Positions 1 to 64,000 of a stretch of DNA of 64,000 nucleotides are shown piece by piece. The notes beneath the pieces were generated by a model. That model made no database searches, was not told the DNA's origin, and saw nothing but the letters and a program-made list of their open reading frames with translations. Position 1 is the first letter of the stretch. The number at the start of each line of letters is the position of its first letter. Location of the stretch: the NCBI GenBank assembly GCA_963789065.1, contig CAWBKA010000025.1, positions 89,574 to 153,573 on the forward strand. Direction: 5' to 3'. This stretch comes from an uncultured Verrucomicrobiae bacterium (GTDB lineage: Bacteria > Verrucomicrobiota > Verrucomicrobiia > Chthoniobacterales > JAFAMB01). A program made the translations under genes and the position numbers.

Positions 1-85
1 CGGACGCGCCGGAGCGCGTCAATACCGTGCCACGCGCACGGCCGCGTCAGGTGGCAAAACGCCGATACGCTCCTCCCCCCGCCCG

Positions 86-1564
86 TCATTCAGAGGTCAG
101 AAACAGGCCCCGCTCTTTGATGATTTCGGCGACCTTCTCGGGGACCATGGTCTCCCAACCGGACTCGCCATGCTGGATCTTGGCCAGTACATCCCGAGAA
201 AAAATGTCCATCACCGACGGGTCGCTTCCCATGATCGGTACGAGATAGCCGCTTTCGAGGAGGTGAGCGTAAAGATTGCGGAGGTGAAGTTCGACCTGGA
301 GGTTTACCGCATTGATCCAGACGTCCACGGCAAGGGGATGCTCAGACTTGCCCAAGGCAGCCGTCGGAGAATCATCAGGATTCTGCATACAATAGCGGTC
401 GTAGGCGTTTATCCGCATCGGATAGATGTACAGCTTAACCAGATTTCTGAACAGGCGTCCGAAAGATTCCAAAATCCCGCCATCGAGGTTCTCGTAATAT
501 CTTTCGTTGAAGATCTCGAGCAGATTATTGATGCCCATTACCACGCCAACCATCTGTTTAGTGTAGCGTCGGAAGTAGCCAATTAACCTGTAAAATTCCA
601 GATAGTTGGAAACAAATACGTTGTTGCCAATCGCTGCCAGAGTATCGATGCGCGCCAAAAAATCCTGGTAATCGATGTTCCCCCGGGCGAGCAGGTTGTG
701 CATTGCGATTTCCATCAGCACGACGACGTCCACGTCATGCAGCACCGGTTCCGAAAGGAACTGAGCCAGGGCACACCGCATCATGTCGAGATTCACGAGC
801 GTCACCGGACGGAAACTCCCGCGCTCAACGATAACGGCCTTTTTGTAAAGGATCTCCGAAGGCTGCAGTACTTCGCCCTTGGGGCTGAACATAACCGCAT
901 TGGTCAACCCGTATTCCACCAGCTTTAGACTCATTATTCGGTTGTCCACGTTGGCGAAGAGCGGCCCGGCGAAATTAATCATGTCAACTTCGATACGACC
1001 CGTGGTCAAACTGTCCGCCAACGAGCGGATAAACGCGTCCTGATCGTTGATAAAATAGAAAGCGCCGTAGACCAGGTTAACGCCGATAATGCCCAGCGCC
1101 TGCTGCTGCATGACGTTCTCCCGGTCCGACATTCTGACGTGCAGAATGATGTCGCTCGGCGGCGTGTGGGGTTCAGCTTGGAATCGCATGCCCATCCAGC
1201 CGTGGCATTCGTTTGTTCCCTTGAAACTCCTGGCCGCTACCGTGTCCGCGAACACGAAAAAGCTGGACCGATCCCCCCGGTTTGCGTCCAGGCGTTGAAT
1301 GAGAAGATCGTACTCACGGCTCAGCATGAGTTCCAATCGCTCTCTTGAAACGTAGCGAGCGGTCTTCCCATAGAACGCATCGCTGAATTTCATGTCGTAG
1401 GCCGAAAGCGATTTTGCGACGGTATCGTCCGCGCCGCCAGCCTGGAAAAAGTAGCGAGCCACCTCCTGACCGGCACCGATTTCAGCGAACGTGCCGTATT
1501 TTGCCCCATCGAGATTGACCGTGAGGGCCTTACGAGTCGTTGTTAAGAGTTCAGAAGATTCCAT
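86..1564 (-). CDS. conserved hypothetical cytoplasmic protein (~490 aa, function unknown)
   Basis: Uninterrupted 492-aa ORF with no signal peptide or TM segment. It has an N-terminal GTFAEIGAGQEVARYFFQAGGA motif that I recall from a widespread uncharacterised family. I cannot name a catalytic motif. Confidence 0.7.
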   Translation of the reverse strand: MESSELLTTTRKALTVNLDGAKYGTFAEIGAGQEVARYFFQAGGADDTVAKSLSAYDMKFSDAFYGKTARYVSRERLELMLSREYDLLIQRLDANRGDRSSFFVFADTVAARSFKGTNECHGWMGMRFQAEPHTPPSDIILHVRMSDRENVMQQQALGIIGVNLVYGAFYFINDQDAFIRSLADSLTTGRIEVDMINFAGPLFANVDNRIMSLKLVEYGLTNAVMFSPKGEVLQPSEILYKKAVIVERGSFRPVTLVNLDMMRCALAQFLSEPVLHDVDVVVLMEIAMHNLLARGNIDYQDFLARIDTLAAIGNNVFVSNYLEFYRLIGYFRRYTKQMVGVVMGINNLLEIFNERYYENLDGGILESFGRLFRNLVKLYIYPMRINAYDRYCMQNPDDSPTAALGKSEHPLAVDVWINAVNLQVELHLRNLYAHLLESGYLVPIMGSDPSVMDIFSRDVLAKIQHGESGWETMVPEKVAEIIKERGLFLTSE

Positions 1565-1784
1565 GATTACCCAGCGTTCGTGTATAGTCCAAAGAGCCTA
1601 ATGACAATCGTTTCCGCCCTCGTCGTCGATCTTTGAATGTTGATTTCTGTGAAATATCTCAGCCGCAGATGATAGTCAGCCTACTGGCGCCCTTTGTCTT
1701 TGCCGAAGATGGTGACCACCAGTTGTGCATCGTTCTACAAAGTTACCGGTTGATTTCCAATTGTTTTGACCAATTCATTTCTCC

Positions 1785-2084
1785 ATGGCTTTGCATCGGT
1801 TGTGTAACAAATCCGAGATCGCTTGTGGCAGCCTGAAGCGAATCAACGATCTCGAGATCGCGCTTTTTAACATCGACGGCAATTTTTTTGCTATCAAAGA
1901 TGTCTGTACCCACGACCAGGCTTCATTATCTGAGGGCGAACTGATCGGCGACACGATCGTCTGTCCGTGGCATGGCGCTTGTTTTTCTGTCAGAACCGGT
2001 GAAGCGCTCTCGTTGCCAGCGATCGAACCCGTCGAAACATTCCGCGTTCAATTGCAGGACGACGAGGTTTACGTGGATATCTAG
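1785..2084 (+). CDS. Rieske [2Fe-2S] domain protein (small ferredoxin/NirD-like)
   Basis: 99-aa ORF carrying both Rieske ligand boxes, C-T-H-D and C-P-W-H-G. The size is typical of stand-alone Rieske ferredoxin components. Confidence 0.85.
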   Translation: MALHRLCNKSEIACGSLKRINDLEIALFNIDGNFFAIKDVCTHDQASLSEGELIGDTIVCPWHGACFSVRTGEALSLPAIEPVETFRVQLQDDEVYVDI

Positions 2085-2087
2085 GAA

Positions 2088-2125
2088 GCGTTCGGCGTTC
2101 GGCGTTTGGCGTTCGGCGTTCGGCG
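2088..2125. repeat. heptamer tandem array (GCGTTCG)x5 plus a degenerate unit
   Basis: Five consecutive 7-nt units start 3 nt after the TAG stop of the Rieske gene. The cgatacgtttccc motif follows at 2143-2155. Confidence 0.9.
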
Positions 2126-2735
2126 GGCCGCAGGCGCTTCGACGATACGTTTCCCTGGAAGTCCGAAAGCGGGATGGCGAATCCGAAAACGGAACGATTT
2201 GATGCGTTCGGCCAGGGCGAAAAGGCAACTCCCTCGAGAAAAGGCGCTCCAGGGTCCCATGGCACGGCCGGTGCTAAAGCCTGATAACGAGAGAAATCGA
2301 TTTCCTCAAAGTCAGAACCGGAGTCGCCGGGAAACAATCAATAGAGGAATCGAACTAATCCATGAAACCAGCTTGAGTCGAAGGAGTCGCAAAAAAGTAA
2401 GTTTATGCTTCGCTCGCATATCGGCGAGCCCACAAGCAGGCTTAACAGAGACCACGCACAGCATGAGATCGGTATGGGTATCCTGTGGCTTGTTCTTGGA
2501 ACCGCGTGTGCGGGGCTTGCCTGGAACCTTATCTCAATCTTGCTGAAATCAGCGTAGCCGCGAGGGAAACGTATCGGCGTATCGGCGTGTCCGTTAAGCG
2601 GCCCGTTGGCGGTTCTTGTCCTCCGAGCGGCTTCCAAGGAATACAGCACCGTGGAGGCTGAGTCGAAAATAACCGTCGCCAACGGGCCCCCCCAACACTC
2701 CCGAGACGCCGACACGCGACGCGTTCCCCTCCCGG

Positions 2736-3637
2736 GTCAAACAGTTCGCCCTGTGGCTGCGGGGCCCGCTTCGCTTCTTCTTCGACTTCTGCCAGCAAAC
2801 TCTTGAACTCGTACTTTTTCAGTCCGGCAAGGTAGGCCGGATAATCGGGACGAATCTTGAGGTCCAGTAACCGCACGGGGAGATCATGATCAATTTCGAG
2901 CCGAACCATCCGGCGGTTCTGGTAGATCTTTTCCCGGTTTGCAGCCAATTTTTCTCTCAACTTCAAGTTAGGGATACGGTCGAGGTTTTTAAGCAAACGG
3001 TCGATGGTTCCGAACTCGGCAATCAAGTTTGCGGCGGTCTTTTGTCCGACTCCCTCGATCCCGGTATATTGTCCACGCTATCGCCAGTAAGGGCCAGGAC
3101 TTCGCCGATACACTGCGGCGGAACACCCCATTTGCAGTAACTTCCGAAATTCCAAACAGAGCGTGGGAATCTTTTGGGTTTTTGAGATCGGTCTTATTTG
3201 TGGAATAAATTTTGACTGAATCGTTCACCAGTTGGAAAAGGTCTTTGTCGTTTGTCGCCAGAATCGTCTGAATCTGTTCGGTGCCGCGGCAATCGTATAG
3301 CGGCCATCAAGTCGTCCGCCTCTGTATTCGGTTTAGCAATCGAGGCAAATCCCATAGGAGTACAAAATTCGCGAATAAAATCCAATTGCGGGATCATTTT
3401 TCGGGCATCGCCTCGCGTTGCTGCTTGTATGCGGGCTGCAATTCCACGCGTTTCGCAGGAAGCCCTTCATCCCAAAAGACCGCCGCCAGGTCGGGCTGAA
3501 GATCTTTGAGCATTTTTCGAACGGTGCTGACAAAGCCAAAGATCGCGTTGGTCGGTTCGCCTCGCGAATTTGTCAGTGACTGGATCGCATGATAAGAGCG
3601 ATAGACGTAGTAATGGCCGTCGATCAGGAGGAGTCGT
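2736..3637 (-). pseudogene. 5'-3' exonuclease (Pol I N-terminal/FEN-like domain only), multiply frameshifted
   Basis: Pieces spread over three frames read LLLIDGHYYVYRSYHA.., FGFVSTVRKMLKDLQPDLAAVFWDEG.., MIPQLDFIREF..EADDLMAAI, ILATNDKDLFQLV, KWGVPPQCIGEVLALTGDSVDNIPG and IEGVGQKTAANLIAEFGTIDRLL. There are at least 4 internal frame changes, plus a stop directly after the only upstream ATG. No 3'-5' exonuclease or polymerase domain follows. Confidence 0.75.
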
Positions 3638-4748
3638 CACATAGCACCAGTAAGCAGGGTCTGGACGGCTGTCCAGAGATCAAGGGGATGAAAGAATCGG
3701 AAGAACCGATCACTCTGGACTTAAGGAGTACCTCGCCGCGACACGGCTCAAACAGTTTCAAATTGGGATCGGCGTCCTCACTCAGGTCAGATCGATATCC
3801 CCATAGATAACGTTCAGTGCGCCGCGTAGGCAATCATCGCGGCATTATCGGTGCTGAAAGACGGGGCGGTGAGCTTCAATTCCAAACCGGCGACGGCGGC
3901 TGCATCTGCCATTTTTGAGCGGAGCCGCGAATTGGCACTCACTCCGCCGCTGACGGTGAGCAGATTCATTCCGGCGGAATTGGCCGCCCGAATCGCTTTT
4001 TTCACCAGCACATCAGTGACGGCTTCTTGAAATGAAGCACAAAGGTCTGCTGAAAATCACCGTCCAGTTTTGGCAACAGATAACGGACGGCGGTTTTCAA
4101 TCCACTGAAGCTGAAATTGAAGTCCCGACTGGTCAGCATGCTCCGCGGAAGGTCAAACCGCTTCGGATTTCCGTTTTTTGCGAGGCGATCAATTTCTGGT
4201 CCTCCGGGATAGGGTAAACCGAGAAGCTTAGCTACCTTGTCGAAGGCTTCGCCGGCCGCGTCGTCGAGTGTCCTGCCGAGTAGACGATAAGAGCCGATCT
4301 CGGTCAAATGAATCAGCATGGTGTGTCCACCGCTGACGACCAGGCCCACGGAGGGGACCGGTCCATCAGGTTCCCCGATAAATGGTGACAAAAGATGGCC
4401 TTCCAAGTGGTTTATTCCCAGAAACGGCCTTCCCAGGCCGATCGCGAGACCCTTGGCCGCGCAATAGCCGACCAGTAAAGAAGTCAGAAGTCCCGGACCG
4501 CGCGTTGCCGCGACGCAATCAATTTCAGACAGGCTGCAACCAGCTCGTTTGGCGGCTAACTCAATGAGTGGGCCGATTCTTGGCAAGTGATTACGCGAAG
4601 CCACCTCGGGAACCACCCCGCCATATTTTTTGTGCAGATCGATCTGGCTCGAAATTTCGGAGACCAGCAGGTCTCTCCCGTCTCGAAGAATCGCTACCGC
4701 AGTCTCGTCACACGATGTTTCGACGGCTAATACCAACAACCGACTCAC
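3624..4748 (-). pseudogene. tsaD: tRNA N6-adenosine threonylcarbamoyltransferase TsaD, two frameshifts (probable assembly indels); 3' end uncertain
   Basis: The N-terminus reads MSRLLVLAVETSCDETAVAIL, followed by GINHLEGHL and VSGGHT. The protein continues as ADLCASFQEAVTDVLVKKAI..VSGGVSANSRL..STDNAAMIAYAA in a second frame and RSDLSEDADPNLKL in a third. The first junction is restored by lengthening the 4-nt run at 4053-4056 to 5. Confidence 0.85.
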
Positions 4749-6043
4749 TGCTCAGAAGCCTGGGACGGTTTTTCATTTTGGCTGTAGATCATCACTCCCT
4801 TTAAAGCATCGACAGCACGATCCAGCTGGGGATCCTTTTGTTCGTTGACAATTTTCTGTTCGTCCGGGGAGAGAGGGCCATCGCGCCGTCGCAAAAGGAG
4901 CGCGCGCTCCTGCTCCGGTGAAAGCGACGCTTTGATGTTGGGGGTGATACCCCTTTCGTGGATAACCTGCTTGCTCGGCGTGTAATATTTTGCCGTCGTC
5001 AACCGCAGCGCAGAACCGTCAGGCAACTGGATAACGCTCTGCACTGATCCTTTACCGAAGGTCGTTTCACCGACGAGAATTGCCCGGTTAAGGTCTTTGA
5101 GCGCACCCGCCACAATCTCCGAACCGCTGGCGCTCCCGCCATTGACCAGCAGAACCATTGGGAAGGTGGGATGCTGCTTTTCGCTTTTGGTGGTGCCATA
5201 CTCCCTTCGCTGGGAGGCATCGCGTCCCTCGGTATAAACAACCATTGTCTTGGGAGGAAGAAAGAGTCCGCAGACATCGACTGCACTGGTCAGCAACCCG
5301 CCCGGATTGTAGCGCAAATCAACAATGAGGGCCTGCATTCCCTTTTCCAGCAGGTCATTCAATTTCTGGTTTAATTCTTGAGCGGTCGGCTCGTTGAATT
5401 GAGTGATTCTTAAATAACCTATTTTGAAGTTTCCGGTGATCGATGGATCGAGAATTTTGGCGTCTTTTACACTGGCAATCTTGATGATTTCCCGTTGCAG
5501 AACGTAGTCCTTCGTCTCTTTACTCGAAGGCCGAAAAATCGTTAGAGTAACTTTTTGACCGGGATCTCCACGCAAAACATCGATTGCGTCCTGGAGGCTC
5601 ATCTTCTCGGTGGTGGTACCGTTAATTCGCAGAATCTGGTCCCCTGGCAAAATCCCGGCACGAAAACCGGGGGAATCTTCCATCGGAGAAACCACGGTGA
5701 TGACGCCATCCTTCGTCGAAACGACAATGCCGAGTCCGCCGAACTCGCTCCGGGTCTCGTTCTGCATTTCCCGGAAGTCAGTGGGCTGCATGAACTGGCT
5801 ATGCGGGTCGAGGCTCGCGAGCATTCCCCGCAGAGCGGAATAGGTCAGGTCTTTGTACCCAATCTTATTCGGGTCGACATAGTCTTGACGAATTAATTGA
5901 AGCGCCCGGGTGAAGACCGTCAAGTTTTCGTACCCCGCATCGTCTGAATCGGCAACGGCACTCGAAATTAATACCTTCACCCCCACTAGGAGGTTAAAGA
6001 TCAGCAACAGGGCCAGGAAGCCGTACAGAATTTTGCGCTTCAT
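4745..6043 (-). CDS. ctpA: carboxy-terminal processing protease, S41 family
   Basis: 432 aa with an N-terminal TM/signal segment and a PDZ region (GILPGDQILRINGTTT). The S41 catalytic region reads LVNGGSASGSEIVAGALKD..GETTFGKGSVQ. Confidence 0.9.
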   Translation of the reverse strand: MKRKILYGFLALLLIFNLLVGVKVLISSAVADSDDAGYENLTVFTRALQLIRQDYVDPNKIGYKDLTYSALRGMLASLDPHSQFMQPTDFREMQNETRSEFGGLGIVVSTKDGVITVVSPMEDSPGFRAGILPGDQILRINGTTTEKMSLQDAIDVLRGDPGQKVTLTIFRPSSKETKDYVLQREIIKIASVKDAKILDPSITGNFKIGYLRITQFNEPTAQELNQKLNDLLEKGMQALIVDLRYNPGGLLTSAVDVCGLFLPPKTMVVYTEGRDASQRREYGTTKSEKQHPTFPMVLLVNGGSASGSEIVAGALKDLNRAILVGETTFGKGSVQSVIQLPDGSALRLTTAKYYTPSKQVIHERGITPNIKASLSPEQERALLLRRRDGPLSPDEQKIVNEQKDPQLDRAVDALKGVMIYSQNEKPSQASEQ

Positions 6044-6160
6044 CGAAGCAAAACCTTAGCACACGTTTTGACTGGTGCGAGAACAAGGAAGCCTTCGCGC
6101 ATCAGTCGAAGCAAACCGGGACTGCCGCCCTGGAAAAGCGGGATGCTCCACCCACCTCAT

Positions 6161-7428
6161 TTACGCGGCGTCCTTGTCCTGCTTTCTTCGGATCAGTGGA
6201 GCGCGTTTGCCATCGACGACGGCGCGGTTAATGACTACGTCTGCGATATCTTCCCGACTCGGCACTTCGTACATGACGTCGAGCATGATTTTCTCAAACA
6301 TGGATCGCAGGGCGCGCGCCCCGGTGCCTTTCGTAACAGCTTGTTGCGCCAAAGCTCGCAAGGCATCCCTTGTGACGGCCGATTTACGCCCTCCATGGCC
6401 AACAGTTTTGTGTACTGTTTTACCATTGCATTTCGCGTCTCGGTCAGAATCAGCATCAACTCATCTTCAGTTAAGGCATCGAGTGCCGTAACGATCGGGA
6501 GACGACCAATAAACTCCGGAATCATTCCGAAAGAGAGCAGATCCTCCGGCTCAGTGTTTCTGAGAGTCTCTTCTGCCTGATTTTCAGTGGCCCGCGCCTG
6601 TCTCGAATGGAATCCAAGAATTTTATTACCTAGACGACGGCTAATGATTTTTTCAAGTCCGACAAATGCACCGCCGCAGACAAAGAGGATTTTTTCCGTG
6701 TTGACCTGGATGTATTCCTGGTGCGGATGTTTGCGCCCTCCTTGTGGAGGAACGTTGCAGCTGCTGCCTTCCAAAATCTTCAGAAGCGCCTGTTGCACGC
6801 CTTCGCCAGAGACATCTCGCGTGATGCTGACGTTATCCGTTTTCCTGCCGATTTTGTCGATCTCATCGATATAAACGATGCCAATCTCAGCGCGTTTTAC
6901 GTCGTAGTCGGCGTTCTGCAACAGACGCAGAATGATGTTTTCGACATCTTCGCCAACGTATCCGGCCTCAGTTAAAGTTGTCGCGTCCGCGATGCAAAAC
7001 GGCACATCAAGAATCCGCGCCAGGGTACGAGCCAAAAGTGTCTTTCCTGACCCTGTTGGGCCGATCAAAAGGATGTTGCTCTTCTCAATCTCGACATCGG
7101 CGTAGGGATCCAAAGAGAGATCCTTGCTTCCGTTGGATTGCAGGATCCTCTTGTAGTGATTGTGAACCGCCACAGAGAGCACCTTTTTTGCTGAATCCTG
7201 ACCCACCACATACTGATCCAACTGCCGTCGGATTTCGGCCGGCTTTGGCACACGCAGGCTGGTGGTCTGGCGCCTCGCATCTTCATTCAGTTCTTTGTCG
7301 AGGATGCCTTTGCAAACGTTAATGCAGTTGTCGCAAATGTAGACACCGGGCCCGGCAATCAGCTTGCGCACCTCTGCATGGCTCTTGCCGCAGAAAGAGC
7401 ACATTGTCAGATTAGATGCGCGGGCCAT
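6161..7428 (-). pseudogene. clpX: ATP-dependent Clp protease ATP-binding subunit ClpX, single frameshift near 6383 (probable assembly indel)
   Basis: Zinc-ribbon N-terminus CSFCGK..CDNC and Walker A GPTGSGKT. The C-terminal 66 aa ([33 protein letters not shown]) lie in another frame (ORF 6161-6361). The junction is restored by lengthening the run at 6383-6385 from 3 to 4 nt. Confidence 0.95.
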
Positions 7429-7478
7429 ATTATTCTTTTACTCGTCCAAACCCTTAAATCGTCCAGTTAGATAAACAC

Positions 7479-8144
7479 TTAAGCTGGTAATGCGTTCTCG
7501 GCATTTATCGGCAAAGCTTCCGCAGGAACATCTTTTCGCGATTTCACCACTTCATCGACCAGGCCGTAGTCCTTGGCCTGTTGCGCGGTGATCCAATAGT
7601 CGCGATCCGAGTCTGCCTGAATCTGTTCAACAGTTTTGCCAGTGTGATGGGCTATAATCCCGATCAGCCGTTTTTTTAGTCTAAACATATACTCAACGGT
7701 GCGCTCCACATCACTGGCAGGCCCTTGAGCGCCGCCGGAAACCTGGTGAAGCATGACATCGGAATTCGGCAATGCGTACCGCTTACCTTTCGTGCCGGCG
7801 GTTAAAAGCACTGCGCCCATGCTGGCGGCAATGCCGATACAGTAGGTGGCCACGTCACAGGTAACGAACTGCATGGTGTCGTAGATAGCCAACCCGGCTG
7901 TCACCGAACCACCGGGCGAATTAATGTAAAGATTGATTTCGCGCTTCGGGTCCTCCATCTGGAGAAACAGCATTTGTGCGACAACCAAATTGGCGACATG
8001 ATCGTCGATCGCAGTTCCGATGAAAATGATGCGATCTTTCAGTAGCCGGCTGTAAATGTCATAGCTCCGCTCGCCTCTTCCGGTTTGCTCAATCACCATC
8101 GGGACGAGAAGGGACTTCGGCGAAGTATAAATAGTGTTAGGCAT
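7479..8144 (-). CDS. clpP: ATP-dependent Clp protease proteolytic subunit ClpP
   Basis: 221 aa containing [18 protein letters not shown] and [13 protein letters not shown] (catalytic Ser region). It sits between tig and clpX in the classical order. Confidence 0.95.
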
Positions 8145-8162
8145 GTTCTTGGAGCCTCTGAT

Positions 8163-9491
8163 TCAGCTGTGCACAGCTTCTTCGGGCCCGATTTCGACGT
8201 TAGCATTCGAGGTTAGGAAATCAAGGACCTTACCCATCAGGATCTCCTCCCGCACTTGCCCCATCGCTCGTTTTTCTTCAAGTTCCGACATCATTTTGTC
8301 ATAGCTCATTCGGTATTGACCTGCCAGCGCCTGTACTCGCTCCTTGACGTCCTGGCCGCTCACCTCGATCCCTTCTTTATCGGCGATTCTGGCCAGGATG
8401 AAGTTGGCCTTCAGCCGCTCTTTCGCGTTGCGGGACGCCATGCTAATGATGTTCTTTTCATTCTCCCTCAAAATCTCTTCGCTGATGCCGCGCATCTGAT
8501 TCTGCTGCACGATTTCGGACATGATGCGCCGCGTCTCGTCTTTAACGTAGCTTTGCGGCAATTCGCATTCGACGCGAGAAACGAGGAAGTCGATGATCTG
8601 ATTCTGGGTCATGGTCCGTTGCCGGCGCAGCTTTTCGGCAGTCAGTTGTTCTTTCAAGAGCTTCTTGAGCCCTTCGATAGTCAAATCCGGACCGACCTGG
8701 GCCGCGAACTCGTCGGTAAGTTCCGGGAGTTGCATACTCTTGATTCCCTTCAGAGTGACAGCAAAACGTAAGATTTTGGTTGCCAGCTCCGCCGTCGGAA
8801 AATCGTCCGGAATTGCAAGTTCGAACTCACGTGCTTCCCCGGTTTCCATCCCGACCAACCGCTCGCTAAAACCTTTGAGGATGGCGTCGTCATTGAGTTT
8901 GATCCAAAAGTCCTGGCCTCCGGCAAGCATCTTGGGTGCTTTCGGCTCAACCTCCAGCAAAGCCTGGCCGTCCAAAGTCGCGGCATAATCGATTACTGCA
9001 AAATCGCCCATTTCAAGTGCTCGTCCTTCGACATCGGTAAACGTGGCATGCCGTTCTCGAAGATTCTGCATTCCGGCATCAACCTCTTGGTCGGTAATTT
9101 CAACCAGCGGAACTTTCACGGCGATGCCCCTGTACTCCGGAAGCTCGAACTCGGGCAAAGTGATCAACGTGGCAGTGAACCGCATGCTCTTTTCAGGAGT
9201 GAACTCAACGTCATCCACCTCGGAGACCGACAGCACCTTCAAGCCTTTTTCACGGATTGCCTCGCGCGTCGTCTCGGCCACGAGTTTTTTCGTCAGTTCC
9301 GCCTGAATCTCTTTGCGGAATTTTGATTCAATCACGTTTTGCGGTGCTTTGCCCGGACGAAAACCTGGGATTCGCGCGACCTGCCGGAATCCTTTCACGA
9401 CTTCATTCCACTCTTTCGTAACACGGTCCGGCGGCAACTCGATACGCAAAGAAGCAATACAATTTGGCAGATTTTCAACTTCAACGTTCAT
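8163..9491 (-). CDS. tig: trigger factor
   Basis: Trigger-factor N-terminal domain with FRQVARIPGFRPGKAP. I place the start at the internal MNVEVENL (9491), because the upstream extension of the ORF runs through a heptamer repeat array. Confidence 0.9.
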   Translation of the reverse strand: MNVEVENLPNCIASLRIELPPDRVTKEWNEVVKGFRQVARIPGFRPGKAPQNVIESKFRKEIQAELTKKLVAETTREAIREKGLKVLSVSEVDDVEFTPEKSMRFTATLITLPEFELPEYRGIAVKVPLVEITDQEVDAGMQNLRERHATFTDVEGRALEMGDFAVIDYAATLDGQALLEVEPKAPKMLAGGQDFWIKLNDDAILKGFSERLVGMETGEAREFELAIPDDFPTAELATKILRFAVTLKGIKSMQLPELTDEFAAQVGPDLTIEGLKKLLKEQLTAEKLRRQRTMTQNQIIDFLVSRVECELPQSYVKDETRRIMSEIVQQNQMRGISEEILRENEKNIISMASRNAKERLKANFILARIADKEGIEVSGQDVKERVQALAGQYRMSYDKMMSELEEKRAMGQVREEILMGKVLDFLTSNANVEIGPEEAVHS

Positions 9492-9507
9492 GGAAAAGGC
9501 GCTTAGG

Positions 9508-9617
9508 GTTTTGCGTTTTGAGTTTTGCGTTTTGGGTTTTGCGTTCCGCGGGGCGCCGAACTCCCCGTGCAGCTTCCCACTCAAAACTCAAAACTCAAAA
9601 CCCAAAACTCAAAACCC
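9508..9617. repeat. inverted pair of heptamer arrays (GTTTTGN)x5 / (NCAAAAC)x5 with a 35-nt spacer
   Basis: The arms at 9508-9545 and 9581-9617 are reverse complements. The spacer holds a small cgggg..ccccg hairpin. The pair lies between the M16 peptidase stop (9623) and the tig start (9491). Confidence 0.9.
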
Positions 9618-9622
9618 TGCTC

Positions 9623-10894
9623 TCAGTACCCAATATCTCCGATCCAACGCTCCACTTTGGAGCCTTCGACGGGTCCGACAATACCAAGGCCCATCCGTTG
9701 AGGAGCGAAACAGAGATTCGCTACTTCCTGGATTTGCTCGGCGGTAACCTCTTTAAACCTGGCCTGCACTTCGTCCGGATCGACCACCTTGTCGTAGGCA
9801 AGCAAGGACTCGCCCATCCACATGATCTGATTGGTCGTGCTCTCGAGTCCAAGCTCATTCTGGCCAATCGTGTAGGCCTGGGCTTGCCGAAGCTCTTTCT
9901 TGCTCGGCGGCTTGCTCCGGAGCTTATCCAATTCTCGATGGATCGCGCGCAAAGCGCTCCGAAGCTTCTCGGGCTCGAGCCCGACACAGATGCTGACGAG
10001 ACCCGAATCCTCGAGGACCAAGGTTCCGCTGTGGACCGAGTAACAATAGGCGTAACGCTCTCTGAGCTGCTGGAACAGTCGGGAACTCATGTTTTCGCCG
10101 AGGATCACGCTCAACAGCTTCATCGCGTGTCGACGATTGTCTGTCCGGCTCATCGCGTGATAGCCCAATGCCAGATGAGTTTGTTCCGTTTCGTCCTTGG
10201 CAACGAGAACACGCTGATCACGCTTCACTTCGTTCCACCGTTGGAAAACAGGTGGCTGGCCGCGCGGTAACTTTTTTAACTTGCTGCGAAAGTAACGGAG
10301 AACTTCCTCATGGGAACAACGGCCGGAAACAGTGACAACAGTGCTGAGCCCGTTGTAATTCTCTCCAATAAACTTCAGTAGATGCTCTCGCTGAATCTTG
10401 CAAATCGACTCGACTGATCCGGTCAAAGGTCGGCCCAGGGCATGCCGGGGCCACATTGCTTCGGTGAGCAGTTCCTGTGAAAACTGGCCAGGCTGATCCT
10501 TATACATCAGGATCTCCTCCCGGATCACGTCCCGCTCACGCTCGATTTCCTGCTCCGCGAAAGTCGAGTTGACGTACATGTCAGAGAGCACGTTCGCCAA
10601 GGTGGGCAGATGCTCGGAGGCCGCTTTCGCGTAGATACAAGTATGATCTTCCGTCGTAAATGCGTTGATGAAACCTCCGAGACCTTCCACTTCCTCGGTA
10701 ATATCCCTGGACGATCGTTTTCCCGTGCCTTTGAAAAGTAGATGCTCCAGAAAGTGAGATATCCCACACAACTCCTCCGGTTCATGCCGGCCGCCGACCG
10801 CAACCCATATGCCGACACTGACACTCTTCATCTCTGGCATCTCGCGCGTGGCGATCCTGACTCCGTTCTCCAAAATCGATGTACGGTACTGCAT
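9623..10894 (-). CDS. M16 family (pitrilysin/insulinase-like) zinc peptidase
   Basis: HxxEH zinc motif in the context GISHFLEHLLFKGT, plus the downstream M16 C-terminal domain. The start is taken at MQYRTSILENG. Confidence 0.85.
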   Translation of the reverse strand: MQYRTSILENGVRIATREMPEMKSVSVGIWVAVGGRHEPEELCGISHFLEHLLFKGTGKRSSRDITEEVEGLGGFINAFTTEDHTCIYAKAASEHLPTLANVLSDMYVNSTFAEQEIERERDVIREEILMYKDQPGQFSQELLTEAMWPRHALGRPLTGSVESICKIQREHLLKFIGENYNGLSTVVTVSGRCSHEEVLRYFRSKLKKLPRGQPPVFQRWNEVKRDQRVLVAKDETEQTHLALGYHAMSRTDNRRHAMKLLSVILGENMSSRLFQQLRERYAYCYSVHSGTLVLEDSGLVSICVGLEPEKLRSALRAIHRELDKLRSKPPSKKELRQAQAYTIGQNELGLESTTNQIMWMGESLLAYDKVVDPDEVQARFKEVTAEQIQEVANLCFAPQRMGLGIVGPVEGSKVERWIGDIGY

Positions 10895-10951
10895 GCTACG
10901 CTCAGGCCATGTCGACAAAAATCGGGTCAGCACGTCCACCCGGCCCAATAA

Positions 10952-11638
10952 TTATAATTTAACTTCTCTTAAATTAATCATTTTTTCCGCTAAATCCAGA
11001 TCTGTTGGAAAGGTGATTTTCATATTCCAATCGAGATTCTGCAACAAACGAACGGGGTAACCGGCCTCGTGCAGTGCTGAGACCTCATCGGTGACAGAGC
11101 GGCCTGAGTCAACAATTCGTTTATAGGCGTCGACCAGCCAGTCGAAGCGAAAGACCTGCGGAGTTTGCATTCCCCAAAGCCCCGTACGATCAACACTTTC
11201 CGTCACGCTTTGGTTCGGATCGGCTCGTTTTAAGGTCTCCACGATCGGAGCGGCGAGCGAGACCGCCCCGCATTCCCTGGCCAGCTTAAAGGCTCGGCCG
11301 ACGAGGTCCGGAGAAACGAGCGGCCTCGCGGCATCGTGAACCGCGACGATTTCGCAAGCTTTCGAGAGCTGAGAAATGCCATTCCAGACAGAGAGGTGGC
11401 GTTCAGGTCCGCCATCAACCAAACGATTGACCTTGGTAAGCCCGAAGGAGTTTACAACCTGTTCAAACTCGGAGCGCCGATCCGAGCTGACGACGAGAAT
11501 CACTTCGTCGACGATCTCACACTGTTGAAACGGGTCGATCGAGCGAACCACTACCGGCTTGTCGCCAAGCAGGCTCAGCAATTTATCAAAGCCCATCCGC
11601 TGACTCCTGCCGGCGGCGACGATTATGGCGGAATTCAT
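10952..11638 (-). CDS. ispD: 2-C-methyl-D-erythritol 4-phosphate cytidylyltransferase
   Basis: N-terminus MNSAIIVAAGRSQRMGFDKLL, with length and motifs typical of IspD. The start is taken at the internal Met. Confidence 0.9.
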   Translation of the reverse strand: MNSAIIVAAGRSQRMGFDKLLSLLGDKPVVVRSIDPFQQCEIVDEVILVVSSDRRSEFEQVVNSFGLTKVNRLVDGGPERHLSVWNGISQLSKACEIVAVHDAARPLVSPDLVGRAFKLARECGAVSLAAPIVETLKRADPNQSVTESVDRTGLWGMQTPQVFRFDWLVDAYKRIVDSGRSVTDEVSALHEAGYPVRLLQNLDWNMKITFPTDLDLAEKMINLREVKL

Positions 11639-11681
11639 AGGGAAAAGTGCCCGTGCTCGGAGACCGGACACCGGTGTCCGG

Positions 11682-12134
11682 TCAGGGCAACGCTTTCTGG
11701 ACTGCCTGGCTGAGGGTCCTTCCGTCCACTCTCCCGGCGGCCTTTTCGGTGGCGACCTTCATCACGGCACCCATCTGCGCTTTCGAAGTCGCGCCGACCT
11801 CCGCGATAGCCGCGTGTACGAGCTGTTCAAGTTCATCCTGTGCGAGGGGTTTTGGCAGATATTCCGTCAGAAACCGAATTTCCTCGCGTTCTTTCGCAGC
11901 AAGTTCCGGCCGTCCACCTTTCTCAAACCCTTCAACGGAATCATGGCGTTGTTTGACCTGCTTTCTGATGACGGCGAGAGCGTCAGGATCGGACAATTTA
12001 CCTCCCGCTCCATGCTTTTCGATCACCGCATTCATAATCGCTGACTTTACCATTCGTAAAACCGACAATTTTTCTACTTCCTTGGATCGCATGGCCTCTC
12101 TCAGGTCAGCATCGATCTTTTCCTGGATGGTCAT
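11682..12134 (-). CDS. GatB/YqeY domain-containing protein
   Basis: 150 aa beginning MTIQEKIDADLREAMRSKEVEKLSVLRMVKSAI, the typical YqeY family start. Confidence 0.85.
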   Translation of the reverse strand: MTIQEKIDADLREAMRSKEVEKLSVLRMVKSAIMNAVIEKHGAGGKLSDPDALAVIRKQVKQRHDSVEGFEKGGRPELAAKEREEIRFLTEYLPKPLAQDELEQLVHAAIAEVGATSKAQMGAVMKVATEKAAGRVDGRTLSQAVQKALP

Positions 12135-12459
12135 GAACCGAGTTTAGCCCCGAAAATCTCACAAGCCAAAACTCTCCTGAAATTTTCACGCGTCAGTCGG
12201 CAAAAATCATGCCTGGCGGCGGTATCACACGAACGGTGCGCTGCGAAAAGTAGCATCAGCATCCTGCTTGTCTTTGTCTCGTGGTCAGGCGAATTCGCAG
12301 GGAGCGAACGGACCCTCAAGAGACAGGCTGGAAGCCTACGCTACTCTGCCAGGCAGCGGTTCTTTTGCGGCGTGGCCGGAAATTTCTACAGGCTGCGCGG
12401 TTCAGCACTCCGATTTCTCTGGAAATAAGGAGGGTGGCGGTCGAAAATCCGGGTGATTT

Positions 12460-13389
12460 ATGCGTCCAGTTGTTTTTCTCGTGCCGGTGTTTCTGGTACT
12501 TAGTCTACTTGTCGAGGCCCATGGAGCCGTCGAATTGCCCTTCCCGACAGTTTTCAAGGGTGAACCTCAATTTAACCGGTTGGTGCAAACGGCTCAAAGC
12601 GCAAACTGGCGCTCGCTGCCGTTGGGAGAACGAACCGTCGCCGTCGGCAGAGCTCTTCTGGGAACTCCCTACGCGAGTTTCACTTTGGAAATCGATAATC
12701 ACACCGAGTCTCCGTCCGTGAATTTAAACGGGGTCGATTGCTGGACCTTTTTTGAGCTCTCGCTTGGTTTCGCCCGAATGCTCGAACTCAAGACAGGGAA
12801 TTATACGCCTCAAGATTTTCTGGCGATGATTGAGCTCGACCGTTATCGGGGTGGTCAGTGTAACGGGAGGTACACCTCTCGACTCCATTTCCTTGAGGAT
12901 TGGATTTATGACAACGAACGCCGGGGTTTGGTGCAGAATATGACCCGGTCACTCGGAGGGGTACCAATGCAGGGACGGTATCTCAACGAGATGAGCAAGT
13001 ACTGGCGAAGCTCACGATACCTGCGGAACAATCCGGAGCTGGTACCGGAAATGCGGCAGATCGAAAACAAGATCTCGAGTCGGACGATTTACCATATCCC
13101 CAAGAGACAGGTTCCGGGAATCGAATCCAGAATTCAGAATGGCGACGTGATCTGTATCAGTGGGACGGGGCCGGAAGGCTTCACCGAGCATGTCGGGTTG
13201 GCTTATCGTGATCGTCAAGGTGTGCTACATTTTATGCACGCTTCGAAGGATGAGCACAGGGTAATCATCGACGTTCCGCTTCATAGTTATCTTTATCGAT
13301 ACAGCAAATTCGCAGGAATCATGGTCGTCCGACCGCGTGATGTTTCACATTCTGCGATGGCAGCATTGGTTGAGAACGTCAGCCAGTGA
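12460..13389 (+). CDS. secreted DUF1460-like (amidase-like) protein
   Basis: Signal peptide, then GTPYASFTLEIDN, VDCWTFFE and RLHFLEDWIYDNERRG, which I recall as DUF1460. The function is not established. Confidence 0.6.
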   Translation: MRPVVFLVPVFLVLSLLVEAHGAVELPFPTVFKGEPQFNRLVQTAQSANWRSLPLGERTVAVGRALLGTPYASFTLEIDNHTESPSVNLNGVDCWTFFELSLGFARMLELKTGNYTPQDFLAMIELDRYRGGQCNGRYTSRLHFLEDWIYDNERRGLVQNMTRSLGGVPMQGRYLNEMSKYWRSSRYLRNNPELVPEMRQIENKISSRTIYHIPKRQVPGIESRIQNGDVICISGTGPEGFTEHVGLAYRDRQGVLHFMHASKDEHRVIIDVPLHSYLYRYSKFAGIMVVRPRDVSHSAMAALVENVSQ

Positions 13390-13529
13390 TAGAATAAACC
13401 CAGCCGTTTGATTTCGTCGATTGCGGTTTTCTCAGCCCGCACGCGGCATAATCTTTCCCGGCTGAGCACCAGACCTCGAAAGGCTTAAATTAAGTTGGTG
13501 AAGAAGTTTCCTTGTTGCTTTATGTTCAA

Positions 13530-14108
13530 ATGAGTATGGCTGCAACACCTTCGACGATGGCAGAACTGGGCCGCGAAGCGCCGGAATTCGCGCTTCCCGA
13601 CGTTTCAACCGGGCAAGCGGTAACCTTAGCGGATTTTAAGGGGCGCAGGGCGTTGCTGATAATGTTCATCTGCAAGCACTGTCCGTATGTGCTTCACGCG
13701 AAGCCCGCACTGATTCAGTTGGCGAAAGATTACGCTGACCAACCGCTCGGAATCGTTTCGATAAGTTCAAACGATGCTGAACACTATCCGGATGATGCGC
13801 CGGAGCGAATTGCGGAGATGGCTCGGGAATTCCCTTTTCCGCTCTTGTATGACGAGACTCAAGAAGTGGCAAAAGCTTACCGGGCGGCCTGCACTCCGGA
13901 CTTCTTTCTGTTCGATGCGCACCATCGCCTGGTGTACCGGGGTCAGCTGGACGACAGTCGACCGGGCAACAATCGGCCACTTACAGGCCGAGATTTGCGA
14001 GCGGCGATCGACGCTGTTCTCGCGGACAAGGCGGCCAATCCTGATCAACGAGCCAGCGTTGGTTGCAATATCAAGTGGAAGCCGGGGAATGAACCTGAAT
14101 ACTTCTAG
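13530..14108 (+). CDS. thioredoxin-fold thiol-disulfide oxidoreductase (redoxin family)
   Basis: CxxC motif in FICKHCPYV on a redoxin-type fold. The start codon is uncertain (13512, 13530 or 13536). Confidence 0.75.
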   Translation: MSMAATPSTMAELGREAPEFALPDVSTGQAVTLADFKGRRALLIMFICKHCPYVLHAKPALIQLAKDYADQPLGIVSISSNDAEHYPDDAPERIAEMAREFPFPLLYDETQEVAKAYRAACTPDFFLFDAHHRLVYRGQLDDSRPGNNRPLTGRDLRAAIDAVLADKAANPDQRASVGCNIKWKPGNEPEYF

Positions 14109-14155
14109 GTTTTGAGTTCGGGGTTTTGAGTTTGGGGTTTGGGTTTTGAGTTTGC
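14109..14155. repeat. degenerate heptamer array of the GTTTTGA/GTTTGGG family
   Basis: It starts on the nucleotide after the TAG stop at 14106-14108. It also reads as ~14-nt units (ggttttgagttcgg / ggttttgagtttgg). No inverted partner lies nearby. Confidence 0.8.
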
Positions 14156-14190
14156 ACAGTGATCTCTCGAGAGAGTTGAATCGGCAGGTT

Positions 14191-15261
14191 ATGGAATTGA
14201 CTCCGACAGGCAGTGAGCTTCGCGGACGCGGAGCGTCAATCAATCCTCCGAACCGGTTCGAGGCGCTTCGTTACGAAATTGAGGATTGGTGCGAGCCGGA
14301 AAGCGCACCGCGTTCGCTCCGGACAGAGTTCTTGGAGGACGACTCTCGAAGCATCATCTCGTACAACAATAGCCCCGACGTGGGGTTCGACGCGAGTCTG
14401 AATCCGTATCGTGGTTGCGAGCACGGCTGCGCTTACTGTTATGCAAGACCAACGCACGAGTACCTGGGCTTCTCTGCGGGTTTAGACTTTGAAAGTCGCA
14501 TCCTGGTCAAGAGCAAAGCCGCAGAACTGCTAGCCGCTGAGTTAGCGCATTCTTCGTGGATTCCTCAAAATCTCGCTCTGAGCGGCGTAACTGACGCTTA
14601 CCAGCCGATTGAGCGAAAGCTCCAGATCACCCGGTCGTGTTTGAGGGTATTGACGGAGTTCCGAAACCCAGTCTCTGTGGTAACGAAGAATCACCTGGTG
14701 ACCCGGGACGCGGATTATCTCGCCGAGTTGGCGGGCTTCAAAGCTTCAGCGGTCTCGGTCTCGATTACGACTCTCGAGCCGAAACTCGCCCAAGTATTGG
14801 AGCCTCGGGCATCGACTCCGTCACATCGGCTCGACGCCATTGCCAGACTCCGGGCGCAAGGTATCCCGGTAGGGGTTAACATTGCGCCCATTATCCCGGG
14901 ACTCAACGATCACGAAATTCCGAAAATCGCGGAGGCGGCAGCGGCAGCCGGCGCAGAGTTTGCCGGTTACACGATCATTCGGCTCCCGCTGACAGTGGCG
15001 CCCATATTTGTCGCTTGGTTGGAGAAATATTTTCCGGAACGGAAAGACAAGATCCTTGGCCAAATCCGCTCGATCCGGAACGGGAAATTGAACACTGCGG
15101 AGTTCACGTCACGGATGCGCGGCGAAGGTCTGCTGGCGGAGCAAATCGGCCAAATGTTTCGAGTCAGCTGCCATCGCGCAAAGCTGAACCGGGGGCGTCT
15201 CGAACTTAGCGTTGCGGCGTTTCGGCGCGTGTTGCCGAATCAACTTGAGCTCGCGTTGTAG
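14191..15261 (+). CDS. radical SAM protein (PA0069-like family)
   Basis: RGASINPPNRFE near the N-terminus and the CxxxCxxC cluster CEHGCAYCYA. The start is taken at the ATG at 14191, because the TTG at 14146 lies inside the repeat array. Confidence 0.8.
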   Translation: MELTPTGSELRGRGASINPPNRFEALRYEIEDWCEPESAPRSLRTEFLEDDSRSIISYNNSPDVGFDASLNPYRGCEHGCAYCYARPTHEYLGFSAGLDFESRILVKSKAAELLAAELAHSSWIPQNLALSGVTDAYQPIERKLQITRSCLRVLTEFRNPVSVVTKNHLVTRDADYLAELAGFKASAVSVSITTLEPKLAQVLEPRASTPSHRLDAIARLRAQGIPVGVNIAPIIPGLNDHEIPKIAEAAAAAGAEFAGYTIIRLPLTVAPIFVAWLEKYFPERKDKILGQIRSIRNGKLNTAEFTSRMRGEGLLAEQIGQMFRVSCHRAKLNRGRLELSVAAFRRVLPNQLELAL

Positions 15262-15386
15262 TCGCGGCGCAAGGGCGACGCGAACGTCTCGCCGCTGAGG
15301 CCTGTCCTGGCTCTTAGCCATCGCTCGTAACGGGCTAATCGTTCCTAGCTAGCTAGAATCGTTCTCGTCCTCCAGCTCTGGGCGTT

Positions 15387-15666
15387 GCCGGTTCAAAGCG
15401 GTTGGCGCTCGAAAGAACGTTCGGCGACCAACTCAGCCGCTCCCCCGTCAAAAAAACGAGAACGAGAACGACGACGAGGACGACGACGATTTTTAGGAAC
15501 GATGGAACGAGGGCGAGGAAGGTTGCGGTGAGGGGAGACAGACCAACGAAGGCGGTGTCTCGAAAACTCGAACGCTCGTTCCTGGCAATCGTCCTCGTCC
15601 TCGTCGTCGTTCTCGTTCTTTAAGCGGCGCCGGTTAAAGAGGTTCGCGCTCAAAAGAGACCGTCGC
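15387..15666. repeat. composite palindromic element: direct repeats flanking inverted ACG/AGA-rich arrays
   Basis: 15456-15489 (acgagaacgagaacgacgacgaggacgacgacga) is the reverse complement of 15588-15620. ~40-nt direct repeats flank the pair at 15387-15428 and 15629-15666. Confidence 0.8.
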
Positions 15667-15677
15667 TAAACACAAAC

Positions 15678-15742
15678 AAACCCTGGGCTTTCTTGCCCCT
15701 TTCGGGGCGGGGCCCTTCGGGCCGTATGACCGACGCTGAACA
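15678..15742. repeat. REP-like element related to 62501-62690
   Basis: aaaccctgggctttcttgcccctttcggggcg and gcccttcgggccgtatgaccgacgctgaaca match two separated segments of the 62.5-kb repeat cluster. Confidence 0.6.
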
Positions 15743-15804
15743 GATACAGAAGCTAAGAGTTTCCGAGTTTACGATTTGCGATTCAACCCCTACTCTTCGC
15801 CAGC

Positions 15805-16674
15805 ATGAGTGACGCAACTCCCGCTATTGGTTTCATTGGAGGCAGCGGCCTTTACCAAATCGACGAATTGGAAAAAATTGAGGAACTCGTGGTTGATACA
15901 CCTTTCGGGAGGCCCTCAGACCGTCTGATCTCCGGTTATATCGATGGACGTCGGGTCTACTTTTTACCGCGGCACGCGCGCGGACACAGGCTACTCCCGA
16001 CGGAACTGAACCATCGCGCAAATATTTTTGCGCTCAGGTTATTGAACGTTCGCTGGATTCTCAGCATGGGAGCCGTCGGCAGTCTCGACCAGAAATATGC
16101 GCCGAGAGACATTGTCCTGCCATCGCAATTCTTTGATCGGACGAGCCGGCGGTCGGATTGGACGTTCTTCGGAGACGGGATTGTTGCGCACGTGAGCATT
16201 GCCGATCCGGTCAGCGCAAACCTTCGCACCATTATCGCTCAAGAAGCTGCAAAACTCGGCTATACCGTACACAACGGAGGAACTTACGTGAACATGGACG
16301 GACCCGCCTTTTCGACGCGAGCGGAATCGGAATTTCATCGAAAAATGGGCTTCGACGTTATCGGCATGACAAACCTTCCGGAGGCCAAGCTAGCAAGAGA
16401 GGCCGAGATTTCGCTTGCCTCGATGAATTTCGTAACCGATTACGACTGTTGGAAAATCGAGGACGAGCCGGTGAGCGCTCAAACTATAATTGGGCATTTA
16501 CAGGCGAATGCAGAAGCGGCTCGAAGAATTCTTCCGACGGTCATTCGAAGGATTCCTTTGGAACCAGATTGGCCGGAACATCGAGCACTCGATAGCGCCC
16601 TTGTAACTGATCGGAAGCTATGGCCGGAAGCAACGATCAAAAAACTGGAAATAATACTCAAGCGATTTTTGTAG
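15805..16674 (+). CDS. mtnP: S-methyl-5'-thioadenosine phosphorylase
   Basis: IGFIGGSGLY, FGRPSD, LPRHARGH and NHRANIFALR are typical MTAP motifs. 289 aa. Confidence 0.9.
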   Translation: MSDATPAIGFIGGSGLYQIDELEKIEELVVDTPFGRPSDRLISGYIDGRRVYFLPRHARGHRLLPTELNHRANIFALRLLNVRWILSMGAVGSLDQKYAPRDIVLPSQFFDRTSRRSDWTFFGDGIVAHVSIADPVSANLRTIIAQEAAKLGYTVHNGGTYVNMDGPAFSTRAESEFHRKMGFDVIGMTNLPEAKLAREAEISLASMNFVTDYDCWKIEDEPVSAQTIIGHLQANAEAARRILPTVIRRIPLEPDWPEHRALDSALVTDRKLWPEATIKKLEIILKRFL

Positions 16675-16678
16675 ATGT

Positions 16679-17557
16679 ATGCGTTTTGGAGCGACTGCTT
16701 TCTTTCTTATTTCTTTGAGCGGCTTGGCAGTCAATGCCCAGGACGCCAATTCCACCCAAAACCCGGCCACCGCTGGCCTAAAGCCAGCAACCTACGCCCA
16801 GGTACGCGTCGATCAGCCCTACATCGCGATGACGTTCGACGACGGACCTAGTTCGGCAAACACGCTGCGATTGCTGGAAATTTTGAAGCAGCGCAATATC
16901 AAGGCCACCTTCTTTTTGATCGGGGAGAATGTCGCCGCAAACCCGGACATTGTGCGGCAAATCCTTGCGGGGGGCCATGAAGTCGGCAACCACTCGTGGA
17001 CCCATCCCCAACTTTCCAAACTCTCGGACGATCGAGTAACGGCGGAGATCAGCAAAACTCAAGACGCGATCAAGGAAGCAAGCGGATTTACGCCGACCCT
17101 TCTTCGGCCGCCCTACGGGGCGATCACCGCACGTCAGCGAGAATGGATCGAGGGCCAGTTCGGGCTAAGTATCATCCTGTGGTCGGTCGATCCGTTCGAC
17201 TGGAAACGGCCTGGGGCATCAGTGATAACGCAGCGCATTTTGAGCCAGGTTCGTCCGGGAGCGATTATTCTTTCACACGACATACACAAACAGACGGTCG
17301 ACGCAATGCCTGCGACGTTGGATGCCTTAATCGCCAAAGGCTACAAATTCGTCACGGTGACCCAGTTGATCGCGATGAATAAGCCAAAGCCGTCCCCCAG
17401 CCCGACCGCAAATTCCGGCGACGAACAGCCGCCGGTAAAGAACCCGAAGGCGACGCCCACCGCAAAAAAAACAGAGGTGCATACTCAGCGCCCGAGCCAG
17501 GAAGGAAGTATTCAGGGGGACTCCGGCAAACCGGACCCCAGTGGAAAGGGCCAGTGA
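16679..17557 (+). CDS. secreted polysaccharide deacetylase (NodB homology domain)
   Basis: Signal peptide, then TFDDGP and GNHSWTHP metal-binding motifs. The C-terminal tail is a low-complexity Pro/Lys-rich stretch. Confidence 0.85.
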   Translation: MRFGATAFFLISLSGLAVNAQDANSTQNPATAGLKPATYAQVRVDQPYIAMTFDDGPSSANTLRLLEILKQRNIKATFFLIGENVAANPDIVRQILAGGHEVGNHSWTHPQLSKLSDDRVTAEISKTQDAIKEASGFTPTLLRPPYGAITARQREWIEGQFGLSIILWSVDPFDWKRPGASVITQRILSQVRPGAIILSHDIHKQTVDAMPATLDALIAKGYKFVTVTQLIAMNKPKPSPSPTANSGDEQPPVKNPKATPTAKKTEVHTQRPSQEGSIQGDSGKPDPSGKGQ

Positions 17558-17572
17558 GAAACCTCCCTTAAG

Positions 17573-19294
17573 ATGGTCGTTGAAAAATACCTCGAACTTC
17601 GTTCTCAACTCGGGACCGCCTTGAGGTCGTTAGCCATTCTCGCACAACAAATCGGCGCGCCCCAGGATACCCTGCGTAATTTGCAAGACCTCACCGCGAA
17701 CCTTGGCCAACCATTCCTGTTTGTCGTTGTCGGCGAGGTCAAGGCGGGCAAGTCCTCGATGCTGAACGCCCTTTTCGGTCGCGACTTTTGCAAGGTCGAT
17801 GTCCTCCCGGCCACTGACCGCATTTACGTCTTTCAGTATGGCGAGAAAGAACACGACGTCCAAGTGTCCGAGCACGTGACGGCCCGTTATCGTCCAATTG
17901 ATTTTCTGAGAGACTTCAACATTGTCGATACTCCGGGAACAAATACGATCGTCGCGAATCATCAGGAGATTACGGAAAATTTTATTCCAATGGCCGACCT
18001 GATCGTGTTTGTTTTTTCGGTAACGAATCCCTGGGGCGGTTCAGCGTGGGATTTTCTCCGTCTCATTGGGCATCAGTGGAAGAAGAACATCGTCTTCGTG
18101 GTCCAACAGTCAGATCTGAGAGATCCAAGCGAGGTCGCCGCAATTGCCAAGCATCTCGAGCAAACGATTTTGCAAATATTAGGAACAAGCTGTCCAATTT
18201 TCGCAGTGTCAGCAAAAAAGGCTCTGTTGGCGAAAACCTCACCGGAAGCGGATGGAGACAAATTATGGCGCGAAAGTAACTTCGGCCCTCTGGAAGAATG
18301 GATTACTCAAACTGTTTCCCAGAGTGAAGAACGCGGGGGAAAACTGCGTTCGGTCGCACAGACCGCACAAGTCGTAACGGGCGGGCTACGGGCGCGACTC
18401 CAAGGCTCGTTGGATATCCTGAAGTCGGATCAGGAAAAATTGACGTCGATTCGCGGCGTATTTCATTCGCGGAAGGAGCAAACTCAGCGGCAGGTGGGCG
18501 GATTTATTCGGGAGATCGAACAAGCGTACGATGCCTGTCGCGAGCGGGGCGAAAAAGTGCTGGAGGAACGACTTACTTTTGGGCAGACCGTGAAGATGAT
18601 TTTCTCGGGTGGGCGTTGGGAGAAAGATTTCCAGGACCACGTGGAAACCGAGGTAAAGAGAGAAGTCCAGAACAAGATCGAACACGCGCTAACCCTTCTT
18701 GAATCGGATCTCCGAGCGGTCTGGCAAGACCTCCAGGACAAGGTAAACGTCCATTTTGGAGCCGATCCGAAGAAGCAGGTTCGGGCCGTGATCCCGGGCT
18801 TTCTTACACAGCGTGAAGAGGTACTCCGGCGGCTTCAACTCACTTTGGTGGAACAATTGTCAGATGCGAAGATAAAGGAACAGCTGCGAAGCCTCTTCGG
18901 AGAAACGGCACGGTGGTTGCGCGTTCCGAGCAGCGTGGTCGCGGCGGGCGGCATCGCGACTGTCATCGCCGCCCTCACCCACACGGCGCTGCTTGACGTC
19001 ACCGGCACTGTTGCTGGAGTCGCCGCCTTGACCGGCACAATCTATGCCGTTTGGCGCCGAAAAAAGATCCTCCGCCAATACAGGGATCAGATGAACGAAA
19101 AACGCCAGGATCTCGCGCGAGCCGTCGAGACTCAATTGCGGCACGCCATCGATGCATTCTACCACGAAGTCGCCCTCACGTTTTCGCCCCTGGAAAGCTT
19201 CTGTGAGGCCGAAGCCACACGTCACCTGCCGTTGAGGGACCGGATCGATGCCCTGGAGCAAGAAATCGGCGCCATCAAGGCCCAGATTGGCTGA
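17573..19294 (+). CDS. dynamin-family GTPase (bacterial dynamin-like protein)
   Basis: G1 motif GEVKAGKSSMLNALFG and G3 motif DTPGTN. A long helical stalk follows, then a hydrophobic hairpin (VVAAGGIATVIAALTHTALLDVTGTVAGVAALTGTIYAVW). Confidence 0.8.
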   Translation: MVVEKYLELRSQLGTALRSLAILAQQIGAPQDTLRNLQDLTANLGQPFLFVVVGEVKAGKSSMLNALFGRDFCKVDVLPATDRIYVFQYGEKEHDVQVSEHVTARYRPIDFLRDFNIVDTPGTNTIVANHQEITENFIPMADLIVFVFSVTNPWGGSAWDFLRLIGHQWKKNIVFVVQQSDLRDPSEVAAIAKHLEQTILQILGTSCPIFAVSAKKALLAKTSPEADGDKLWRESNFGPLEEWITQTVSQSEERGGKLRSVAQTAQVVTGGLRARLQGSLDILKSDQEKLTSIRGVFHSRKEQTQRQVGGFIREIEQAYDACRERGEKVLEERLTFGQTVKMIFSGGRWEKDFQDHVETEVKREVQNKIEHALTLLESDLRAVWQDLQDKVNVHFGADPKKQVRAVIPGFLTQREEVLRRLQLTLVEQLSDAKIKEQLRSLFGETARWLRVPSSVVAAGGIATVIAALTHTALLDVTGTVAGVAALTGTIYAVWRRKKILRQYRDQMNEKRQDLARAVETQLRHAIDAFYHEVALTFSPLESFCEAEATRHLPLRDRIDALEQEIGAIKAQIG

Positions 19295-19297
19295 CCT

Positions 19298-20188
19298 TTG
19301 AAGGTGCGGATTTCCAGCTTGCCAATGAGTCGATTCAACCGGCGATTAGTCAGTGCCATAGCAATGTGGACGATCGCCCTTTTAGTCCTTTTTACCGGGA
19401 ACGAGACGATCTTCGTGCTCTTCATCGGCTCGCTTGGCTTGGCTGGGCTCTGGGAATATTTTGAAATGATCGAGCGAACCGGAATGCACTGTTTTAAAGC
19501 ATTCGGGATGGCTTGCGGAGCGGCTTCGTTCATAGGCAGTTTCCTGGCCCTGCGCACCTACAGCCAGACTGCTGCTTACGATTTCGATAATTTTGTGCTG
19601 CTGGTGTTTTTGTTCGGCGTATTCGCTCGCCAAATGTTTCGACCAGCCGGGAAAAATGCTCCGCTGGAAGCGATGGCATACACGCTCTTCGGATTGATGT
19701 ACGTAGCATGGTTGTTCAACTTTATGACCAAGATCATTTATGTGGTCCCGAGAACACCGCAAGGCGCTACGCTTGGTCAATTTTACGCTCTCTATTTGGT
19801 CGTGGTCACGAAATTCGCCGATATGGGTGCTTATCTGGTCGGGAGCCGGATCGGCCGGCATCAGATGATGCCTCACATCAGTCCCGGCAAGACCTGGGAA
19901 GGCTTTTTTGGATCGCTGGTTTTTGCGGTAGCGGCCAGTTTTCTCTTGATCATTTTGATTCCTAAACAGCTCGCCTGGTTCAATTTCTTTCACGGAACCA
20001 TACTCGGCCTTCTGATCGGACTGGCGGCGGTCGTAGGGGACCTGGGAGAATCGATTATCAAACGCAGTACCGGCGTCAAAGATTCGGGCGCGTTGCTCCC
20101 CGGCATTGGCGGAATGCTCGACCTGATCGACAGCCTGTTGTTTACTGCACCCCTACTGTTTTTTTATTTACGATTTCTAGTTCGATGA
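19298..20188 (+). CDS. cdsA: phosphatidate cytidylyltransferase
   Basis: Polytopic membrane protein with the SPGKTWEGFFGS signature. Its stop overlaps the dxr start (ATGA). The true start may be the ATG at 19325. Confidence 0.9.
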   Translation: MKVRISSLPMSRFNRRLVSAIAMWTIALLVLFTGNETIFVLFIGSLGLAGLWEYFEMIERTGMHCFKAFGMACGAASFIGSFLALRTYSQTAAYDFDNFVLLVFLFGVFARQMFRPAGKNAPLEAMAYTLFGLMYVAWLFNFMTKIIYVVPRTPQGATLGQFYALYLVVVTKFADMGAYLVGSRIGRHQMMPHISPGKTWEGFFGSLVFAVAASFLLIILIPKQLAWFNFFHGTILGLLIGLAAVVGDLGESIIKRSTGVKDSGALLPGIGGMLDLIDSLLFTAPLLFFYLRFLVR

Positions 20189-21342
20189 GAAAACGCCGAG
20201 TTATCCTCCTCGGAGCGACCGGATCGATCGGCGCAAGCGCGATCAAAGTTGCCGAGACGCTGCCGGACCGGATGGAGATTGTCGGGATGGCGGCCAAGTG
20301 CAGCTGGAAAAGGTTGGCTGAAGCTGCCAACCGATTGAGACCTGCGGCTGTCTGTATCGTTGATCCGACCTCGTCGGACGACTTGCGGCGCGCCTTAAAG
20401 TATAAACCTTCTGTATTCGTGGGCGAGGAAGGTTTGATCGAGCTCTCGACACTCGCAGAGGCTGATCTGGTCCTTGTCGCCATTGTTGGCACGGCCGGCT
20501 TGAGGCCAGCCCTGGCCGCGATCGAACGCGGCAAAGACCTCGCCGTTGCGAGCAAGGAGATCCTGGTGATGGCGGGTGAGATCGTCATGGCGCAAGCGCA
20601 TCAAAAGGGAGTGCTGGTACTACCGGTCGACAGCGAGCACAACGCAATTTTTCAGTGCCTGGAGGGGAAACAGAGCGAGCAGATAGAAAATTTGATTTTA
20701 ACCGCTTCCGGCGGTCCGTTCCGGCGACTACCTGCCGAACAACTGAACAAAGTCACCAAGGCAGATGCGCTGCAACATCCGACCTGGAAGATGGGCCAGA
20801 AAATCACTATAGATTCGGCCACCCTCTTCAATAAAGGACTCGAAATGATCGAGGCCCGTTGGCTGTTTGATGTTCCGATGAGCAAGGTGCAGGTGCTGAT
20901 TCATCCGCAGAGCATCGTCCACTCAATGGTCGAATTTGTGGACGGCTCAATCCTCGCCCAGCTGAGCCATTCCGATATGTGCTTTCCAATCCAATATGCT
21001 GTGACTTGGCCAGAGCGAGTGCCACACAGCTTAAGACCGCTCCGATTGGCAGAAGTCAGCAGGCTCGATTTTGAGGAGCCTAGATACGACACGTTTCCTG
21101 CTCTGAATCTCGCCCGAAAGGCGGGCGAAGCGGGTGGCGTTCTACCCGCGGTTTTGAACGCCGCGAATGAAGTGGCAGTCCAAGCATTCCTGGACGATCA
21201 AATTCCATTCCCGGAAATCTGGCGATTAGTGCATATTGCGATGGAACATCACGCAAATTTGGCGAGGCCCAGCCTGAATGATATAATCCGTGCGGACAGC
21301 GAAGCCCGGATATTTGTACGCAGAGCTTTAGGCAATCCTTAG
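20185..21342 (+). CDS. dxr: 1-deoxy-D-xylulose 5-phosphate reductoisomerase
   Basis: ILLGATGSIGASA NADPH-binding start, PVDSEHNAIFQCL and ASGGPFR. Confidence 0.95.
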   Translation: MRKRRVILLGATGSIGASAIKVAETLPDRMEIVGMAAKCSWKRLAEAANRLRPAAVCIVDPTSSDDLRRALKYKPSVFVGEEGLIELSTLAEADLVLVAIVGTAGLRPALAAIERGKDLAVASKEILVMAGEIVMAQAHQKGVLVLPVDSEHNAIFQCLEGKQSEQIENLILTASGGPFRRLPAEQLNKVTKADALQHPTWKMGQKITIDSATLFNKGLEMIEARWLFDVPMSKVQVLIHPQSIVHSMVEFVDGSILAQLSHSDMCFPIQYAVTWPERVPHSLRPLRLAEVSRLDFEEPRYDTFPALNLARKAGEAGGVLPAVLNAANEVAVQAFLDDQIPFPEIWRLVHIAMEHHANLARPSLNDIIRADSEARIFVRRALGNP

Positions 21343-21345
21343 TTT

Positions 21346-22992
21346 ATGATTTTGAACATCTTCCGTGTCGTCCTCACCATCGTTGAGGTCCTACTCATCT
21401 TTAACCTTCTGATCATTGTCCACGAGTTGGGCCATTTCCTGGCCGCTCGCTGGCGCGGATTGCAGGTCGACAAATTCGGGATCTGGTTCGGGCGCCCAAT
21501 TTGGAAGAAGACCGTCAAAGGTGTCGAATACAGCATCGGTTGGATTCCTGCCGGCGGTTTTGTGCTGTTGCCACAGATGGCGCCGATGGAGGCCGTCGAA
21601 GGAAAAGCCGGGACCGCTCGTGAGGACCTTCCCGCAGTCGGTCCGCTTGACAAAATAATCGTCGCCTTTGCCGGACCACTATTCAGCTTTCTCCTGGCGC
21701 TGATATTCGCGGTGATCGTTTGGGCGGTCGGCAAGCCGACCGCTGAGGCGGAGGCGACGACCACCGTGGGCTACGTCGTCCCAGACGAACCGGCCGCAAA
21801 GGCCGGATTTAGACCCGGCGACGTAATTCTGACCGTAGACGGTCACAAGGTTTCCCGTTTCGCCGGATTGGTAGACAGTATCACCTGGTATGTTGTCCGC
21901 AGCGAAGGTGAATCGATTCCGTTTGAAATTCGGCGTGGCGATCAGGTGCTGACGCTCGTCTCCGGCTATACAAGACCTGAAACCAGAGGCTGGGAAAGAA
22001 GATCGCTGCGCCAGGTAGGGATTGCGCCAGCGATTACTCCCATCGTGTTCAAGGTCGCGGAAGGCTCCATCGCGGCCCAGGCCGGGATCAAGCCAAACGA
22101 CGAGATAGTTGCTATCGGCGGCGAAAAGCTTTATCACCCGCAGCACATTCTTGAATGGGCGCAGGGTCATCCCGGCAAGCCATTACCGTTGACGGTTTTG
22201 CGAGACGGGAAGATGATCAACATCACGATGGAGCCATCGCGGCCCGTGGTGTCGGCGGTGATCAAAAACAGCCCGGCCGATGTCGCCGGCATTAAGGCCG
22301 GAGATCGAATCATGGCCCTGAACGATGATCCGATTTACGATCCGATGGAGATCTTTAAACGGGTCGAGGCGAACCCTGAGACACCATTCTCCCTAACCAT
22401 CGCGAATGGCGCGGAGTCGAGAGCCGTGCGGCTTCTCCCAGCGACACCGGACGGCCAGAACAAAGCGATTATCGGAATCGGCTTTGCACCAGACTCACAG
22501 GGCATCGTCTGGGACGGGGGTGGAAGGATGACCGTCGTTCACATCTCGCCAATCGAACAAATTTACGCAGCTGTGCAAACCATCGGCAACACGATCGGTG
22601 CCCTCTTATCTCCGCAGTCCGACATTAAACTGCAGCACATAAGCGGCCCGATCATGATTATGCAGACCTATTATCGTCTGTTTGACAGTGACTTCGGCTG
22701 GCAATTGGCACTCTGGTTTAGTGTTGTTTTCAACGTAAATCTGGCTTTGATCAATCTTCTGCCGATCCCCATCCTGGATGGTGGCCACATTGTCCTGGCA
22801 ATGATCGAAGGTATCCGACGGCGACCGATCAACATCCGGGTACTCGAGATGGTTCAGGGCGCTTGCGCTCTACTTCTGATCGGTTTCATGCTCTATGTCT
22901 CGTTTTACGACGCACAAGATCTGCCTTGGACTTCAAATCATAAAGCAAAATTCAGCGTGCCGGCGAGACCGGCTCCGCCCGAGAATCAATGA
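21346..22992 (+). CDS. rseP: RIP metalloprotease RseP (M50 site-2 protease) with multiple PDZ domains
   Basis: HELGHF zinc motif in TM1 and the C-terminal NLLPIPILDGGH. The central region carries repeated PDZ-like segments (GFRPGDVILTVDG, GIKPNDEIVAIGG, GIKAGDRIMALND). Confidence 0.9.
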   Translation: MILNIFRVVLTIVEVLLIFNLLIIVHELGHFLAARWRGLQVDKFGIWFGRPIWKKTVKGVEYSIGWIPAGGFVLLPQMAPMEAVEGKAGTAREDLPAVGPLDKIIVAFAGPLFSFLLALIFAVIVWAVGKPTAEAEATTTVGYVVPDEPAAKAGFRPGDVILTVDGHKVSRFAGLVDSITWYVVRSEGESIPFEIRRGDQVLTLVSGYTRPETRGWERRSLRQVGIAPAITPIVFKVAEGSIAAQAGIKPNDEIVAIGGEKLYHPQHILEWAQGHPGKPLPLTVLRDGKMINITMEPSRPVVSAVIKNSPADVAGIKAGDRIMALNDDPIYDPMEIFKRVEANPETPFSLTIANGAESRAVRLLPATPDGQNKAIIGIGFAPDSQGIVWDGGGRMTVVHISPIEQIYAAVQTIGNTIGALLSPQSDIKLQHISGPIMIMQTYYRLFDSDFGWQLALWFSVVFNVNLALINLLPIPILDGGHIVLAMIEGIRRRPINIRVLEMVQGACALLLIGFMLYVSFYDAQDLPWTSNHKAKFSVPARPAPPENQ

Positions 22993-24794
22993 TATACGCT
23001 CCATTTTGTGCGGATCCGTTTAATTACAGCCGCCGGTTAACCCGCGAAGTCAAAATCGGTAAAGTCGCGGTCGGCGGCTTCCATCCCATTCGGGTGCAGT
23101 CGATGATCACCTGCGACACCATGGACACGGAAGCATGCATCCGACAAACCATGGATCTGGCCGCCGTCGGCTGCGAAATTGTTCGAATCACCGCTCCGAC
23201 GATCAAGGACGCGCAGAATCTGAGAAACATTAAAAGAGGGTTGCTCGAAAGAAGCTGCGAGGTACCGATCGTTGCCGATATTCACTTCAAGCCGGAGGCA
23301 GCGATGGAGGCGGCTCTCTGGGTCGAGAAGGTGCGCATCAACCCTGGGAACTATGCCGATTCTAAAAAATTTGCGATCAAGGAATACAGTGATGACCAGT
23401 ACCATGCCGAACTCGAGCGGATCCGTGAACGATTCAACCCCCTGATTCGCCTGTGTAAAGAACGGGGCGTCAGCCTGCGCATCGGCACCAATCACGGTTC
23501 ACTGAGTGATCGGATCATGAATCGGTACGGGGATACGCCGCTCGGAATGGTCGAGAGCGCCCTGGAGTTCGCCAGGATCGCGCGTGATCTCCAATTCCAC
23601 GATCTGATCTTTTCGATGAAGGCCAGCAATCCGAAGGTGATGATTGCCGCCTACCGGTTGCTGGTGGCCCGTTTGTTCGAGGCGGGCCCGGATTGGAATT
23701 ATCCGGTTCACCTGGGAGTTACGGAAGCTGGCGACGGCGAGGATGGCCGGATTAAAAGCGCGATCGGGATTGGCTCCCTACTGGCCGATGGAATTGGCGA
23801 TACCGTTCGCGTTTCTCTAACAGAAGATAGCGTACACGAAATCCCTGTCGCCCAGGCTCTGGTTGCACCGTACGACAATCGCCCACTCGCACCCGTTGCC
23901 CGAACCGGATCGGAAGTCTCGCTTTCGTTTGACCCGTTCGCCTATGAGCGCAGAGCTTCTGCCAAAATACGGGTCAACGGGATCGACTTGGGGGGCGAGG
24001 AGACGATCCGCGTAATCGTCCGGCAATCAACGTTTGACAAGATCGCGCATAAACTCGCGAAGATGGGCGATTTCCAGCCGGAAGGTGTCCTGGAATCCGC
24101 GGAGGTGGCTGAGGTCGACCCGACAGACTCCCAGGCGATCGCCGCGCTCAACGCCTCCCACGAGGCACGTTTTGTGACAGTCAAGGACCGCGTCGATTTA
24201 CCTGTCATTACCGCCTATCGGCTGCTGGCGAACAGGCTCGACGAACGTCATCCCATTTTGTTGAAAGACACGCTCCATCCCTCCGTTGATCCCGGTCGTG
24301 CCTTCCTGGAAACCCTTCTCGAGTCGGCTACCAACCTGGGGGCCTTGCTCTGCGACGGAATTGGAGATGCTGTGCTGCTTCAGGGCGAAGAGGCACCAGG
24401 TCAGTCACTTCGTTTAGCCTATAACATCCTGCAGGGGGCCGGCGCCCGGATATTCAAAACAGACTATGTCGCGTGTCCGTCCTGCGGACGTACGCTTTTT
24501 GACCTGCAGACGACGACAGCTCGCATCAAGGCCGCCACGAATCACTTGAAGGGGGTAAAGGTCGCGATCATGGGTTGCATCGTGAATGGCCCGGGCGAAA
24601 TGGCCGATGCGGACTTCGGTTATGTCGGTGGAGCTCCCGGCAAGGTAAACTTATATGTCGGCAAGAAGGCTTTGAAGTTCAATATTCCGGAAGGGCAAGC
24701 GGTCGATCGATTGGTGGATCTCATCCGAGAACATGGCCGCTGGGTGGACCCTGTTGACACCCGGAGCCCTGTCCATGCCAGTTCGGAAATTTAG
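22989..24794 (+). CDS. ispG: 4-hydroxy-3-methylbut-2-en-1-yl diphosphate synthase, long (insertion-domain) form
   Basis: IRVQSMITCDT, RINPGN, and C-terminal CPSCGRT plus GCIVNGPGE cluster ligands. At 601 aa it exceeds the ~370 aa short enterobacterial form. Confidence 0.93.
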   Translation: MIYAPFCADPFNYSRRLTREVKIGKVAVGGFHPIRVQSMITCDTMDTEACIRQTMDLAAVGCEIVRITAPTIKDAQNLRNIKRGLLERSCEVPIVADIHFKPEAAMEAALWVEKVRINPGNYADSKKFAIKEYSDDQYHAELERIRERFNPLIRLCKERGVSLRIGTNHGSLSDRIMNRYGDTPLGMVESALEFARIARDLQFHDLIFSMKASNPKVMIAAYRLLVARLFEAGPDWNYPVHLGVTEAGDGEDGRIKSAIGIGSLLADGIGDTVRVSLTEDSVHEIPVAQALVAPYDNRPLAPVARTGSEVSLSFDPFAYERRASAKIRVNGIDLGGEETIRVIVRQSTFDKIAHKLAKMGDFQPEGVLESAEVAEVDPTDSQAIAALNASHEARFVTVKDRVDLPVITAYRLLANRLDERHPILLKDTLHPSVDPGRAFLETLLESATNLGALLCDGIGDAVLLQGEEAPGQSLRLAYNILQGAGARIFKTDYVACPSCGRTLFDLQTTTARIKAATNHLKGVKVAIMGCIVNGPGEMADADFGYVGGAPGKVNLYVGKKALKFNIPEGQAVDRLVDLIREHGRWVDPVDTRSPVHASSEI

Positions 24795-24884
24795 CCTCGC
24801 GGCCTGGAGGACCAGAACAGGATTTGCCCGCGAAACACGCGAAAGGAAGCCCCTTACCTCCGGCGTAAGTATGGATAGGAAATT

Positions 24885-25105
24885 CTCGCACGGAGGACAC
24901 GGAGATCGCGGAGGTAATTTAATTGTTGATCTCGTTAATGCCGTTCTTTAGCGGTGACTGACCACATCCATCGAACAACCCAAAATAAATTCTAATATTC
25001 TCGGAAAACCTCGGTGCCCACCGTGACTTCCGGTGCGAGGCATTCCCCTTCGGACTCTTAATTTAATGCGCTTTTGAATCAGATCCCCTTCGCGTCCATT
25101 CGCGG
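24885..25105. repeat. REP-like imperfect inverted repeat region
   Basis: ctcgcacggaggacacggag (24885..) pairs imperfectly with ctcggtgcccaccgtgacttccggtgcgag (..25040). The motif cccttcgcgtccattcgcgg (25086-25105) recurs at 40992-41011 with 19/20 identity. Confidence 0.45.
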
Positions 25106-25253
25106 TTTTCCAACCTTCCATGGCCGTAGGGCTAAAATTGTCGCGCGCTTCACGTCTACGGACTTACCGAGAGCGCGGCCGTGGCGACTACGAACACTGC
25201 CCTAACTAAACACTTATGGACGCTTTGCCTACAAGCCTTTACCGGATCAACGA

Positions 25254-26411
25254 TCAACGATGGTGTTCCGAGTGCCGGCGGAGCCAATCCAAAGGAGAGA
25301 ATTTCTTCTCTCTGCTGCGCCGTTTTGGCGAATCGGGTTTAGAGCGGGTTGAGTGCGCGTTCTTTACGCTCTTGGCGGGTTCTTTTGCGCCAACAGACGG
25401 CGCGACGACGCTGGTCGACCAGATTGACAGGCGGCCATCATCACCGACCGCCGCAATCCACTTGTTATCCGGAGACCACCCAACAGAACGAACTGGTTTG
25501 TCGTTCGTCAACAGGACGATTCGCTTTTTTCCCTTGGGGTAATCCACACAGTTGACCTGACCGTCCTCTCCGCAGGAGAGAAGCCAGTCACCCTTTGATG
25601 ACCAGGCCACTCGCCTCGCTCCTCCCAATCCGGATGGATACAGTTGGGCTTGGAAGACCCGCTCTCCAGTCGCGGCCGAGCGGACGAGAATTCGGCCATC
25701 CTGGTGAGCCGTGGCAATCCACTTGCCGGTGGGCGAATAGCGTACCCCATTCACCTCGTCCAATCCGTATCCGAAGGGAGCGGCGTAATTCGCGAGCACG
25801 TCCTGGCGACGCCATCGCAATACGCCTGACTCTGCATCAAATAAAAGCAAACGGCTACCCTCCTGACCTGTCGTGACGGCGAACAAACGGCCTTTGGGTG
25901 ACCAGTCGACGCCTAACCCATCGCCGTCAAGTTGAATAGACGCCCGCAGATAACCCTGCACGTCCCATTCCTTAGCGAGACCGGTGTAGTCGACGGCGAT
26001 AAGCGATGTGCCATCCGGATTCCAGCCGATATCCAGAATCCAGCCGCCCTGGAAAAGCTTTTTTCGCAATCCCTGGTCATCCCAGAATTGCACGGTGCCG
26101 TCTTTTCCGGCGCACGCCAGCAAGGTTCCGTCCGGCGACCAGGCCAGTGCCGAGATTTCTTCCTGGCCAGTATCGAACTCCCTTTCGATTGAGAACTTCG
26201 GCAGGCGATAGATTCGAACGGTGCCTCGCCCTCCAACAGCGAGCAATTCGCTGTTCGGAGACCAGGCCATGCTGTAGAGACCAAGATCGACCTTTTCACT
26301 CCAGTCAGGAGCCGGGGGATTTTGATTCGCTGATGGAAGAAGCTGTTGTGAGTAGGTTCGGAGGACGAAGGTGAAAGCTATCAGAACAGCGAAGATTTGC
26401 TTCCCAACCAT
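25254..26411 (-). CDS. secreted WD40/beta-propeller repeat protein
   Basis: Signal peptide MVGKQIFAVLIAFTFVL. Repeated ..WSP(D/N)G..(L/I)A.. units are typical of WD40-like blades. The C-terminal tail is basic. Confidence 0.75.
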   Translation of the reverse strand: MVGKQIFAVLIAFTFVLRTYSQQLLPSANQNPPAPDWSEKVDLGLYSMAWSPNSELLAVGGRGTVRIYRLPKFSIEREFDTGQEEISALAWSPDGTLLACAGKDGTVQFWDDQGLRKKLFQGGWILDIGWNPDGTSLIAVDYTGLAKEWDVQGYLRASIQLDGDGLGVDWSPKGRLFAVTTGQEGSRLLLFDAESGVLRWRRQDVLANYAAPFGYGLDEVNGVRYSPTGKWIATAHQDGRILVRSAATGERVFQAQLYPSGLGGARRVAWSSKGDWLLSCGEDGQVNCVDYPKGKKRIVLLTNDKPVRSVGWSPDNKWIAAVGDDGRLSIWSTSVVAPSVGAKEPAKSVKNAHSTRSKPDSPKRRSREKKFSPLDWLRRHSEHHR

Positions 26412-26481
26412 GTATTGTTTGCATGACCGGGATCGCTCACGTCCTACCCGCGAAATTCCATCCTAATTCATTAACAGGAGG

Positions 26482-28389
26482 CTAGATCTCGTACTCGGCA
26501 CCATCCAGTTGTAACCTGGGAATCAGAAAATCCAGCAATCGGCCGACAGATTCCTTCACTGATTCGCGGTCGGTGTAGATCGTGATTTCAGGATTCTCAG
26601 GGACTTCGTAAGGGGCATCAATCCCGGTGAAGTCCTTTATCTCACCTGACCGGGCTCGTTTGTAAAGTTTCTTCGGATCCCGCTGCTCGCACACGTGCAA
26701 CGGCGTTGCCACGTAAGCCTCGATGAATTCCACGTCTGCGCTCAAAATCACTTCTCGCGCCCGGGTACGATCCAACCGGTAAGGCGAGATAAAGGAAGTG
26801 ATCACGATCAGGCCGGCATCCGCCATCAGCTTTGCCACTTCGGCAACGCGCCGGATATTCTCTACTCGGTCCATCGGCGAAAATCCAAGATTGGAGTTCA
26901 AGCCGTGGCGGATGTTGTCTCCGTCCAAGACATACACCTGCATGTGGCGGCTGAATAGATTCGTCTCCAAAGCATGGGCCAAAGTCGACTTGCCCGAGCC
27001 GGACAACCCCGTAAACCAAACCACCATGCCTCTATGGGCATTCCTTTCAGTGCGAATCCGATGATCAATCGTGCCTTCGGACCAAAAGATATTCGTGCTC
27101 TGGATGGGCTCCCGATTAACGTAAGTCCCGCCGAAGATGATCCCGCCCCCGGCAACATCCTGATGATCGACGATGACGAAGCGACCAGAGGTTGCGACCT
27201 TTTCGTGGTTGTCCATCACGAGCGGCGACCGGGACTGGATCGTAACCTCCGCCACCTCGTTTTTAACCACGGAAAGCCTCAAGCCGGAGAAAGTGTCCAA
27301 AGACGTGGCGTCGATGACGCGATCGACTGACACTAGTTGGCACTCAACCTCCTGAGAAAGCAGCTTCACCCTGTATCTTTTACCGATGGAAAGAGGCTTC
27401 TCGCCCATCCAGAATAAACGCGCTCGGAAACGGTTCGTTTCGATGGGAGTCTGCGTATCGTGCGAACCGACGTGTCCTCGTTCGACGAAAATCGGGTCAG
27501 CGAGGATGATCCCGATTGACTCGCCTGCCGATGCCGAATCCCTGGCCGGCGCGTTCCATCGCTCGATCGAAGCCACACTCGAACTTTTGTTATTGGGCGA
27601 AAAAACGACGTAATCGCCGACCTGGATGGTCCCAGATTCCACTCGGCCGGCGATAATTCTGCGCTCATCAAATCGATAGACGTCCTGAACGGCGAACCGC
27701 AGCGGACCGTCAGCCTCCGCGGCAGGTGCTGGCAGCCGGTCCAACGCGCGCATCAGGGTCGGGCCGGTGTACCATTTCGCGACGCCATTGAGCGGCTCGA
27801 CCAGGTTCGCTCCGTCCCGAGCCGCAATGGGAATAAACCTGAGAGGTTGGATTCCCAGTTTCACGAGGAAATCGCGATATTCCGCCTCGATCTGCCGATA
27901 AACGGACTCGGAAAAATCCACCAGGTCCATCTTATTGATCAGGACGATGACCTGATCTACACCAAGCATGCTCAGAAGATAAGCATGGCGCTTACTTTGC
28001 TCCTGCACGCCTTCGTTCGCGGCAATCAACAGCAACGCGGCGTGCGCGTCGGCGGCGCCGGTAACCATATTTTTGAGAAACTCTTTGTGGCCCGGCGCGT
28101 CGATAATGACATATGAACGCGTCGCTGAACGAAACCAGATTTGGGAAACATCGATCGTGATATTTTGGTCTCGTTCGGCCTGCAACGCGTCCATCAGGAA
28201 TGCCCACTCAAAGGGCATTCCACGGCGCCGACAGACCGCCTGTATCTGTTCGAACTTGCCATCGGGCAGCGAGCCGGTGTCATGCAAAAGGCGGCCGACC
28301 AGGGTCGATTTTCCGTGATCGACATGGCCGACAATGACGATACGTAGCGCGTGGGCGCCCGGATTTGGCTTCGGCTCCGACGTGCTCAC
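26482..28389 (-). CDS. cysNC: bifunctional sulfate adenylyltransferase subunit 1 / adenylyl-sulfate kinase (CysN-CysC fusion)
   Basis: N-terminal GTPase motifs ([24 protein letters not shown]). The C-terminal APS kinase P-loop is [11 protein letters not shown]. 635 aa. Confidence 0.93.
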
Positions 28390-29207
28390 ATGTACCCGCT
28401 GGCTCGCAGCCGCTCGAACGCGTCCTCCCCCTCTTGATCCTGAGCGCGCGTACTCCGCTCCGAGATCCTGGTACTTCGCAACTCCTCGATAATCTCCGGT
28501 ACCGTACCCGCGCTCGATTGGATTGGTCGGGTACAGGGTGCACAGCCCAGACTCCGATACCTCATCCCGTCCCTCGCGAAATAAAGATCAACGACCTGTA
28601 TTCTCTCCCGCTCGATATACTCCCAAACGTTTATTTCGGTCCAGTGCAGCAGCGGATGGATGCGGATGTGCGTCCCAGGATCAAAATCGGTCTTAAATTG
28701 GTCCCACAACTCAGGCGGCTGATCCTTAAAGTTCCACTCAAAGTTTTTGTCGCGTGGCGAGAAATATCTCTCCTTCGCCCGGGTTCCTTCTTCGTCGCGC
28801 CGGATGCCAACAATGACGGCCTGATAGTCTTTTTCTTCAATAATCGCCTGAAGAGCATCCTTTTTGAGAAGGCTGCAACATTCGACGCGGGTAATCTTCC
28901 CATTCGGGAATGTTTCGCCCCGCTCCAGCACTGCCCGATTTTGTCCGACGATGAGATTAATACCCCACTCTTTCACGATTCGATCCCGAAACTCGATCAT
29001 CTCCGGAATCTTGTAACTCGTGTCGACATGCACACAGGGTATCGGAATATGGCCGAAAAAGGCCTTCCGCAAAGCCAGAGCATCACTGAGGAGTCTTTGC
29101 CGATGCTCCAGAGCATCGCCAATCGCTTAAATTTGCGGTAAGCCTCCCGTGAAAATGTAAATGCTCTGGCTCTCGAGCGCATCCAGATGCGCGAATCTTG
29201 ATTCCAT
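28386..29207 (-). pseudogene. cysD: sulfate adenylyltransferase subunit 2 CysD, two frameshifts (probable assembly indels)
   Basis: The protein reads MESRFAHLDALESQSIYIF / [26 protein letters not shown] (PP-loop) / [28 protein letters not shown] across three frames. Junctions lie near 29150 (extra base) and 29065-29066 (run 2 to 3). Confidence 0.9.
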
Positions 29208-29209
29208 CT

Positions 29210-29943
29210 CTAGATGTTTTCCCCCAGAAAAGTGTGAATACCGCATTCGGTCTTGTCAAATCCGGTCCAGCGTCCGGCACGTTCATCCTGACCGGAGATC
29301 ACCGCGCTCGTACATGGGTAGCAACCGATACTGCGAAAACCGCGATCCACTAAAGGGTTATACGGAATTCCATGCAACCGGATGTAATCCCACACTTCTT
29401 CGCGAGACCATCGAGCCAGTGGATTGACCTTCAAGATGTTTTTGTCTCTGAGACGATCAAATTCATAAAGCTGCAAAATCTGCGTTTTAGATCTTCCTGC
29501 CGATTGGTCGCGACGGAGTCCGGTAATCCAGGCATCGAGTTGACGAGCTTTTTCTGGAGTGGCTCGACCTTGCGCAACGTGCAGCACAAATCCGGATTGC
29601 TCGTCCAGAGTTCGGGAGCGATCTGCTGGGCCTGTTGCTGCACGCTGAGTTCGGGCAGCAACGCCTCAATCGAAATTCCAAAAAAGCTTTCGAGGCGGGC
29701 TTTGAATTCCAGCGTTTCCGGAAAAAGCAATCCGGTATCGATCGTGAAGACCGGCACGGGTAATCCGGCGGACAGGGCCTGGTGGATCGTGACCAGCCCT
29801 GCCCCTTGAAAGCTGGTCCCAATCGCGGCCTGAGTACCGAATTCGTCGAAGGCCCACTGGAGGACCTCGGTCGCTGAGGCTGATTCAAACTCTGCGGAAA
29901 GAGAACGAATTTCCGCAGGATTCGAAGTTAAGGCGATTGGCAT
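29210..29943 (-). pseudogene. cysH: phosphoadenosine/adenosine 5'-phosphosulfate reductase CysH, one frameshift (probable assembly indel)
   Basis: The protein reads ..CCTLRKVEPLQKK / ARQLDAWITGLRRDQS..SIGCYPCT across two frames. The junction is restored by lengthening the 5-nt run at 29549-29553 to 6. The stop lies 2 nt before the cysD start. Confidence 0.88.
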
Positions 29944-30043
29944 TTGAACTACTTCTCTATATACAAATAGGGAATTATCAAGAGGTTTGTGCCGGTTTTC
30001 CGGGCGCACAAGCCCGCAGCCTCCTTCCGCCCCCTCTTCAAAA

Positions 30044-32036
30044 TCAGGCACTGAGATTCTTAACAGCCTGGATCACGCTTTCAGTAGTCATGCCCAATTC
30101 AGCCATCACTTTCCCGCCGGGTCCGCTGAGACCGAACCGATCAATCCCGACAACCTTGCCTTCCAAACCGACGAAACGGTACCAAAGGATCGTCACGCCA
30201 GCTTCTATAGCCACTCGCCTTCGGCAGGTCGGAGGCAAGACTTCATCCTGGTAGCTTTGCTCCTGACGCAGGAACCGCTCGGTGCAGGGCACGACACGAC
30301 TCGAACGCCGTCGCCGAGTTGCTTGGCGGCGTTGATGGCATGTTGAAGTTCGCTGCCGGTCGCCAGAAGAATCGTCTCGAGCTTCCCAGCTTCTTTGCGT
30401 GCGACATACGCTCCCTTGAGCACCCCTTGGCGCCTTAGATCCAGCGACACCTCATTCTGGATTGGGATGCTTGGCGGGTCAAAGCGATCAACGTTGGGCC
30501 GTCTGTCCGCGAAATGGCTGCAGCGAAAGCTCCTGCGGTTTCTTCGGGGTCACCCGGGCGAATGACGTCAAGATTTGGGATAACGCGGAGTCCGCTGACT
30601 GTTTCCACCGGTTCATGCGTCGGACCATCCTCGCCGACTCCGACAGAATCGTGGGTAAAGACGTAAATGACTGGGAGCTTGGCGAGTGCTGCCAGGCGAA
30701 TTGAGGGCCGGCAATAGTCGGCAAACACCAAAAAAGTCGCACCGGAGGGCCGGAAGACGCCGTGGTAAGCAATCCCGTTCAAAATGGCGCACATGCCCGT
30801 GCTCGCGAATGCCAAATCGGATATTCCGGCCTGCACGGTTCTCTGGATTAAAGTCCTTGTCGCTCTTGATATAGTTCAAAGTGGATCCGTAAAGATCCGC
30901 GCTGCCACCCATCAGGAGTGGCACAGCCTCGGCAACCGATTGCAAAACGTCGCTTCCGGCCTTCCTCGTCGCAATTTTGCTGTCTGGCGGGAATGCGGGA
31001 ATATGCGCTAGCAGGTCTGCCGGAAGCTCGTGATGATTGCGGCGGTCCAATAGCTTGGCCAGATCCGGGTTAGCGCTCTTCCAAGCACCGAACTGCTCCT
31101 GCCAGTCGAGGTATCGCTTCTTCAGTACCTGCTTATGCCCGGCAAAAAATTCGCGCACTTCTTTGGAGACGTAAAATTTCTCGTCCGGCAAACCGAGCGC
31201 TTTGCGCGCCGCATCAACGAACTTCACGCCGGCTTCGCCGTGAGCTTTGTTGGTCCCGGCGACCTCCGGTATTCCTTTGCCGATCAAGGTTCTGGCCACA
31301 ATAAAATGCGGCTTGCCGGTCGCCAGCATTTTTGGCCTTCTCGAAGACCGCTAGAAACGCCTCCATATCTTGGCCATCGACGATTTGCACGTCAAATTCA
31401 TAAGCCCGGAAGCGCTCCGCGGTATCCTCGCTCTGGCTCATCTTTGCCATGGCATCGAGAGTGACGTCGTTCGAGTCATAGATGAGAATGAGGTTGTCCA
31501 GTTTTTGGTGCCCGGCAAACGCCGCTGCCTCCGCCGAGACGCCTTCCTGCAAGCAGCCATCCCCGGCCAGGCAGACAATCTTGTGGTCAAAAATCGGGTG
31601 ATCTTTGGTGTTAAATCGGGCCGCGGCCATCTTTGCCGCGACCGCCATTCCGACGGCGTTTCCGACTCCCTGTCCCAAGGGGCCGGTCGTCGCTTCGACT
31701 CCCGGGGTATCGCCGAATTCCGGATGACCCGGAGTCTTGCTGTGAAGTTGCCGAAAGTTCTTGATATCCTCGATCGAGATATCATATCCGGCGAGATGTA
31801 GCCAACCGTAGAGGAACATGCTACCGTGGCCGGCTGACAGGACGAAGCGGTCGCGATTGATCCACGCCGGATCTTCGGGAAAGTAGCGGAGCGCATGTCC
31901 CGAAGAGAACCGCTCCGACCTCAGCCGCGCCGAGCGGCAAACCCAGGTGACCGGAGGCAGCCGCCTGGACAGCGTCCATTGCCAGGCCGCGTGCCTCCGT
32001 TGCTGCCCGAGAGAGAATTTCAGTATTTAGTGCCAT
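30044..32036 (-). pseudogene. tkt: transketolase, five frameshifts (probable assembly indels)
   Basis: Six collinear fragments: [14 protein letters not shown].., [33 protein letters not shown].., [15 protein letters not shown].., [23 protein letters not shown].., LETILLATGSEL.. and MPCTERFLRQEQSYQDEV... Junctions lie near 31898, 31329-31333, 30796-30798, 30470 and 30291. Confidence 0.93.
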
Positions 32037-32190
32037 TGGGATATTTCCTTGTTTGATGAACAATCTGTTACAGGATGCGCTAAACGACAACTGGACGAAC
32101 TGACCTTAAAAAAAGAGAGAAATCCAGAGAAGTTTTTACTAGTCAGAAATCCGCGATGAGCGTAAGTAGTCGCCCCTTTTTTTGAATGCT

Positions 32191-33070
32191 ATGAATCAGC
32201 CGTGTCTCCGCGTAGGGTTACCGTCGGGAAGTCTCCAAGAGTCGACTCTTGATCTCTTCGCGAAGGCCGGCTACCGAATAACCGGCTCAAAAAGATCGTA
32301 CAAACCAGCCGTCGACGATCCGGAACTGGAGATCAGGTTACTGCGTGCTCAGGAAATAAGCCGGTACGTGGAGCATGGCTATCTGGACTGCGGGATTACC
32401 GGCAAAGATTGGATCGAAGAGAACAACTCCGATGTCGAATTGATCGTCAAACTCGAGTATAGCAAAGCCACCTCCAGCCCCACGCGGTGGGTGCTGGTCG
32501 TATCGCAAAATTCGCCGATCCAATCGGTGAACGACGTGGAGGGAAAGAGAATTGCCACCGAGGCGGTCGGCTTGACGACCCGTTTTCTGGAGTCTCGAGG
32601 GGTTAAGGCCAAGCGTGGAGTTCAGTTGGGGCTCAACCGAGGTGAAAGTTCCGGAACTTGTCGACGCCATCGTGGACATCACGGAGACAGGCACCTCTTT
32701 GGCCGACAACAATTTACGAATCATTGAGGTCATTACCGAATCCTACCCGCAAATCATCGGAAACCACCAATCCATGAAAGATGCCTGGAAGAAAGGCAAA
32801 CTCGATCGCTTGGTGTTGCTGCTTCAGGGTGCGCTAAATGCACGCAACAAGGTCGGGTTAAAAATGAACCTCAAAGATTACAAACTGCAAAATCTGCTGC
32901 AAAGGTTACCGGCATTGCGGAATCCTACGGTTTCGCCGCTCGCCCAGGCAGGTTGGGTCGCCGTCGAAACAGTCATAGACGAGAGGGTCGTTCGGGAGAT
33001 CATCCCGGAACTGAAAGAATTAGGAGCCGAAGGGATCATCGAGTATCCGTTGAATAAAGTTGTTTATTAG
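32191..33070 (+). pseudogene. hisG: ATP phosphoribosyltransferase HisG (long form), one frameshift near 32614
   Basis: [37 protein letters not shown] continues as [29 protein letters not shown] in a second frame. A single extra base at about 32614 explains the shift. Confidence 0.9.
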
Positions 33071-33132
33071 GTATCAATTCACCACTGGCGGCTGGTCCGG
33101 AGCCGTTATTACCAGCATTTATCGATTAAAAT

Positions 33133-33237
33133 ATGGGTTCACTCAAAAAGAGAAGAAAAGCGAAGATCGCCAAGCATAAACGCCGCAAGCGGATGAAAGA
33201 AAACCGCCATAAGAAGCGTTTGCGATACAAGTCCTGA
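33133..33237 (+). CDS. small highly basic protein, ribosomal protein bS22-like (34 aa)
   Basis: ATG-initiated ORF below the ORF-track size cutoff: MGSLKKRRKAKIAKHKRRKRMKENRHKKRLRYKS. 21 of 34 residues are K, R or H. The MGS.KKRRK start and the length match my recollection of actinobacterial and Bacteroidetes bS22. Confidence 0.6.
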   Translation: MGSLKKRRKAKIAKHKRRKRMKENRHKKRLRYKS

Positions 33238-33253
33238 GTTCTAGATTAGGTTC

Positions 33254-35111
33254 ATGAGCATCTGGAGGTCGGCACGCCTGCTGCTATACATCGGAGCGGG
33301 TGCCGGCACAGCATTGGGCGCGTTCATATCGCCGGGGGAAGCCGAGCCGGTGGTTCTGATTGCCATGGCGACGACTACGGCAAGCCCTACGCCCAGGTAC
33401 AGAAGTCTGGAGGATACATTCTATTCGGATGTCCGTCCGGCGACACCAGAGCAGCAGCTAGCCTAAAAGCCTCGAGAAAAAGGCGGATGCTCAGGCTTCT
33501 TACATGGAAGGGCTTCTGCTGGAACAAGAGGGCGATTACGAGGAGGCGCTGGCTGCCTACACCAGGTCGTTGCAGCTCGATCCGGGCGGCAACCCGCAAC
33601 TTGCGGTGCGCGTCGCTCACGATTATGCGAAGCGCGGAGACGTTGCGAACGGGATTGACGTTCTCAAGGATTTTCGAAAGCTCGTCCAAACGAGCCCTTC
33701 GCTTACCTGAATCTCGCCTATTTTTACCTCAAACAACTGAAAAACCGGAACTGGCGGTCAAATACGCAGAACTGGCGGTTCGCGTCGATCCGAAAAACTT
33801 CACCGGTTACCAAACGCTTTTCGAAGTCTATTTGGCATTGAACCAAAAGAATGACGCAGAGGCGGTTTTGGGTAAGGCCCAGAAATTGGACAGTAATGAC
33901 CCGAACTTTTGGCTTAGTCTGGTCGATCTTTCACTCCAGCTCTATGATAATGGTCGGGGAAATTTCCCTCCCGCAAAAGTGGCCGCGATAGATCCGTTGT
34001 TAAAAAAGGCGGCTGGTTTTGCCGGCAACGACGGAAATATTCTCGCCAAGATCGCCGACGATTATGTGCTGATCGATCAGGTGGCCAGTGCGATCCCTTT
34101 CTATCTTCACACTCTTGAGTTAAATAAAGATAACGCGGATGTGCGCTATAAGCTGGCGCAAAGCTTTCTGAAAACAGGCCAGCGAGACCAGGCCATCCGC
34201 AACCTCGAAGAGATGCTGAAGGCGAATCCGCTCAAATTTGAAATCTACGAGTTTCTCGCCCGCTTGTACGAAGAAGCAGGTAACAAGGAGCGCGCGCTGG
34301 CGAACTACGAGCAAGCGCTGTTGCTGGCGCCCAATCTGCCGGAGAATTACCTGCACACCGCCCAGGTCAACTCGAGCTAAGGCGATACGAGCAAGCGATC
34401 AACACTCTGGAAGAGGCCAGACGCCGGTTCCCAATTCCGCAGATCACCTACAGCCTGGCCATCGCGCTCTCAACCGCTAAGCGTTATTCCGACGCCCTGC
34501 CAATTTTCGAAGCGGCGCTCCAGGACGCCCAGTCCAACGAAGAGGAACTGATCGACGGGAGCTTCTACTTCAATTATGGGGCGACCGCGGAACAGGCTGG
34601 GTTAGTTGACAAGGCTGCGACACTGCTGAAGAAATCGATCGAGTTGGACCCATCGAAGGCCGCGCAGGCCTACAATTACCTCGGTTACATGTGGGTTGAT
34701 CGTAATTTGAACCTGGACGAAGCCGGTTCAATGATTAAGCGAGCCTTAGAAATCGAGCCCGAAAATGGTGCGTTTCTAGATAGTCTCGGTTGGTTTTACT
34801 TCAAGAAGGGCGATCTTGCCAGGGCCCTTACCGAACTCTTACATGCCGCTGATTTGTTCAATCCCCCAGATCCGGTCGTTTTCGAACATATCGGAGATAC
34901 CTACCGTTCACTCGGTAACACTCCTCAGGCTCTGAGTTTTTGGCAGAAAGCCATCAACCTGGATCCGCAAAATCAAGCGGTCGCATCAAAAATCGACCAG
35001 GCAAAAGCTAAGATGACTTCCAATCCAGTGAATTCTCCGACGCCGAATTTGCCGACGCCCTCCGCCGCGACCTCGAGGCCGGCTTCGGAGTCTTCCCCAG
35101 GTCGACCATAG
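33254..35111 (+). pseudogene. membrane-anchored tetratricopeptide (TPR) repeat protein, about four frameshifts
   Basis: An N-terminal hydrophobic segment is followed by collinear TPR-like helices across frames (YMEGLLLEQEGDYEEALAAY.., AYLNLAYFYLKQLKN, PELAVKYAELAVRVDPKNF.., RRYEQAINTLEEARR..AYNYLGYMWVDR..). Junctions lie near 33464, 33695, 33745 and 34367. Confidence 0.75.
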
Positions 35112-35301
35112 TGTCAAAAGCGCGGCGCCGCAGCCACCACTGCGTTTTTGACAAAACCTATCGGAGTTTGTGAGCGATGCAGGCTAGCGTACCGTCTCCT
35201 AAATCCCCTGGGTTTCGCCTCAGATCAGTTGACTGTTTTTCAAGGCGCGAGCGAAGTGCCCATATCTGTGTCATACGGGTCGAGCTCGCAGATGACCCAT
35301 T

Positions 35302-37020
35302 TTGAACGCAACGAAACTCAAGGGATTTAGGAGACGGTACACTAACGCGCGGTTAAGGACGTTTTTCGGCGCCGTCCTCTCTTCGCGGTCGAGTTACGCT
35401 ATATTAACGCTCTTGTTGTTTGGCGGGGCATTTCTTTTTCGCTTTAAACTTCCGCTCCAGCCTTTGATCGACGGTGATATTGGCGGCTATCTCCAACCGG
35501 CTCTCTTGCAGCTTACAGGTGGCCAGTTTCAACACGTGGAAGGCCGAAGCTTCGTCTACCCAGGCTTTATTTATCTGCTTTTGCGCGTCGGCCAGGACTT
35601 CCGCACGGTAACGATTGTCCAACATCTTCTCGGACTGGCGGCGGGAGCGGTGCTTCTGGCTTGCTGGAACTGCGCAAGAGCGCTGATGAGGAATCCAACG
35701 ATCCCGTCGGGAATCTATCGACTGTCCGGGTTGGCGGTGGCGGCGGCGTTTCTCTTCAATACCAGTGTGGTCCGCTACGAGCATCTGGTTCGCCCGGAAG
35801 CCATCTTCCCCTTCTTTGCCGCTCTGAATATGCTCTTCAACATTCAGTTCGTCAGGCATCGATATTTAGAGGTTAGCGCTCCCACCTTCTTTCTTTACGG
35901 CTGCGCCAATCTCTTCAACGCCTGTTTACTGTTCTTCCTGAAGCCCAGCTTCTTTCTGGGAGTTGGTTTCTCTACTCTCCCGATCTGGGTCTCGCTCTTC
36001 GACCGAAAAGAACCCTTCCTCAGAAAATTCGCTCTACTCACTTTACCTGTTCTCTGTGTTACACTTTTTTTGTTTTTCCCCGAAAAGGCTCTTAAAAACC
36101 ACGACGATTTGAGCAGCGCCTTCCTGCCAACTACCCTGTTCGTCATTCATGCGGATATCATTCTCGATCAGATATCGAGCGATCTTGCAGGTGGCGCGCA
36201 AACGCCCTACCCAAGACAGTTACTGGAGCAAACGGACCTGCTGCTGAAGCAGGAAATTGAGCTCTCGAAAAGTACCGGCCACTATACATCGCTTGGCTTC
36301 GATCCGGACTACCTGATGTATCGCGACTCTTTCGCTCAAAAGTTCCCAGCACTTCTTGCAACGGAAGACCCGATGAAAAATAGAATCGAATTCTATTATG
36401 ACTATTTTTTCAGGGCTTGGGCCCACCGTCCAGACCGAATGCTAACAAAGGTCTTCAAGCAACTGTTGATCTTATACAACAATATCGGAAAGGCCTCTCC
36501 GTATAAGCACGAGGTGGAGCTGGTGGTCGGCCGGAACTATCAAAACAATTGTTATGTTTTTGACTCGAAAGAAAGCTTATCCAAAATACCCTACGCGCCA
36601 TTAACCGACCTCGTTTTGAAGTCAAGGGAGATGGCAAACGCGGAACCGAGGCTGGCGCAACCAGCCGTTCTTTCCTGGTTAAATGGCTTCCTGGCACGCA
36701 CATTTTCAATTTCCATCCTCCTGATGTCCATTGTTTTAGTGATCGTTCTGAAGAGCCCCGCGCTGAGGTCTCGCTACGGCTGCTTCGCGCTAACGGTGAT
36801 GCTTTTCTATACCTATAGCTTTGCCAACAGTCTGGGCATTGCGATCATTCATTCGTTGGAGATCACCCGCTACTTAACCAACCAATTGATCTATTGCCTG
36901 CTGCCACAAAAGTATGGCGATGTTCCTGGCTGCCGAGCTCCTCAGCCGAAAAACCGCCCAGGGGCGAAACGACAAGCTTATCGCGGGTTAGAAAGGTGGG
37001 AGTCAGGAGTCAGGAGTTAG
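35302..37020 (+). CDS. large polytopic membrane protein, function unknown (possibly a GT-C type glycosyltransferase)
   Basis: 572-aa ORF with many hydrophobic segments. I recognise no motif. The TTG start is uncertain. The last 7 codons are encoded by a heptamer array. Confidence 0.55.
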   Translation: MNATKLKGFRRRYTNARLRTFFGAVLSSRSSYAILTLLLFGGAFLFRFKLPLQPLIDGDIGGYLQPALLQLTGGQFQHVEGRSFVYPGFIYLLLRVGQDFRTVTIVQHLLGLAAGAVLLACWNCARALMRNPTIPSGIYRLSGLAVAAAFLFNTSVVRYEHLVRPEAIFPFFAALNMLFNIQFVRHRYLEVSAPTFFLYGCANLFNACLLFFLKPSFFLGVGFSTLPIWVSLFDRKEPFLRKFALLTLPVLCVTLFLFFPEKALKNHDDLSSAFLPTTLFVIHADIILDQISSDLAGGAQTPYPRQLLEQTDLLLKQEIELSKSTGHYTSLGFDPDYLMYRDSFAQKFPALLATEDPMKNRIEFYYDYFFRAWAHRPDRMLTKVFKQLLILYNNIGKASPYKHEVELVVGRNYQNNCYVFDSKESLSKIPYAPLTDLVLKSREMANAEPRLAQPAVLSWLNGFLARTFSISILLMSIVLVIVLKSPALRSRYGCFALTVMLFYTYSFANSLGIAIIHSLEITRYLTNQLIYCLLPQKYGDVPGCRAPQPKNRPGAKRQAYRGLERWESGVRS

Positions 37021-37047
37021 GAGTCGGGAATCGAGGTCGGGATTTGG
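36999..37047. repeat. heptamer tandem array (GGAGTCA)x7, decaying distally
   Basis: The units read ggagtca ggagtca ggagtta ggagtcg ggaatcg aggtcgg gatttgg. The TAG stop of the preceding gene (37018-37020) lies across units 3 and 4. Confidence 0.9.
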
Positions 37048-37181
37048 GCAAAGCGTCGCGCTTTGCGAGGTAGGTGAGGCGTCCTCGCCTTACTTCTTGA
37101 GCGTCCGCGTTCTTTGCCCTGCAGGGGCTACAAAGCTCAGCCCAGGAATTTATCCCTGGGCGAAGTTAAGAACTGAATGGC

Positions 37182-37394
37182 TTTTGTCCCGGAGGGACAG
37201 GCTGATAGTAGCCAGGCACGAAGTGCCTCGGGTATCGACCTAAAGCGGATCCGTCCCGGAGGGACGGTCGAAATCATGGTCAGTCCCAGTGTCAGCAGAA
37301 TCGGTTCAATCGTCCCGCTGGGACAGGGCCATTTTCCTCGTGATTCCAGGCACTTCGTGCCTGGCTACTATCAGCCTGTCCCTCCGGGACAAAA
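37182..37394. repeat. foldback (MITE-like) element with ~48-bp near-perfect inverted arms
   Basis: The left arm (37182-37232) and right arm (37346-37394) are reverse complements apart from one indel. The arms contain nested palindromes (gtcccggagggac, aggcacgaagtgcct). The element is related to the MITE at 47151-47282. Confidence 0.8.
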
Positions 37395-37832
37395 CCAATC
37401 GCCATCGAAGTGCCTCGCACTATCTTAGCTTAGAGCTCCTGGGCTGGATCCTCCTGTCACTTCGGGACGAAGAACCATCCCAGAACATCCTTATCTTCGT
37501 GCCATTCTTCCCTGGGATGAATGGCGCTAAGTTAAGGGCTGTTTCGGGTGGTTCTCTCACCGAAGACGCCGACAGGGCTAGCGCAGAGTAGCATAGGCCT
37601 GTCTCGAGCGGATCACTTGATATTCGCACGTTCTTCTTCCCGCGATACTTCTGATCGCCCGAACATGTCGCTTGGTGCCAAACACAAATGACAGGCTGGA
37701 AGCCTATGCTACATTGCACAGCCTCTTCGGTCTTCGCTCCTGACTTCTCTGCAACCGCGAGGTCCCCCGAGCGCCAGTTGCTTCTCATATTTTCACGAGC
37801 GTCAGCCCCTGGGTTGCTCCTCACTCCTGCCT

Positions 37833-39131
37833 CTATACCGGCTGCAACTCCGATTCGCGCCGGATGAGAAATGGTTCGACGCGCGCATAGACCTTGGGCG
37901 AGACCGAGGCGACCACGATGACGTGGGAATTCTCATAGCTTGCGCTCAGCACCTTGCTGGTCCGGTGCAGAAGCGAAAGGAGATCCGTCCGATCGAGGGG
38001 TAGCGCAAGTTCCACCTTGGACACGCGATCAGCCAGCAGATCTGCCATCCTGTGTCGAAGTTCATTCAGACCTTCGCCAGAACGGACCGAGACAAATACG
38101 CCGTCAGGAAAATGGAGACGAAGTGCGTGCAAGGTCGACTCATCGACGATCAAATCGACCTTGTTGAGGACCGTAATCATTTTTTTGGCGTCCGCGCCCA
38201 ATTCTCCCAGCACTCGGATCGTCGTTTGATGGAAATCGTAGACCAGTGGATGACTGGCATCCAGGACATGGATCAGAAAGTCGGAAAGCACCGCCTCCTC
38301 CAGCGTAGCCTTAAAGGCTTCAATCAATCGATGCGGGAGGTTCCTGACGAATCCAACGGTGTCAGTCAGGAGTAATCCTTGCCCAGAGGGGAGATCGACG
38401 CGACGAGTCGTGGTATCAAGCGTCGCGAAAAGCTTGTCCTCCACGAGAACTTTGGCGCCGGTGAGTTTCTTTAAGAGGGCCGATTTGCCAACATTTGTAT
38501 AACCGACGATCGCGGCATTTGGGAGGGGCAGTCGTTCACGATGTTTCCGCTGCGTGGCCCGACGCAAACGCACGAGCTCAAGATCTTCCTTAAGCCGATC
38601 GATATGGGCGCGGACAAGGCGTCGGTCCGTCTCGAGCTGTGTTTCTCCTTCGCCTTTCCCACCCAAGCCACCTCCCTGGCGGCCAAGGTGGCGCCAAGCT
38701 CTGGTTAACCGCGGAAGAGAGTACTCCATCCGCGCCAGATCCACCTGCAGACGGGCCTCCTTGGTCTGCGCTCGCTGCGCGAAAATATCCAGGATGACCT
38801 CTTCACGATCGATCACCGCCAATCCGGTCATCGCCTCCCAGTTGCGCTGCTGGGCCGGTGTCAACTCGTTGTCAAAAATGATGACATCGGCCTCCAGCTG
38901 CTTGGCATGCTCGAAAATCTCTTCCGCTTTTCCGGTCCCAACGAAATAGCGTGGATTCGGTTCCTGGACTCGGATCAGGAGACTATCGAGAACGGGTATT
39001 CCCAGGGTATCCACCAGAGAATTCAGCTCGACCAGGAGGCTTTCGGACTCTTCTTTTTCCTCCACTCCCTTATAGACGCTAACTAACAACGCTCTCTCCG
39101 CCTGCTTCGGTTTTTGCTTAATTTCGAACAT
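37833..39131 (-). CDS. hflX: GTPase HflX
   Basis: HflX N-terminal domain followed by a G domain (GYTNVGKSALLKKLTG, DTVGF, NKVD). 432 aa. Confidence 0.93.
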   Translation of the reverse strand: MFEIKQKPKQAERALLVSVYKGVEEKEESESLLVELNSLVDTLGIPVLDSLLIRVQEPNPRYFVGTGKAEEIFEHAKQLEADVIIFDNELTPAQQRNWEAMTGLAVIDREEVILDIFAQRAQTKEARLQVDLARMEYSLPRLTRAWRHLGRQGGGLGGKGEGETQLETDRRLVRAHIDRLKEDLELVRLRRATQRKHRERLPLPNAAIVGYTNVGKSALLKKLTGAKVLVEDKLFATLDTTTRRVDLPSGQGLLLTDTVGFVRNLPHRLIEAFKATLEEAVLSDFLIHVLDASHPLVYDFHQTTIRVLGELGADAKKMITVLNKVDLIVDESTLHALRLHFPDGVFVSVRSGEGLNELRHRMADLLADRVSKVELALPLDRTDLLSLLHRTSKVLSASYENSHVIVVASVSPKVYARVEPFLIRRESELQPV

Positions 39132-39134
39132 CCG

Positions 39135-40355
39135 TTATTTTTTGAAAAATCCAGCGACCGCATCCGCCACTAATTGCACTTCGCTTTCGGTTAACTCCGG
39201 GAATATAGGCAGTGACAGGACTTGTTTAGCCGCCGTTTCCGACTCCGGCAACGAACCGGCCTCCAGATAGGCGAAACATTTTTGGCGGTTCAAAGAAACC
39301 GGGTAATAGATTTCTGTTCCAATTCCGCAGTCCCTCAAGTGCTCGCGCAACTCGTCGCGCCTGGTCGCGCGAACAACGAACTGGTGATAGCCGTGCCCTC
39401 GCTCCGCCAGTGCCTCTGCGAAGGGTTCCCTGGGCAAGTGAAGATCTGGCGCGAAATCCGCCAGTTCAGCTCGGTAATGCTGTGCGATCGCCCACCGCCT
39501 CTGCGACCAGCGAGTCAGATGCGGCAACTTCTTCAACAAGACGGCCGCCTGCAAGGCATCCAAACGAAAGTTCCCACCCACCGTTTCATGGTGGTATTTT
39601 TGTTCCATCCCATGGTTTCGAACAGCCCTCAGGCGATCCGCCATCCAAGCCTGACTGGTTACCGCCATACCCGCGTCTCCGAACGCTCCCAGGTTTTTGG
39701 TCGGATAAAAGCTTAAGTAGCCATATTCAGCGATTCCACCCGCGCGCTTCGTCCCTCCCTTGGAAGGGTATTCGGCACCGATCGCCTGAGCTGCATCTTC
39801 AATCACGGGTACACCGTAGCCCGCGCAAATCGCCAGTATTTCGTCCATCTCACAGCACAGGCCGAACAGATGCACCGGGATGACCGCCTTCACCCGAAGC
39901 CCGTCTTGAGTCCGAGTCTCACCCGATTCACCCGTGCACTTCGTGGCGAAGAATTCGTTTAAACTAGCCGGCGACAAATTAAAAGTCGCCGGATCAATAT
40001 CGACAAACAGCGGCGTCGCTCCCAACCGGGCGATACAGCCAGCGGTAGAGAAAAAAGTAAATGGCGTCGTCACCACCGCGTCACCAGCGCCGATCCCCAT
40101 GGCCATCAAAATTGCCAGCTGGGCATCCGTCCCGGAGGAGGTTCCAATCGCGTAACCCACCCGACACAGCGAAGCTATTTCTCGCTCCAACAACTCAACC
40201 TTAGCTCCGAGAATAAAAGCCTGAGCATCGCAGAGCGCGGCAATCTCCCCTAATATTTCCTCTCGTAGAGGAACAAACTGCTTCTTTAGATCGAAAAAGG
40301 GTACTTTGGTCACTCGCCTGGCAGCCAATATCCGATGCCGAGTGCCGCTGCGCAA
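39135..40355 (-). CDS. DegT/DnrJ/EryC1/StrS family PLP-dependent sugar aminotransferase
   Basis: The PFFDLKKQF N-terminus and overall similarity are typical of DegT-family aminotransferases. The start is probably the GTG at 40313 rather than the ATG at 40355. Confidence 0.85.
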   Translation of the reverse strand: MRSGTRHRILAARRVTKVPFFDLKKQFVPLREEILGEIAALCDAQAFILGAKVELLEREIASLCRVGYAIGTSSGTDAQLAILMAMGIGAGDAVVTTPFTFFSTAGCIARLGATPLFVDIDPATFNLSPASLNEFFATKCTGESGETRTQDGLRVKAVIPVHLFGLCCEMDEILAICAGYGVPVIEDAAQAIGAEYPSKGGTKRAGGIAEYGYLSFYPTKNLGAFGDAGMAVTSQAWMADRLRAVRNHGMEQKYHHETVGGNFRLDALQAAVLLKKLPHLTRWSQRRWAIAQHYRAELADFAPDLHLPREPFAEALAERGHGYHQFVVRATRRDELREHLRDCGIGTEIYYPVSLNRQKCFAYLEAGSLPESETAAKQVLSLPIFPELTESEVQLVADAVAGFFKK

Positions 40356-40443
40356 ACCAAATTAAGGGCGGGCCGGCGGGCCAGTTTATTGCGAAAAATA
40401 CGGCCGCCACGATGCCTCCATACGATCTAAGGCGGAGATTACT

Positions 40444-40875
40444 ATGAGACATTTCGCAATGATAGCCGTTATAGCGCTTGGGACATCTCTCGCAGCGCGA
40501 GCGCAGGACCAAGGACCAGTAGAAAAAACTGGCAATACCGTTAAGAAAGCCGCGACTCAGACAGGCCAAACGATTGAACATGGAGCACAGGCGACAGGCC
40601 AAACGGTGGAACATGGTGCACAGGCGACCGAAAGGACCGTTGGCAAGGAGCTGAAGAAAACCGGAAACACGTTGGAAAAGGCGGGCCACGGCACAACCGG
40701 TTCCTCCAGGCATCATGCCAAGACGAAACACAGCACGGCGAAAGCGAGCCCGTCTCCTTCCCCGAAATCTGAGAGTTCGCCCGTCGCCACACCATCACCC
40801 GTAGAGTCGGCGACTCCAGCGGCGACACCGATTTCTACGCCAAGTCCGATTTCTACGCCAACGCCGAGCAGGTAA
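40444..40875 (+). CDS. secreted low-complexity repeat protein (hypothetical)
   Basis: Signal peptide MRHFAMIAVIALGTSLAARA. Internal repeats read GQT(I/V)EHGAQAT. The tail is Pro/Ser/Thr-rich. I recognise no homology. Confidence 0.5.
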   Translation: MRHFAMIAVIALGTSLAARAQDQGPVEKTGNTVKKAATQTGQTIEHGAQATGQTVEHGAQATERTVGKELKKTGNTLEKAGHGTTGSSRHHAKTKHSTAKASPSPSPKSESSPVATPSPVESATPAATPISTPSPISTPTPSR

Positions 40876-40941
40876 GCCTGCGCCTACCCAGCCTTGCGCG
40901 GTTATCTATTTAGCGCTCTGACCTCGAAGATGGCAAAAAAC

Positions 40942-41011
40942 CACGAATGGACTCTAATGGACGCGAAGAGGACCGGATTTAAAAGCGCCTTCCCTTCGCG
41001 TCAATTCGCGG
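40942..41011. repeat. REP-like palindromic element between convergent genes
   Basis: cacgaatggactctaatggacgcgaagagg pairs imperfectly with cccttcgcgtcaattcgcgg. The latter motif is shared with 25086-25105. Confidence 0.5.
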
Positions 41012-41029
41012 TCTAAGATTTCCTCCTTC

Positions 41030-42454
41030 TTACTCGCAGATTTCTCCGCGAAGGTCGTAAACCTGAGTGCCAGTAATTCGGATTTTCGCAAACTCGCCGA
41101 CCGCGGCGCGGCGCGGCAGCAGTACGCGGGTGTCGACTTCTGGCGCATCTCTTGCGGTCCGAGCTACCAACGGTTGCTCAACGAGCGCTCTCACCTGCTT
41201 GCCAATCATCGATTTGGCTAGTTCACTAGCAATTTTCTGCTGAAGCTGCATCGCTCGCCGATAACGGGCGTTCTTTGTGGCAGCGGACAACTGATTGCTC
41301 ATCTTTGCAGCACGAGATCCCCCTTCCTGAGAATAAGTGAATATTCCCAGGCGTTCAAAGCGGGTTCGTTCGATGAACTCCAAGAGAGATTCAAACTGTT
41401 TTTCGGTCTCGCCCGGAAAACCAACGATAAAGGTGGTGCGTAACGTAATGTCGGGTATCGCTTCGCGCAGCTCCTGGATCAGGTTTTCGATGTGTTCCCG
41501 TGAGGTCTCTCGCCGCATTAGCCGGAGCATTTCCTCGTCGATATGCTGGAGCGGCATGTCTACGTACTTCACTACTTTCGAACTGGCAGCGATCGCTTCC
41601 ATCAGCTCTCTACTCCAATGGGCCGGATGAGTGTACAAAAGTCGCACCCAGAAATCTCCCGGTATTCCTTCGAGCCTCTCTAGCAGGCGAGCTAAGGTCG
41701 GGCCACGCGAAGAGTCGATCGGTTGACGCGGCCCTGCCTTTTGATCCCAGAGATCCATCCCATAATAGGTAGTGTCCTGACTGATCAGATTGATCTCCTT
41801 CACTCCTTCGGCGACCAGGTGGCGGATCTCAGCCTCGACCGACTCGATCGACCGGCTGCGATGTTTGCCGCGCATCTGGGGAATAACACAAAAGCTACAA
41901 GGATGATTACAGCCCTCGGCAATTTTCAGGTAGGCGTAGTGCGGGGGCGTCAGTCGAAAGCGCGGAGTGGCATAATCCGGTATGTATCGGGACTTGGGCG
42001 TGACAAAGTTCAAGGGCGCTCCGCCGGCTGCTTCCTGCCGACTGACAACCTTGCGAACGATTTCTCCTGCCTGGGCAATTTGATCGAGTCCCATGAATGC
42101 ATCCACTTCCGGAATCTCGCTCACCAGCTCGGCGGAGAATCTTTGCGACATACAACCACTTACGATCAGTTTCTGCCCGGGGCGTTTTCGCAGGCCCCGC
42201 TCCTGATGTGCGCCCAGGATCGCTTCGATGGATTCCTCTTTAGCCGAGTCAATAAAAGCGCAAGTGTTGACAATCACCACGTCTGCATCGTCCGCGTTGG
42301 CCGTCACCTCCATCCCGTGCGCCAGGATATCGCCAAGCATAATCTCGGCATCGACCAGGTTCTTCGCGCAGCCGAGGCTGACCATCCCCACCTTCAACGC
42401 GGGTGGCGGCGACAAAATATCAGTGGCAGAGAGAGGACGACTCAGAGAATCCAT
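41030..42454 (-). CDS. rimO: ribosomal protein S12 methylthiotransferase RimO
   Basis: MTTase N-domain VSLGCAKNLVDAE, radical SAM cluster GCNHPCSFC and a C-terminal TRAM-like region. 474 aa. Confidence 0.9.
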   Translation of the reverse strand: MDSLSRPLSATDILSPPPALKVGMVSLGCAKNLVDAEIMLGDILAHGMEVTANADDADVVIVNTCAFIDSAKEESIEAILGAHQERGLRKRPGQKLIVSGCMSQRFSAELVSEIPEVDAFMGLDQIAQAGEIVRKVVSRQEAAGGAPLNFVTPKSRYIPDYATPRFRLTPPHYAYLKIAEGCNHPCSFCVIPQMRGKHRSRSIESVEAEIRHLVAEGVKEINLISQDTTYYGMDLWDQKAGPRQPIDSSRGPTLARLLERLEGIPGDFWVRLLYTHPAHWSRELMEAIAASSKVVKYVDMPLQHIDEEMLRLMRRETSREHIENLIQELREAIPDITLRTTFIVGFPGETEKQFESLLEFIERTRFERLGIFTYSQEGGSRAAKMSNQLSAATKNARYRRAMQLQQKIASELAKSMIGKQVRALVEQPLVARTARDAPEVDTRVLLPRRAAVGEFAKIRITGTQVYDLRGEICE

Positions 42455-42467
42455 AAGTAACTTACAA

Positions 42468-43454
42468 TCAATTGATCACAATATCTTCGGAGCTGCCCAA
42501 TATAAGCTGGCCATCCTTTCGGACTTCTACTGCTCCCTTTTCCGAGACGTGCAGCCAGAAACGTTTCCCCTCGACGACGATTGGCCGACTGTTCGGGGCC
42601 GCATACCCGTCGAAGACCGGCTGAGTCCCCTCCTCGTCTTTCGTTACCTTCACGTAAGTCTTTTTCAGAACTCGAAGCTCTAACTTCTTTTCCGGAGGTG
42701 TCGAAAGACTCATCTTCGCCGGCGTCTCCAGCGGGGTGGAAGTTTCCGAGGCACCCGCCGGAAGAGCCTTTCTGACCTCAATCCCACGTTCCGTCCGCGC
42801 CTGCGCGGCCAACGGCCCAGGCGTTGCCGCCTCTTTCAGGTCGCCTTCCTGGGGTTTATTGTCAGGGTTGACCGCCGAATTCTCTTCAACCGGCACCGGC
42901 TTCACCATCGACTCCAGCGAACCGGCGGCCGATTGGGAGGCCAGCGCCGGATTGCTGGATTGACCGGAGGATTTCGCCTGATTCGGACTAGCCACCGGCG
43001 CAATGTTGAGCGCCAGATAAGAAAAAACCGGGATCCCTACCAGAACTATGAAAACCAAGACACCCACCACTGCCGGTGGAACACGAAACCCGATTGCCTC
43101 GATTCTGCGGGGTTCTTGAAAAAATCTTTCCGGCGAACCCGAACTCAAATACTGGTAATTACCGACCGAGATTTTTCCGGCGACCTCGAATTTCTCAAGT
43201 TGCTCCTGAATATCGACTCCAAGAAATCTCGCATACTTCGTCAAAAAGCTTTTTGCGTACATCCGGTTAGGAAAGTGAGCATACTCGTCCGCCTCCAAAT
43301 CGATAATGCGATTAGGCCGGATTTTCGTCTTCTCGGCGACATCCTCAATCTCGAGCTTCCTGGCGAGTCGCGCCTGCTGCAATTTCCTACCGACCGATTC
43401 CACGATTATTCCAGACTGGTCTAAAAGCTGCCCCCGGCGATACAATAGGGGCAA
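42468..43454 (-). CDS. rodZ: RodZ-like helix-turn-helix cytoskeleton-associated membrane protein
   Basis: N-terminal XRE-type HTH (LQQARLARKLEIEDVAEKTKIRPNRIIDLE), a single TM segment, a Pro/Ala-rich linker and a C-terminal DUF4115-like domain. Confidence 0.7.
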   Translation of the reverse strand: MPLLYRRGQLLDQSGIIVESVGRKLQQARLARKLEIEDVAEKTKIRPNRIIDLEADEYAHFPNRMYAKSFLTKYARFLGVDIQEQLEKFEVAGKISVGNYQYLSSGSPERFFQEPRRIEAIGFRVPPAVVGVLVFIVLVGIPVFSYLALNIAPVASPNQAKSSGQSSNPALASQSAAGSLESMVKPVPVEENSAVNPDNKPQEGDLKEAATPGPLAAQARTERGIEVRKALPAGASETSTPLETPAKMSLSTPPEKKLELRVLKKTYVKVTKDEEGTQPVFDGYAAPNSRPIVVEGKRFWLHVSEKGAVEVRKDGQLILGSSEDIVIN

Positions 43455-43477
43455 ACGTCCAGATCTTCATTTACTGT

Positions 43478-45874
43478 TTACACGAGCGCGTCTAAGTCCA
43501 CTAAAATATCCCGTGGCTTCGCTCCATCACCGGGGCCCAAAATGCCGCGACGCTCCAGGATGTCAACTACTCGAGCAGCTCGGGTGTAGCCCAGACGTAA
43601 CCTCCGTTGCAGCATCGACGTAGACGCCCGCTTCTCCTGCCGGATAATTTCCAGACATTTCTCCACCAGCGCTTCGTCTTCTTCGCTGACCTCCTCTTCG
43701 TCTTGCCCCGTGGACTCGAGCTGATTCTGAATTGCTGGGTCAAAGGCAGGCGCGCCTTGATCGGAAACAAATTCGACCAGGCGACGAATCTCTTCGTCGG
43801 TCACCAGCACACCCTGAGAGCGGATAAGCCGTGAAGTGCCTGGCGGGCGATAAAACATGTCCCCCTGTCCGAGCAGGCGTTCGGCTCCATTTTCGTCGAG
43901 GATCACCCGGCTATCGAGCGCAGACGCAACCTGGAACGCAATACGAGTCGGGATATTTGCCTTTATCACTCCGGTGACCACGTCGGCGCGAGGCGTTTGA
44001 GTCGCGACGATCATGTGGATCCCTGCCGCTCGGGCCATCTGCGTGATTCGAGCAATCGCGCTCTCGACGTCCGCCGGCGCGGTTTGCATCAAGTCGGCTA
44101 ATTCGTCGATGATGACGACGATGTAAGACAGGCGTTCCGGGATCACCAGATCGTCGTCTCTCGGCACCCTGATTGGCGGCGCCTCAGCTTCCAAAGGAAG
44201 ACTCTCTGGGCCCTCGGATCCCTCAGCTTCCGCTGCCAGGTCCAGTTCCTGTTGCGATTTCGCTTTCGGCCGGGCATTAAACCCCGTCACATTCCGAACA
44301 CCGACCTTCGCAAACATTTTGTAGCGGTTCTCCATCTCGTTCACAATCCAGCGCAACGCGAGCAGCACCTTCTTCGGATCGGTAACCACAGGCATCACCA
44401 GATGCGGAAGAGCATTGTACATCTGCATCTCAACCACTTTCGGGTCGATCATCACAAAGCGAAGGTCATCCGGGCTGAAACGGAATAAAATGCTGGCGAT
44501 AATCGCGTTAATGCAGACGCTCTTGCCGCTACCGGTGGTCCCCGCGACCAATCCGTGCGGCATTTGCGCCAGGTCCCCTAAAATAATCTTTCCGTAAACA
44601 TCCTTGCCGAGAACAATCGGAATTCGGTGCTTGGTATGTGTCCATTCGTCCGATTCGAGGATTTCCCGAAGCGTAACTTTGACCTTTTTCGAATTCGCAA
44701 TCTCGATTCCAACGGTATCTTTTCCTGGGATGGGCGCCAGAATGTTAATCCGCTCCGCCCTCGTGGCCCGCGCCAGATCACGCTCGAGGCTGGAGATTTT
44801 GTCTACCCGCACCCCACGAGCGGGATACACCTCGTACCGCGTGATCGTGGGTCCGCGAGTAATATCCCCTGGACTGGCCTCAATGTTGAACTGCTTGAGC
44901 GTATCGATCAAAACATGCTGAATCAGTTTCAACTCCGAAGGATCGGCCGCCTTGCGCCCTTCGAGGTCGATCGGTTCCAGCAATCCGATGGACGGGAGTT
45001 CATAATTTTCGATGTGCTGCTCAGCCATTGCTGGAACGGGTTCCTTGTCGCGTCCCTTCCCTTTCGCTTCCGCCAGGGACGGCTTCGCTCTGCTCGGAAT
45101 CGCCGCTGAGGAATCGATAATTTTGGGTTCGGGATACACCGCAGCCTCAGGTTCAGGTTCTTCTGGCAGAATTCCTTTTTTCTTTAATTCCTTCTCGTGT
45201 TTGCGAATTTCTCGCTCGATCTTTTTCTGATTCGCTTCCAGACGCTCTCTTTCGTTGGCAGCTTGCATCCGGCGCCGCTCTCTCTCCTGAACCGCCCTCC
45301 GGAAAAAGTCTTTAACGCCCTGGATCGACTGCTTGACTAGAAATATCGGCCGGATTCCTGTCAACCAGACGAGGCTAATGAGATAGACCACCGACAGGGC
45401 AATGATCGATCCAAGCTGACCCAGCATTCCTAAAAGGAGCACTCCGAACCAATACCCGGTCCATCCGCCCGGTCCCATAATGTTAAATTCGTGTCTCCAG
45501 GTGTGTAAAAACCAGGACTGCAAATGGAGTACCGAGGCTCCGCTGATGATAAAGGCGACAGCCCATGGCAGACGTCTTATGATCCGAAATCCAGCCAGAA
45601 AGAGTTTGGCGCCGCCAAATCCCAATAAGATCGTCGCCACAAGGTATGACGCGGCGCCAAGTGTCAAATACATGAATCCCGCTATGATCGCTCCCGTGGG
45701 GCCGATAAAATTCTGTGCCGGATTATTTGGCGGGCTGACCGAGCTAAACCAGACCCAGGAAGGCACATCCTTCGGCGTGTAAGAAATCAGCGCCAGAAAT
45801 AGAACCGTTCCAGCACCGAGCAACACCAGCCCCATCACTTCATTCCACGCGTTATGTTTTCGCGACTGCGCCAT
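43478..45874 (-). CDS. ftsK: DNA translocase FtsK
   Basis: N-terminal TM segments and a coiled linker. Motor domain with Walker A GTTGSGKSV. The C-terminal gamma winged helix reads STSMLQRRLRLGYTRAARVVD. The start is taken at MAQSRKHN (45874). Confidence 0.93.
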   Translation of the reverse strand: MAQSRKHNAWNEVMGLVLLGAGTVLFLALISYTPKDVPSWVWFSSVSPPNNPAQNFIGPTGAIIAGFMYLTLGAASYLVATILLGFGGAKLFLAGFRIIRRLPWAVAFIISGASVLHLQSWFLHTWRHEFNIMGPGGWTGYWFGVLLLGMLGQLGSIIALSVVYLISLVWLTGIRPIFLVKQSIQGVKDFFRRAVQERERRRMQAANERERLEANQKKIEREIRKHEKELKKKGILPEEPEPEAAVYPEPKIIDSSAAIPSRAKPSLAEAKGKGRDKEPVPAMAEQHIENYELPSIGLLEPIDLEGRKAADPSELKLIQHVLIDTLKQFNIEASPGDITRGPTITRYEVYPARGVRVDKISSLERDLARATRAERINILAPIPGKDTVGIEIANSKKVKVTLREILESDEWTHTKHRIPIVLGKDVYGKIILGDLAQMPHGLVAGTTGSGKSVCINAIIASILFRFSPDDLRFVMIDPKVVEMQMYNALPHLVMPVVTDPKKVLLALRWIVNEMENRYKMFAKVGVRNVTGFNARPKAKSQQELDLAAEAEGSEGPESLPLEAEAPPIRVPRDDDLVIPERLSYIVVIIDELADLMQTAPADVESAIARITQMARAAGIHMIVATQTPRADVVTGVIKANIPTRIAFQVASALDSRVILDENGAERLLGQGDMFYRPPGTSRLIRSQGVLVTDEEIRRLVEFVSDQGAPAFDPAIQNQLESTGQDEEEVSEEDEALVEKCLEIIRQEKRASTSMLQRRLRLGYTRAARVVDILERRGILGPGDGAKPRDILVDLDALV

Positions 45875-46204
45875 GACAGTTCCCAGTGTAAGTCCTAGTT
45901 TCGGGCTTTCAATCCAGAACGACGCTAGCCCGAAAATCTCGCGAGCCAAAGCGCTCGTGAGAAGAAAACGGATCGGGAAGAAGGTCGCGTTTAGAAATAA
46001 AAGAAACAGGTGTCGACTCCTTTTCGACGTTTTGAGAAAAACGCTGGCTATTTCCGGATCACGGCCCAACACGCATTGAAAAACGTTTGGCACTTGGCGT
46101 TCGCCGTTCGCCGGCGTTTGGTGGCGCGGCGCCTTCACCTTTTTTTAATGACGTCGCTTTCTGGTGCCAGTAGCCTTAACTTGTCGCCGAGTCTCACGCA
46201 GATT

Positions 46205-47137
46205 ATGAATGCAGAATGCCTCACTTTTCAGCCCGTGTACATGGAGCGAATTTGGGGTGGGCGGAAATTGCAGACCCATTTTGGTCGCAAACTCCCTGGC
46301 GAAAACCCGATTGGCGAGTCTTGGGAGCTTGTCGACCGGGAAGACATCCAGAGTGTTGTTTCCGAGGCCGAATTCCGCGGAGTCTCTCTGCACGAACTTT
46401 GGACCAAACACCGCCAGAAGATATTTGGCGACGGGTACGCGGATCCGCGTTTCCCGATTTTTGTCAAGATCCTGGATGCCTCTGACATCCTTTCGCTTCA
46501 AGTTCACCCTCCGATGCATCGAACGGTCGAGCTCCTCGATGAACCCAAGACGGAGATGTGGTATTTCTTTGCCGCCGAAGAAGGTGCCGGCGTCTACGTC
46601 GGCCTGAAAAGCGGGACGGACAAAAAGGATTTCGAATTGGCTCTCACGAGCGGCGGTGTCGCTGATCTGCTGCATTGGATCCCGACTCGGCCGGATAGCT
46701 TTATTTTTATCCCCAGCGGACGGTTGCACGCGATTGGTGCGGGCAACGTCATTTTCGAGATTCAGCAGAATAGCGACACGACCTATCGCGTCTTTGACTG
46801 GAATCGGCTCGGATTGGACGGCAAACCGAGGGCGATCCACATCGAACAGTCGCTAAGGTGCATCGATTTTAGCGACTTTGAGCCAACGCTTGGTCAAATC
46901 GAGAATGAGACATTGGTTGGCTGCGATTACTTTCGAGTCGACCGCTGGTCACTAGACCAGGCCCGACAGGCAAATTCCGAACCAAGGTTCGCCATCTTTC
47001 AAGTTGTTACCGGTGAAGTTTCGTTCGGTTCGCGCGGATTCGGTCAGGGGGACTTGTTCCTCGTCCCAGCCCAAAGCCACTTGGCCTCGGTCATCCCGCA
47101 CGATGGAATGGCGACGGTTCTCCGAATCACGCTATAG
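46205..47137 (+). CDS. manA: type I phosphomannose isomerase (mannose-6-phosphate isomerase)
   Basis: Cupin-type PMI motifs YMERIWGG, GESWELVD and LSLQVHP. The start is taken at MNAECL. Confidence 0.85.
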   Translation: MNAECLTFQPVYMERIWGGRKLQTHFGRKLPGENPIGESWELVDREDIQSVVSEAEFRGVSLHELWTKHRQKIFGDGYADPRFPIFVKILDASDILSLQVHPPMHRTVELLDEPKTEMWYFFAAEEGAGVYVGLKSGTDKKDFELALTSGGVADLLHWIPTRPDSFIFIPSGRLHAIGAGNVIFEIQQNSDTTYRVFDWNRLGLDGKPRAIHIEQSLRCIDFSDFEPTLGQIENETLVGCDYFRVDRWSLDQARQANSEPRFAIFQVVTGEVSFGSRGFGQGDLFLVPAQSHLASVIPHDGMATVLRITL

Positions 47138-47142
47138 GTGAG

Positions 47143-47290
47143 AGTATCCCCCATAAGCGCTAGGATAATGCGAGGCGCTTCGACGGGCGGATGGTTTCGT
47201 CCCGGAGGGACGGCACGATAGTAGCCAGTCCCTCCGGGACAAAAGCCATTGAAAGTGCCTCAGATTATCTTAGCGCTTATGGAGTATCCC
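47143..47290. mobile_element. MITE-like element (132 bp) with ~26-bp terminal inverted repeats and an 8-bp target-site duplication
   Basis: The direct repeat AGTATCCC occurs at 47143-47150 and 47283-47290. It flanks the TIRs ccataagcgctaggataatgcgaggc / gcctcagattatcttagcgcttatgg. The core (gtcccggagggacgg..gatagtagccag..tccctccgggacaaaa) is related to 37182-37394. Confidence 0.75.
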
Positions 47291-47302
47291 CTGCGCCCTG
47301 CG

Positions 47303-48819
47303 TTCAGGACATAGGTAACACAATAGGTTCAAGACATAGGTAACACTTCAAAGGCAGGAACCGGAGTAAAAAGGCTCGGTAAATGCCGTGGAAAAAAAGT
47401 GAACCTATGGATCAAAGAAGAGAGTTTGCGCTGAAGGCGCTGGGAACGTTGAATTTTCGAGAGTTGTGCCGGGAATATGGAATCAGCACCAAGACGGGTT
47501 ACAAATGGCGAGAGAGGTTTTTACGCCAAGGGCTGGAGGGGATGGAGGAAGATTCGCGGCGACCACGGAGCAGTCCCAAGCAATTGAGTGAAGGGCAAGT
47601 GTGCGAAATGGTGAAACTGAAGCTGGGGCATCGCTATTGGGGTCCGCGGAAGATCCGGACGTTGTACCATCGGCGACACGGGCAGGCGCCCAGCGAGAGC
47701 AGTTTCAAGCGGGTGCTGGAGCAAGTGGGTTTGACCCAGCCGCGCCGAGTGCGAGAGGGGCCGCTGGCCGGAGGGCGGCTGAGCAGTGGACGCCGAGGAC
47801 AACAACCCAATGAGGTGTGGACAGTGGACTTCAAGGGCTGGTGGCACTTTGGAGAGAGTAGGCGGTGTGAACCCTTGACAGTCCGCGATGAGTTCAGCCG
47901 TTACGTGCTGGAGTTGCGAGCGATGGACAATGCGCGCAGCCAGACGGTGCGAGAGGCCTTTGAGCGGATCTTTGAGCGACACGGTTTACCTGAAGCGATC
48001 CGCTGGATAACGGGGCGCCTTTTGCCAGCGTGCAGGCCTTGCACGGGTTGAGCCGGCTGTCGGCGTGGTGGGTGGCCTTGGGAATCGATTTGGAACGAGG
48101 TCGGCCGGCGCATCCGCAAGATAACGGAGGGCACGAACGGCTGCATCGGGACATCGCCGAAGAGTTGGAAAGCTTGGGTCAAGGAGCCACGCCAGAGGCG
48201 CTGGAGCTGTGGCGAGAGGAGTTTAACCGGGAGCGCCCCCACGAAGCGCTGGGGATGCGTTGTCCGGCGGAACTCTACCAGAACTCGAGCAGGCCTTACC
48301 GCGCGACAGAAGTGCAATTGAGCTATCCCGGGATGGCGGCCCGCTTGGTGGACAAAAACGGCAAGCTGAGTTGGAAGAACCAAAAGGTCTTCCTGACCGG
48401 GAGCCTGGCGGGTTGGGAGGTAGGGCTCCAAAGGGCTGAAAAGGGCCAACTGGAGATCTGGTTTGGCCGGTTGCTGCTTGGACACCTTGATCCGCAGGAG
48501 GTCAGTTTCCTAAGGGCCGAGGTGGCGTTATGAACGGACTCCAACCATCGTGGGGGCCAAGGGAGGATCCCCCTGGCGACGGGTGGCCGCAACTCGCGAC
48601 TTACCCACAATCGCCTTTATCCGGGCGGGTGTGCTGCTGCGACGTGGCGTACCTGTCCCAGGCATTCTCGCAGCTCACCGGCCCGGGGCGATTATGGATA
48701 AGTCTAGCCGCCATTTGTTGGCGATATTCCAGTTCGCAGAATGGACAGAATCAAAACATGAACTAAAACAGTGACAGTGTTACCGATGTCCTGACCCAAA
48801 AGTGTTACCGATGTCCTGA
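47303..48819 (+). mobile_element. IS481-family insertion sequence with tandemly duplicated terminal repeats
   Basis: The 18-nt motif TCAGGACATAGGTAACAC occurs twice at the left end (47304-47321, 47329-47346). Its reverse complement occurs twice at the right end (48777-48794, 48802-48819). A possible 5-bp duplication CTGCG lies at 47298-47302 and 48820-48824. Confidence 0.85.
47383..48533 (+). pseudogene. IS481-family DDE transposase, one frameshift near 48004
   Basis: N-terminal HTH (FRELCREYGISTKTGYKWRERF) and an integrase core (NEVWTVDFKG.., ..DNGAPFAS.., HPQDNGGHERLH). The reading frame changes between AIR and DNGAPF. Confidence 0.85.
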
Positions 48820-48826
48820 CTGCGCC

Positions 48827-48920
48827 GCCGAACGCCGAACGCCGAACGCCGAACGCCGAACGCCGAACGCCAAACGCGCGCCCGGCGAACGGTGAACGGT
48901 GAACGGTGAACGCCGAACGC
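48827..48920. repeat. heptamer tandem array, 13 units (GCCGAAC x5, degenerate, CGGTGAA x3, CGCCGAA x2)
   Basis: A continuous 7-nt register holds over 94 nt. The unit is the reverse complement of the GTTCGGC family at 2088 and 56099. The IS481 right end lies 7 nt upstream. Confidence 0.9.
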
Positions 48921-49025
48921 CGAACGATTCTGGTTGCGGCTACGCCGAGCCGTGATAAATGCCAGTTTGGCCGCTCAAACCAACTGGTCAAAATTGACGA
49001 TGTTAATAATTCACACTAGGGTCGT

Positions 49026-50057
49026 TTGGTGAAAATTTTCACGAAGTCGGCTCTCGTTGGATTGGGCACACCGAAGCTGCGGCGCGCCGTCGAGCTGATT
49101 AACCCGCACCTTTACACTGTTGAAGAAAGAATTCGCGAACAGGCCCGAGCATTCGACCCAGCGATCGAAGGATACCTTGCCTATGCTTGCGGCAGCAGCG
49201 GAAAACGGCTTCGCCCGACCCTGGCATTGCTCTCCGGCGCAGCGACCGGCACGGTCTGTCCGAGTCATGTTGACCTTGCCGTGATCCTGGAGCTCATCCA
49301 CCTCGCCACTCTGGTGCACGATGATATCATGGACGGCGCCGAGGTGCGGCGTGAGCAGCCGACCGTCAATGCCAAATGGGGCAACACCTTAGCCGTTCTG
49401 CTCGGAGATTGCCTTTTCTCCCACGCGATGAAGCTGGCGGCCGCCTTTCCAAACAGCGAGATCTGCCGCCGGATCGCCCATGCGGCAACCGATGTTTGCG
49501 CGGGTGAAATCATCCAAACGCAGCGCAGGTTCGATTTGAATCTGACCATTGGGGAATACTTTCAGGTGATCGAAATGAAGACCGCAGCCCTGTTCTCGAT
49601 TGCGACAGAGCTGGGGGCGTTTCTCAGCGAAGCGAGCCCTGAAGTCATCACCGCGATGAAGGTTTACGGTCTGAAGCTCGGAACCGCCTACCAGATCTAC
49701 GACGACTGCCTCGACATCGCAGGCACCGAGGAAAAAGCCGGAAAAACTCTGGGTTCAGACCTGAGAAAAGGAAAGCTGACCCTTCCGGTGATCTATTTTT
49801 TGCAGATGGTGAACCGGGACGAGCATCATCGGTTCAGCGAAGTATTGATCCGCAGCAATGCGGAGGAATTGGGGATCCTCTCCGAAGAAGTCGTCAGAAG
49901 TGGAGCGCTACGTCGAGCGGTCGAAACGACCAAGCGACTGGTCGAAGAAGCCCAGTCAGAACTCCAAAAAGCGCCGGTTAATAAATATTCGTTGGCCATG
50001 CAGGATATCGGCGATTTCCTTTCGAATATCGTTGACCAGTTTGCCGCCGCTGCATAA
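49026..50057 (+). CDS. ispB: polyprenyl diphosphate synthase (long-chain, IspB-like)
   Basis: First and second Asp-rich motifs LVHDDIMD and IYDDCLD. ~340 aa. The start codon is uncertain (TTG 49026 or GTG 49029). Confidence 0.88.
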   Translation: MVKIFTKSALVGLGTPKLRRAVELINPHLYTVEERIREQARAFDPAIEGYLAYACGSSGKRLRPTLALLSGAATGTVCPSHVDLAVILELIHLATLVHDDIMDGAEVRREQPTVNAKWGNTLAVLLGDCLFSHAMKLAAAFPNSEICRRIAHAATDVCAGEIIQTQRRFDLNLTIGEYFQVIEMKTAALFSIATELGAFLSEASPEVITAMKVYGLKLGTAYQIYDDCLDIAGTEEKAGKTLGSDLRKGKLTLPVIYFLQMVNRDEHHRFSEVLIRSNAEELGILSEEVVRSGALRRAVETTKRLVEEAQSELQKAPVNKYSLAMQDIGDFLSNIVDQFAAAA

Positions 50058-50083
50058 CTCTTTCTACGCATGTTTTTTCTTTC

Positions 50084-50779
50084 ATGCGTAGTCTTACTAT
50101 TCACGAATTAGCGGATCAGGAGAAACCCCGTGAAAAGCTTCTCCAGCGCGGCATCGATTCTCTGACTGACGCCGAGATTCTGGCTATCCTGCTGCGCACG
50201 GGAGTTCGCGGTTGCAACGTCATTGAGCTGGCCCAGAGCCTCCTCAAACAATATAGAACGCTGGCTCAACTATCCCGTTGCCCCGTCGCGGAGCTCTCTC
50301 GTTTCAAAGGGGTCGGCACGGCCAAGGCATTGCACCTCGCCGCGGCATTCGGACTCGGGATAAGATTAGCCGCCGAGCAAGTCACTTCAGAACCGCTCAA
50401 TCATCCCGAGGCCATCTACGGGTTGCTCGGGACGGAGATGCGCCTCCTTGACCGTGAGTCGCTCCGCGTCGTCTTGCTGGACACGCGCTATCGACTCATC
50501 GCAATCAGCGAGATCTCGAAAGGAACTCTGAACGAAAGTCTGGCGCATCCGCGTGAAATCTTTAAGCCCGCGATCAGCCATTCCGCCTACGCGTTTGTGC
50601 TTGCTCACAATCATCCCTCCGGTGATCCGGCGCCGAGTGACGCCGACCTGAAGCTGACCCGGAGAGTCGCCGAATGCGCTCGCATGCTCCAGATCCAGCT
50701 CCTGGATCACATCATTCTGGGTTCGCCACAGGAAGGGCGGACAGGCTATTTCAGCTTTAAGGAAGCCGGCATTCTCTAG
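50084..50779 (+). CDS. radC: RadC family (JAMM motif) protein
   Basis: PREKLLQRG and AEILAILLRTG in the N-terminal HhH region. JAMM motif HNHPSGDPAPSDAD. Confidence 0.9.
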   Translation: MRSLTIHELADQEKPREKLLQRGIDSLTDAEILAILLRTGVRGCNVIELAQSLLKQYRTLAQLSRCPVAELSRFKGVGTAKALHLAAAFGLGIRLAAEQVTSEPLNHPEAIYGLLGTEMRLLDRESLRVVLLDTRYRLIAISEISKGTLNESLAHPREIFKPAISHSAYAFVLAHNHPSGDPAPSDADLKLTRRVAECARMLQIQLLDHIILGSPQEGRTGYFSFKEAGIL

Positions 50780-50822
50780 CCTGCGTCGCTCACAAATCCT
50801 TAGAGATTGTGCGCGACGCAGG

Positions 50823-51701
50823 CTAAAGACGCTCCGCCAGGCCATGCTCCGGGTCTTTGGCAATCCGCGAGTCCGGGCGTTCGGTGAGAATTGGTCCGGC
50901 TTTTTCACTCTCGATTGTCGCCATCTTCTGGACAACCTCGTGCCGCCGTTTGCTCGAAAAAAACGGATGAAGGATACCATAAAATAGATAGCTGATGAAA
51001 AGGACGGCTGGCATCCAGGTGTAGTTGGCCACCGTGGCAATCACGACCAGCACAATCACCAGGAGCTTCAAGGTGGGATGCCGGGTGCGCAAATCCAAGG
51101 CCCTAATGCTTGGGTAACTAAAGTGGCTAAGCATCATGAATGAGAGAAACAGCGTCAAAGGCGGCAGCAGCCATTTCCAACCGACAACTTGGTGCCCGCC
51201 AGGTGTGAGTGACAACGAAAACCAGGTCAGCGAAGCGATGATACCAGCGGCCCCTGGCACGGGTAAGCCATCAAAAGTCTTTCCCTTTTCAGTCCGCACC
51301 ATCGCGGCGGCAGTGCAGTTGAAGCGGGCAAGCCGTAAGGCGCAGCAGAGAAGGTAAACCGCGGCCAAAACCAAGCCGGCATACGAGAAATCCTTCAGCA
51401 GAATGCGACAGGCTAGCAGCGCCGGCGCGACTCCGAAAGAAACCAGGTCTGCCAGCGAATCGAACTCGCGCCCAAAGGCGCTCTCCTGGCCGCCCATCCG
51501 AGCGAGGTGGCCATCGAGGAAATCGAAGACGAATGCCGCGGTAATAAAGCCGATGGCCCAGGCAAAGAAAGATCTCTCTGAAAGGCTACCCTGCAAACGA
51601 GTGCCATGGAGGATACTCAATGTGGCCGCAAAGCCGCAGAGTAGATTGCCGCTGGTCATCAGGGTGGGCAAAAAATAAATTCTTGGTGATTTGTTTCCCA
51701 T
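50823..51701 (-). CDS. pssA: CDP-diacylglycerol--serine O-phosphatidyltransferase
   Basis: CDP-alcohol phosphatidyltransferase motif DFLDGHLARMGGQESAFGREFDSLADLVSFGVAPA. Polytopic membrane protein adjacent to psd. Confidence 0.88.
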   Translation of the reverse strand: MGNKSPRIYFLPTLMTSGNLLCGFAATLSILHGTRLQGSLSERSFFAWAIGFITAAFVFDFLDGHLARMGGQESAFGREFDSLADLVSFGVAPALLACRILLKDFSYAGLVLAAVYLLCCALRLARFNCTAAAMVRTEKGKTFDGLPVPGAAGIIASLTWFSLSLTPGGHQVVGWKWLLPPLTLFLSFMMLSHFSYPSIRALDLRTRHPTLKLLVIVLVVIATVANYTWMPAVLFISYLFYGILHPFFSSKRRHEVVQKMATIESEKAGPILTERPDSRIAKDPEHGLAERL

Positions 51702-51737
51702 GTCGAAGGTTAAAGCAGTCCGAAAGGCGGCAAAGTC

Positions 51738-52412
51738 CTAGAGGAACGATTGAGAGAGCCCTTGAGAATGCATCTTGTCTTTCGAAGAGAGTTTCGCAAT
51801 TACGCTTTCCCCGCCTTTCACGCGCTCGCCGATCTTTACCCTGATCTCGCTATCCATCGGCATATAAATCTCCGTTCGTGAACCAAATCGGATCATCCCA
51901 AAGCGTTCTCCTTTTTTTAGCTTATCGCCGACTTCCGACCAGCCAACGATGCACCGCGCCACCGCCCCAGCAACTTGCCGCACCACCAGGGTGGCGCGTG
52001 CGCTCTCGAACGCCCAGGTCTGATACGCATTTCGACGGCTCGCATCGGGATGCCGTGCATCGAGAAAGCTGCCACGATGGCTCCTTACGTAAGTGATTTT
52101 GCCGTCGATTGGAGCGCGATTGGTATGCACGTCGAACACCGAAAGAAAGATCGCTACCCGCCTCGCAATAGCGTTGAGGACTTCTGGTTCGAACGTTTCA
52201 TCGATGCCGACAATTTTTCCGTCAGCTGCCGCGACAATGGCGTCCCCATCGGCCGGCGTTGTGCGATTCGGGTCGCGGAAAAAATAAACCGTGCCAAGGA
52301 TCAGCGGCACCCAAAACAAGTTCAGCCAATGGCTGACTCTGCTGCTGATTGCAGAAAAGATCAACAGCACCAGCAGAATCCATCGTGCCTCCAGCAAAGT
52401 TTGAAATCGCAC
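51738..52412 (-). CDS. psd: phosphatidylserine decarboxylase proenzyme (short form)
   Basis: FFRDPNR, VHTNRAPIDG and the GERFGMIRFGSRTE region, which contains a GS(R)T self-cleavage-type site. 224 aa. Confidence 0.85.
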   Translation of the reverse strand: MRFQTLLEARWILLVLLIFSAISSRVSHWLNLFWVPLILGTVYFFRDPNRTTPADGDAIVAAADGKIVGIDETFEPEVLNAIARRVAIFLSVFDVHTNRAPIDGKITYVRSHRGSFLDARHPDASRRNAYQTWAFESARATLVVRQVAGAVARCIVGWSEVGDKLKKGERFGMIRFGSRTEIYMPMDSEIRVKIGERVKGGESVIAKLSSKDKMHSQGLSQSFL

Positions 52413-52543
52413 AAATGCATAGCAATAAGAAATCGCTACGAAGCCGTCAAGAGGCGTATGAGCACGCGTGACTTTCCACCGCGGTGTGCTGATTCACTCC
52501 CAGCCCGCCGTCCGCGCCCGATCGAGAGTGGTCCTGATCCCTC

Positions 52544-52570
52544 TCTCACCTCTCACCTCTCACCTCTCAC
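52544..52570. repeat. heptamer tandem array (TCTCACC)x4
   Basis: Same unit as the 19-copy array at 56141-56273. It overlaps the last codons and the TGA stop of the LysR gene, which reads GGTGAGA in gene sense. Confidence 0.85.
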
Positions 52571-53452
52571 AAACTGTTCCTTAGTGTACTCGATGAACCG
52601 CTGGACCAGAGGCTCGATCCGCTCTTTCCGCCAGGCAATGCCATACCGAATCTCCTGACCGGCGGGGCGTATCGGGATGAATTTCACACCCGGAGCCGGC
52701 TGGCGGGTGATGTGCTCGCCAAAAATCGAGACGCCGAAGCCGGCTGCAACGTATTGCACCGCAGTCCTCGCGCGATCCACTTCCTGAACCACCTTTGGCG
52801 TAAAGCCAGCACGTTGACAGAGTCGCGCCAACCAGGAGCGGTAACTGGGCGCATTTTCGCGCGAGGTCAAAATGAATCCTTCCTCTTTCAGTTGTTGAAG
52901 GCGAATAAAGGGGCGAGTGGCCAGTGGGTGATCGCTGGGCACTCCGGCCATCGGTTGTTCTTCGGCAATACATTCAATCTGCAAACCGGGCGGCGCTTTC
53001 CCGTCGATGGCACCGATGACTCCTATATCCAGCCGGTGCGTCGAGAGAGCTTCCAATTGTGCAGAGGGTACCATCTCCGTCAGCGTCACCTCAACGTCCG
53101 GATACTTCCGGCGGAAGCGCTTCAGAACGTGCGGCATCCATTCGTGGCTCTGAGCCCCGATGAATCCTATGGCCAGATGACCGGTTTCCGCCCGACCAAT
53201 TCTGCGGGTCTGTCTGGTCAGCTCTTCAAGATCAGTAATGATCTTCTTTGCTCCCAACAAAAAAATCTGCCCGGCGCCGGTCAGCTCTACGCGCCGACTA
53301 TTCCTTTCCAGCAGGACGACGCCGACCGCATTCTCCAAAAGACGGATTTGAGCGCTCACCGCCGACTGCGCAACATGCAACAGAGCGGCGGCACGAGTGA
53401 AGCTGAGCTCTTCCGCAACCGCAACAAAGTAACGGAGATGACGAAGTTCCAT
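52553..53452 (-). CDS. LysR family transcriptional regulator
   Basis: N-terminal HTH MELRHLRYFVAVAEELSFTRAA plus a LysR substrate-binding domain. Divergent from the MFS transporter gene. Confidence 0.92.
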   Translation of the reverse strand: MELRHLRYFVAVAEELSFTRAAALLHVAQSAVSAQIRLLENAVGVVLLERNSRRVELTGAGQIFLLGAKKIITDLEELTRQTRRIGRAETGHLAIGFIGAQSHEWMPHVLKRFRRKYPDVEVTLTEMVPSAQLEALSTHRLDIGVIGAIDGKAPPGLQIECIAEEQPMAGVPSDHPLATRPFIRLQQLKEEGFILTSRENAPSYRSWLARLCQRAGFTPKVVQEVDRARTAVQYVAAGFGVSIFGEHITRQPAPGVKFIPIRPAGQEIRYGIAWRKERIEPLVQRFIEYTKEQFVRGER

Positions 53453-53550
53453 GCCGGTAGCAAGAGACGTATCAATCAGCTAGACAGATGGCAGCTAGCA
53501 AAACAAGCTATTTCTCTTATTGCCAAGCACCTGCTAGAAGTGGCCCAGAC

Positions 53551-55116
53551 ATGAAAACATTAACGGTGCCAGCGGAAACCTCTTCAGCTTCGGGGTTGCC
53601 AACGCTTTGGCCGAAACGATTTGCACCGGCATTCGAGAGGTCTTCAAGGACGCGACGGGTAAATGTCCGCCTCCAGGAAAAGGAACCGGCCAACAAATGG
53701 ATCTCGCTGGCGGTTATCCTGGTCGGCCCGTTTCTAGGCGTGATCGATTTTTTCATCGCCAACATCGGAATTCCCTCCATCCGGACCTCTTTAGGCGCCT
53801 CCTTCAGCGAGATCGAACTCGTGATCGCCGGCTATGGATTATCTTACGCTGTCTGCTTGATCACCGGCGGAAGACTCGGGGACATCTTCGGCCGGAAAAT
53901 CACGTTTATCCTTGGGATGGCTGGTTTTACTTTGACCTCGGCTCTTTGCGGTTTGGCACCCACGGCGGGGTGGCTGATTTTCTGGAGGGTGGTCCAGGGA
54001 TGCGCCGCCGCGGTCATGTTTCCGCAAGCGCTTTCTTACATCCAGGTCAATTTTTCGGGACCATCGAAACGTGTCGCTTTCAGTCTCTATGGCGCAATGA
54101 TCGGTTTTGGATCGATCGTTGGACAGTTGCTCGGCGGCTTCATTATTCAGGCTAACTTTTTCGGCCTGGGCTGGAGACCGATCTTCCTGATCAATCTACC
54201 GATCGGGATCATCACGATCGTCAGCGCTTCCATGGTTCTCCGTGAATCGCGCGCGAACACCGCGCCGAAGTTGGACTTGGGCGGCGTCGCCATCCTCACT
54301 GTTGGTCTTGCTCTGTTCGCCTACCCGTTTATGGAAGGTCAACAGCAGGGATGGCCCTTATGGGCCTGGGCATCGCTCCTCGCCTCAGTTCCTGTCCTCT
54401 GGGCGTTCTATCTTTTCGAGCGCATGAAATCAGCGAGAAATTGCTCTCCCCTCATCGAGCCTCGGCTTTTTCGTGATCGCGGCTTCGTGGTCGGCCTGAT
54501 GGTGACCTGCATCTACTTTGGAGGCCACACCTCCATGATCCTGGTTTTGAGCCTTTATCTTCAATACAGCCTTGGTCTGAATCCGATGTACGCCGGGTTC
54601 GCCCTGGTGCCATTCTCTTTCGCATTCCTGCTCGGCTCGGCTGTTTCCGGCAAGATCAACGGCCGCCTCGGGCGCGGCTCACTCCATCTCGGTGTCGTTA
54701 TTCTGGCGATTGGCATCGTTGCCCTGGCGTTGGAGGCGGGCAAAGTTCCGAGTCACTTGACGCTGAGCTTCGTACTAACTTGCTTCCTCTACGGGATCGG
54801 TCGCGGAATCGTTACTTCACCTCTCTACAATACGGTGCTGAGCGGCATTCCGCACGAGGATGCCGGCGCGGCGTCCGGAGTAACTTCTACGATGCCTCAA
54901 CTGGCCAACTCCGTCGGTATCGCACTCATCGGTGCAGTGGTGTTCAGCGCAATCCCGAAACACGGCGCCACACCTGCCGACTACGCCCACGGTTTCGTCA
55001 TTTCATCGTTGATTAACCTCTTGATGCTTTTCGTAGCGGCTGTGCTGATATTTTTTATTCCCAAAAGCCGTGGTCGCGATCTACCAGCTGGCGAACCGGT
55101 CGCTGCCGAAGGGTAG
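53551..55116 (+). CDS. MFS transporter (DHA2/EmrB-like, ~14 TM)
   Basis: Many TM segments with the MFS motif GGRLGDIFGRK. An alternative upstream ATG lies at 53488. Confidence 0.85.
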   Translation: MKTLTVPAETSSASGLPTLWPKRFAPAFERSSRTRRVNVRLQEKEPANKWISLAVILVGPFLGVIDFFIANIGIPSIRTSLGASFSEIELVIAGYGLSYAVCLITGGRLGDIFGRKITFILGMAGFTLTSALCGLAPTAGWLIFWRVVQGCAAAVMFPQALSYIQVNFSGPSKRVAFSLYGAMIGFGSIVGQLLGGFIIQANFFGLGWRPIFLINLPIGIITIVSASMVLRESRANTAPKLDLGGVAILTVGLALFAYPFMEGQQQGWPLWAWASLLASVPVLWAFYLFERMKSARNCSPLIEPRLFRDRGFVVGLMVTCIYFGGHTSMILVLSLYLQYSLGLNPMYAGFALVPFSFAFLLGSAVSGKINGRLGRGSLHLGVVILAIGIVALALEAGKVPSHLTLSFVLTCFLYGIGRGIVTSPLYNTVLSGIPHEDAGAASGVTSTMPQLANSVGIALIGAVVFSAIPKHGATPADYAHGFVISSLINLLMLFVAAVLIFFIPKSRGRDLPAGEPVAAEG

Positions 55117-55194
55117 GGATGCGAGGGTCCGGCGTGGCATGTCTCGAAGCTTCCGTTCTCGAACGGGATGGTAGGGATGCGAGTCCGGCGTGGC
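55112..55194. repeat. direct repeat of a ~26-nt motif (ggtagggatgcgag(g)gtccggcgtggc)
   Basis: Copies lie at 55112-55138 and 55170-55194. The first copy contains the TAG stop of the MFS gene (55114-55116). Confidence 0.75.
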
Positions 55195-55293
55195 GCGTCC
55201 AGAAAACGTGGTCAGCCCCTTCGGATTTTGCAAGCACGCCGAAAATCCCGTTGCGCGCTTTGGTTCGCGACATTTTCGCGCTAGATATTTGGA

Positions 55294-56097
55294 ATGATTC
55301 ATCAGACCGCCGTTGTTGATCCGAAGGCTCAGATCGATTCCAACGTTGTCATCGGTCCGTATGCTCTCATTGAAGGTCCGGTTCAAATCGCTTCCGGCAC
55401 GGAAATTCAGGGTCACGCAGTCATAACCGGCTCGGTTCAGATCGGAGAGAACAATCGGATCGGATACGGGGCGGTGATCGGCGCGTTTCCTCAGGATCTT
55501 AGTTTTGATCCGAACTCCAGGTCCGGCGTAAAGATCGGCGAGAACAATGTCATCCGGGAGTATTGCACCGTCCATCGGGGCACCAAAGAAGGGTCAGATA
55601 CTCTGATCGGATCGAACAACCTTCTCATGGTGGGTGCACATCTTGGGCACAATACGCGAATAGGGAACAACGTAATCCTGGCCAATAATGTTTTGCTGGC
55701 TGGATATGCGGAAATTCATGATCGTGTCTTTATCGGCGGCGGCAGCGTCGTCCATCAGTTCACGAGGATGGGCACCATCTCGCTTCTGCAGGGTATTTCC
55801 GGCGTTGGCAAAGATGTCCCGCCATTTTCAATCGCCATCGGCAAAGACGGTATTTCCACCGTCAATGTCATTGGACTGCGGCGGGCAGGATACAGTGCGG
55901 CATTGCGTAAGGAAGTGAAGGAAGCGTTCGAGCTCTTGTACCGAAGTGGATTGAATTCAAGCCAGAGTCTCGAGGAAGCCAAAAAGCGTTCCTGGTCGAA
56001 CGAGGTTTCCTTGTTTTGGGACTTTGTCGCGACCTCGAAACGCGGGATCTGCCCCGTCGTTCGATGGAAAGAAACTCGAGGCATGGAAGAAACGTAA
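55294..56097 (+). CDS. lpxA: acyl-ACP--UDP-N-acetylglucosamine O-acyltransferase
   Basis: Starts [14 protein letters not shown], followed by hexapeptide-repeat left-handed beta-helix and the LpxA C-terminal helical domain. 267 aa. Confidence 0.93.
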
Positions 56098-56098
56098 C

Positions 56099-56126
56099 GG
56101 CGTTCGGCGTTCGGCGTTCGGCGGGC
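56099..56126. repeat. heptamer tandem array (GGCGTTC)x3 plus a degenerate unit
   Basis: It starts 1 nt after the lpxA TAA stop. Same unit family as 2088-2125. Confidence 0.9.
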
Positions 56127-56140
56127 GGCTGAGTGGTCCC

Positions 56141-56273
56141 TCTCACCTCTCACCTCTCACCTCTCACCTCTCACCTCTCACCTCTCACCTCTCACCTCTC
56201 ACCTCTCACCTCTCACCTCTCACCTCTCACCTCTCACCTCTCACCTCTCACCTCTCACCTCTCACCTCTCACC
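56141..56273. repeat. perfect heptamer tandem array (TCTCACC)x19
   Basis: 133 nt with no mismatch. It generates the spurious SHLSPLT-repeat ORFs in the ORF track. Confidence 0.97.
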
Positions 56274-56293
56274 ACCTCCGCGATCTCAAACAA

Positions 56294-56360
56294 GACGCCG
56301 CTTCGCGAAGACGCCGATACGCCGATACGTTTCTCCCGCACGCCGATACGTTTCTCTCCC
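56294..56360. repeat. CGCCGATA octamer / cgatacgtttctc motif repeats
   Basis: The region reads acgccgat acgccgat acgtttctccc gc acgccgat acgtttctctccc. The same motif occurs at 2143-2155 and, in inverted orientation, at 2564-2586 and near position 60-75. Confidence 0.8.
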
Positions 56361-56415
56361 GTCCTGCTCATTTTTGTTTGATCATCTATGGTTGGTTGTT
56401 TAATACGACACCTTA

Positions 56416-56934
56416 ATGACGAGAGCCTTACGTGCCCTGACCATCGGGCTGACACTCCTTGCTATAGGTTGTTCGGAAAATGGAGGGAGAGGTAAGTCGA
56501 GTGAACGCGGCAGCAAGGTCCCAGTTGGCGAGCGAAAAATTGTCAAAACTACGGCCTATACCGATTCAGAATCCGGGCATCACGCCTACGGCGCTAAAAA
56601 TGCGATCGGATCTTGTCTCCAATCGGGCAGCCTGAACAGCGCGGCGGCAGACTGGTCTCGTTTCCCGATCGGCACCAAATTCCGGGTCGTCGATACCAAC
56701 CAGACGTATGTGATCGACGACTACGGTCCGGCTCTGGTTGGCACCGACACCATTGATTTGTACGTGCCATCGATGCGGCTTATGAATCAATGGGGCGCGA
56801 AACGGGTAACGATTGAGGTATTAGAAATGGGGTCGTTTGAAAGAAGTTTAGCAGTCCTGGAGCCGCGCCAGAGAAACCGATGTGTCAGGCAGATGGTGCA
56901 GAATATCAGAAAGCAAGATGAAACGAGGTTTTAG
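56416..56934 (+). CDS. 3D (DPBB, MltA/RlpA-like) domain lipoprotein
   Basis: Lipobox LLAIGCS, then TAYTDSESG and a 3D-domain-like core ending TIDLYVPS. Confidence 0.72.
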   Translation: MTRALRALTIGLTLLAIGCSENGGRGKSSERGSKVPVGERKIVKTTAYTDSESGHHAYGAKNAIGSCLQSGSLNSAAADWSRFPIGTKFRVVDTNQTYVIDDYGPALVGTDTIDLYVPSMRLMNQWGAKRVTIEVLEMGSFERSLAVLEPRQRNRCVRQMVQNIRKQDETRF

Positions 56935-56937
56935 CGC

Positions 56938-57910
56938 TTGAAAGTTTTTGTGACAGGCGGAGCGGGTTACGTCGGAAGCATCTGCGTCGAAGAACTGCTT
57001 CGGCGCGGGGACGAAGTTTTCGTTTTCGACAATTTGTCCGAAGGTCACCGTCTTTCGATCGATCACCGGGCGACATTTATCCAAGGCGATTTACTTGATC
57101 CTAAATCGATTTCGCTCGCGATCAACACATCCGGCCCGGAAGCCGTAATGCATTTCGCGGCTAATGCACTCGTGGCCGAATCGATGGTGAATCCGTACAA
57201 ATATTTCCAAAACAACGTGTACGGCGGCCTGAATCTTCTCCATGCGATGATTGAAAACGGCGTCGAACCGCATCGTGTTTTCTTCTACCTGCGCGACTTT
57301 CGGGACCCCCGACCGCAGCCTGATCGACGAAAACACGCCTCAGAACCCGATCAACCCGTACGGGGAGTCCAAACTGATGTTTGAGAAGATTCTCCGCTGG
57401 TTTGACCAGATTCACGGTCTTACCTTTATTGCCTTCCGGTACTTCAATGTTGCAGGCGCCTCGGAGAAATTCGGCGAACACCATCGGATCGAAACACACT
57501 TGATTCCGCGTGTTCTGCAAGTCGCGTTGGATCGAATGCCGAACGCCGAGATTTACGGGACGGATTTTCCGACTCCGGACGGGACTTGTATCCGGGATTA
57601 CATCCATGTACTTGATCTTGCGTCAGCACACATCCTTGCCCTTTCAGCTCAGAAGAGCGACTTTTTTAATCTCGGAACCGGTGGCGGAACTTCCGTGAGA
57701 GAGGTCATCGATGCCTGCCGCAAGGTCACCGGGCATCCGATTCCGGCGATCGAAAAACCTCGCCGCCAAGGCGATCCGCCCCGCTTAGTGGCTTCTTCGG
57801 AAAAAGCAAAAGAGCAACTCGGGTGGAAGCCGCAGTTCGAGAATATCGAAGCGATCGTCGGGAGCGCTTGGCGGTGGCATATCGCCCATCCGGACGGTTA
57901 TCCAGATTAG
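56938..57910 (+). pseudogene. galE: UDP-glucose 4-epimerase GalE, one frameshift near 57265 (probable assembly indel)
   Basis: VTGGAGYVGS Rossmann start in frame 1. The protein continues in frame 2 as RIVFSSTCATFG..NPYGESKLMFE (YxxxK)..RYFNVAGA..DYIHVLDL. TTG start. Confidence 0.9.
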
Positions 57911-57953
57911 TGTCCTGTCCCCGAAATAGGAGGTCTTTTGCGGAGGTCGGTTA

Positions 57954-58026
57954 GCTGTCCCGCACCAGTTACAGCCGCCGCGGCAAAGCGGACGACCCAT
58001 CATAGTAAAACTGGTGCGCGGACAGC
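57954..58026. repeat. long-loop hairpin (17-18 bp stem) downstream of galE
   Basis: gctgtcccgcaccagtt (57954-57970) pairs with aactggtgcgcggacagc (58009-58026) with one bulge. The half-motif gctgtcccgcacca recurs at 62750-62763. Confidence 0.5.
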
Positions 58027-58249
58027 CAACCCGGCCCGGCCCAAAGGGTTGCGATGAAAATGGCCCGGCGGCTGCGTTTGCTGATCGGTCAACTTCCTCG
58101 GTTTTTTCCGTTCCTAGTCTGTAATCCCTTCCGTCAAAGTGCGGCGCCGGATGCGTGGGAGTCTATGCCGCCCTCCGGGGGTTTTTCCTTGCTTTTCAGA
58201 GTCCCCGATGTTGCCCTTTTGTTTTATTTTATTCCGTTAACAATCCCTC

Positions 58250-60672
58250 ATGAGGCTCCGGATTCTAGGTCTTTTCTTTCTGATTTCGCTGCCGATCAAA
58301 TCTGCTTGCCCAAGTCGCATCCTTACCCGCCGCCTCCGAGCCGCACGCCGGCCGACGCCTACGCCTGGGCCTCGCCCTAGACGCCCGGCCGCAAAGAATT
58401 CGGCGTTTAGCCCCGTTGCTGCCCTTTCAGAGCGCGACAGAGTACCGGACCGATCCCGGTTGAAATCACGTCCGGAGAAACTCGATTTGAGGGTGGAGTC
58501 GCCATTGCGGAAAAGGATGTCGTCGTCCGATACGGCGATGCCACGATTTACTCCGACTATGCAGAATACAACCCCAACACCCACGAAATCGTGTTGCGAG
58601 GCAATGTCCGATTCTATCGGGACAGATACGCCTTCACCGCCGACCGAGCCATTTACAATCTGCAAACCAAGCAATTGAAGATGACTGATTTTGGGGGTCC
58701 GAAACCGCCCTTTCAGGTCGTCGGCGATACCCTCCTTTCCCTCAAGGAAAATCAATACACGATTTTGAACGGTTATCATCACGACGAGCGACACGTCGAA
58801 ACCCGATTACCAACTCCGTGCTCGGACGTATTCGCATTTATGAGAACGATCGAATCATTCTCTCGAACGTAACGCTGTTTATCGGACAAACGCCGGTTTT
58901 CTGGTTTCCTTATATTTACCAGTCCTTAAATGATCAATTCAGCTATAACCTGGCTCCAGGGTACAACTCGACGTGGGGAGCGTATTTGTTCACGTCGCTG
59001 ACTTTTCCGATCGCGACGAACGTGAGCGGAACGGTTGCACATCGACTTGCGAAGCTTCCCGCGGGCCGGCTCTTGGTTTCGAGATCAACTACACTTCCGC
59101 CAAGATAAGCAGACCTCCGGGCGCCTGCTGGTTTACGGGTTGATCGATCAGTCGCCAAATATCAATGAGACCGCATTGGGCCGTGCCCCTATCGGTTCCG
59201 GACCGATATCGCATCGCGTACCAATCCAGGACCTATATCACCAGCGATCTATCGGCGACCGTTAATTTCAATAAATTGAGCGACCAATATTTTCTTCAGG
59301 ATTTTTACCCCAGTCTCTTCGCCGTACGATCCTCAGCCGGATACCTATACGAATTGGTAAAACGCGGCGAGGCCTACACCCTGAGTTTACTGACCCGTCC
59401 TCCAAGTGAACGAATTTTCTGGAAACGGCCGAACGCTTGCCCGAATTAAGTTGGCAGGTCGCGCGAACGCCGCTGTTTAATGGACCGATCTTCTACGAGG
59501 CAACCACATCCGCGGCCTACCTAAACCGCTTATTCGCCGCCAAAACGGGCAATCTATCCATCGACCTGCAAAGCGGGGCGCTCAATCCCGACTACGACCT
59601 TTTTCGCTTTGATTCGTTTCATCAACTTGTTTTTCCCCACACTTACTTCGGTTGGCTATCACTTGTTCCGAGCCTCGGCGTCCGCGGTACCTATTACAGA
59701 CCACCGGAAGTTTCACGGAATCTGATATCAGTAATCCAATCCCCGAGGGTATCCTGGTCGAACACGGGGGACGCGCAAGGTTTGCCTTTAACTCCAACAT
59801 TGAGGCCTCCTTCAAGCTCTCAAAGGCATTCGAGAACGTGCAACAGAGATGGCTCGGACTCGACGGTCTGCGTCACATCATCCAACCTTACGCCGACTTC
59901 TCATGGGTCTCTTCCCCAACGGTTAAACCCTCCGATATCCTCCCCATTGACCAGTATATCCCGAGTACCAAATTGCAACCGATCGATTTCCCCGAGTACC
60001 GTGCGATCGATTCGCTCGATCAGTGGACAATATTGCGCCTCGGGATGCGGAACCGACTCCAGACTCGGCGTGATTCCACGACTCTCAATTGGCTCGATAT
60101 CGACAGCTATTTTGACGTCGATTTCGATAATCCTCTTGCCCAGGTCGCTCCGCCAGCCAGTACCAGCGTTTCGCGTTCCAACATTGTCACCCCGCCGCAC
60201 GAACTTTTCTCCAATGTCTTCAACAGGATAAGATTTCAACCCGTTCCTTGGCTTTACCTCTCTGTTGACTCGCAAGTGCCTCTTCTGGACAAAGGGTTCT
60301 GGTCGGTGACGACCTTTGTAGACTGGATGGTAAGTCCCAATATTGAATTCCGAGTGGGACATCAGTATTTGCAGAGCAATCCGTACTACCAGGATACGAG
60401 CGAGCTCTCCTTTTACACTTACCTGCGGCTAAACGACAATTGGGGCTTTAGTTTTTATGAGGATTACCAATTCAAGACGGGAATCGTAAACCTGCAACAA
60501 TATTCAATTCATCGCGACCTGAGCAGTTGGGTTGGTTCGCTTGGATTTAATATCACCAACAACGGAGCCGGTAAAACGCAGATCGCGCGTGGTGTTGACG
60601 TTCACCCTGAAGGATCTGCCCAGATTCGGTTTGCCAATCAATTTGGATGTCGGCAACGCCCTCGGCGAATAG
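58250..60672 (+). pseudogene. lptD: LPS-assembly outer-membrane protein LptD (OstA family), at least 7 frame changes
   Basis: Signal peptide MRLRILGLFFLISLPIKSA. OstA-like N-domain (ITSGETRFEGGVAIAEKDVVVRYGDATIYSDYAEYNPNTHEIVLRGNVRF). Collinear barrel fragments follow in alternating frames (IRIYENDRIILSNVTLFIGQTPVFWFPY.., LPELSWQVARTPLFNGPIFYE.., WLGLDGLRHIIQPYADFSW.., VVLTFTLKDLPRFGLPI). The 5' end is uncertain. Confidence 0.8.
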
Positions 60673-60673
60673 A

Positions 60674-60763
60674 GTTTTGAGGTTTGCGTTTTGCGTTTTG
60701 GGTTTTGAGCGATTCTTTTGCGCCGTGTCGCAACCCGAAACCCAAAACGCAAAACCCAAAACC
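60674..60763. repeat. inverted pair of heptamer arrays (GTTTTGN)x5 / (CNAAACN)x4 with a 27-nt spacer
   Basis: Arms at 60674-60708 and 60736-60763. It starts 1 nt after the reconstructed lptD TAG stop. Same family and architecture as 9508-9617. Confidence 0.88.
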
Positions 60764-60823
60764 TTCTTCTGGACAAATGGCCCAAGCGGGATATGAGAAA
60801 GGCTCGTTTGGATCGAAGCGCAC

Positions 60824-62140
60824 ATGGATATCTCTATTATTGGCTCCGGATATGTTGGTCTTGTGACTGGTGCCTGCTTGGCCGATGTCGGCCATAGCGT
60901 GGTCTGCGTTGACAATGACCAAAGAAAGGTCGACGCGCTGCGGAGTGGGCATATGCCGATCTATGAGCCCGGCTTGGAAGAAGTCATCCACCGCAATGTC
61001 TCGGCACGCCGACTGCGCTTTACGAACAGCATCGAAGACGGCGTCCAGCATTCACAAATAGTCTTCATCGCGGTCCCGACACCACCTCAGCCGGACGGTA
61101 GCGTGGATCTCACTTACATCGAACAAGTTGCGCGCGAGATCGCGGAGGTACTCAAAGAATATCGGGTCATTGTCGACAAGAGCACCGTTCCGGTCAAGAC
61201 CGGTGAAAAGGTGGCCCAAACAATCCGACGGTATAACAAGGCAGGAGTCGATTTCGACGTGGTCAGCAATCCGGAATTTCTCAGGGAAGGGTGCGCTGTC
61301 GCCGACCTCATGAATCCGGATCGCATTGTTGTCGGATCGAATAGCGATCGCGCATTGGCCTTGATGAAGAAGGTTTATGAGCCGTTCATGGCACCTATTA
61401 TGGTGACCGATGTGAACAGCGCGGAGCTGATTAAGCACGCCGCAAACTCGTTCCTGGCCCTTAAGATCTCATACATCAACGCGATTTCCGCCATTTGCGA
61501 AGCAAGCGGTGCGGATGTCGAGAAAGTCGCCGACGGAATTGGTGCCGACAAGCGAATTGGCCGCAGCTTTCTGAACGCCGGTCTCGGTTACGGTGGATCT
61601 TGCTTCCCCAAGGATGTCGCGGCTTTCATCGCAATCAGCGAGCAATTGGGCATGCCATTCTCGCTTCTGAAAGAAGTCCAGCGTGTCAATCAGGCGCAAC
61701 GTGACCGTTTCGTCAATAAGATCAGGGATACGCTTTGGGTCTTGAAGGATAAGCGCATCGCGGTTTGGGGACTTACGTTCAAACCAGACACCGACGACGT
61801 GCGCAGCTCTGTGGCGATCGATCTCGTCGATAGCCTTTTGCACGAAGGGGCCATCGTCCAGGCGTACGATCCGAAAGGGATGGGCAAAGTCGCCGAACTT
61901 AACCTGTGCAAGGGGGCGACTCTGGCCAAGTCAGCGCTTGAAGCTGTCGAAAACGCCGAAGCACTTGTTCTGGCGACGGAGTGGAATGAGTTTCAAAGTA
62001 TCGATTTCGACGCCGTGCGAAAGGCGATGCACACTCCGATCGTGTTTGATGGTCGCAACCTATTCGATCCACAAACCATGAAGGAACTTGGCTTCCGATA
62101 CTTCGGAATCGGACGAGGTGGCGCGGAGCCCCTGGTCTGA
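60824..62140 (+). CDS. ugd: UDP-glucose 6-dehydrogenase
   Basis: IIGSGYVGLVTGACLA Rossmann motif and the catalytic-Cys region GYGGSCFPKD. 438 aa. Confidence 0.93.
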   Translation: MDISIIGSGYVGLVTGACLADVGHSVVCVDNDQRKVDALRSGHMPIYEPGLEEVIHRNVSARRLRFTNSIEDGVQHSQIVFIAVPTPPQPDGSVDLTYIEQVAREIAEVLKEYRVIVDKSTVPVKTGEKVAQTIRRYNKAGVDFDVVSNPEFLREGCAVADLMNPDRIVVGSNSDRALALMKKVYEPFMAPIMVTDVNSAELIKHAANSFLALKISYINAISAICEASGADVEKVADGIGADKRIGRSFLNAGLGYGGSCFPKDVAAFIAISEQLGMPFSLLKEVQRVNQAQRDRFVNKIRDTLWVLKDKRIAVWGLTFKPDTDDVRSSVAIDLVDSLLHEGAIVQAYDPKGMGKVAELNLCKGATLAKSALEAVENAEALVLATEWNEFQSIDFDAVRKAMHTPIVFDGRNLFDPQTMKELGFRYFGIGRGGAEPLV

Positions 62141-62141
62141 A

Positions 62142-62172
62142 GTTTGTCGGCGCAGAAAGGCGCTCGACAAAC
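62142..62172 (+). terminator. candidate stem-loop terminator after ugd
   Basis: gtttgtcggcgc-agaaag-gcgctcgacaaac forms a ~12-bp stem with one bulge, starting 2 nt after the stop. No clear U-tract follows, so this is weak. Confidence 0.35.
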
Positions 62173-62314
62173 ACGCTATCTTTACTGCTGCGCCGACATA
62201 AACTCGTTCTGGCGCAGGCGTGATCTCGTCAGGAGCAACCGACGGGGTGAACGCACGTGAAAATATAAGAAGCAGCCGGTCATGCGGCTCGAAATGGCCC
62301 GCTCGAAATGGGCC

Positions 62315-62536
62315 GCCCCGAAGGGGCAAGAAGCCGAGGGTTTACCCTGGGTAAATTCCCTTTGGAAATCGCCCTGAAGGGGCGTTGGGTTTGGTGGTGC
62401 GCGTTTTCGGTTTCCCTAGGCACGTAGAAGATATATTCGACGGGACGCGAAATTCTCAGCCCCTTCAGGGCACAACGCGGTGTAAACCCAATTCCCAGGG
62501 TAAACCCTGGGCTATGCTTTCTTGCCCCTTCGGGGC
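62315..62536. repeat. nested foldback / REP cluster
   Basis: The outer arms gccccgaaggggcaagaagccgagggtttaccctgggtaaattccc (62315-62360) and attcccagggtaaaccctgggctatgctttcttgccccttcggggc (62491-62536) are imperfect reverse complements. An inner inverted pair lies at 62370-62384 and 62459-62471. Confidence 0.65.
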
Positions 62537-62811
62537 GCAGACCCACTTGTCGAAACAAGTTAGCGCAATGGGGTAAACCCTGGGCTCAACCCTGGGCTTT
62601 CTACGCTTTTTTGGCCACTTTGGGCCACAGGTTGGAAACGTCCCAAACCGAAAAGCCCTTCGGGCCGTCTGAACGACGCTAAACACTTACGGGGCTTCTC
62701 CCCCAACGCGATTTCAGTAGAACTTGGCGGAATTTGTGGAAGATTAAGGGCTGTCCCGCACCACTGTTCACCTCCAGAATAACGATCGCCGCGGGACCCT
62801 GGAGCGGCTCT

Positions 62812-64000
62812 ATGGCAGGCAAAAATCCCCGCCTCTGTTGCTTAAAAGCGCTTCAACGCTGGGAGACCGGCCGGGAGTTCGCTGATGAAGTTCTCCACCA
62901 GGCGCTCCAGCGTTCAGGGTTAAATAATGTCAATCGGTCATTCGTTACCGAAACCTTCTATGGCGTGATCCGAAATCGGTCCTATCTCGACTTTATTATC
63001 CAACGGTTCCGTCCCACGGGTCTTGACATGCCAACCCGCCAGGTTCTGCGTCTCGGTGTCTACCAGCTCTATAAGATGCGGATCCCAAATCACGCGGCGG
63101 TATACGAAACCGTGAATATCGCGGGACCCGCCCGAACTTTGGTCAATGCCGTTCTCCGCAAAACGATCGCCGAAAAAGACGTCATCGTTGAGCAACTACA
63201 AAGTGCCCCGGCTCACATCCGGTACTCGCATCCGGAATTTCTGTGGCAGAAATGGGAATCTCGACATGGAGGTAAACTCGCGGAGCAACTTTGCGCCTGG
63301 AACAATGAGCCCGCAAAAATTTATGTACGTGCCAATCGGCTAAGAGTCACGCCGGGAGAGCTGCTCGAAAGTTTCCCAGGCGCGAAAATCGTGGGCCTTC
63401 ACCCTGATTGTCTCGAGGTTGAACGTCTGCCGTTATCCTGGATCTCGACTGGAGTAGGCTACGTCCAGGATCCCAGTACACTTCTGGCTTGCGATCTGCT
63501 GAATCCGAAGCCGGGTGAAGTCGTTCTGGATGCTTGTGCAGCGCCAGGCGGCAAAGCTGGATACATGGCCCAAAGCATGGAAAATCAGGGGAGCCTCGTT
63601 ACCTGCGATTATGACAAGCTTCGACTTGCCCGGCTCGAGCAGAACCTGGTCCGGCTCGGGGTGAGTAATTTCACCGTTGTCCTGCTCGACTGGTTGCAGC
63701 ACGCATCTCCTTTTAAACCTGAAACCTTCGATGCTATCCTGGTCGACGTCCCATGTACGAACACCGGGGTCATCCGCCGCCGCACCGATGTCCGGTGGCG
63801 CCTGACCCCGCAAGACTTCCCTCGAATGCACCATCTGCAAGGCCGGATAGTCAAGGCGACGATTCAATTCTTAAAATCCGGCGGTCGGCTCGTCTACAGT
63901 ACTTGCAGCATTGAGCCGGAAGAAAACGAAAGCGTCGTTGCCTACATCGACCGCGAGGCCCCTGAGCTCAGCTTCATAAGGGCCAAGACTTCGATGCCGA
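62812..64000 (+). CDS. rsmB: 16S rRNA (cytosine967-C5)-methyltransferase RsmB, 3'-partial at the window edge
   Basis: The frame is open from the ATG at 62812 to the window end, so it is absent from the ORF track. NusB-like N-domain, then the SAM-binding motif DACAAPGGK and the catalytic-Cys motifs DVPCTNTG and VYSTCS. Confidence 0.88.
   Translation, partial: MAGKNPRLCCLKALQRWETGREFADEVLHQALQRSGLNNVNRSFVTETFYGVIRNRSYLDFIIQRFRPTGLDMPTRQVLRLGVYQLYKMRIPNHAAVYETVNIAGPARTLVNAVLRKTIAEKDVIVEQLQSAPAHIRYSHPEFLWQKWESRHGGKLAEQLCAWNNEPAKIYVRANRLRVTPGELLESFPGAKIVGLHPDCLEVERLPLSWISTGVGYVQDPSTLLACDLLNPKPGEVVLDACAAPGGKAGYMAQSMENQGSLVTCDYDKLRLARLEQNLVRLGVSNFTVVLLDWLQHASPFKPETFDAILVDVPCTNTGVIRRRTDVRWRLTPQDFPRMHHLQGRIVKATIQFLKSGGRLVYSTCSIEPEENESVVAYIDREAPELSFIRAKTSMP

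Follow-up and report, generated by a model that had tools for sequence, protein, structure and literature searches.

Heptanucleotide tandem arrays in a compact soil genome of the Chthoniobacterales (Verrucomicrobiota) abut stop codons with their G-rich strand in gene sense, and two such loci are inverted pairs of repeat arms predicted to fold into hairpins. The stretch analyzed, referred to here as the window, comprises 64,000 nt. The loci belong to the class of heptanucleotide simple-sequence repeats (STRR/LSSR), and the set as a whole is, on balance, probably best explained as polar elements of this class that grow by replication slippage, their hairpin forms being REP-like.

Repeat arrays and hairpins in the window

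With Tandem Repeats Finder as the array caller, all nine period-7 loci of the original prediction were recovered: 2088-2125 (GCGTTCG, 5.4 copies), 9508-9545 with 9579-9615 and 60674-60707 with 60732-60763 (the GTTTTGN loci), 14108-14154, 36999-37029 (degenerate units continuing to 37047), 48826-48926 (14.3 copies), 52543-52570 (4.0 copies), 56098-56123 (3.7 copies) and 56139-56273 (19.3 copies, perfect). The seven predicted stop-codon distances agree with our reading of the sequence, and Pfam confirmed the proposed Rieske, M16 peptidase, LysR and LpxA neighbors together with Redoxin/AhpC. The 572-aa "membrane protein" had no Pfam match and contains at least six hydrophobic segments; the gene downstream of the M16 array encodes trigger factor (tig). 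At least four unrelated unit families occur within the 64 kb; in one of them, GCGTTCG, the G bias is weak (3 G : 2 C). No promoter or terminator of canonical type was detected. The features are as follows.

2088..2125 (+), direct array GCGTTCG x5.4, 3 nt past the Rieske TAG 2082-2084
9508..9545 (-), M16-tig hairpin, distal arm, C/A-rich (NCAAAAC x5 read in gene sense), its end 16 nt short of the trigger-factor ATG 9491
9579..9617 (-), M16-tig hairpin, stop-proximal arm, G/U-rich (GTTTTGA/G x5 read in M16 sense), 5-7 nt past the M16 TGA 9623-9625
14109..14155 (+), direct degenerate array GTTTTGA/GTTYGGG, period 7/14, gap 0 to the Redoxin/AhpC TAG 14106-14108
15451..15621 (no strand assigned), inverted pair of purine-rich hexamer/trimer repeats, absent from the original prediction
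36999..37047 (+), direct array GGAGTCA, with the membrane-protein TAG 37018-37020 inside it
48827..48920 (-), two blocks totalling about 13 units of the GCGTTCG family, which reads GCCGAAC on the + strand
52544..52570 (-), direct array GGTGAGA x4 in LysR sense, with the LysR TGA 52553-52555 inside it
56099..56126 (+), direct array GGCGTTC x3.7, 0-1 nt past the LpxA TAA 56095-56097
56141..56273 (-), perfect TCTCACC x19, a GGTGAGA-family array whose coding strand carries the C-rich version
60674..60707 (+), LptD-Ugd hairpin, stop-proximal arm, G/U-rich (GTTTTGN x5), 1 nt past the LptD TAG 60670-60672
60732..60763 (+), LptD-Ugd hairpin, distal arm, C/A-rich (NCAAAAC x4.6), 60 nt short of the UDP-glucose dehydrogenase ATG 60824

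Two of the direct arrays extend into coding sequence. The final 6-7 codons of the gene for the 572-aa hydrophobic protein are part of the GGAGTCA array, whose units decay distally, as had been predicted, and the TAG of this gene arises from a variant unit (GGAGTTA-G); the LysR array encodes the last 5 LysR codons. The array behind lpxA degenerates into GGCGGGC GGCTGAG. The Rieske array showed no special fold (z = +0.66), and the Redoxin array, about 36 nt upstream of a radical-SAM start, was likewise unstructured (z = +1.84). A small conserved ORF (2405-2557) is located 3' of the Rieske array.

The stretches 9508-9617 and 60674-60763 had been taken for single arrays. Each consists instead of two opposed arms around a loop, the G/U-rich arm lying at the stop and the C/A-rich arm towards the next start. 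The predicted bias of the G-rich strand towards gene sense is real, but at these two loci it holds for the stop-proximal arm only. The inverted-pair architecture, previously overlooked, accounts for the two seemingly non-conforming C-rich arrays of the set. The window hairpins fold at -48 to -59 kcal/mol. In the M16-tig hairpin (loop 9546-9578), the RNA from 9489-9628(-) reached -58.8 kcal/mol (z = -5.1, matched by no shuffle), and at the base of the stem the GA of the stop codon is paired with positions -6/-7 of the tig start. The LptD-Ugd hairpin folds at -47.7 kcal/mol (z = -3.8). The longest local LptD ORF stops within the first unit, at TGA 60678-60680; comparison with the intact 798-aa orthologue of relative L008 places the true C-terminal frame at TAG 60670-60672, which upholds the predicted 1-nt gap. 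The two hairpins share common arms, while their loops are unrelated.

Across the window and relatives, the inverted pairs gave folds with z = -2.8 to -7.3, and direct arrays gave none. The G arm came first in all hairpins seen, including a period-9 pair in L183, and among metagenomic GTTTTGN arrays the inverted partner was downstream in 11 and upstream in 2. Several distal arms end 4-16 nt from the next ATG, too close to accommodate a promoter. At the base of the L056 stem, the YqeY UAG is paired with the region of the IspD AUG.

Three loci fit this pattern less well. The pair at 15451..15621 (GAACGA/GACGAC ... TCGTCC/TCGTTC) has its purine-rich arm first, and its arms of about 53 nt are 85% complementary; both flanking genes are about 190 nt away, and this distance from the nearest stop counts against our preferred explanation. 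The array at 48827..48920 has an IS481-family element (47303-48820) as its neighbor, with 6 nt separating it from the right end of that element, and precedes the polyprenyl synthetase start by 99-105 nt; a MITE-like insert (47141-47292) lies near the same element. Without both insertions, the array would fall about 20 nt past the phosphomannose-isomerase stop at 47137, although with its weakly C-rich strand in gene sense, again contrary to the preferred explanation. The perfect TCTCACC array, 142 nt upstream of a 3D-domain gene, may be the remnant of an inverted pair whose distal arm survived and expanded, an interpretation drawn from sequence comparison.

Position, strand and lineage

The predicted stop abutment and strand bias are real features of this lineage. 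Among 28 arrays from the window and its relatives, 14 had their G-rich 5' end at a same-sense stop (within -25..+10 nt), against 2.4 expected under random placement and orientation (5000 permutations, maximum 9), in a small sample of about 10 independent stop sites that includes several orthologous loci; none of the 28 had the C-rich strand in sense at a stop. Placement also departed from uniformity within each array's own intergenic region (Fisher p = 5.6e-6; conservative |gap| statistic, 1.1e-3). Period-7 arrays of at least three copies numbered 16 (plus one of period 14) in the 195 kb of window and relatives, whereas control loci of other phyla contained 2 over 777 kb; the density in this lineage is about 30 times higher.

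The positional rule, which had been thought undescribed, is published. Rehm et al. (2015; PMC4692102) reported G-rich heptamers in Xanthomonas (GGGAATC) and Nostoc (GGGGA(C/T)T) that are over-represented in non-coding DNA, occur mostly between aligned and rarely between divergent ORFs, lie near stops on the coding strand and vary between relatives. They also described a mirror class that precedes ORFs and lies on the non-coding strand, and 70-75 convergent inverted pairs per Xanthomonas genome. The window arrays share both the positional rule and the convergent pairs, and the suggested likeness to cyanobacterial STRR heptamers is apt. Heptanucleotides are given by Mrazek et al. (2007, in the summary of PMC4679880) as the most abundant long simple-sequence repeats in most of the prokaryote genomes examined there. 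New here are the phylum, the presence of several unit families unable to form G-quadruplexes, and stems linking a stop codon with the region of the following start.

Turnover among relatives

Fixed sites carry differing units, differing copy numbers or no array at all in different relatives, indicative of fast turnover. The M16-tig array is present in four independent assemblies (L001-L004), and such arrays are therefore not assembly artefacts. The unit counts at orthologous spacers, a comparison proposed in the original prediction, do change: the M16-tig arms of L001 have 4 units where those of the window have 5, and the arrays of L003 and L001 differ despite identical M16 proteins. The Rieske array is missing at the orthologous L001 site, where the downstream flank is still homologous, and the Redoxin site of L001 carries a shorter array, in front of which the stop region is tandemly duplicated. 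In L006, LysR carries another unit (GGCTGGT x11, compared with GTGAGAG/GGTGAGA in the window) that begins at the identical LysR nucleotide. The LpxA site exhibits four different states in four genomes, being a hairpin of (GTGAGAG)x5, loop and (CTCTCAC)x3-4 from 4 nt past the stop in L006, an AGGCAAA-type hairpin in L007, and empty in L008. No arrays were found in L008 (20.8 kb), L009 (11.5 kb) or L184 (21.3 kb).

Single-copy stems of some lineages match the amplified arms of others. In L056, L057, L058, L059 and L005, the M16 gene ends in GGATTTTGA/TAA, which pairs with AACTTAAAACTCC about 85 nt downstream; this pairing is the single-copy version of the GTTTTGA/TCAAAAC arms. Similarly, the YqeY-IspD junction ranges from no element through a small palindrome to repeat-armed hairpins. 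In the comparison with L008, about 90 nt, the complete LptD-Ugd hairpin, are cleanly inserted between stop+1 and the conserved TTCTGCTGGACAAATG; L006 has a different structured insert at this spot. Unit families recur at several loci per genome and differ between lineages, a pattern that slippage acting locus by locus does not account for by itself.

Origin and possible roles of the elements

In the explanation favored here, the basic unit would be more than a bare array, namely a polar element made up of a G/U- or purine-rich arm at or a few nucleotides past the stop, a non-conserved loop and a C/A-rich arm facing the next start. With both arms present, a transcript stem of 30-40 bp would fill the intercistronic spacer, provided that the element is transcribed; a lone arm would be either G-rich at the stop or C-rich before the start. 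Arrays would be seeded by a stop-overlapping stem or a stop-containing heptamer, then created and resized by replication slippage, and might persist at stops because period-7 growth there spares the reading frame and the downstream initiation region. The hairpins are most likely REP-like intercistronic or 3'-end RNA structures, which could shield the upstream message or occlude the downstream initiation region until a terminating ribosome opens the stem base. G-poor, C-rich RNA is the substrate for Rho loading, and the G-arm-first polarity may avoid exposing such RNA directly behind the released ribosome. The long unpaired C-rich tract that TCTCACC x19 places on the coding strand does not fit Rho avoidance unless it acts as a terminator. 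Moreover, the direct arrays lack predicted structure, which leaves five of the nine loci outside any hairpin function. Since array presence is not conserved and individual sites are empty in close relatives, the elements are dispensable and may be neutral.

A fully neutral origin is the foremost alternative, less probable but to be taken seriously: the arrays would be slippage by-products, found at stops since other spacer positions are constrained, their bias reflecting mutational asymmetry or purging of C-rich RNA. It is consistent with the coming and going of arrays among close relatives and their absence from some lineages, the non-conserved loops, the unstructured direct arrays, and TGA- or TAG-containing units that halt any entering ORF within 21 nt; Rehm et al. 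could likewise assign no function to the Xanthomonas and Nostoc heptamers (PMC4692102). However, abutment is seen even in long spacers (gap 3 in 320 nt for Rieske, gap 1 in 318 nt for LpxA), the 14:0 orientation bias and the G-arm-first polarity require purifying selection at least, arm complementarity is retained while units switch between lineages, and unit families recur within a genome.

Multimeric sites for a lineage-specific DNA- or RNA-binding protein (a putative CsrA-, CSP- or S1-like factor or nucleoid protein) appear improbable. Such a protein would account for the genome-specific unit preference, in keeping with dispersed, lineage-specific unit families, the GGA motifs of GGAGTCA and GGAGTT units, and analogous proposals for TAACTGA repeats (PMC4679880) and Nostoc heptamers (bioRxiv 10.1101/2022.06.06.494920). 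The coexistence of at least four unrelated families in 64 kb and the swapping of units at a fixed site between relatives argue against it, and no candidate protein was identified.

G-quadruplex-forming regulatory repeats, in the mRNA 3' end or the non-template DNA strand, are very unlikely. They were proposed for the GGGAATC and GGGGAYT heptamers, whose positional and strand rule is the same (PMC4692102); GG recurs every 7 nt in GGAGTCA, GGTGAGA and GGCGTTC, and arrays usually have 4-5 units. Yet the G-tracts measure just 2 nt, none of the arrays offers four runs of at least G3, GTTTTGA units contain single or double G only, and ViennaRNA with G4 energies enabled predicted no quadruplex in any array.

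Mobility, with a transposase dispersing MITE- or REP-like units and inserting them after stop codons, is equally unlikely. The clean LptD-Ugd insertion, the other insert in L006, the dispersed unit families and the genuine MITE-like and IS elements of the window could suggest mobility. Against this, loops are unrelated despite common arms, there are neither terminal inverted repeats apart from the arrays nor target-site duplications, copy number varies between strains with identical flanking proteins, and the same sites harbor single-copy proto-stems, which favors growth in situ.

Assembly or sequencing artefacts can practically be dismissed: the frameshifted LptD, epimerase, 5'-3' exonuclease and IS transposase genes of the window suggest indel errors or pseudogenes, and the exact count of the perfect 19-unit array is not certain, but orthologous arrays, consistently placed relative to genes, recur across different samples in assemblies produced independently (ENA, JGI and NCBI).

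Heptamer arrays at gene ends

All nine period-7 loci of the original prediction were confirmed in place by Tandem Repeats Finder, with 3.7–19.3 copies of the 7-nt unit and 85–100% matches. In the gene bodies of the window (G+C 54.5%), the same program detected no period-7 array with 3 or more copies. The distances to the neighbouring stop codons, originally put at 0–5 nt or with the stop inside the array, were correct on re-reading of the sequence. The following flanking genes were confirmed by Pfam:

1770–2084, Rieske gene
9623–10948, minus strand, M16 peptidase gene
13512–14108, Redoxin/AhpC gene
52553–53452, minus strand, LysR gene
55294–56097, LpxA gene

The gene downstream of the M16 array encodes trigger factor, and the 572-aa "membrane protein" contains at least 6 hydrophobic segments, without a Pfam match. 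For LptD, the longest local ORF runs into the first repeat unit and stops at its TGA; the 1-nt gap of the original prediction holds for the true C-terminal frame, which ends at TAG 60670–60672, as determined by tblastx against an intact 798-aa orthologue from a relative (L008). Compared with this orthologue, the LptD copy in the window (58054–60672) shows ~7 frame changes. An NAD-dependent epimerase (56938–57910) and a 5′-3′ exonuclease (2739–3659) are also frame-split, and most other genes are intact; the three split genes represent either real pseudogenes or clustered indel errors of long-read assembly. Downstream of the Rieske gene, a small ORF (2405–2557; 50 aa, one hydrophobic segment) is conserved with a called 62-aa gene of L001, a close relative in which a FAD/Trp-halogenase-like gene, missing from the window, lies between the exonuclease and the small ORF.

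All 12 arrays in the window were intergenic or overlapped the last 5–7 codons only, and none was located in a divergent spacer, a rarity that is weakly tested by the ~3–4 such spacers present. Two elements were exceptions to the placement rule. The array at 48827 is separated by 6 nt from one end of an IS481-family element; were this element and an adjacent MITE-like insert removed, it would lie ~20 nt past the stop codon of the phosphomannose isomerase gene. The other, at 15451–15621, is a further inverted pair, composed of purine-rich hexamers and trimers.

The relatives used for comparison included syntenic M16 loci of ~85% nucleotide identity (L001–L004), loci of ~90% M16 amino-acid identity (L005, L056–L058, L185 and L186; ~75–77% at the nucleotide level, as measured for L005 only) and two of ~72–73% amino-acid identity (L183 and L184). 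The M16 homologues were proteins from Verrucomicrobiota/Chthoniobacterales metagenome-assembled genomes (MAGs), with a best identity of 96%. The LpxA search of genome contigs provided four relatives (L006–L009; 90–74% amino-acid identity) and 46 loci from other phyla, and the latter served as controls. In total, 16 period-7 arrays of at least 3 copies (and one of period 14) were present in 195 kb of the lineage, versus 2 in 777 kb of controls.

When each window element was placed uniformly within its own intergenic region, the Fisher-combined p value was 5.6e-6, or 1.1e-3 with a conservative two-sided statistic on the absolute gap. The signal originated mainly from long spacers, such as those of Rieske (gap of 3 in 320 nt) and LpxA (gap of 1 in 318 nt). 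The proposed combination of stop abutment and strand bias was borne out in the window and its relatives: half of the arrays (14 of 28, from ~10 independent sites) had the 5′ end of the G-rich strand between −25 and +10 nt of a same-sense stop codon, whereas 5000 permutations of position and orientation averaged 2.4 and never exceeded 9. None of the 28 abutted a stop with the C-rich strand in the sense direction. Most of the remaining arrays were distal C-rich arms, which precede start codons by 4–16 nt (at most 142 nt).

Metagenome contigs carrying (GTTTTGN)x3 followed by GTTTTG ranged, among the matches listed, from 0.21 to 0.73 in G+C; some of these contigs were eukaryotic telomere-like and many were prokaryotic, often with other heptamer families nearby. 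Among the same listed matches, 11 had the inverted partner downstream of the G-rich arm and 2 had it upstream. Neither the phenomenon nor its polarity is thus peculiar to the window genome. A long sense ORF ended at the array in ~25 of the 80 metagenome loci listed, and an antisense ORF in 8, counts which are only supporting evidence, being confounded because GTTTTGA has stops in all frames and TCAAAAC has none, and because telomere-like contigs were included.

In the metagenome contigs L063–L142, (GTTTTGA)n arrays occurred at 37–69% G+C and often adjoined other heptamer arrays, including GACTGAC x11 (L117) and CTACTCC repeats (L076). In some contigs, e.g., L095, the complementary TCAAAAC, which contains no stop in any frame, is contained in a long ORF that runs on the other strand.

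Repeat-armed hairpins and their turnover in relatives

Two of the loci listed in the original prediction as tandem arrays, 9508–9617 and 60674–60763, are real, but they proved to be inverted pairs, an architecture that had been missed. Both consist of (GTTTTGN)x5, a loop of ~30 nt and (NCAAAAC)x5, in which a stop-proximal G/U-rich arm (the G arm) faces a complementary C/A-rich distal arm near the next start. The former (minus strand, between the M16 peptidase and trigger factor genes; M16-tig) was predicted to fold at −58.8 kcal/mol (z = −5.1), and the latter (plus strand; LptD-Ugd) at −47.7 kcal/mol (z = −3.8). The two hairpins have their arms in common, and their loops are unrelated. The direct, unpaired arrays at 2088, 14109, 36999 and 52544 folded like their shuffles (z = +0.7, +1.8, −1.4 and −0.9, respectively). 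Further convergent inverted pairs were detected in six relatives (L001, L006, L007, L056, L058 and L183). Structure next to stop codons is not a genome-wide trait, as the 66-nt windows after stops had a mean MFE of −16.4 kcal/mol, versus −16.3 kcal/mol for coding controls (p = 0.70).

No quadruplex appeared in the MFE folds of any array with G-quadruplex (G4) energies enabled. G-tracts in the arrays were 1–2 nt long, except in 14109–14155, which has three tracts of G3–4; none contained four or more tracts of at least 3 G. Since four unit families that are unable to form canonical quadruplexes obey the positional rule, the rule is independent of G4 capacity. This weakens a G4-centred explanation and hints at a more general cause, for example a hairpin function, Rho avoidance or events in the wake of the terminating ribosome.

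The window gave no match in Rfam and tRNA scans. A consensus promoter and terminator scan of 48000–62500 gave site counts equal to those of shuffles, with no site at the five array loci in that region. An intrinsic (Rho-independent) terminator, in which a U-tract comes immediately behind a short G+C-rich stem, was rejected for the elements, whose long stems are rich in A/U and lack an immediately following U-run; at the other four loci this rejection comes from reading the sequence.

The M16-tig, LysR, LpxA, YqeY-IspD and Redoxin sites were shared among relatives (L001–L009, L056 and L058), while the elements themselves varied in length and sequence. At M16-tig, L001–L004 carry the same GTTTTGA hairpin 0 nt past the TGA, with 4 units versus 5 in the window and another loop; L003 and L001 encode the same M16 protein, yet their two hairpins differ in distal arm and loop. 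In more distant relatives (L005 and L056–L059) the M16 gene ends in GGATTTTGA or GGATTTTAA, which pairs with AACTTAAAACTCC ~85 nt downstream and is the single-copy version of the stem amplified in the window. The ORF called here (8163–9584) over-extends trigger factor by ~30 codons into the hairpin, starting from TTG 9584 versus the conserved ATG 9491, and the public gene call of L001 (9022–10449) has the same over-extension. The arrays thus serve as a warning for gene callers, by which ORFs such as trigger factor are extended into repeats.

Downstream of LpxA, (GTGAGAG)x5, a loop and (CTCTCAC)x3–4 begin 4 nt past the stop in L006, an AGGCAAA-type hairpin occurs in L007, and L008 has no element; the window carries GGCGTTC x3.7 followed by TCTCACC x19. 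From these states of the site in relatives, TCTCACC x19 is best read as the probable expanded distal arm of an older inverted pair. The LysR arrays of the window (GTGAGAG) and of L006 (GGCTGGT x11) share their start nucleotide in the gene, whose last codons they encode. The Rieske array is missing from L001 despite homologous flanks. At LptD-Ugd, comparison with L008 showed the window hairpin to be a clean insertion of ~90 nt between the first nucleotide after the stop and the conserved TTCTGCTGGACAAATG, and L006 has another structured insert at the same place.

In the YqeY-IspD junction, the spacer of L001 is 12 nt long, and that of the window holds a small palindrome, 1 nt past the stop. L056, L058 and L005 carry repeat-armed hairpins of period 6 or 7 at this junction, which span from 1–4 nt past the stop to 4–6 nt before the ATG; in the L056 fold, the UAG is base-paired with the AUG region. 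L183 contains a period-9 pair, the G-rich arm of which begins 8 nt past a stop. Periods of 6, 8 and 9 thus occur in relatives, and 7 is dominant in the window. The unit families are lineage-specific: GTTTTGN was found in the window and L001, CAGTGTC/CAGTTGY in the clade of L005, L056 and L058, and GGTGAGA in the window, L006 and L007. The series from no element, through a single-copy stem, to amplified repeat arms provides a concrete model for array origin, and the arrays are likely strain-typing markers.

Relation to known repeats and possible origin

The window arrays belong to a known class of G-rich heptamers, described in Xanthomonas (GGGAATC) and Nostoc PCC 7120 (GGGGA(C/T)T) by Rehm et al. 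(2015; PMC4692102). Non-coding DNA is enriched in those repeats, which mostly separate aligned ORFs and are rare where neighbouring ORFs diverge; their G-rich strand is on the coding strand, 0–50 bp from or overlapping a stop codon, and a mirror class has it on the non-coding strand, ahead of starts (PMC4692102). Each Xanthomonas genome contains 70–75 convergent inverted pairs, the intergenic repeat patterns of Xcc and Xac vary extensively in length and sequence, and most Xac repeats are transcribed, with no function established (PMC4692102). The same features recur here: non-coding tandem heptamers, typically of ~4–5 units and mostly between co-directional genes, with the G-rich strand in sense at the stop, mirror arrays that precede starts and have the C-rich strand in sense, convergent inverted pairs that are frequent and can form stem-loops, and variable length and sequence between close relatives. 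In contrast to the Rehm repeats, the host phylum is Verrucomicrobiota, several unrelated unit families coexist rather than one, G-tracts are just 2 nt long with no G4 predicted, abutment is tighter (mode 0–5 nt), and the stems tie the stop codon to within 4–16 nt of the next start. Gene-end heptamers of fixed strand polarity are hereby extended to the Chthoniobacterales, a very abundant, uncultured soil group (Udaeobacter-like Verrucomicrobiota); a literature search found no paper connecting Udaeobacter with tandem repeats.

The STRR heptamers, to which the arrays were originally likened, were described in Calothrix PCC 7601 (cited in PMC4692102). According to the summary in PMC4679880, Mrazek et al. 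(2007) saw heptanucleotides outnumber all other long simple-sequence repeats in most of the genomes they examined, and suggested that polymerase slippage gave rise to them. In these two summaries (PMC4692102 and PMC4679880), neither study is credited with a stop-abutment rule or repeat-armed hairpins. The present arrays are likewise dispersed tandem heptamers with genome-specific unit families; unlike STRR, they reside in a non-cyanobacterial host, whose closest homologues are Verrucomicrobiota/Chthoniobacterales MAGs, and their unit sequences differ. Canonical STRR units are not known to match GCGTTCG, GTTTTGN, GGAGTCA or GGTGAGA.

The TAACTGA direct repeats of Beggiatoaceae, cyanobacteria and Bacteroidetes precede start codons by a few nucleotides, have one unit sequence, are almost always direct, and have a proposed post-transcriptional role (MacGregor 2015; PMC4679880). 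A Nostoc preprint describes regulatory effects of heptamer repeats near starts (bioRxiv 10.1101/2022.06.06.494920). The arrays of the window share with TAACTGA the intergenic location, the abutment of a translation signal and stop triplets within the unit, but their proximal arm is at stop codons rather than starts and inverted pairs are common.

From the anatomy, placement statistics, folds and turnover described here, we infer that the arrays most likely grow by slippage from stop-overlapping stems or stop-containing heptamers, and would be retained immediately past stops, where a 7-nt period does no harm. The paired arms would act as REP-like intercistronic RNA structures with a possible role in message stability and in the coupling or insulation of translation; the order with the G arm first would be maintained since C-rich RNA left exposed behind a released ribosome would load Rho. 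A purely neutral origin is a serious rival to this explanation, given that close relatives can dispense with the elements. Neither the neutral nor the functional view explains why unit families recur within one genome. A further and rather improbable idea is that the stop-to-start hairpins constitute a slippage-tunable intercistronic device, whose lineage-specific unit families would be kept by a cognate RNA-binding factor or gene conversion, with direct arrays as half-elements in transit; gain or loss of 7-nt units per arm would then reset stem length and register, and with them translational coupling or mRNA stability.

The REP/BIME elements of enterobacteria are extragenic, transcribed stem-loops located after stop codons and between co-transcribed genes. 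They are thought to stabilise the upstream mRNA, have a reported effect on translation termination when near the stop, and are targets of specific IS elements. REP sequences share a conserved consensus of ~35 nt, lack tandem short units and are tied to RAYT transposases. The present hairpins are similar in forming stem-loops after stops and between genes, with an IS481-family element 6 nt from one array, but no ~35-nt consensus or RAYT link was seen, their stems are built from tandem units and their loops are unrelated between copies. No RAYT-like protein was detected among the flanking and selected window ORFs scanned with Pfam. MITEs are marked by terminal inverted repeats, a target-site duplication and an internal sequence conserved across copies. 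Mobility of the MITE or REP type was rejected on account of the unrelated loops; the GTTTTGN hairpins have just their arms in common, no target-site duplications were seen, and the true MITE-like elements of the window look different.

The mycobacterial MIRU are intercistronic operon repeats in the orientation of the genes, with ends that overlap the stop and start codons on either side; their units measure 40–100 bp, may be translated as small ORFs and are polymorphic in copy number. The arrays resemble MIRU as intercistronic tandem repeats of variable copy number at stop and start codons, and differ in their heptamer units and inverted-arm hairpins. Contingency repeats sit in a promoter or coding region, usually of surface or virulence genes, where a change in unit number turns the gene on or off. 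Contingency phase variation was rejected: the arrays lie past the stops of housekeeping genes (Rieske, peroxiredoxin, M16, LpxA and LysR), and repeat-encoded coding sequence is limited to the last 5–7 codons at most. CRISPR (no spacers) and assembly artefact (independent assemblies agree) were dismissed.

Other repeats and mobile elements

The IS481-family element (47303–48820) has doubled terminal repeats (TTCAGGACATAGGTAACAC ... GTGTTACCGATGTCCTGAC) and a transposase split over two frames (47383–48051 and 48030–48533), and its right end is 6 nt from the GCCGAAC array at 48827. In the relative L183, an IS481 derivative of ~210 bp with the same ends (15318–15530) occupies the loop of a hairpin with heptamer arms, the first of which includes the TGA of the upstream gene. 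IS1397 and ISKpn1 target REP/BIME, and by analogy IS481-family elements may target heptamer repeats.

A MITE-like element at 37177–37399 has terminal inverted repeats with 52-nt arms of 96% complementarity. Its arm sequence (ATGGCTTTTGTCCCGGAGGGACA...) appears again at 47141–47292 and just downstream of lpxA in L009, and therefore belongs to a dispersed family of elements that is separate from the heptamer arrays. Long intergenic inverted repeats were also observed at 35185–35344 (33-nt arms, 91% complementarity) and 62314–62537 (19–20-nt arms, 95–100%). Between the convergent genes 50084–50779 (plus strand) and 50823–51671 (minus strand), a 23-bp stem with an 11-nt loop (50773–50829; −34 to −39 kcal/mol) includes both stop codons in its arms; it is not repeat-built and looks like a bidirectional terminator.

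Short arrays with an 8-nt period at 2570–2588 and 56311–56329 share a common motif (CGTATCGG / ACGCCGAT, "GACGCCGATACG"), and one of them lies 13 nt past the stop of the small ORF 2405–2557. The motif also occurs in a relative (L006, 9932–10005) and in a metagenome contig (L108), and thus constitutes another dispersed short-repeat family. A gene-poor region of 716 nt (40314–41029) contains a 33-nt tandem repeat (40560–40628, 2.1 copies), an 18-nt repeat (40828–40867) and short 8- and 5-nt repeats.

Follow-up and report, generated by a model that had tools for sequence, protein, structure and literature searches.

A perfect (TCTCACC)19 array after lpxA is probably a hypermutable member of a lineage-specific population of 7-nt repeats at gene ends

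Architecture of the lpxA-3D intergenic region

The window analysed here is the whole 64-kb stretch of DNA (64,000 nt) from an uncultured soil bacterium of the Chthoniobacterales (Verrucomicrobiota). It carries lpxA and, on the same strand, a gene for a putative lipoprotein with a 3D domain that has more than 1000 homologues; both belong to an lpxA-3D-galE-lptD envelope cluster of conserved synteny. The spacer between the two genes is occupied by a compound repeat block, in which (GGCGTTC)x3.7 is followed by (TCTCACC)x19.3 and then by CGCCGATACGTTTC motifs. Tandem Repeats Finder and direct reading agree on this order, and thereby bear out the preliminary description, which had reported a compound of GGCGTTC, a perfect TCTCACC x19 and downstream motifs. 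The block ends at about 56360 and the ATG of the 3D-domain gene stands at 56416, 55 nt further on, the same gap of about 55 nt as had been given before. The four-copy TCTCACC array claimed at the LysR stop codon was likewise recovered, at 52543-52570. The features of the locus are as follows.

52543-52570, minus strand: second array, (TCTCACC)x4, which reads (GGTGAGA)x4 on the LysR sense strand and overlaps the LysR stop codon
55294..56097, plus strand: lpxA, UDP-GlcNAc acyltransferase (ORF; Pfam Hexapep and Acetyltransf_11)
56085..56118, plus strand: G-rich 5′ arm of the predicted hairpin, spanning the four final codons and the stop of lpxA (GGAAGAAACGTAA) and most of (GGCGTTC)x3.7 (Tandem Repeats Finder, inverted repeats I1-I6, minimum free energy (MFE) fold)
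56098-56123: (CGGCGTT)x3.7, 100% matches, its first base the next after the lpxA stop (Tandem Repeats Finder)
56120..56137, plus strand: G-rich linker GCGGGCGGCTGAGTGGTC with (GGCGGGC)x1.4, for which pairing with the 2-3 leading TCTCACC units is predicted
56139-56273, plus strand: main array, (TCTCACC)x19.3, 100% matches, 0 indels, score 270 (Tandem Repeats Finder)
56274..56309, plus strand: unique spacer ACCTCCGCGATCTCAAACAAGACGCCGCTTCGCGAAG, 36 nt, with small local hairpins
56310..56359, plus strand: C-rich 3′ arm of the predicted hairpin, (ACGCCGAT)x2.4 and two copies of CGCCGATACGTTTCTC(C/T)CC
56311-56329: the (ACGCCGAT)x2.4 run
56320-56333 and 56341-56354: exact copies of CGCCGATACGTTTC
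56371..56415, plus strand: conserved block upstream of the 3D gene, with the T-run TTTTTGTTTG, TTGATC at 56378-56383, a 17-nt spacer and TAATAC at 56401-56406
56416..56934, plus strand: 3D-domain putative lipoprotein gene, 172 aa (Pfam PF06725)

The main array contains no G and is 58% C, and it lies in a G-free run of 143 nt that is three times as long as any other in the window. With one extra base, the octamer CGCCGATA complements the GGCGTTC unit. The two-unit TCTCACC pattern matches the window 21 times, against 0.5 matches expected from shuffles, and the repeat is therefore not a product of chance. Its second occurrence encodes the C-terminus of LysR (...VRGER*), and a flank, GAGTGGTCC..CTCTC, is common to this array and the main one. 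A coding role for the main array was considered and rejected, the ORFs that run across it (56024-56416 and 56133-56381) being by-products of a stop-free repeat. G-quadruplex and i-motif formation were also ruled out, as neither G nor C occurs in runs of at least 3 in the unit.

Period-7 arrays across the window

The main array is one of a population. Perfect tandem arrays of at least 2.5 copies number 11 at period 7 and none at periods 4-6 and 8-12 in the 64-kb window, which is a sample of the genome. They are built from several units: GGCGTTC or its complement CGCCGAA (at 2088, ~46096-46098, ~48826-48830 and ~56098-56099), GTTTTGN (9508, 14108 and 60674), GGTGAGA/TCTCACC (52543 and 56139) and GGAGTCA (36999), with GGCTGGT and AAGGCAA as further unit types in relatives. 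The coexistence of several unrelated units means that neither G-quadruplex formation nor a single sequence-specific binding protein can explain the pattern. Six elements elsewhere in the window illustrate the range.

2088..2160, plus strand: paralogous element (GGCGTTC)x5.4, then GGCGGGC, then CGACGATACGTTTCCC; 3 nt past the stop of a Rieske-protein gene, with a hairpin fold
9508..9615, no strand assigned: inverted pair (GTTTTGN)x5 / (ACTCAAA)x5 between two M16 peptidase genes; hairpin z = -5.1
14108..14154, plus strand: (GTTTTGA)-type array that begins at the stop codon of a peroxiredoxin gene
36999..37029, plus strand: (GGAGTCA)x4.4, overlapping the stop of ORF 35302-37020
48826..48926, plus strand: (CGCCGAA)x14, complement of GGCGTTC, adjoining an IS element (47302-48821) at its right end, with a polyprenyl synthetase gene 99 nt downstream
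60674..60763, plus strand: inverted pair (GTTTTGN)x5 / (AACCCAA)x4.6, overlapping the stop of ORF 59652-60680; z = -4.6

What these arrays have in common is position and polarity. Most of the period-7 arrays in the window and in the related loci L004, L005, L055, L056 and L057 lie 0-10 nt from a stop codon or overlap one, and in the window the upstream genes that bear them are unrelated (Rieske protein, peroxiredoxin, M16 peptidase, LysR, lpxA and two proteins of unknown family). Inverted pairs occur in the window (9508/9579 and 60674/60732) as well as in L004 (3718/3834), L005 (2085/2202 and 4768/5046) and L055 (182/309), and their hairpins have z-scores of -4.6 to -5.8. In all the pairs, those of relatives included, the arm with G comes first (5′) and the arm with C second (3′). 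The abutment on stop codons, together with this constant order of G-rich then C-rich arm, suggests selection or a directed mechanism and not pure neutral drift.

Components of the block are themselves dispersed. Motifs of the CGCCGATACGTTTC type recur in the window at 60, 2140, 2566, 56089, 56320 and 56341, and the trio of block motifs is found again at an unrelated gene in the metagenome contig L079. This trio hints at dispersal as a module, a spread for which simple slippage in place has no explanation. As a separate observation, the end of an IS element adjoins a heptamer array in two independent cases; the only transposase seen among the scanned ORFs of the window is of the rve type.

Orthologous sites in related species

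The best genome matches to LpxA come from soil metagenome-assembled genomes (MAGs) of the Chthoniobacterales/Verrucomicrobiae, at 90, 87, 84 and 74% identity. Perfect period-7 arrays of at least 2.5 copies number four in L004 and one in L005, both loci of sister species. In these two closest relatives and in L055, period-7 arrays stand as complementary pairs at gene ends, and such arrays are few or absent in the more distant L006, L007, L056 and L057. Control loci from other phyla yielded 4 perfect period-7 arrays in 777 kb.

The contents of the lpxA site itself differ between species. After the lpxA stop, L004 has (GTGAGAG)x5, about 80 nt of other sequence and then (CTCTCAC)x3, a complementary pair with z = -5.8. 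L005 has at this site a hairpin built from a different unit, within which the contig ends. The lpxA-3D spacer of L006, L054, L056 and L057 measures 73-100 nt and holds no array. L054 has one CGCCGACACGTTTCTTCC motif at the position of the 3′ arm; this single copy is apparently the ancestral sequence and the seed of the 3′ arm in the window. The last 15 nt of lpxA in the window are homologous to those of no relative and form an inverted copy of the CGCCGACACGTTTCTTCC-type motif, which implies that the repeat system has remodelled the end of lpxA and supplies its stop codon. At the LysR stop, three species have three different heptamer units: the position of this site is kept while its sequence turns over.

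Length variation among near-identical strains

Short-read assemblies break at the TCTCACC array, and the broken ends of same-species contigs give a view of its alleles. To the left of the block, contig L001 and the window share 99.95% identity across 3.84 kb, and the contig breaks off two bases inside the array. L001 differs from the window at four places, three of which are in or at repeats, so that repeat-associated changes dominate the divergence. The (GGCGGGC) run has 3.4 copies in L001 and 1.4 in the window; the linker reads GATGG in L001 and L003 and GAGTGG in the window, a 1-nt indel; and one of the two substitutions in L001 lies at the edge of the LysR array, the copy number of which (52543-52570) is the same in both. 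Contig L002, from the same sample as L001, begins inside the array with 15 units, and in L003, which comes from a different sample, 12 units follow 8 nt of left flank. L001-L003 derive from JGI samples 3300080028 and 3300086547. From 56274 to 56957, neither L002 nor L003 differs from the window.

The array thus has 12 copies in L003, an allele seen at a single contig end, at least 15 in L002 and 19 in the window; the window apparently stems from long reads and contains local frameshift errors, so that its count could be off by one unit. Because these lengths differ while the flanks are 99.95-100% identical, the array is probably hypermutable. From three or four assemblies, we infer slippage within the population. 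The recent expansion that the preliminary description read from the perfect repeat is thereby supported: the array is judged young and unstable, being perfect, missing in four related species and different in length among near-identical strains. The comparison of copy number among strains that it had called for gave 19, 12 and at least 15, and one invariant length was not seen in the three assemblies.

Scanning metagenomes with the 24-nt right flank produced no matches and hence no further alleles. A scan for (TCTCACC)5 returned at least 120 contigs with GC contents from 30 to 73%, and contigs of such different GC mark TCTCACC as a common microsatellite and not as a lineage marker. The GAGTGGTCC flank shared by the two arrays of the window accompanies none of the 126 (TCTCACC)5-type arrays among the matches listed.

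Predicted fold at the lpxA transcript end

RNA from 56085-56415 is predicted to fold at -79.6 kcal/mol, with z = -5.8. In the MFE structure, 33 base pairs join 56085-56118 to 56310-56359, and the array is placed in the hairpin loop (about 120 nt of it), with 121 of its 135 bases unpaired. The minimum energy is independent of copy number beyond about 4 and the same for 8-30 units; the number of units therefore alters only the size of the loop. A search against Rfam was negative, both for 55800-56700 at E<=1 and for the whole window at gathering score.

A large loop of this composition raises the question of how the lpxA transcript ends. Rho loads on RNA tracts that are G-poor, C-rich and unpaired. 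The array might accordingly be part of a selected RNA element at the end of the lpxA transcript, a Rho-dependent terminator or insulator or a 3′-end stabiliser, that has replaced the hairpin and U-run of relatives and whose length is under selection. The 143-nt G-free tract with its 58% C is unpaired in the predicted fold, as in textbook Rho loading sites, and exceeds the 70-80 nt or more of C-rich, G-poor, unstructured RNA expected of a rut site. In L054 and L056 a small hairpin is followed directly by a conserved U-run, and in the window the 5′ arm of this type of hairpin was lost when the end of lpxA was replaced. Paired arrays elsewhere stand at exactly the positions of terminators and REP elements.

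We nevertheless consider such a selected element rather unlikely. Rho sites are out of the question for other arrays of the family, which are rich in G and T on the sense strand, and one pair lies between probably co-transcribed M16 peptidase genes, with the next start codon 17 nt past the hairpin. The array varies in length between strains, and related species lack it altogether. Nor are the terminator-like hairpins that precede the U-run in array-free relatives any better than shuffles (z -0.5 to +0.3, not significant), and the case for an ancestral intrinsic terminator at the lpxA end is weak. In the window no intrinsic terminator was called within the block. Such a terminator has a U-run within about 2 nt of a GC-rich hairpin; here the last pair of the stem is at 56359 and the T-run begins only at 56371.

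A conserved promoter-like block downstream of all repeats

The preliminary description had proposed that changes in unit number alter the spacing of the promoter or leader of the 3D gene in a phase-variation-like manner. An alignment of seven species bears directly on this proposal. It reveals a conserved pattern, TTTTTGTTTGATCAT-N-TA.ATAC-N-ATG, in which TTTTTGTTTGATCAT is invariant save for single-base changes at two positions, TA.ATAC lies 17 nt past the -35-like TTGATC, and TAATGAC spans the start codon of the 3D gene. The pattern is located wholly downstream of the repeats and is kept also in species without arrays. A generic promoter (consensus sigma-70) and terminator scan of 55900-56600 made no call at 56371-56415 and found neither promoter nor terminator in the repeat block. 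Judged by its conservation and layout, 56371-56415 is likely the core promoter of the 3D gene, and its T-run may also serve as the tail of an lpxA terminator. Since the conserved block lies 3′ of the repeats, the likely core promoter would be untouched by unit changes, and steps of 7 nt would have no effect on the -35/-10 spacing or on a short leader. The proposed effect on spacing is therefore not sustained.

Graded or phase-variation-like control could still operate if the array lay in a long 5′ leader, transcribed from an upstream promoter or by read-through from lpxA, with the number of units tuning expression of the 3D gene through RNA structure or processing. Several observations fit such control: copy number differs between near-identical strains; the pyrimidine-rich array has its first units predicted to pair with the adjacent G-rich segment, much as in the hmw leader hairpin; the gene product is an envelope protein; and lpxA and the 3D gene share a strand with no canonical terminator called between them. 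We judge leader control improbable all the same. The promoter-like block separates repeats from ATG in the seven-species alignment, in which four species have no array at all. Similar arrays follow many housekeeping genes and also sit between operon partners, and the orientation of the lpxA array fits the general rule for 3′ ends with nothing specific to the 3D gene. That gene, moreover, is conserved, occurs in single copy within an envelope biogenesis cluster and is no typical contingency gene, and arrays at the 3′ ends of unrelated housekeeping genes are not the pattern of contingency loci. A phase-variation switch for the lipoprotein gene, as first suggested, is thus unlikely.

It is highly improbable that the array was shorter or less pure before a long-read assembler inflated or homogenised it. 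Relative to same-species short-read contigs, galE and lptD of the window do have frameshifts and indels, so that local consensus quality is imperfect, but two independent short-read contigs from other samples contain perfect arrays, with 12 units in one and at least 15 in the other, next to identical right flanks, and the third, L001, stops at the left edge of the array.

A probable hypermutable heptamer microsatellite in a predicted lpxA 3′ hairpin

The reading that we favour is that (TCTCACC)19 is a hypermutable heptamer microsatellite, one of a lineage-specific, genome-wide population of 7-nt arrays, and probably no switch for the 3D gene. As the array is one of many slippage-prone 7-base arrays after gene ends, fast-mutating filler in the 3′ hairpin of lpxA is likelier than a switch. 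In the mechanism that we propose, the 7-nt arrays of this lineage would occupy the short non-coding stretch right after stop codons, where a G-rich array followed by its C-rich complement would typically let the transcript end fold into a long imperfect hairpin. At lpxA, the 3′ end of the gene and (GGCGTTC)n would pair with the CGCCGATACGTTTC motifs, and the TCTCACC array may represent a C-rich arm without a partner, grown by expansion within the hairpin loop. Replication slippage in steps of 7 nt would account for both the perfection of the array and its length differences between strains, at a rate that presumably rises with array length and keeps the array homogeneous. Any effect of the array would then fall on the end of the lpxA transcript, and the 143-nt G-free, C-rich tract might act as an insulator that separates lpxA from the 3D gene.

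A further-reaching possibility, which we hold to be doubtful at present, is that the arrays of this lineage form a distinct class of 'microsatellite-built' 3′-end hairpins, in which the unit is swapped between species while position, 7-nt period and polarity are kept, and which disperse as mosaics and serve as IS targets. If so, there would be a directed mechanism that generates and spreads them, or else selection on period and structure rather than on sequence, and the 19-copy array would be the actively expanding arm of one element.

Whatever the origin of the arrays, period, hairpin architecture and stop-codon position are common to those of this lineage. Such arrays fragment the short-read assemblies of abundant soil Verrucomicrobia where genes end, and they could act as strain markers.

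Comparison with known heptamer repeats and 3′-end elements

The closest functional analogue of the proposed lipoprotein switch is the leader repeat of hmw1A. In Haemophilus influenzae, the (ATCTTTC)n repeat of hmw1A/hmw2A lies in a mapped 5′ leader, and expression falls as it lengthens; the hmw1A repeat pairs with a G-rich region of the leader, and the resulting hairpin is cut by RNase III (PMC12721329). Both there and in the window, a pyrimidine-rich heptamer of 10-30 units lies upstream of a gene for an envelope or surface protein, pairing with a neighbouring G-rich segment is predicted, and unit number varies between strains. Unlike the hmw repeats, the array of the window is separated from the gene by a conserved promoter-like block and belongs to a genome-wide 3′-end family.

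The TAACTGA heptamers of Beggiatoaceae, Cyanobacteria and Bacteroidetes form arrays of up to 43 copies that lie a few nucleotides upstream of start codons, and a translational role has been proposed for them (PMC4679880). They resemble the arrays described here as abundant intergenic heptamer direct repeats, and differ in having one conserved unit near start codons, in contrast to the diverse units at gene 3′ ends in the window.

In architecture, the elements also recall the REP/BIME sequences of enterobacteria. Both are short imperfect palindromes assembled as mosaics of few motif types, both are found just past stop codons between co-directional or convergent genes, where they are transcribed into hairpins, and both are dispersed, the GGCGTTC and CGCCGATACGTTTC motifs being present at no fewer than three loci in 64 kb and again in L079. 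The element after lpxA has the form of such a dispersed imperfect palindrome at a gene 3′ end, with a predicted long-range stem of 33 bp, and the two cases in which IS ends adjoin arrays recall REP-targeting insertion sequences. Unlike REP/BIME, the arms here are tandem microsatellites, and their unit changes between species.

The nearest parallel overall is with the families of intergenic heptamer repeats in Xanthomonas and Nostoc; the TCTCACC array is a new, lineage-specific example of this kind. In Xanthomonas, Rehm et al. (2015) described GGGAATC arrays at about 185 per genome, and comparable arrays in Nostoc (PMC4692102). Those arrays have 2-26 units, are about 90% intergenic and lie on average 28 nt from the upstream ORF and 160 nt from the next; inverted pairs account for 70-75 cases, lengths differ between sister species, the neighbouring genes come from all functional classes, and a function was not found (PMC4692102). 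That bacteria in general have an excess of heptamer repeats, for which polymerase slippage was proposed as the cause, is attributed there to the earlier work of Mrazek et al. (2007), as cited in PMC4692102. The likeness to the present lineage extends to almost every listed feature. Xanthomonas (GGGAATC) and Nostoc/Anabaena (GGGGAYT; the cyanobacterial STRR heptamers) carry tandem 7-nt units in many arrays per genome, as here, with the same intergenic bias and the same proximity to the end of the upstream ORF rather than to the next ORF. Inverted pairs capable of forming stem-loops are frequent in both; the 2-19 units seen here compare with 2-26 there, and array length or presence differs between sister species in either case. 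In both, the G-rich strand is the coding strand when the array lies downstream of a gene and the non-coding strand when it lies upstream, and the neighbouring genes are of all functional classes.

Our literature search for the exact pairing of heptamer repeats with Verrucomicrobia, a narrow one, found no paper tying the two together, and the host of the present arrays, a soil lineage of Verrucomicrobiota, sets them apart from those of Xanthomonas and Nostoc. They differ also in having at least five unrelated units with no single consensus, most of which (GTTTTGN, GGTGAGA and GGCGTTC) are unable to form G-quadruplexes. With no run of at least 3 G, GGTGAGA/TCTCACC falls outside the GGGAATC/GGGGAYT subfamily. 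The arrays of the window thus have all the listed features of the Xanthomonas and Nostoc families except G-quadruplex potential, and since their units are unrelated and most cannot form quadruplexes, the properties shared are the 7-nt period and the hairpin, not the potential for quadruplexes. For the question of what heptamer repeats are, this lineage offers a cleaner case than either Xanthomonas or Nostoc.

Repeat sequence at gene ends

The final five lpxA codons (MEET*, 56083-56097) are without counterpart in relatives, whose protein ends in ...ETGVEE*, and this same stretch resembles the CGCCGATACGTTTCTCC motif copied in inverted orientation. The C-terminus and stop codon of lpxA have been rewritten through repeat turnover. 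A heptamer array likewise encodes the C-terminus and stop codon of LysR (VRGER*). A further repeat abuts a stop codon, but involves no heptamer array:

55113-55138 and 55170-55195: GGTAGGGATGCGAG(G)GTCCGGCGTGGC, direct repeat in two copies, beginning at the MFS transporter stop codon

The motifs of the lpxA repeat block are also found together elsewhere. Positions 1555-1760 of L079, a metagenome contig with a GC content of 54%, carry the same trio beside an unrelated gene, with GGAAACGTATCGGCG followed by (GGCGTTC)3 and then (TCTCACC)6. This arrangement suggests that the three motifs are dispersed together, as a mosaic module.

In the related locus L055 (2969-3960), lpxA is inverted relative to the 3D-domain gene, and a 33-nt repeat (CGTAAGCGAAGGCTCCAGCCTTTGC...) occurs as inverted copies between the lpxA start and the 3D-domain gene. 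Three tandem copies of this repeat are located upstream of lpxA in L004 (2725-2823), the locus of another relative; the repeat is absent from the window.

Gene content and integrity around the arrays

The pssA-psd pair (50823-52412) sits between the RadC-like gene and LysR. The related loci L005, L006 and L057 lack the pair at this position; in them, the RadC-like gene and LysR are convergent neighbours with a heptamer hairpin between them.

Across 57000-59700, which covers galE and lptD, the window differs from the same-species short-read contigs L002 and L003 by 5-10% divergence and many indels, and each of the two genes is split over several reading frames; directly upstream (56274-56957), both contigs are identical to the window. 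This pattern reflects either long-read consensus error, in an envelope region that varies among strains, or genuine pseudogenes.

An insertion sequence beside heptamer arrays

One heptamer array of the window lies 4 nt from the right end of an IS element:

47302-48821: IS element whose terminal inverted repeats (GTCAGGACATMGGTAACAC) are doubled and whose rve-type transposase is split into two ORFs
48826-48926: (CGCCGAA)x14 array

In L161, an unrelated metagenome contig, (CACACCC)2(TCTCACC)12 adjoins the same IS end. Heptamer arrays may be neighbouring insertion sites for this IS family, a possibility that can be likened to the targeting of REP elements by some insertion sequences.
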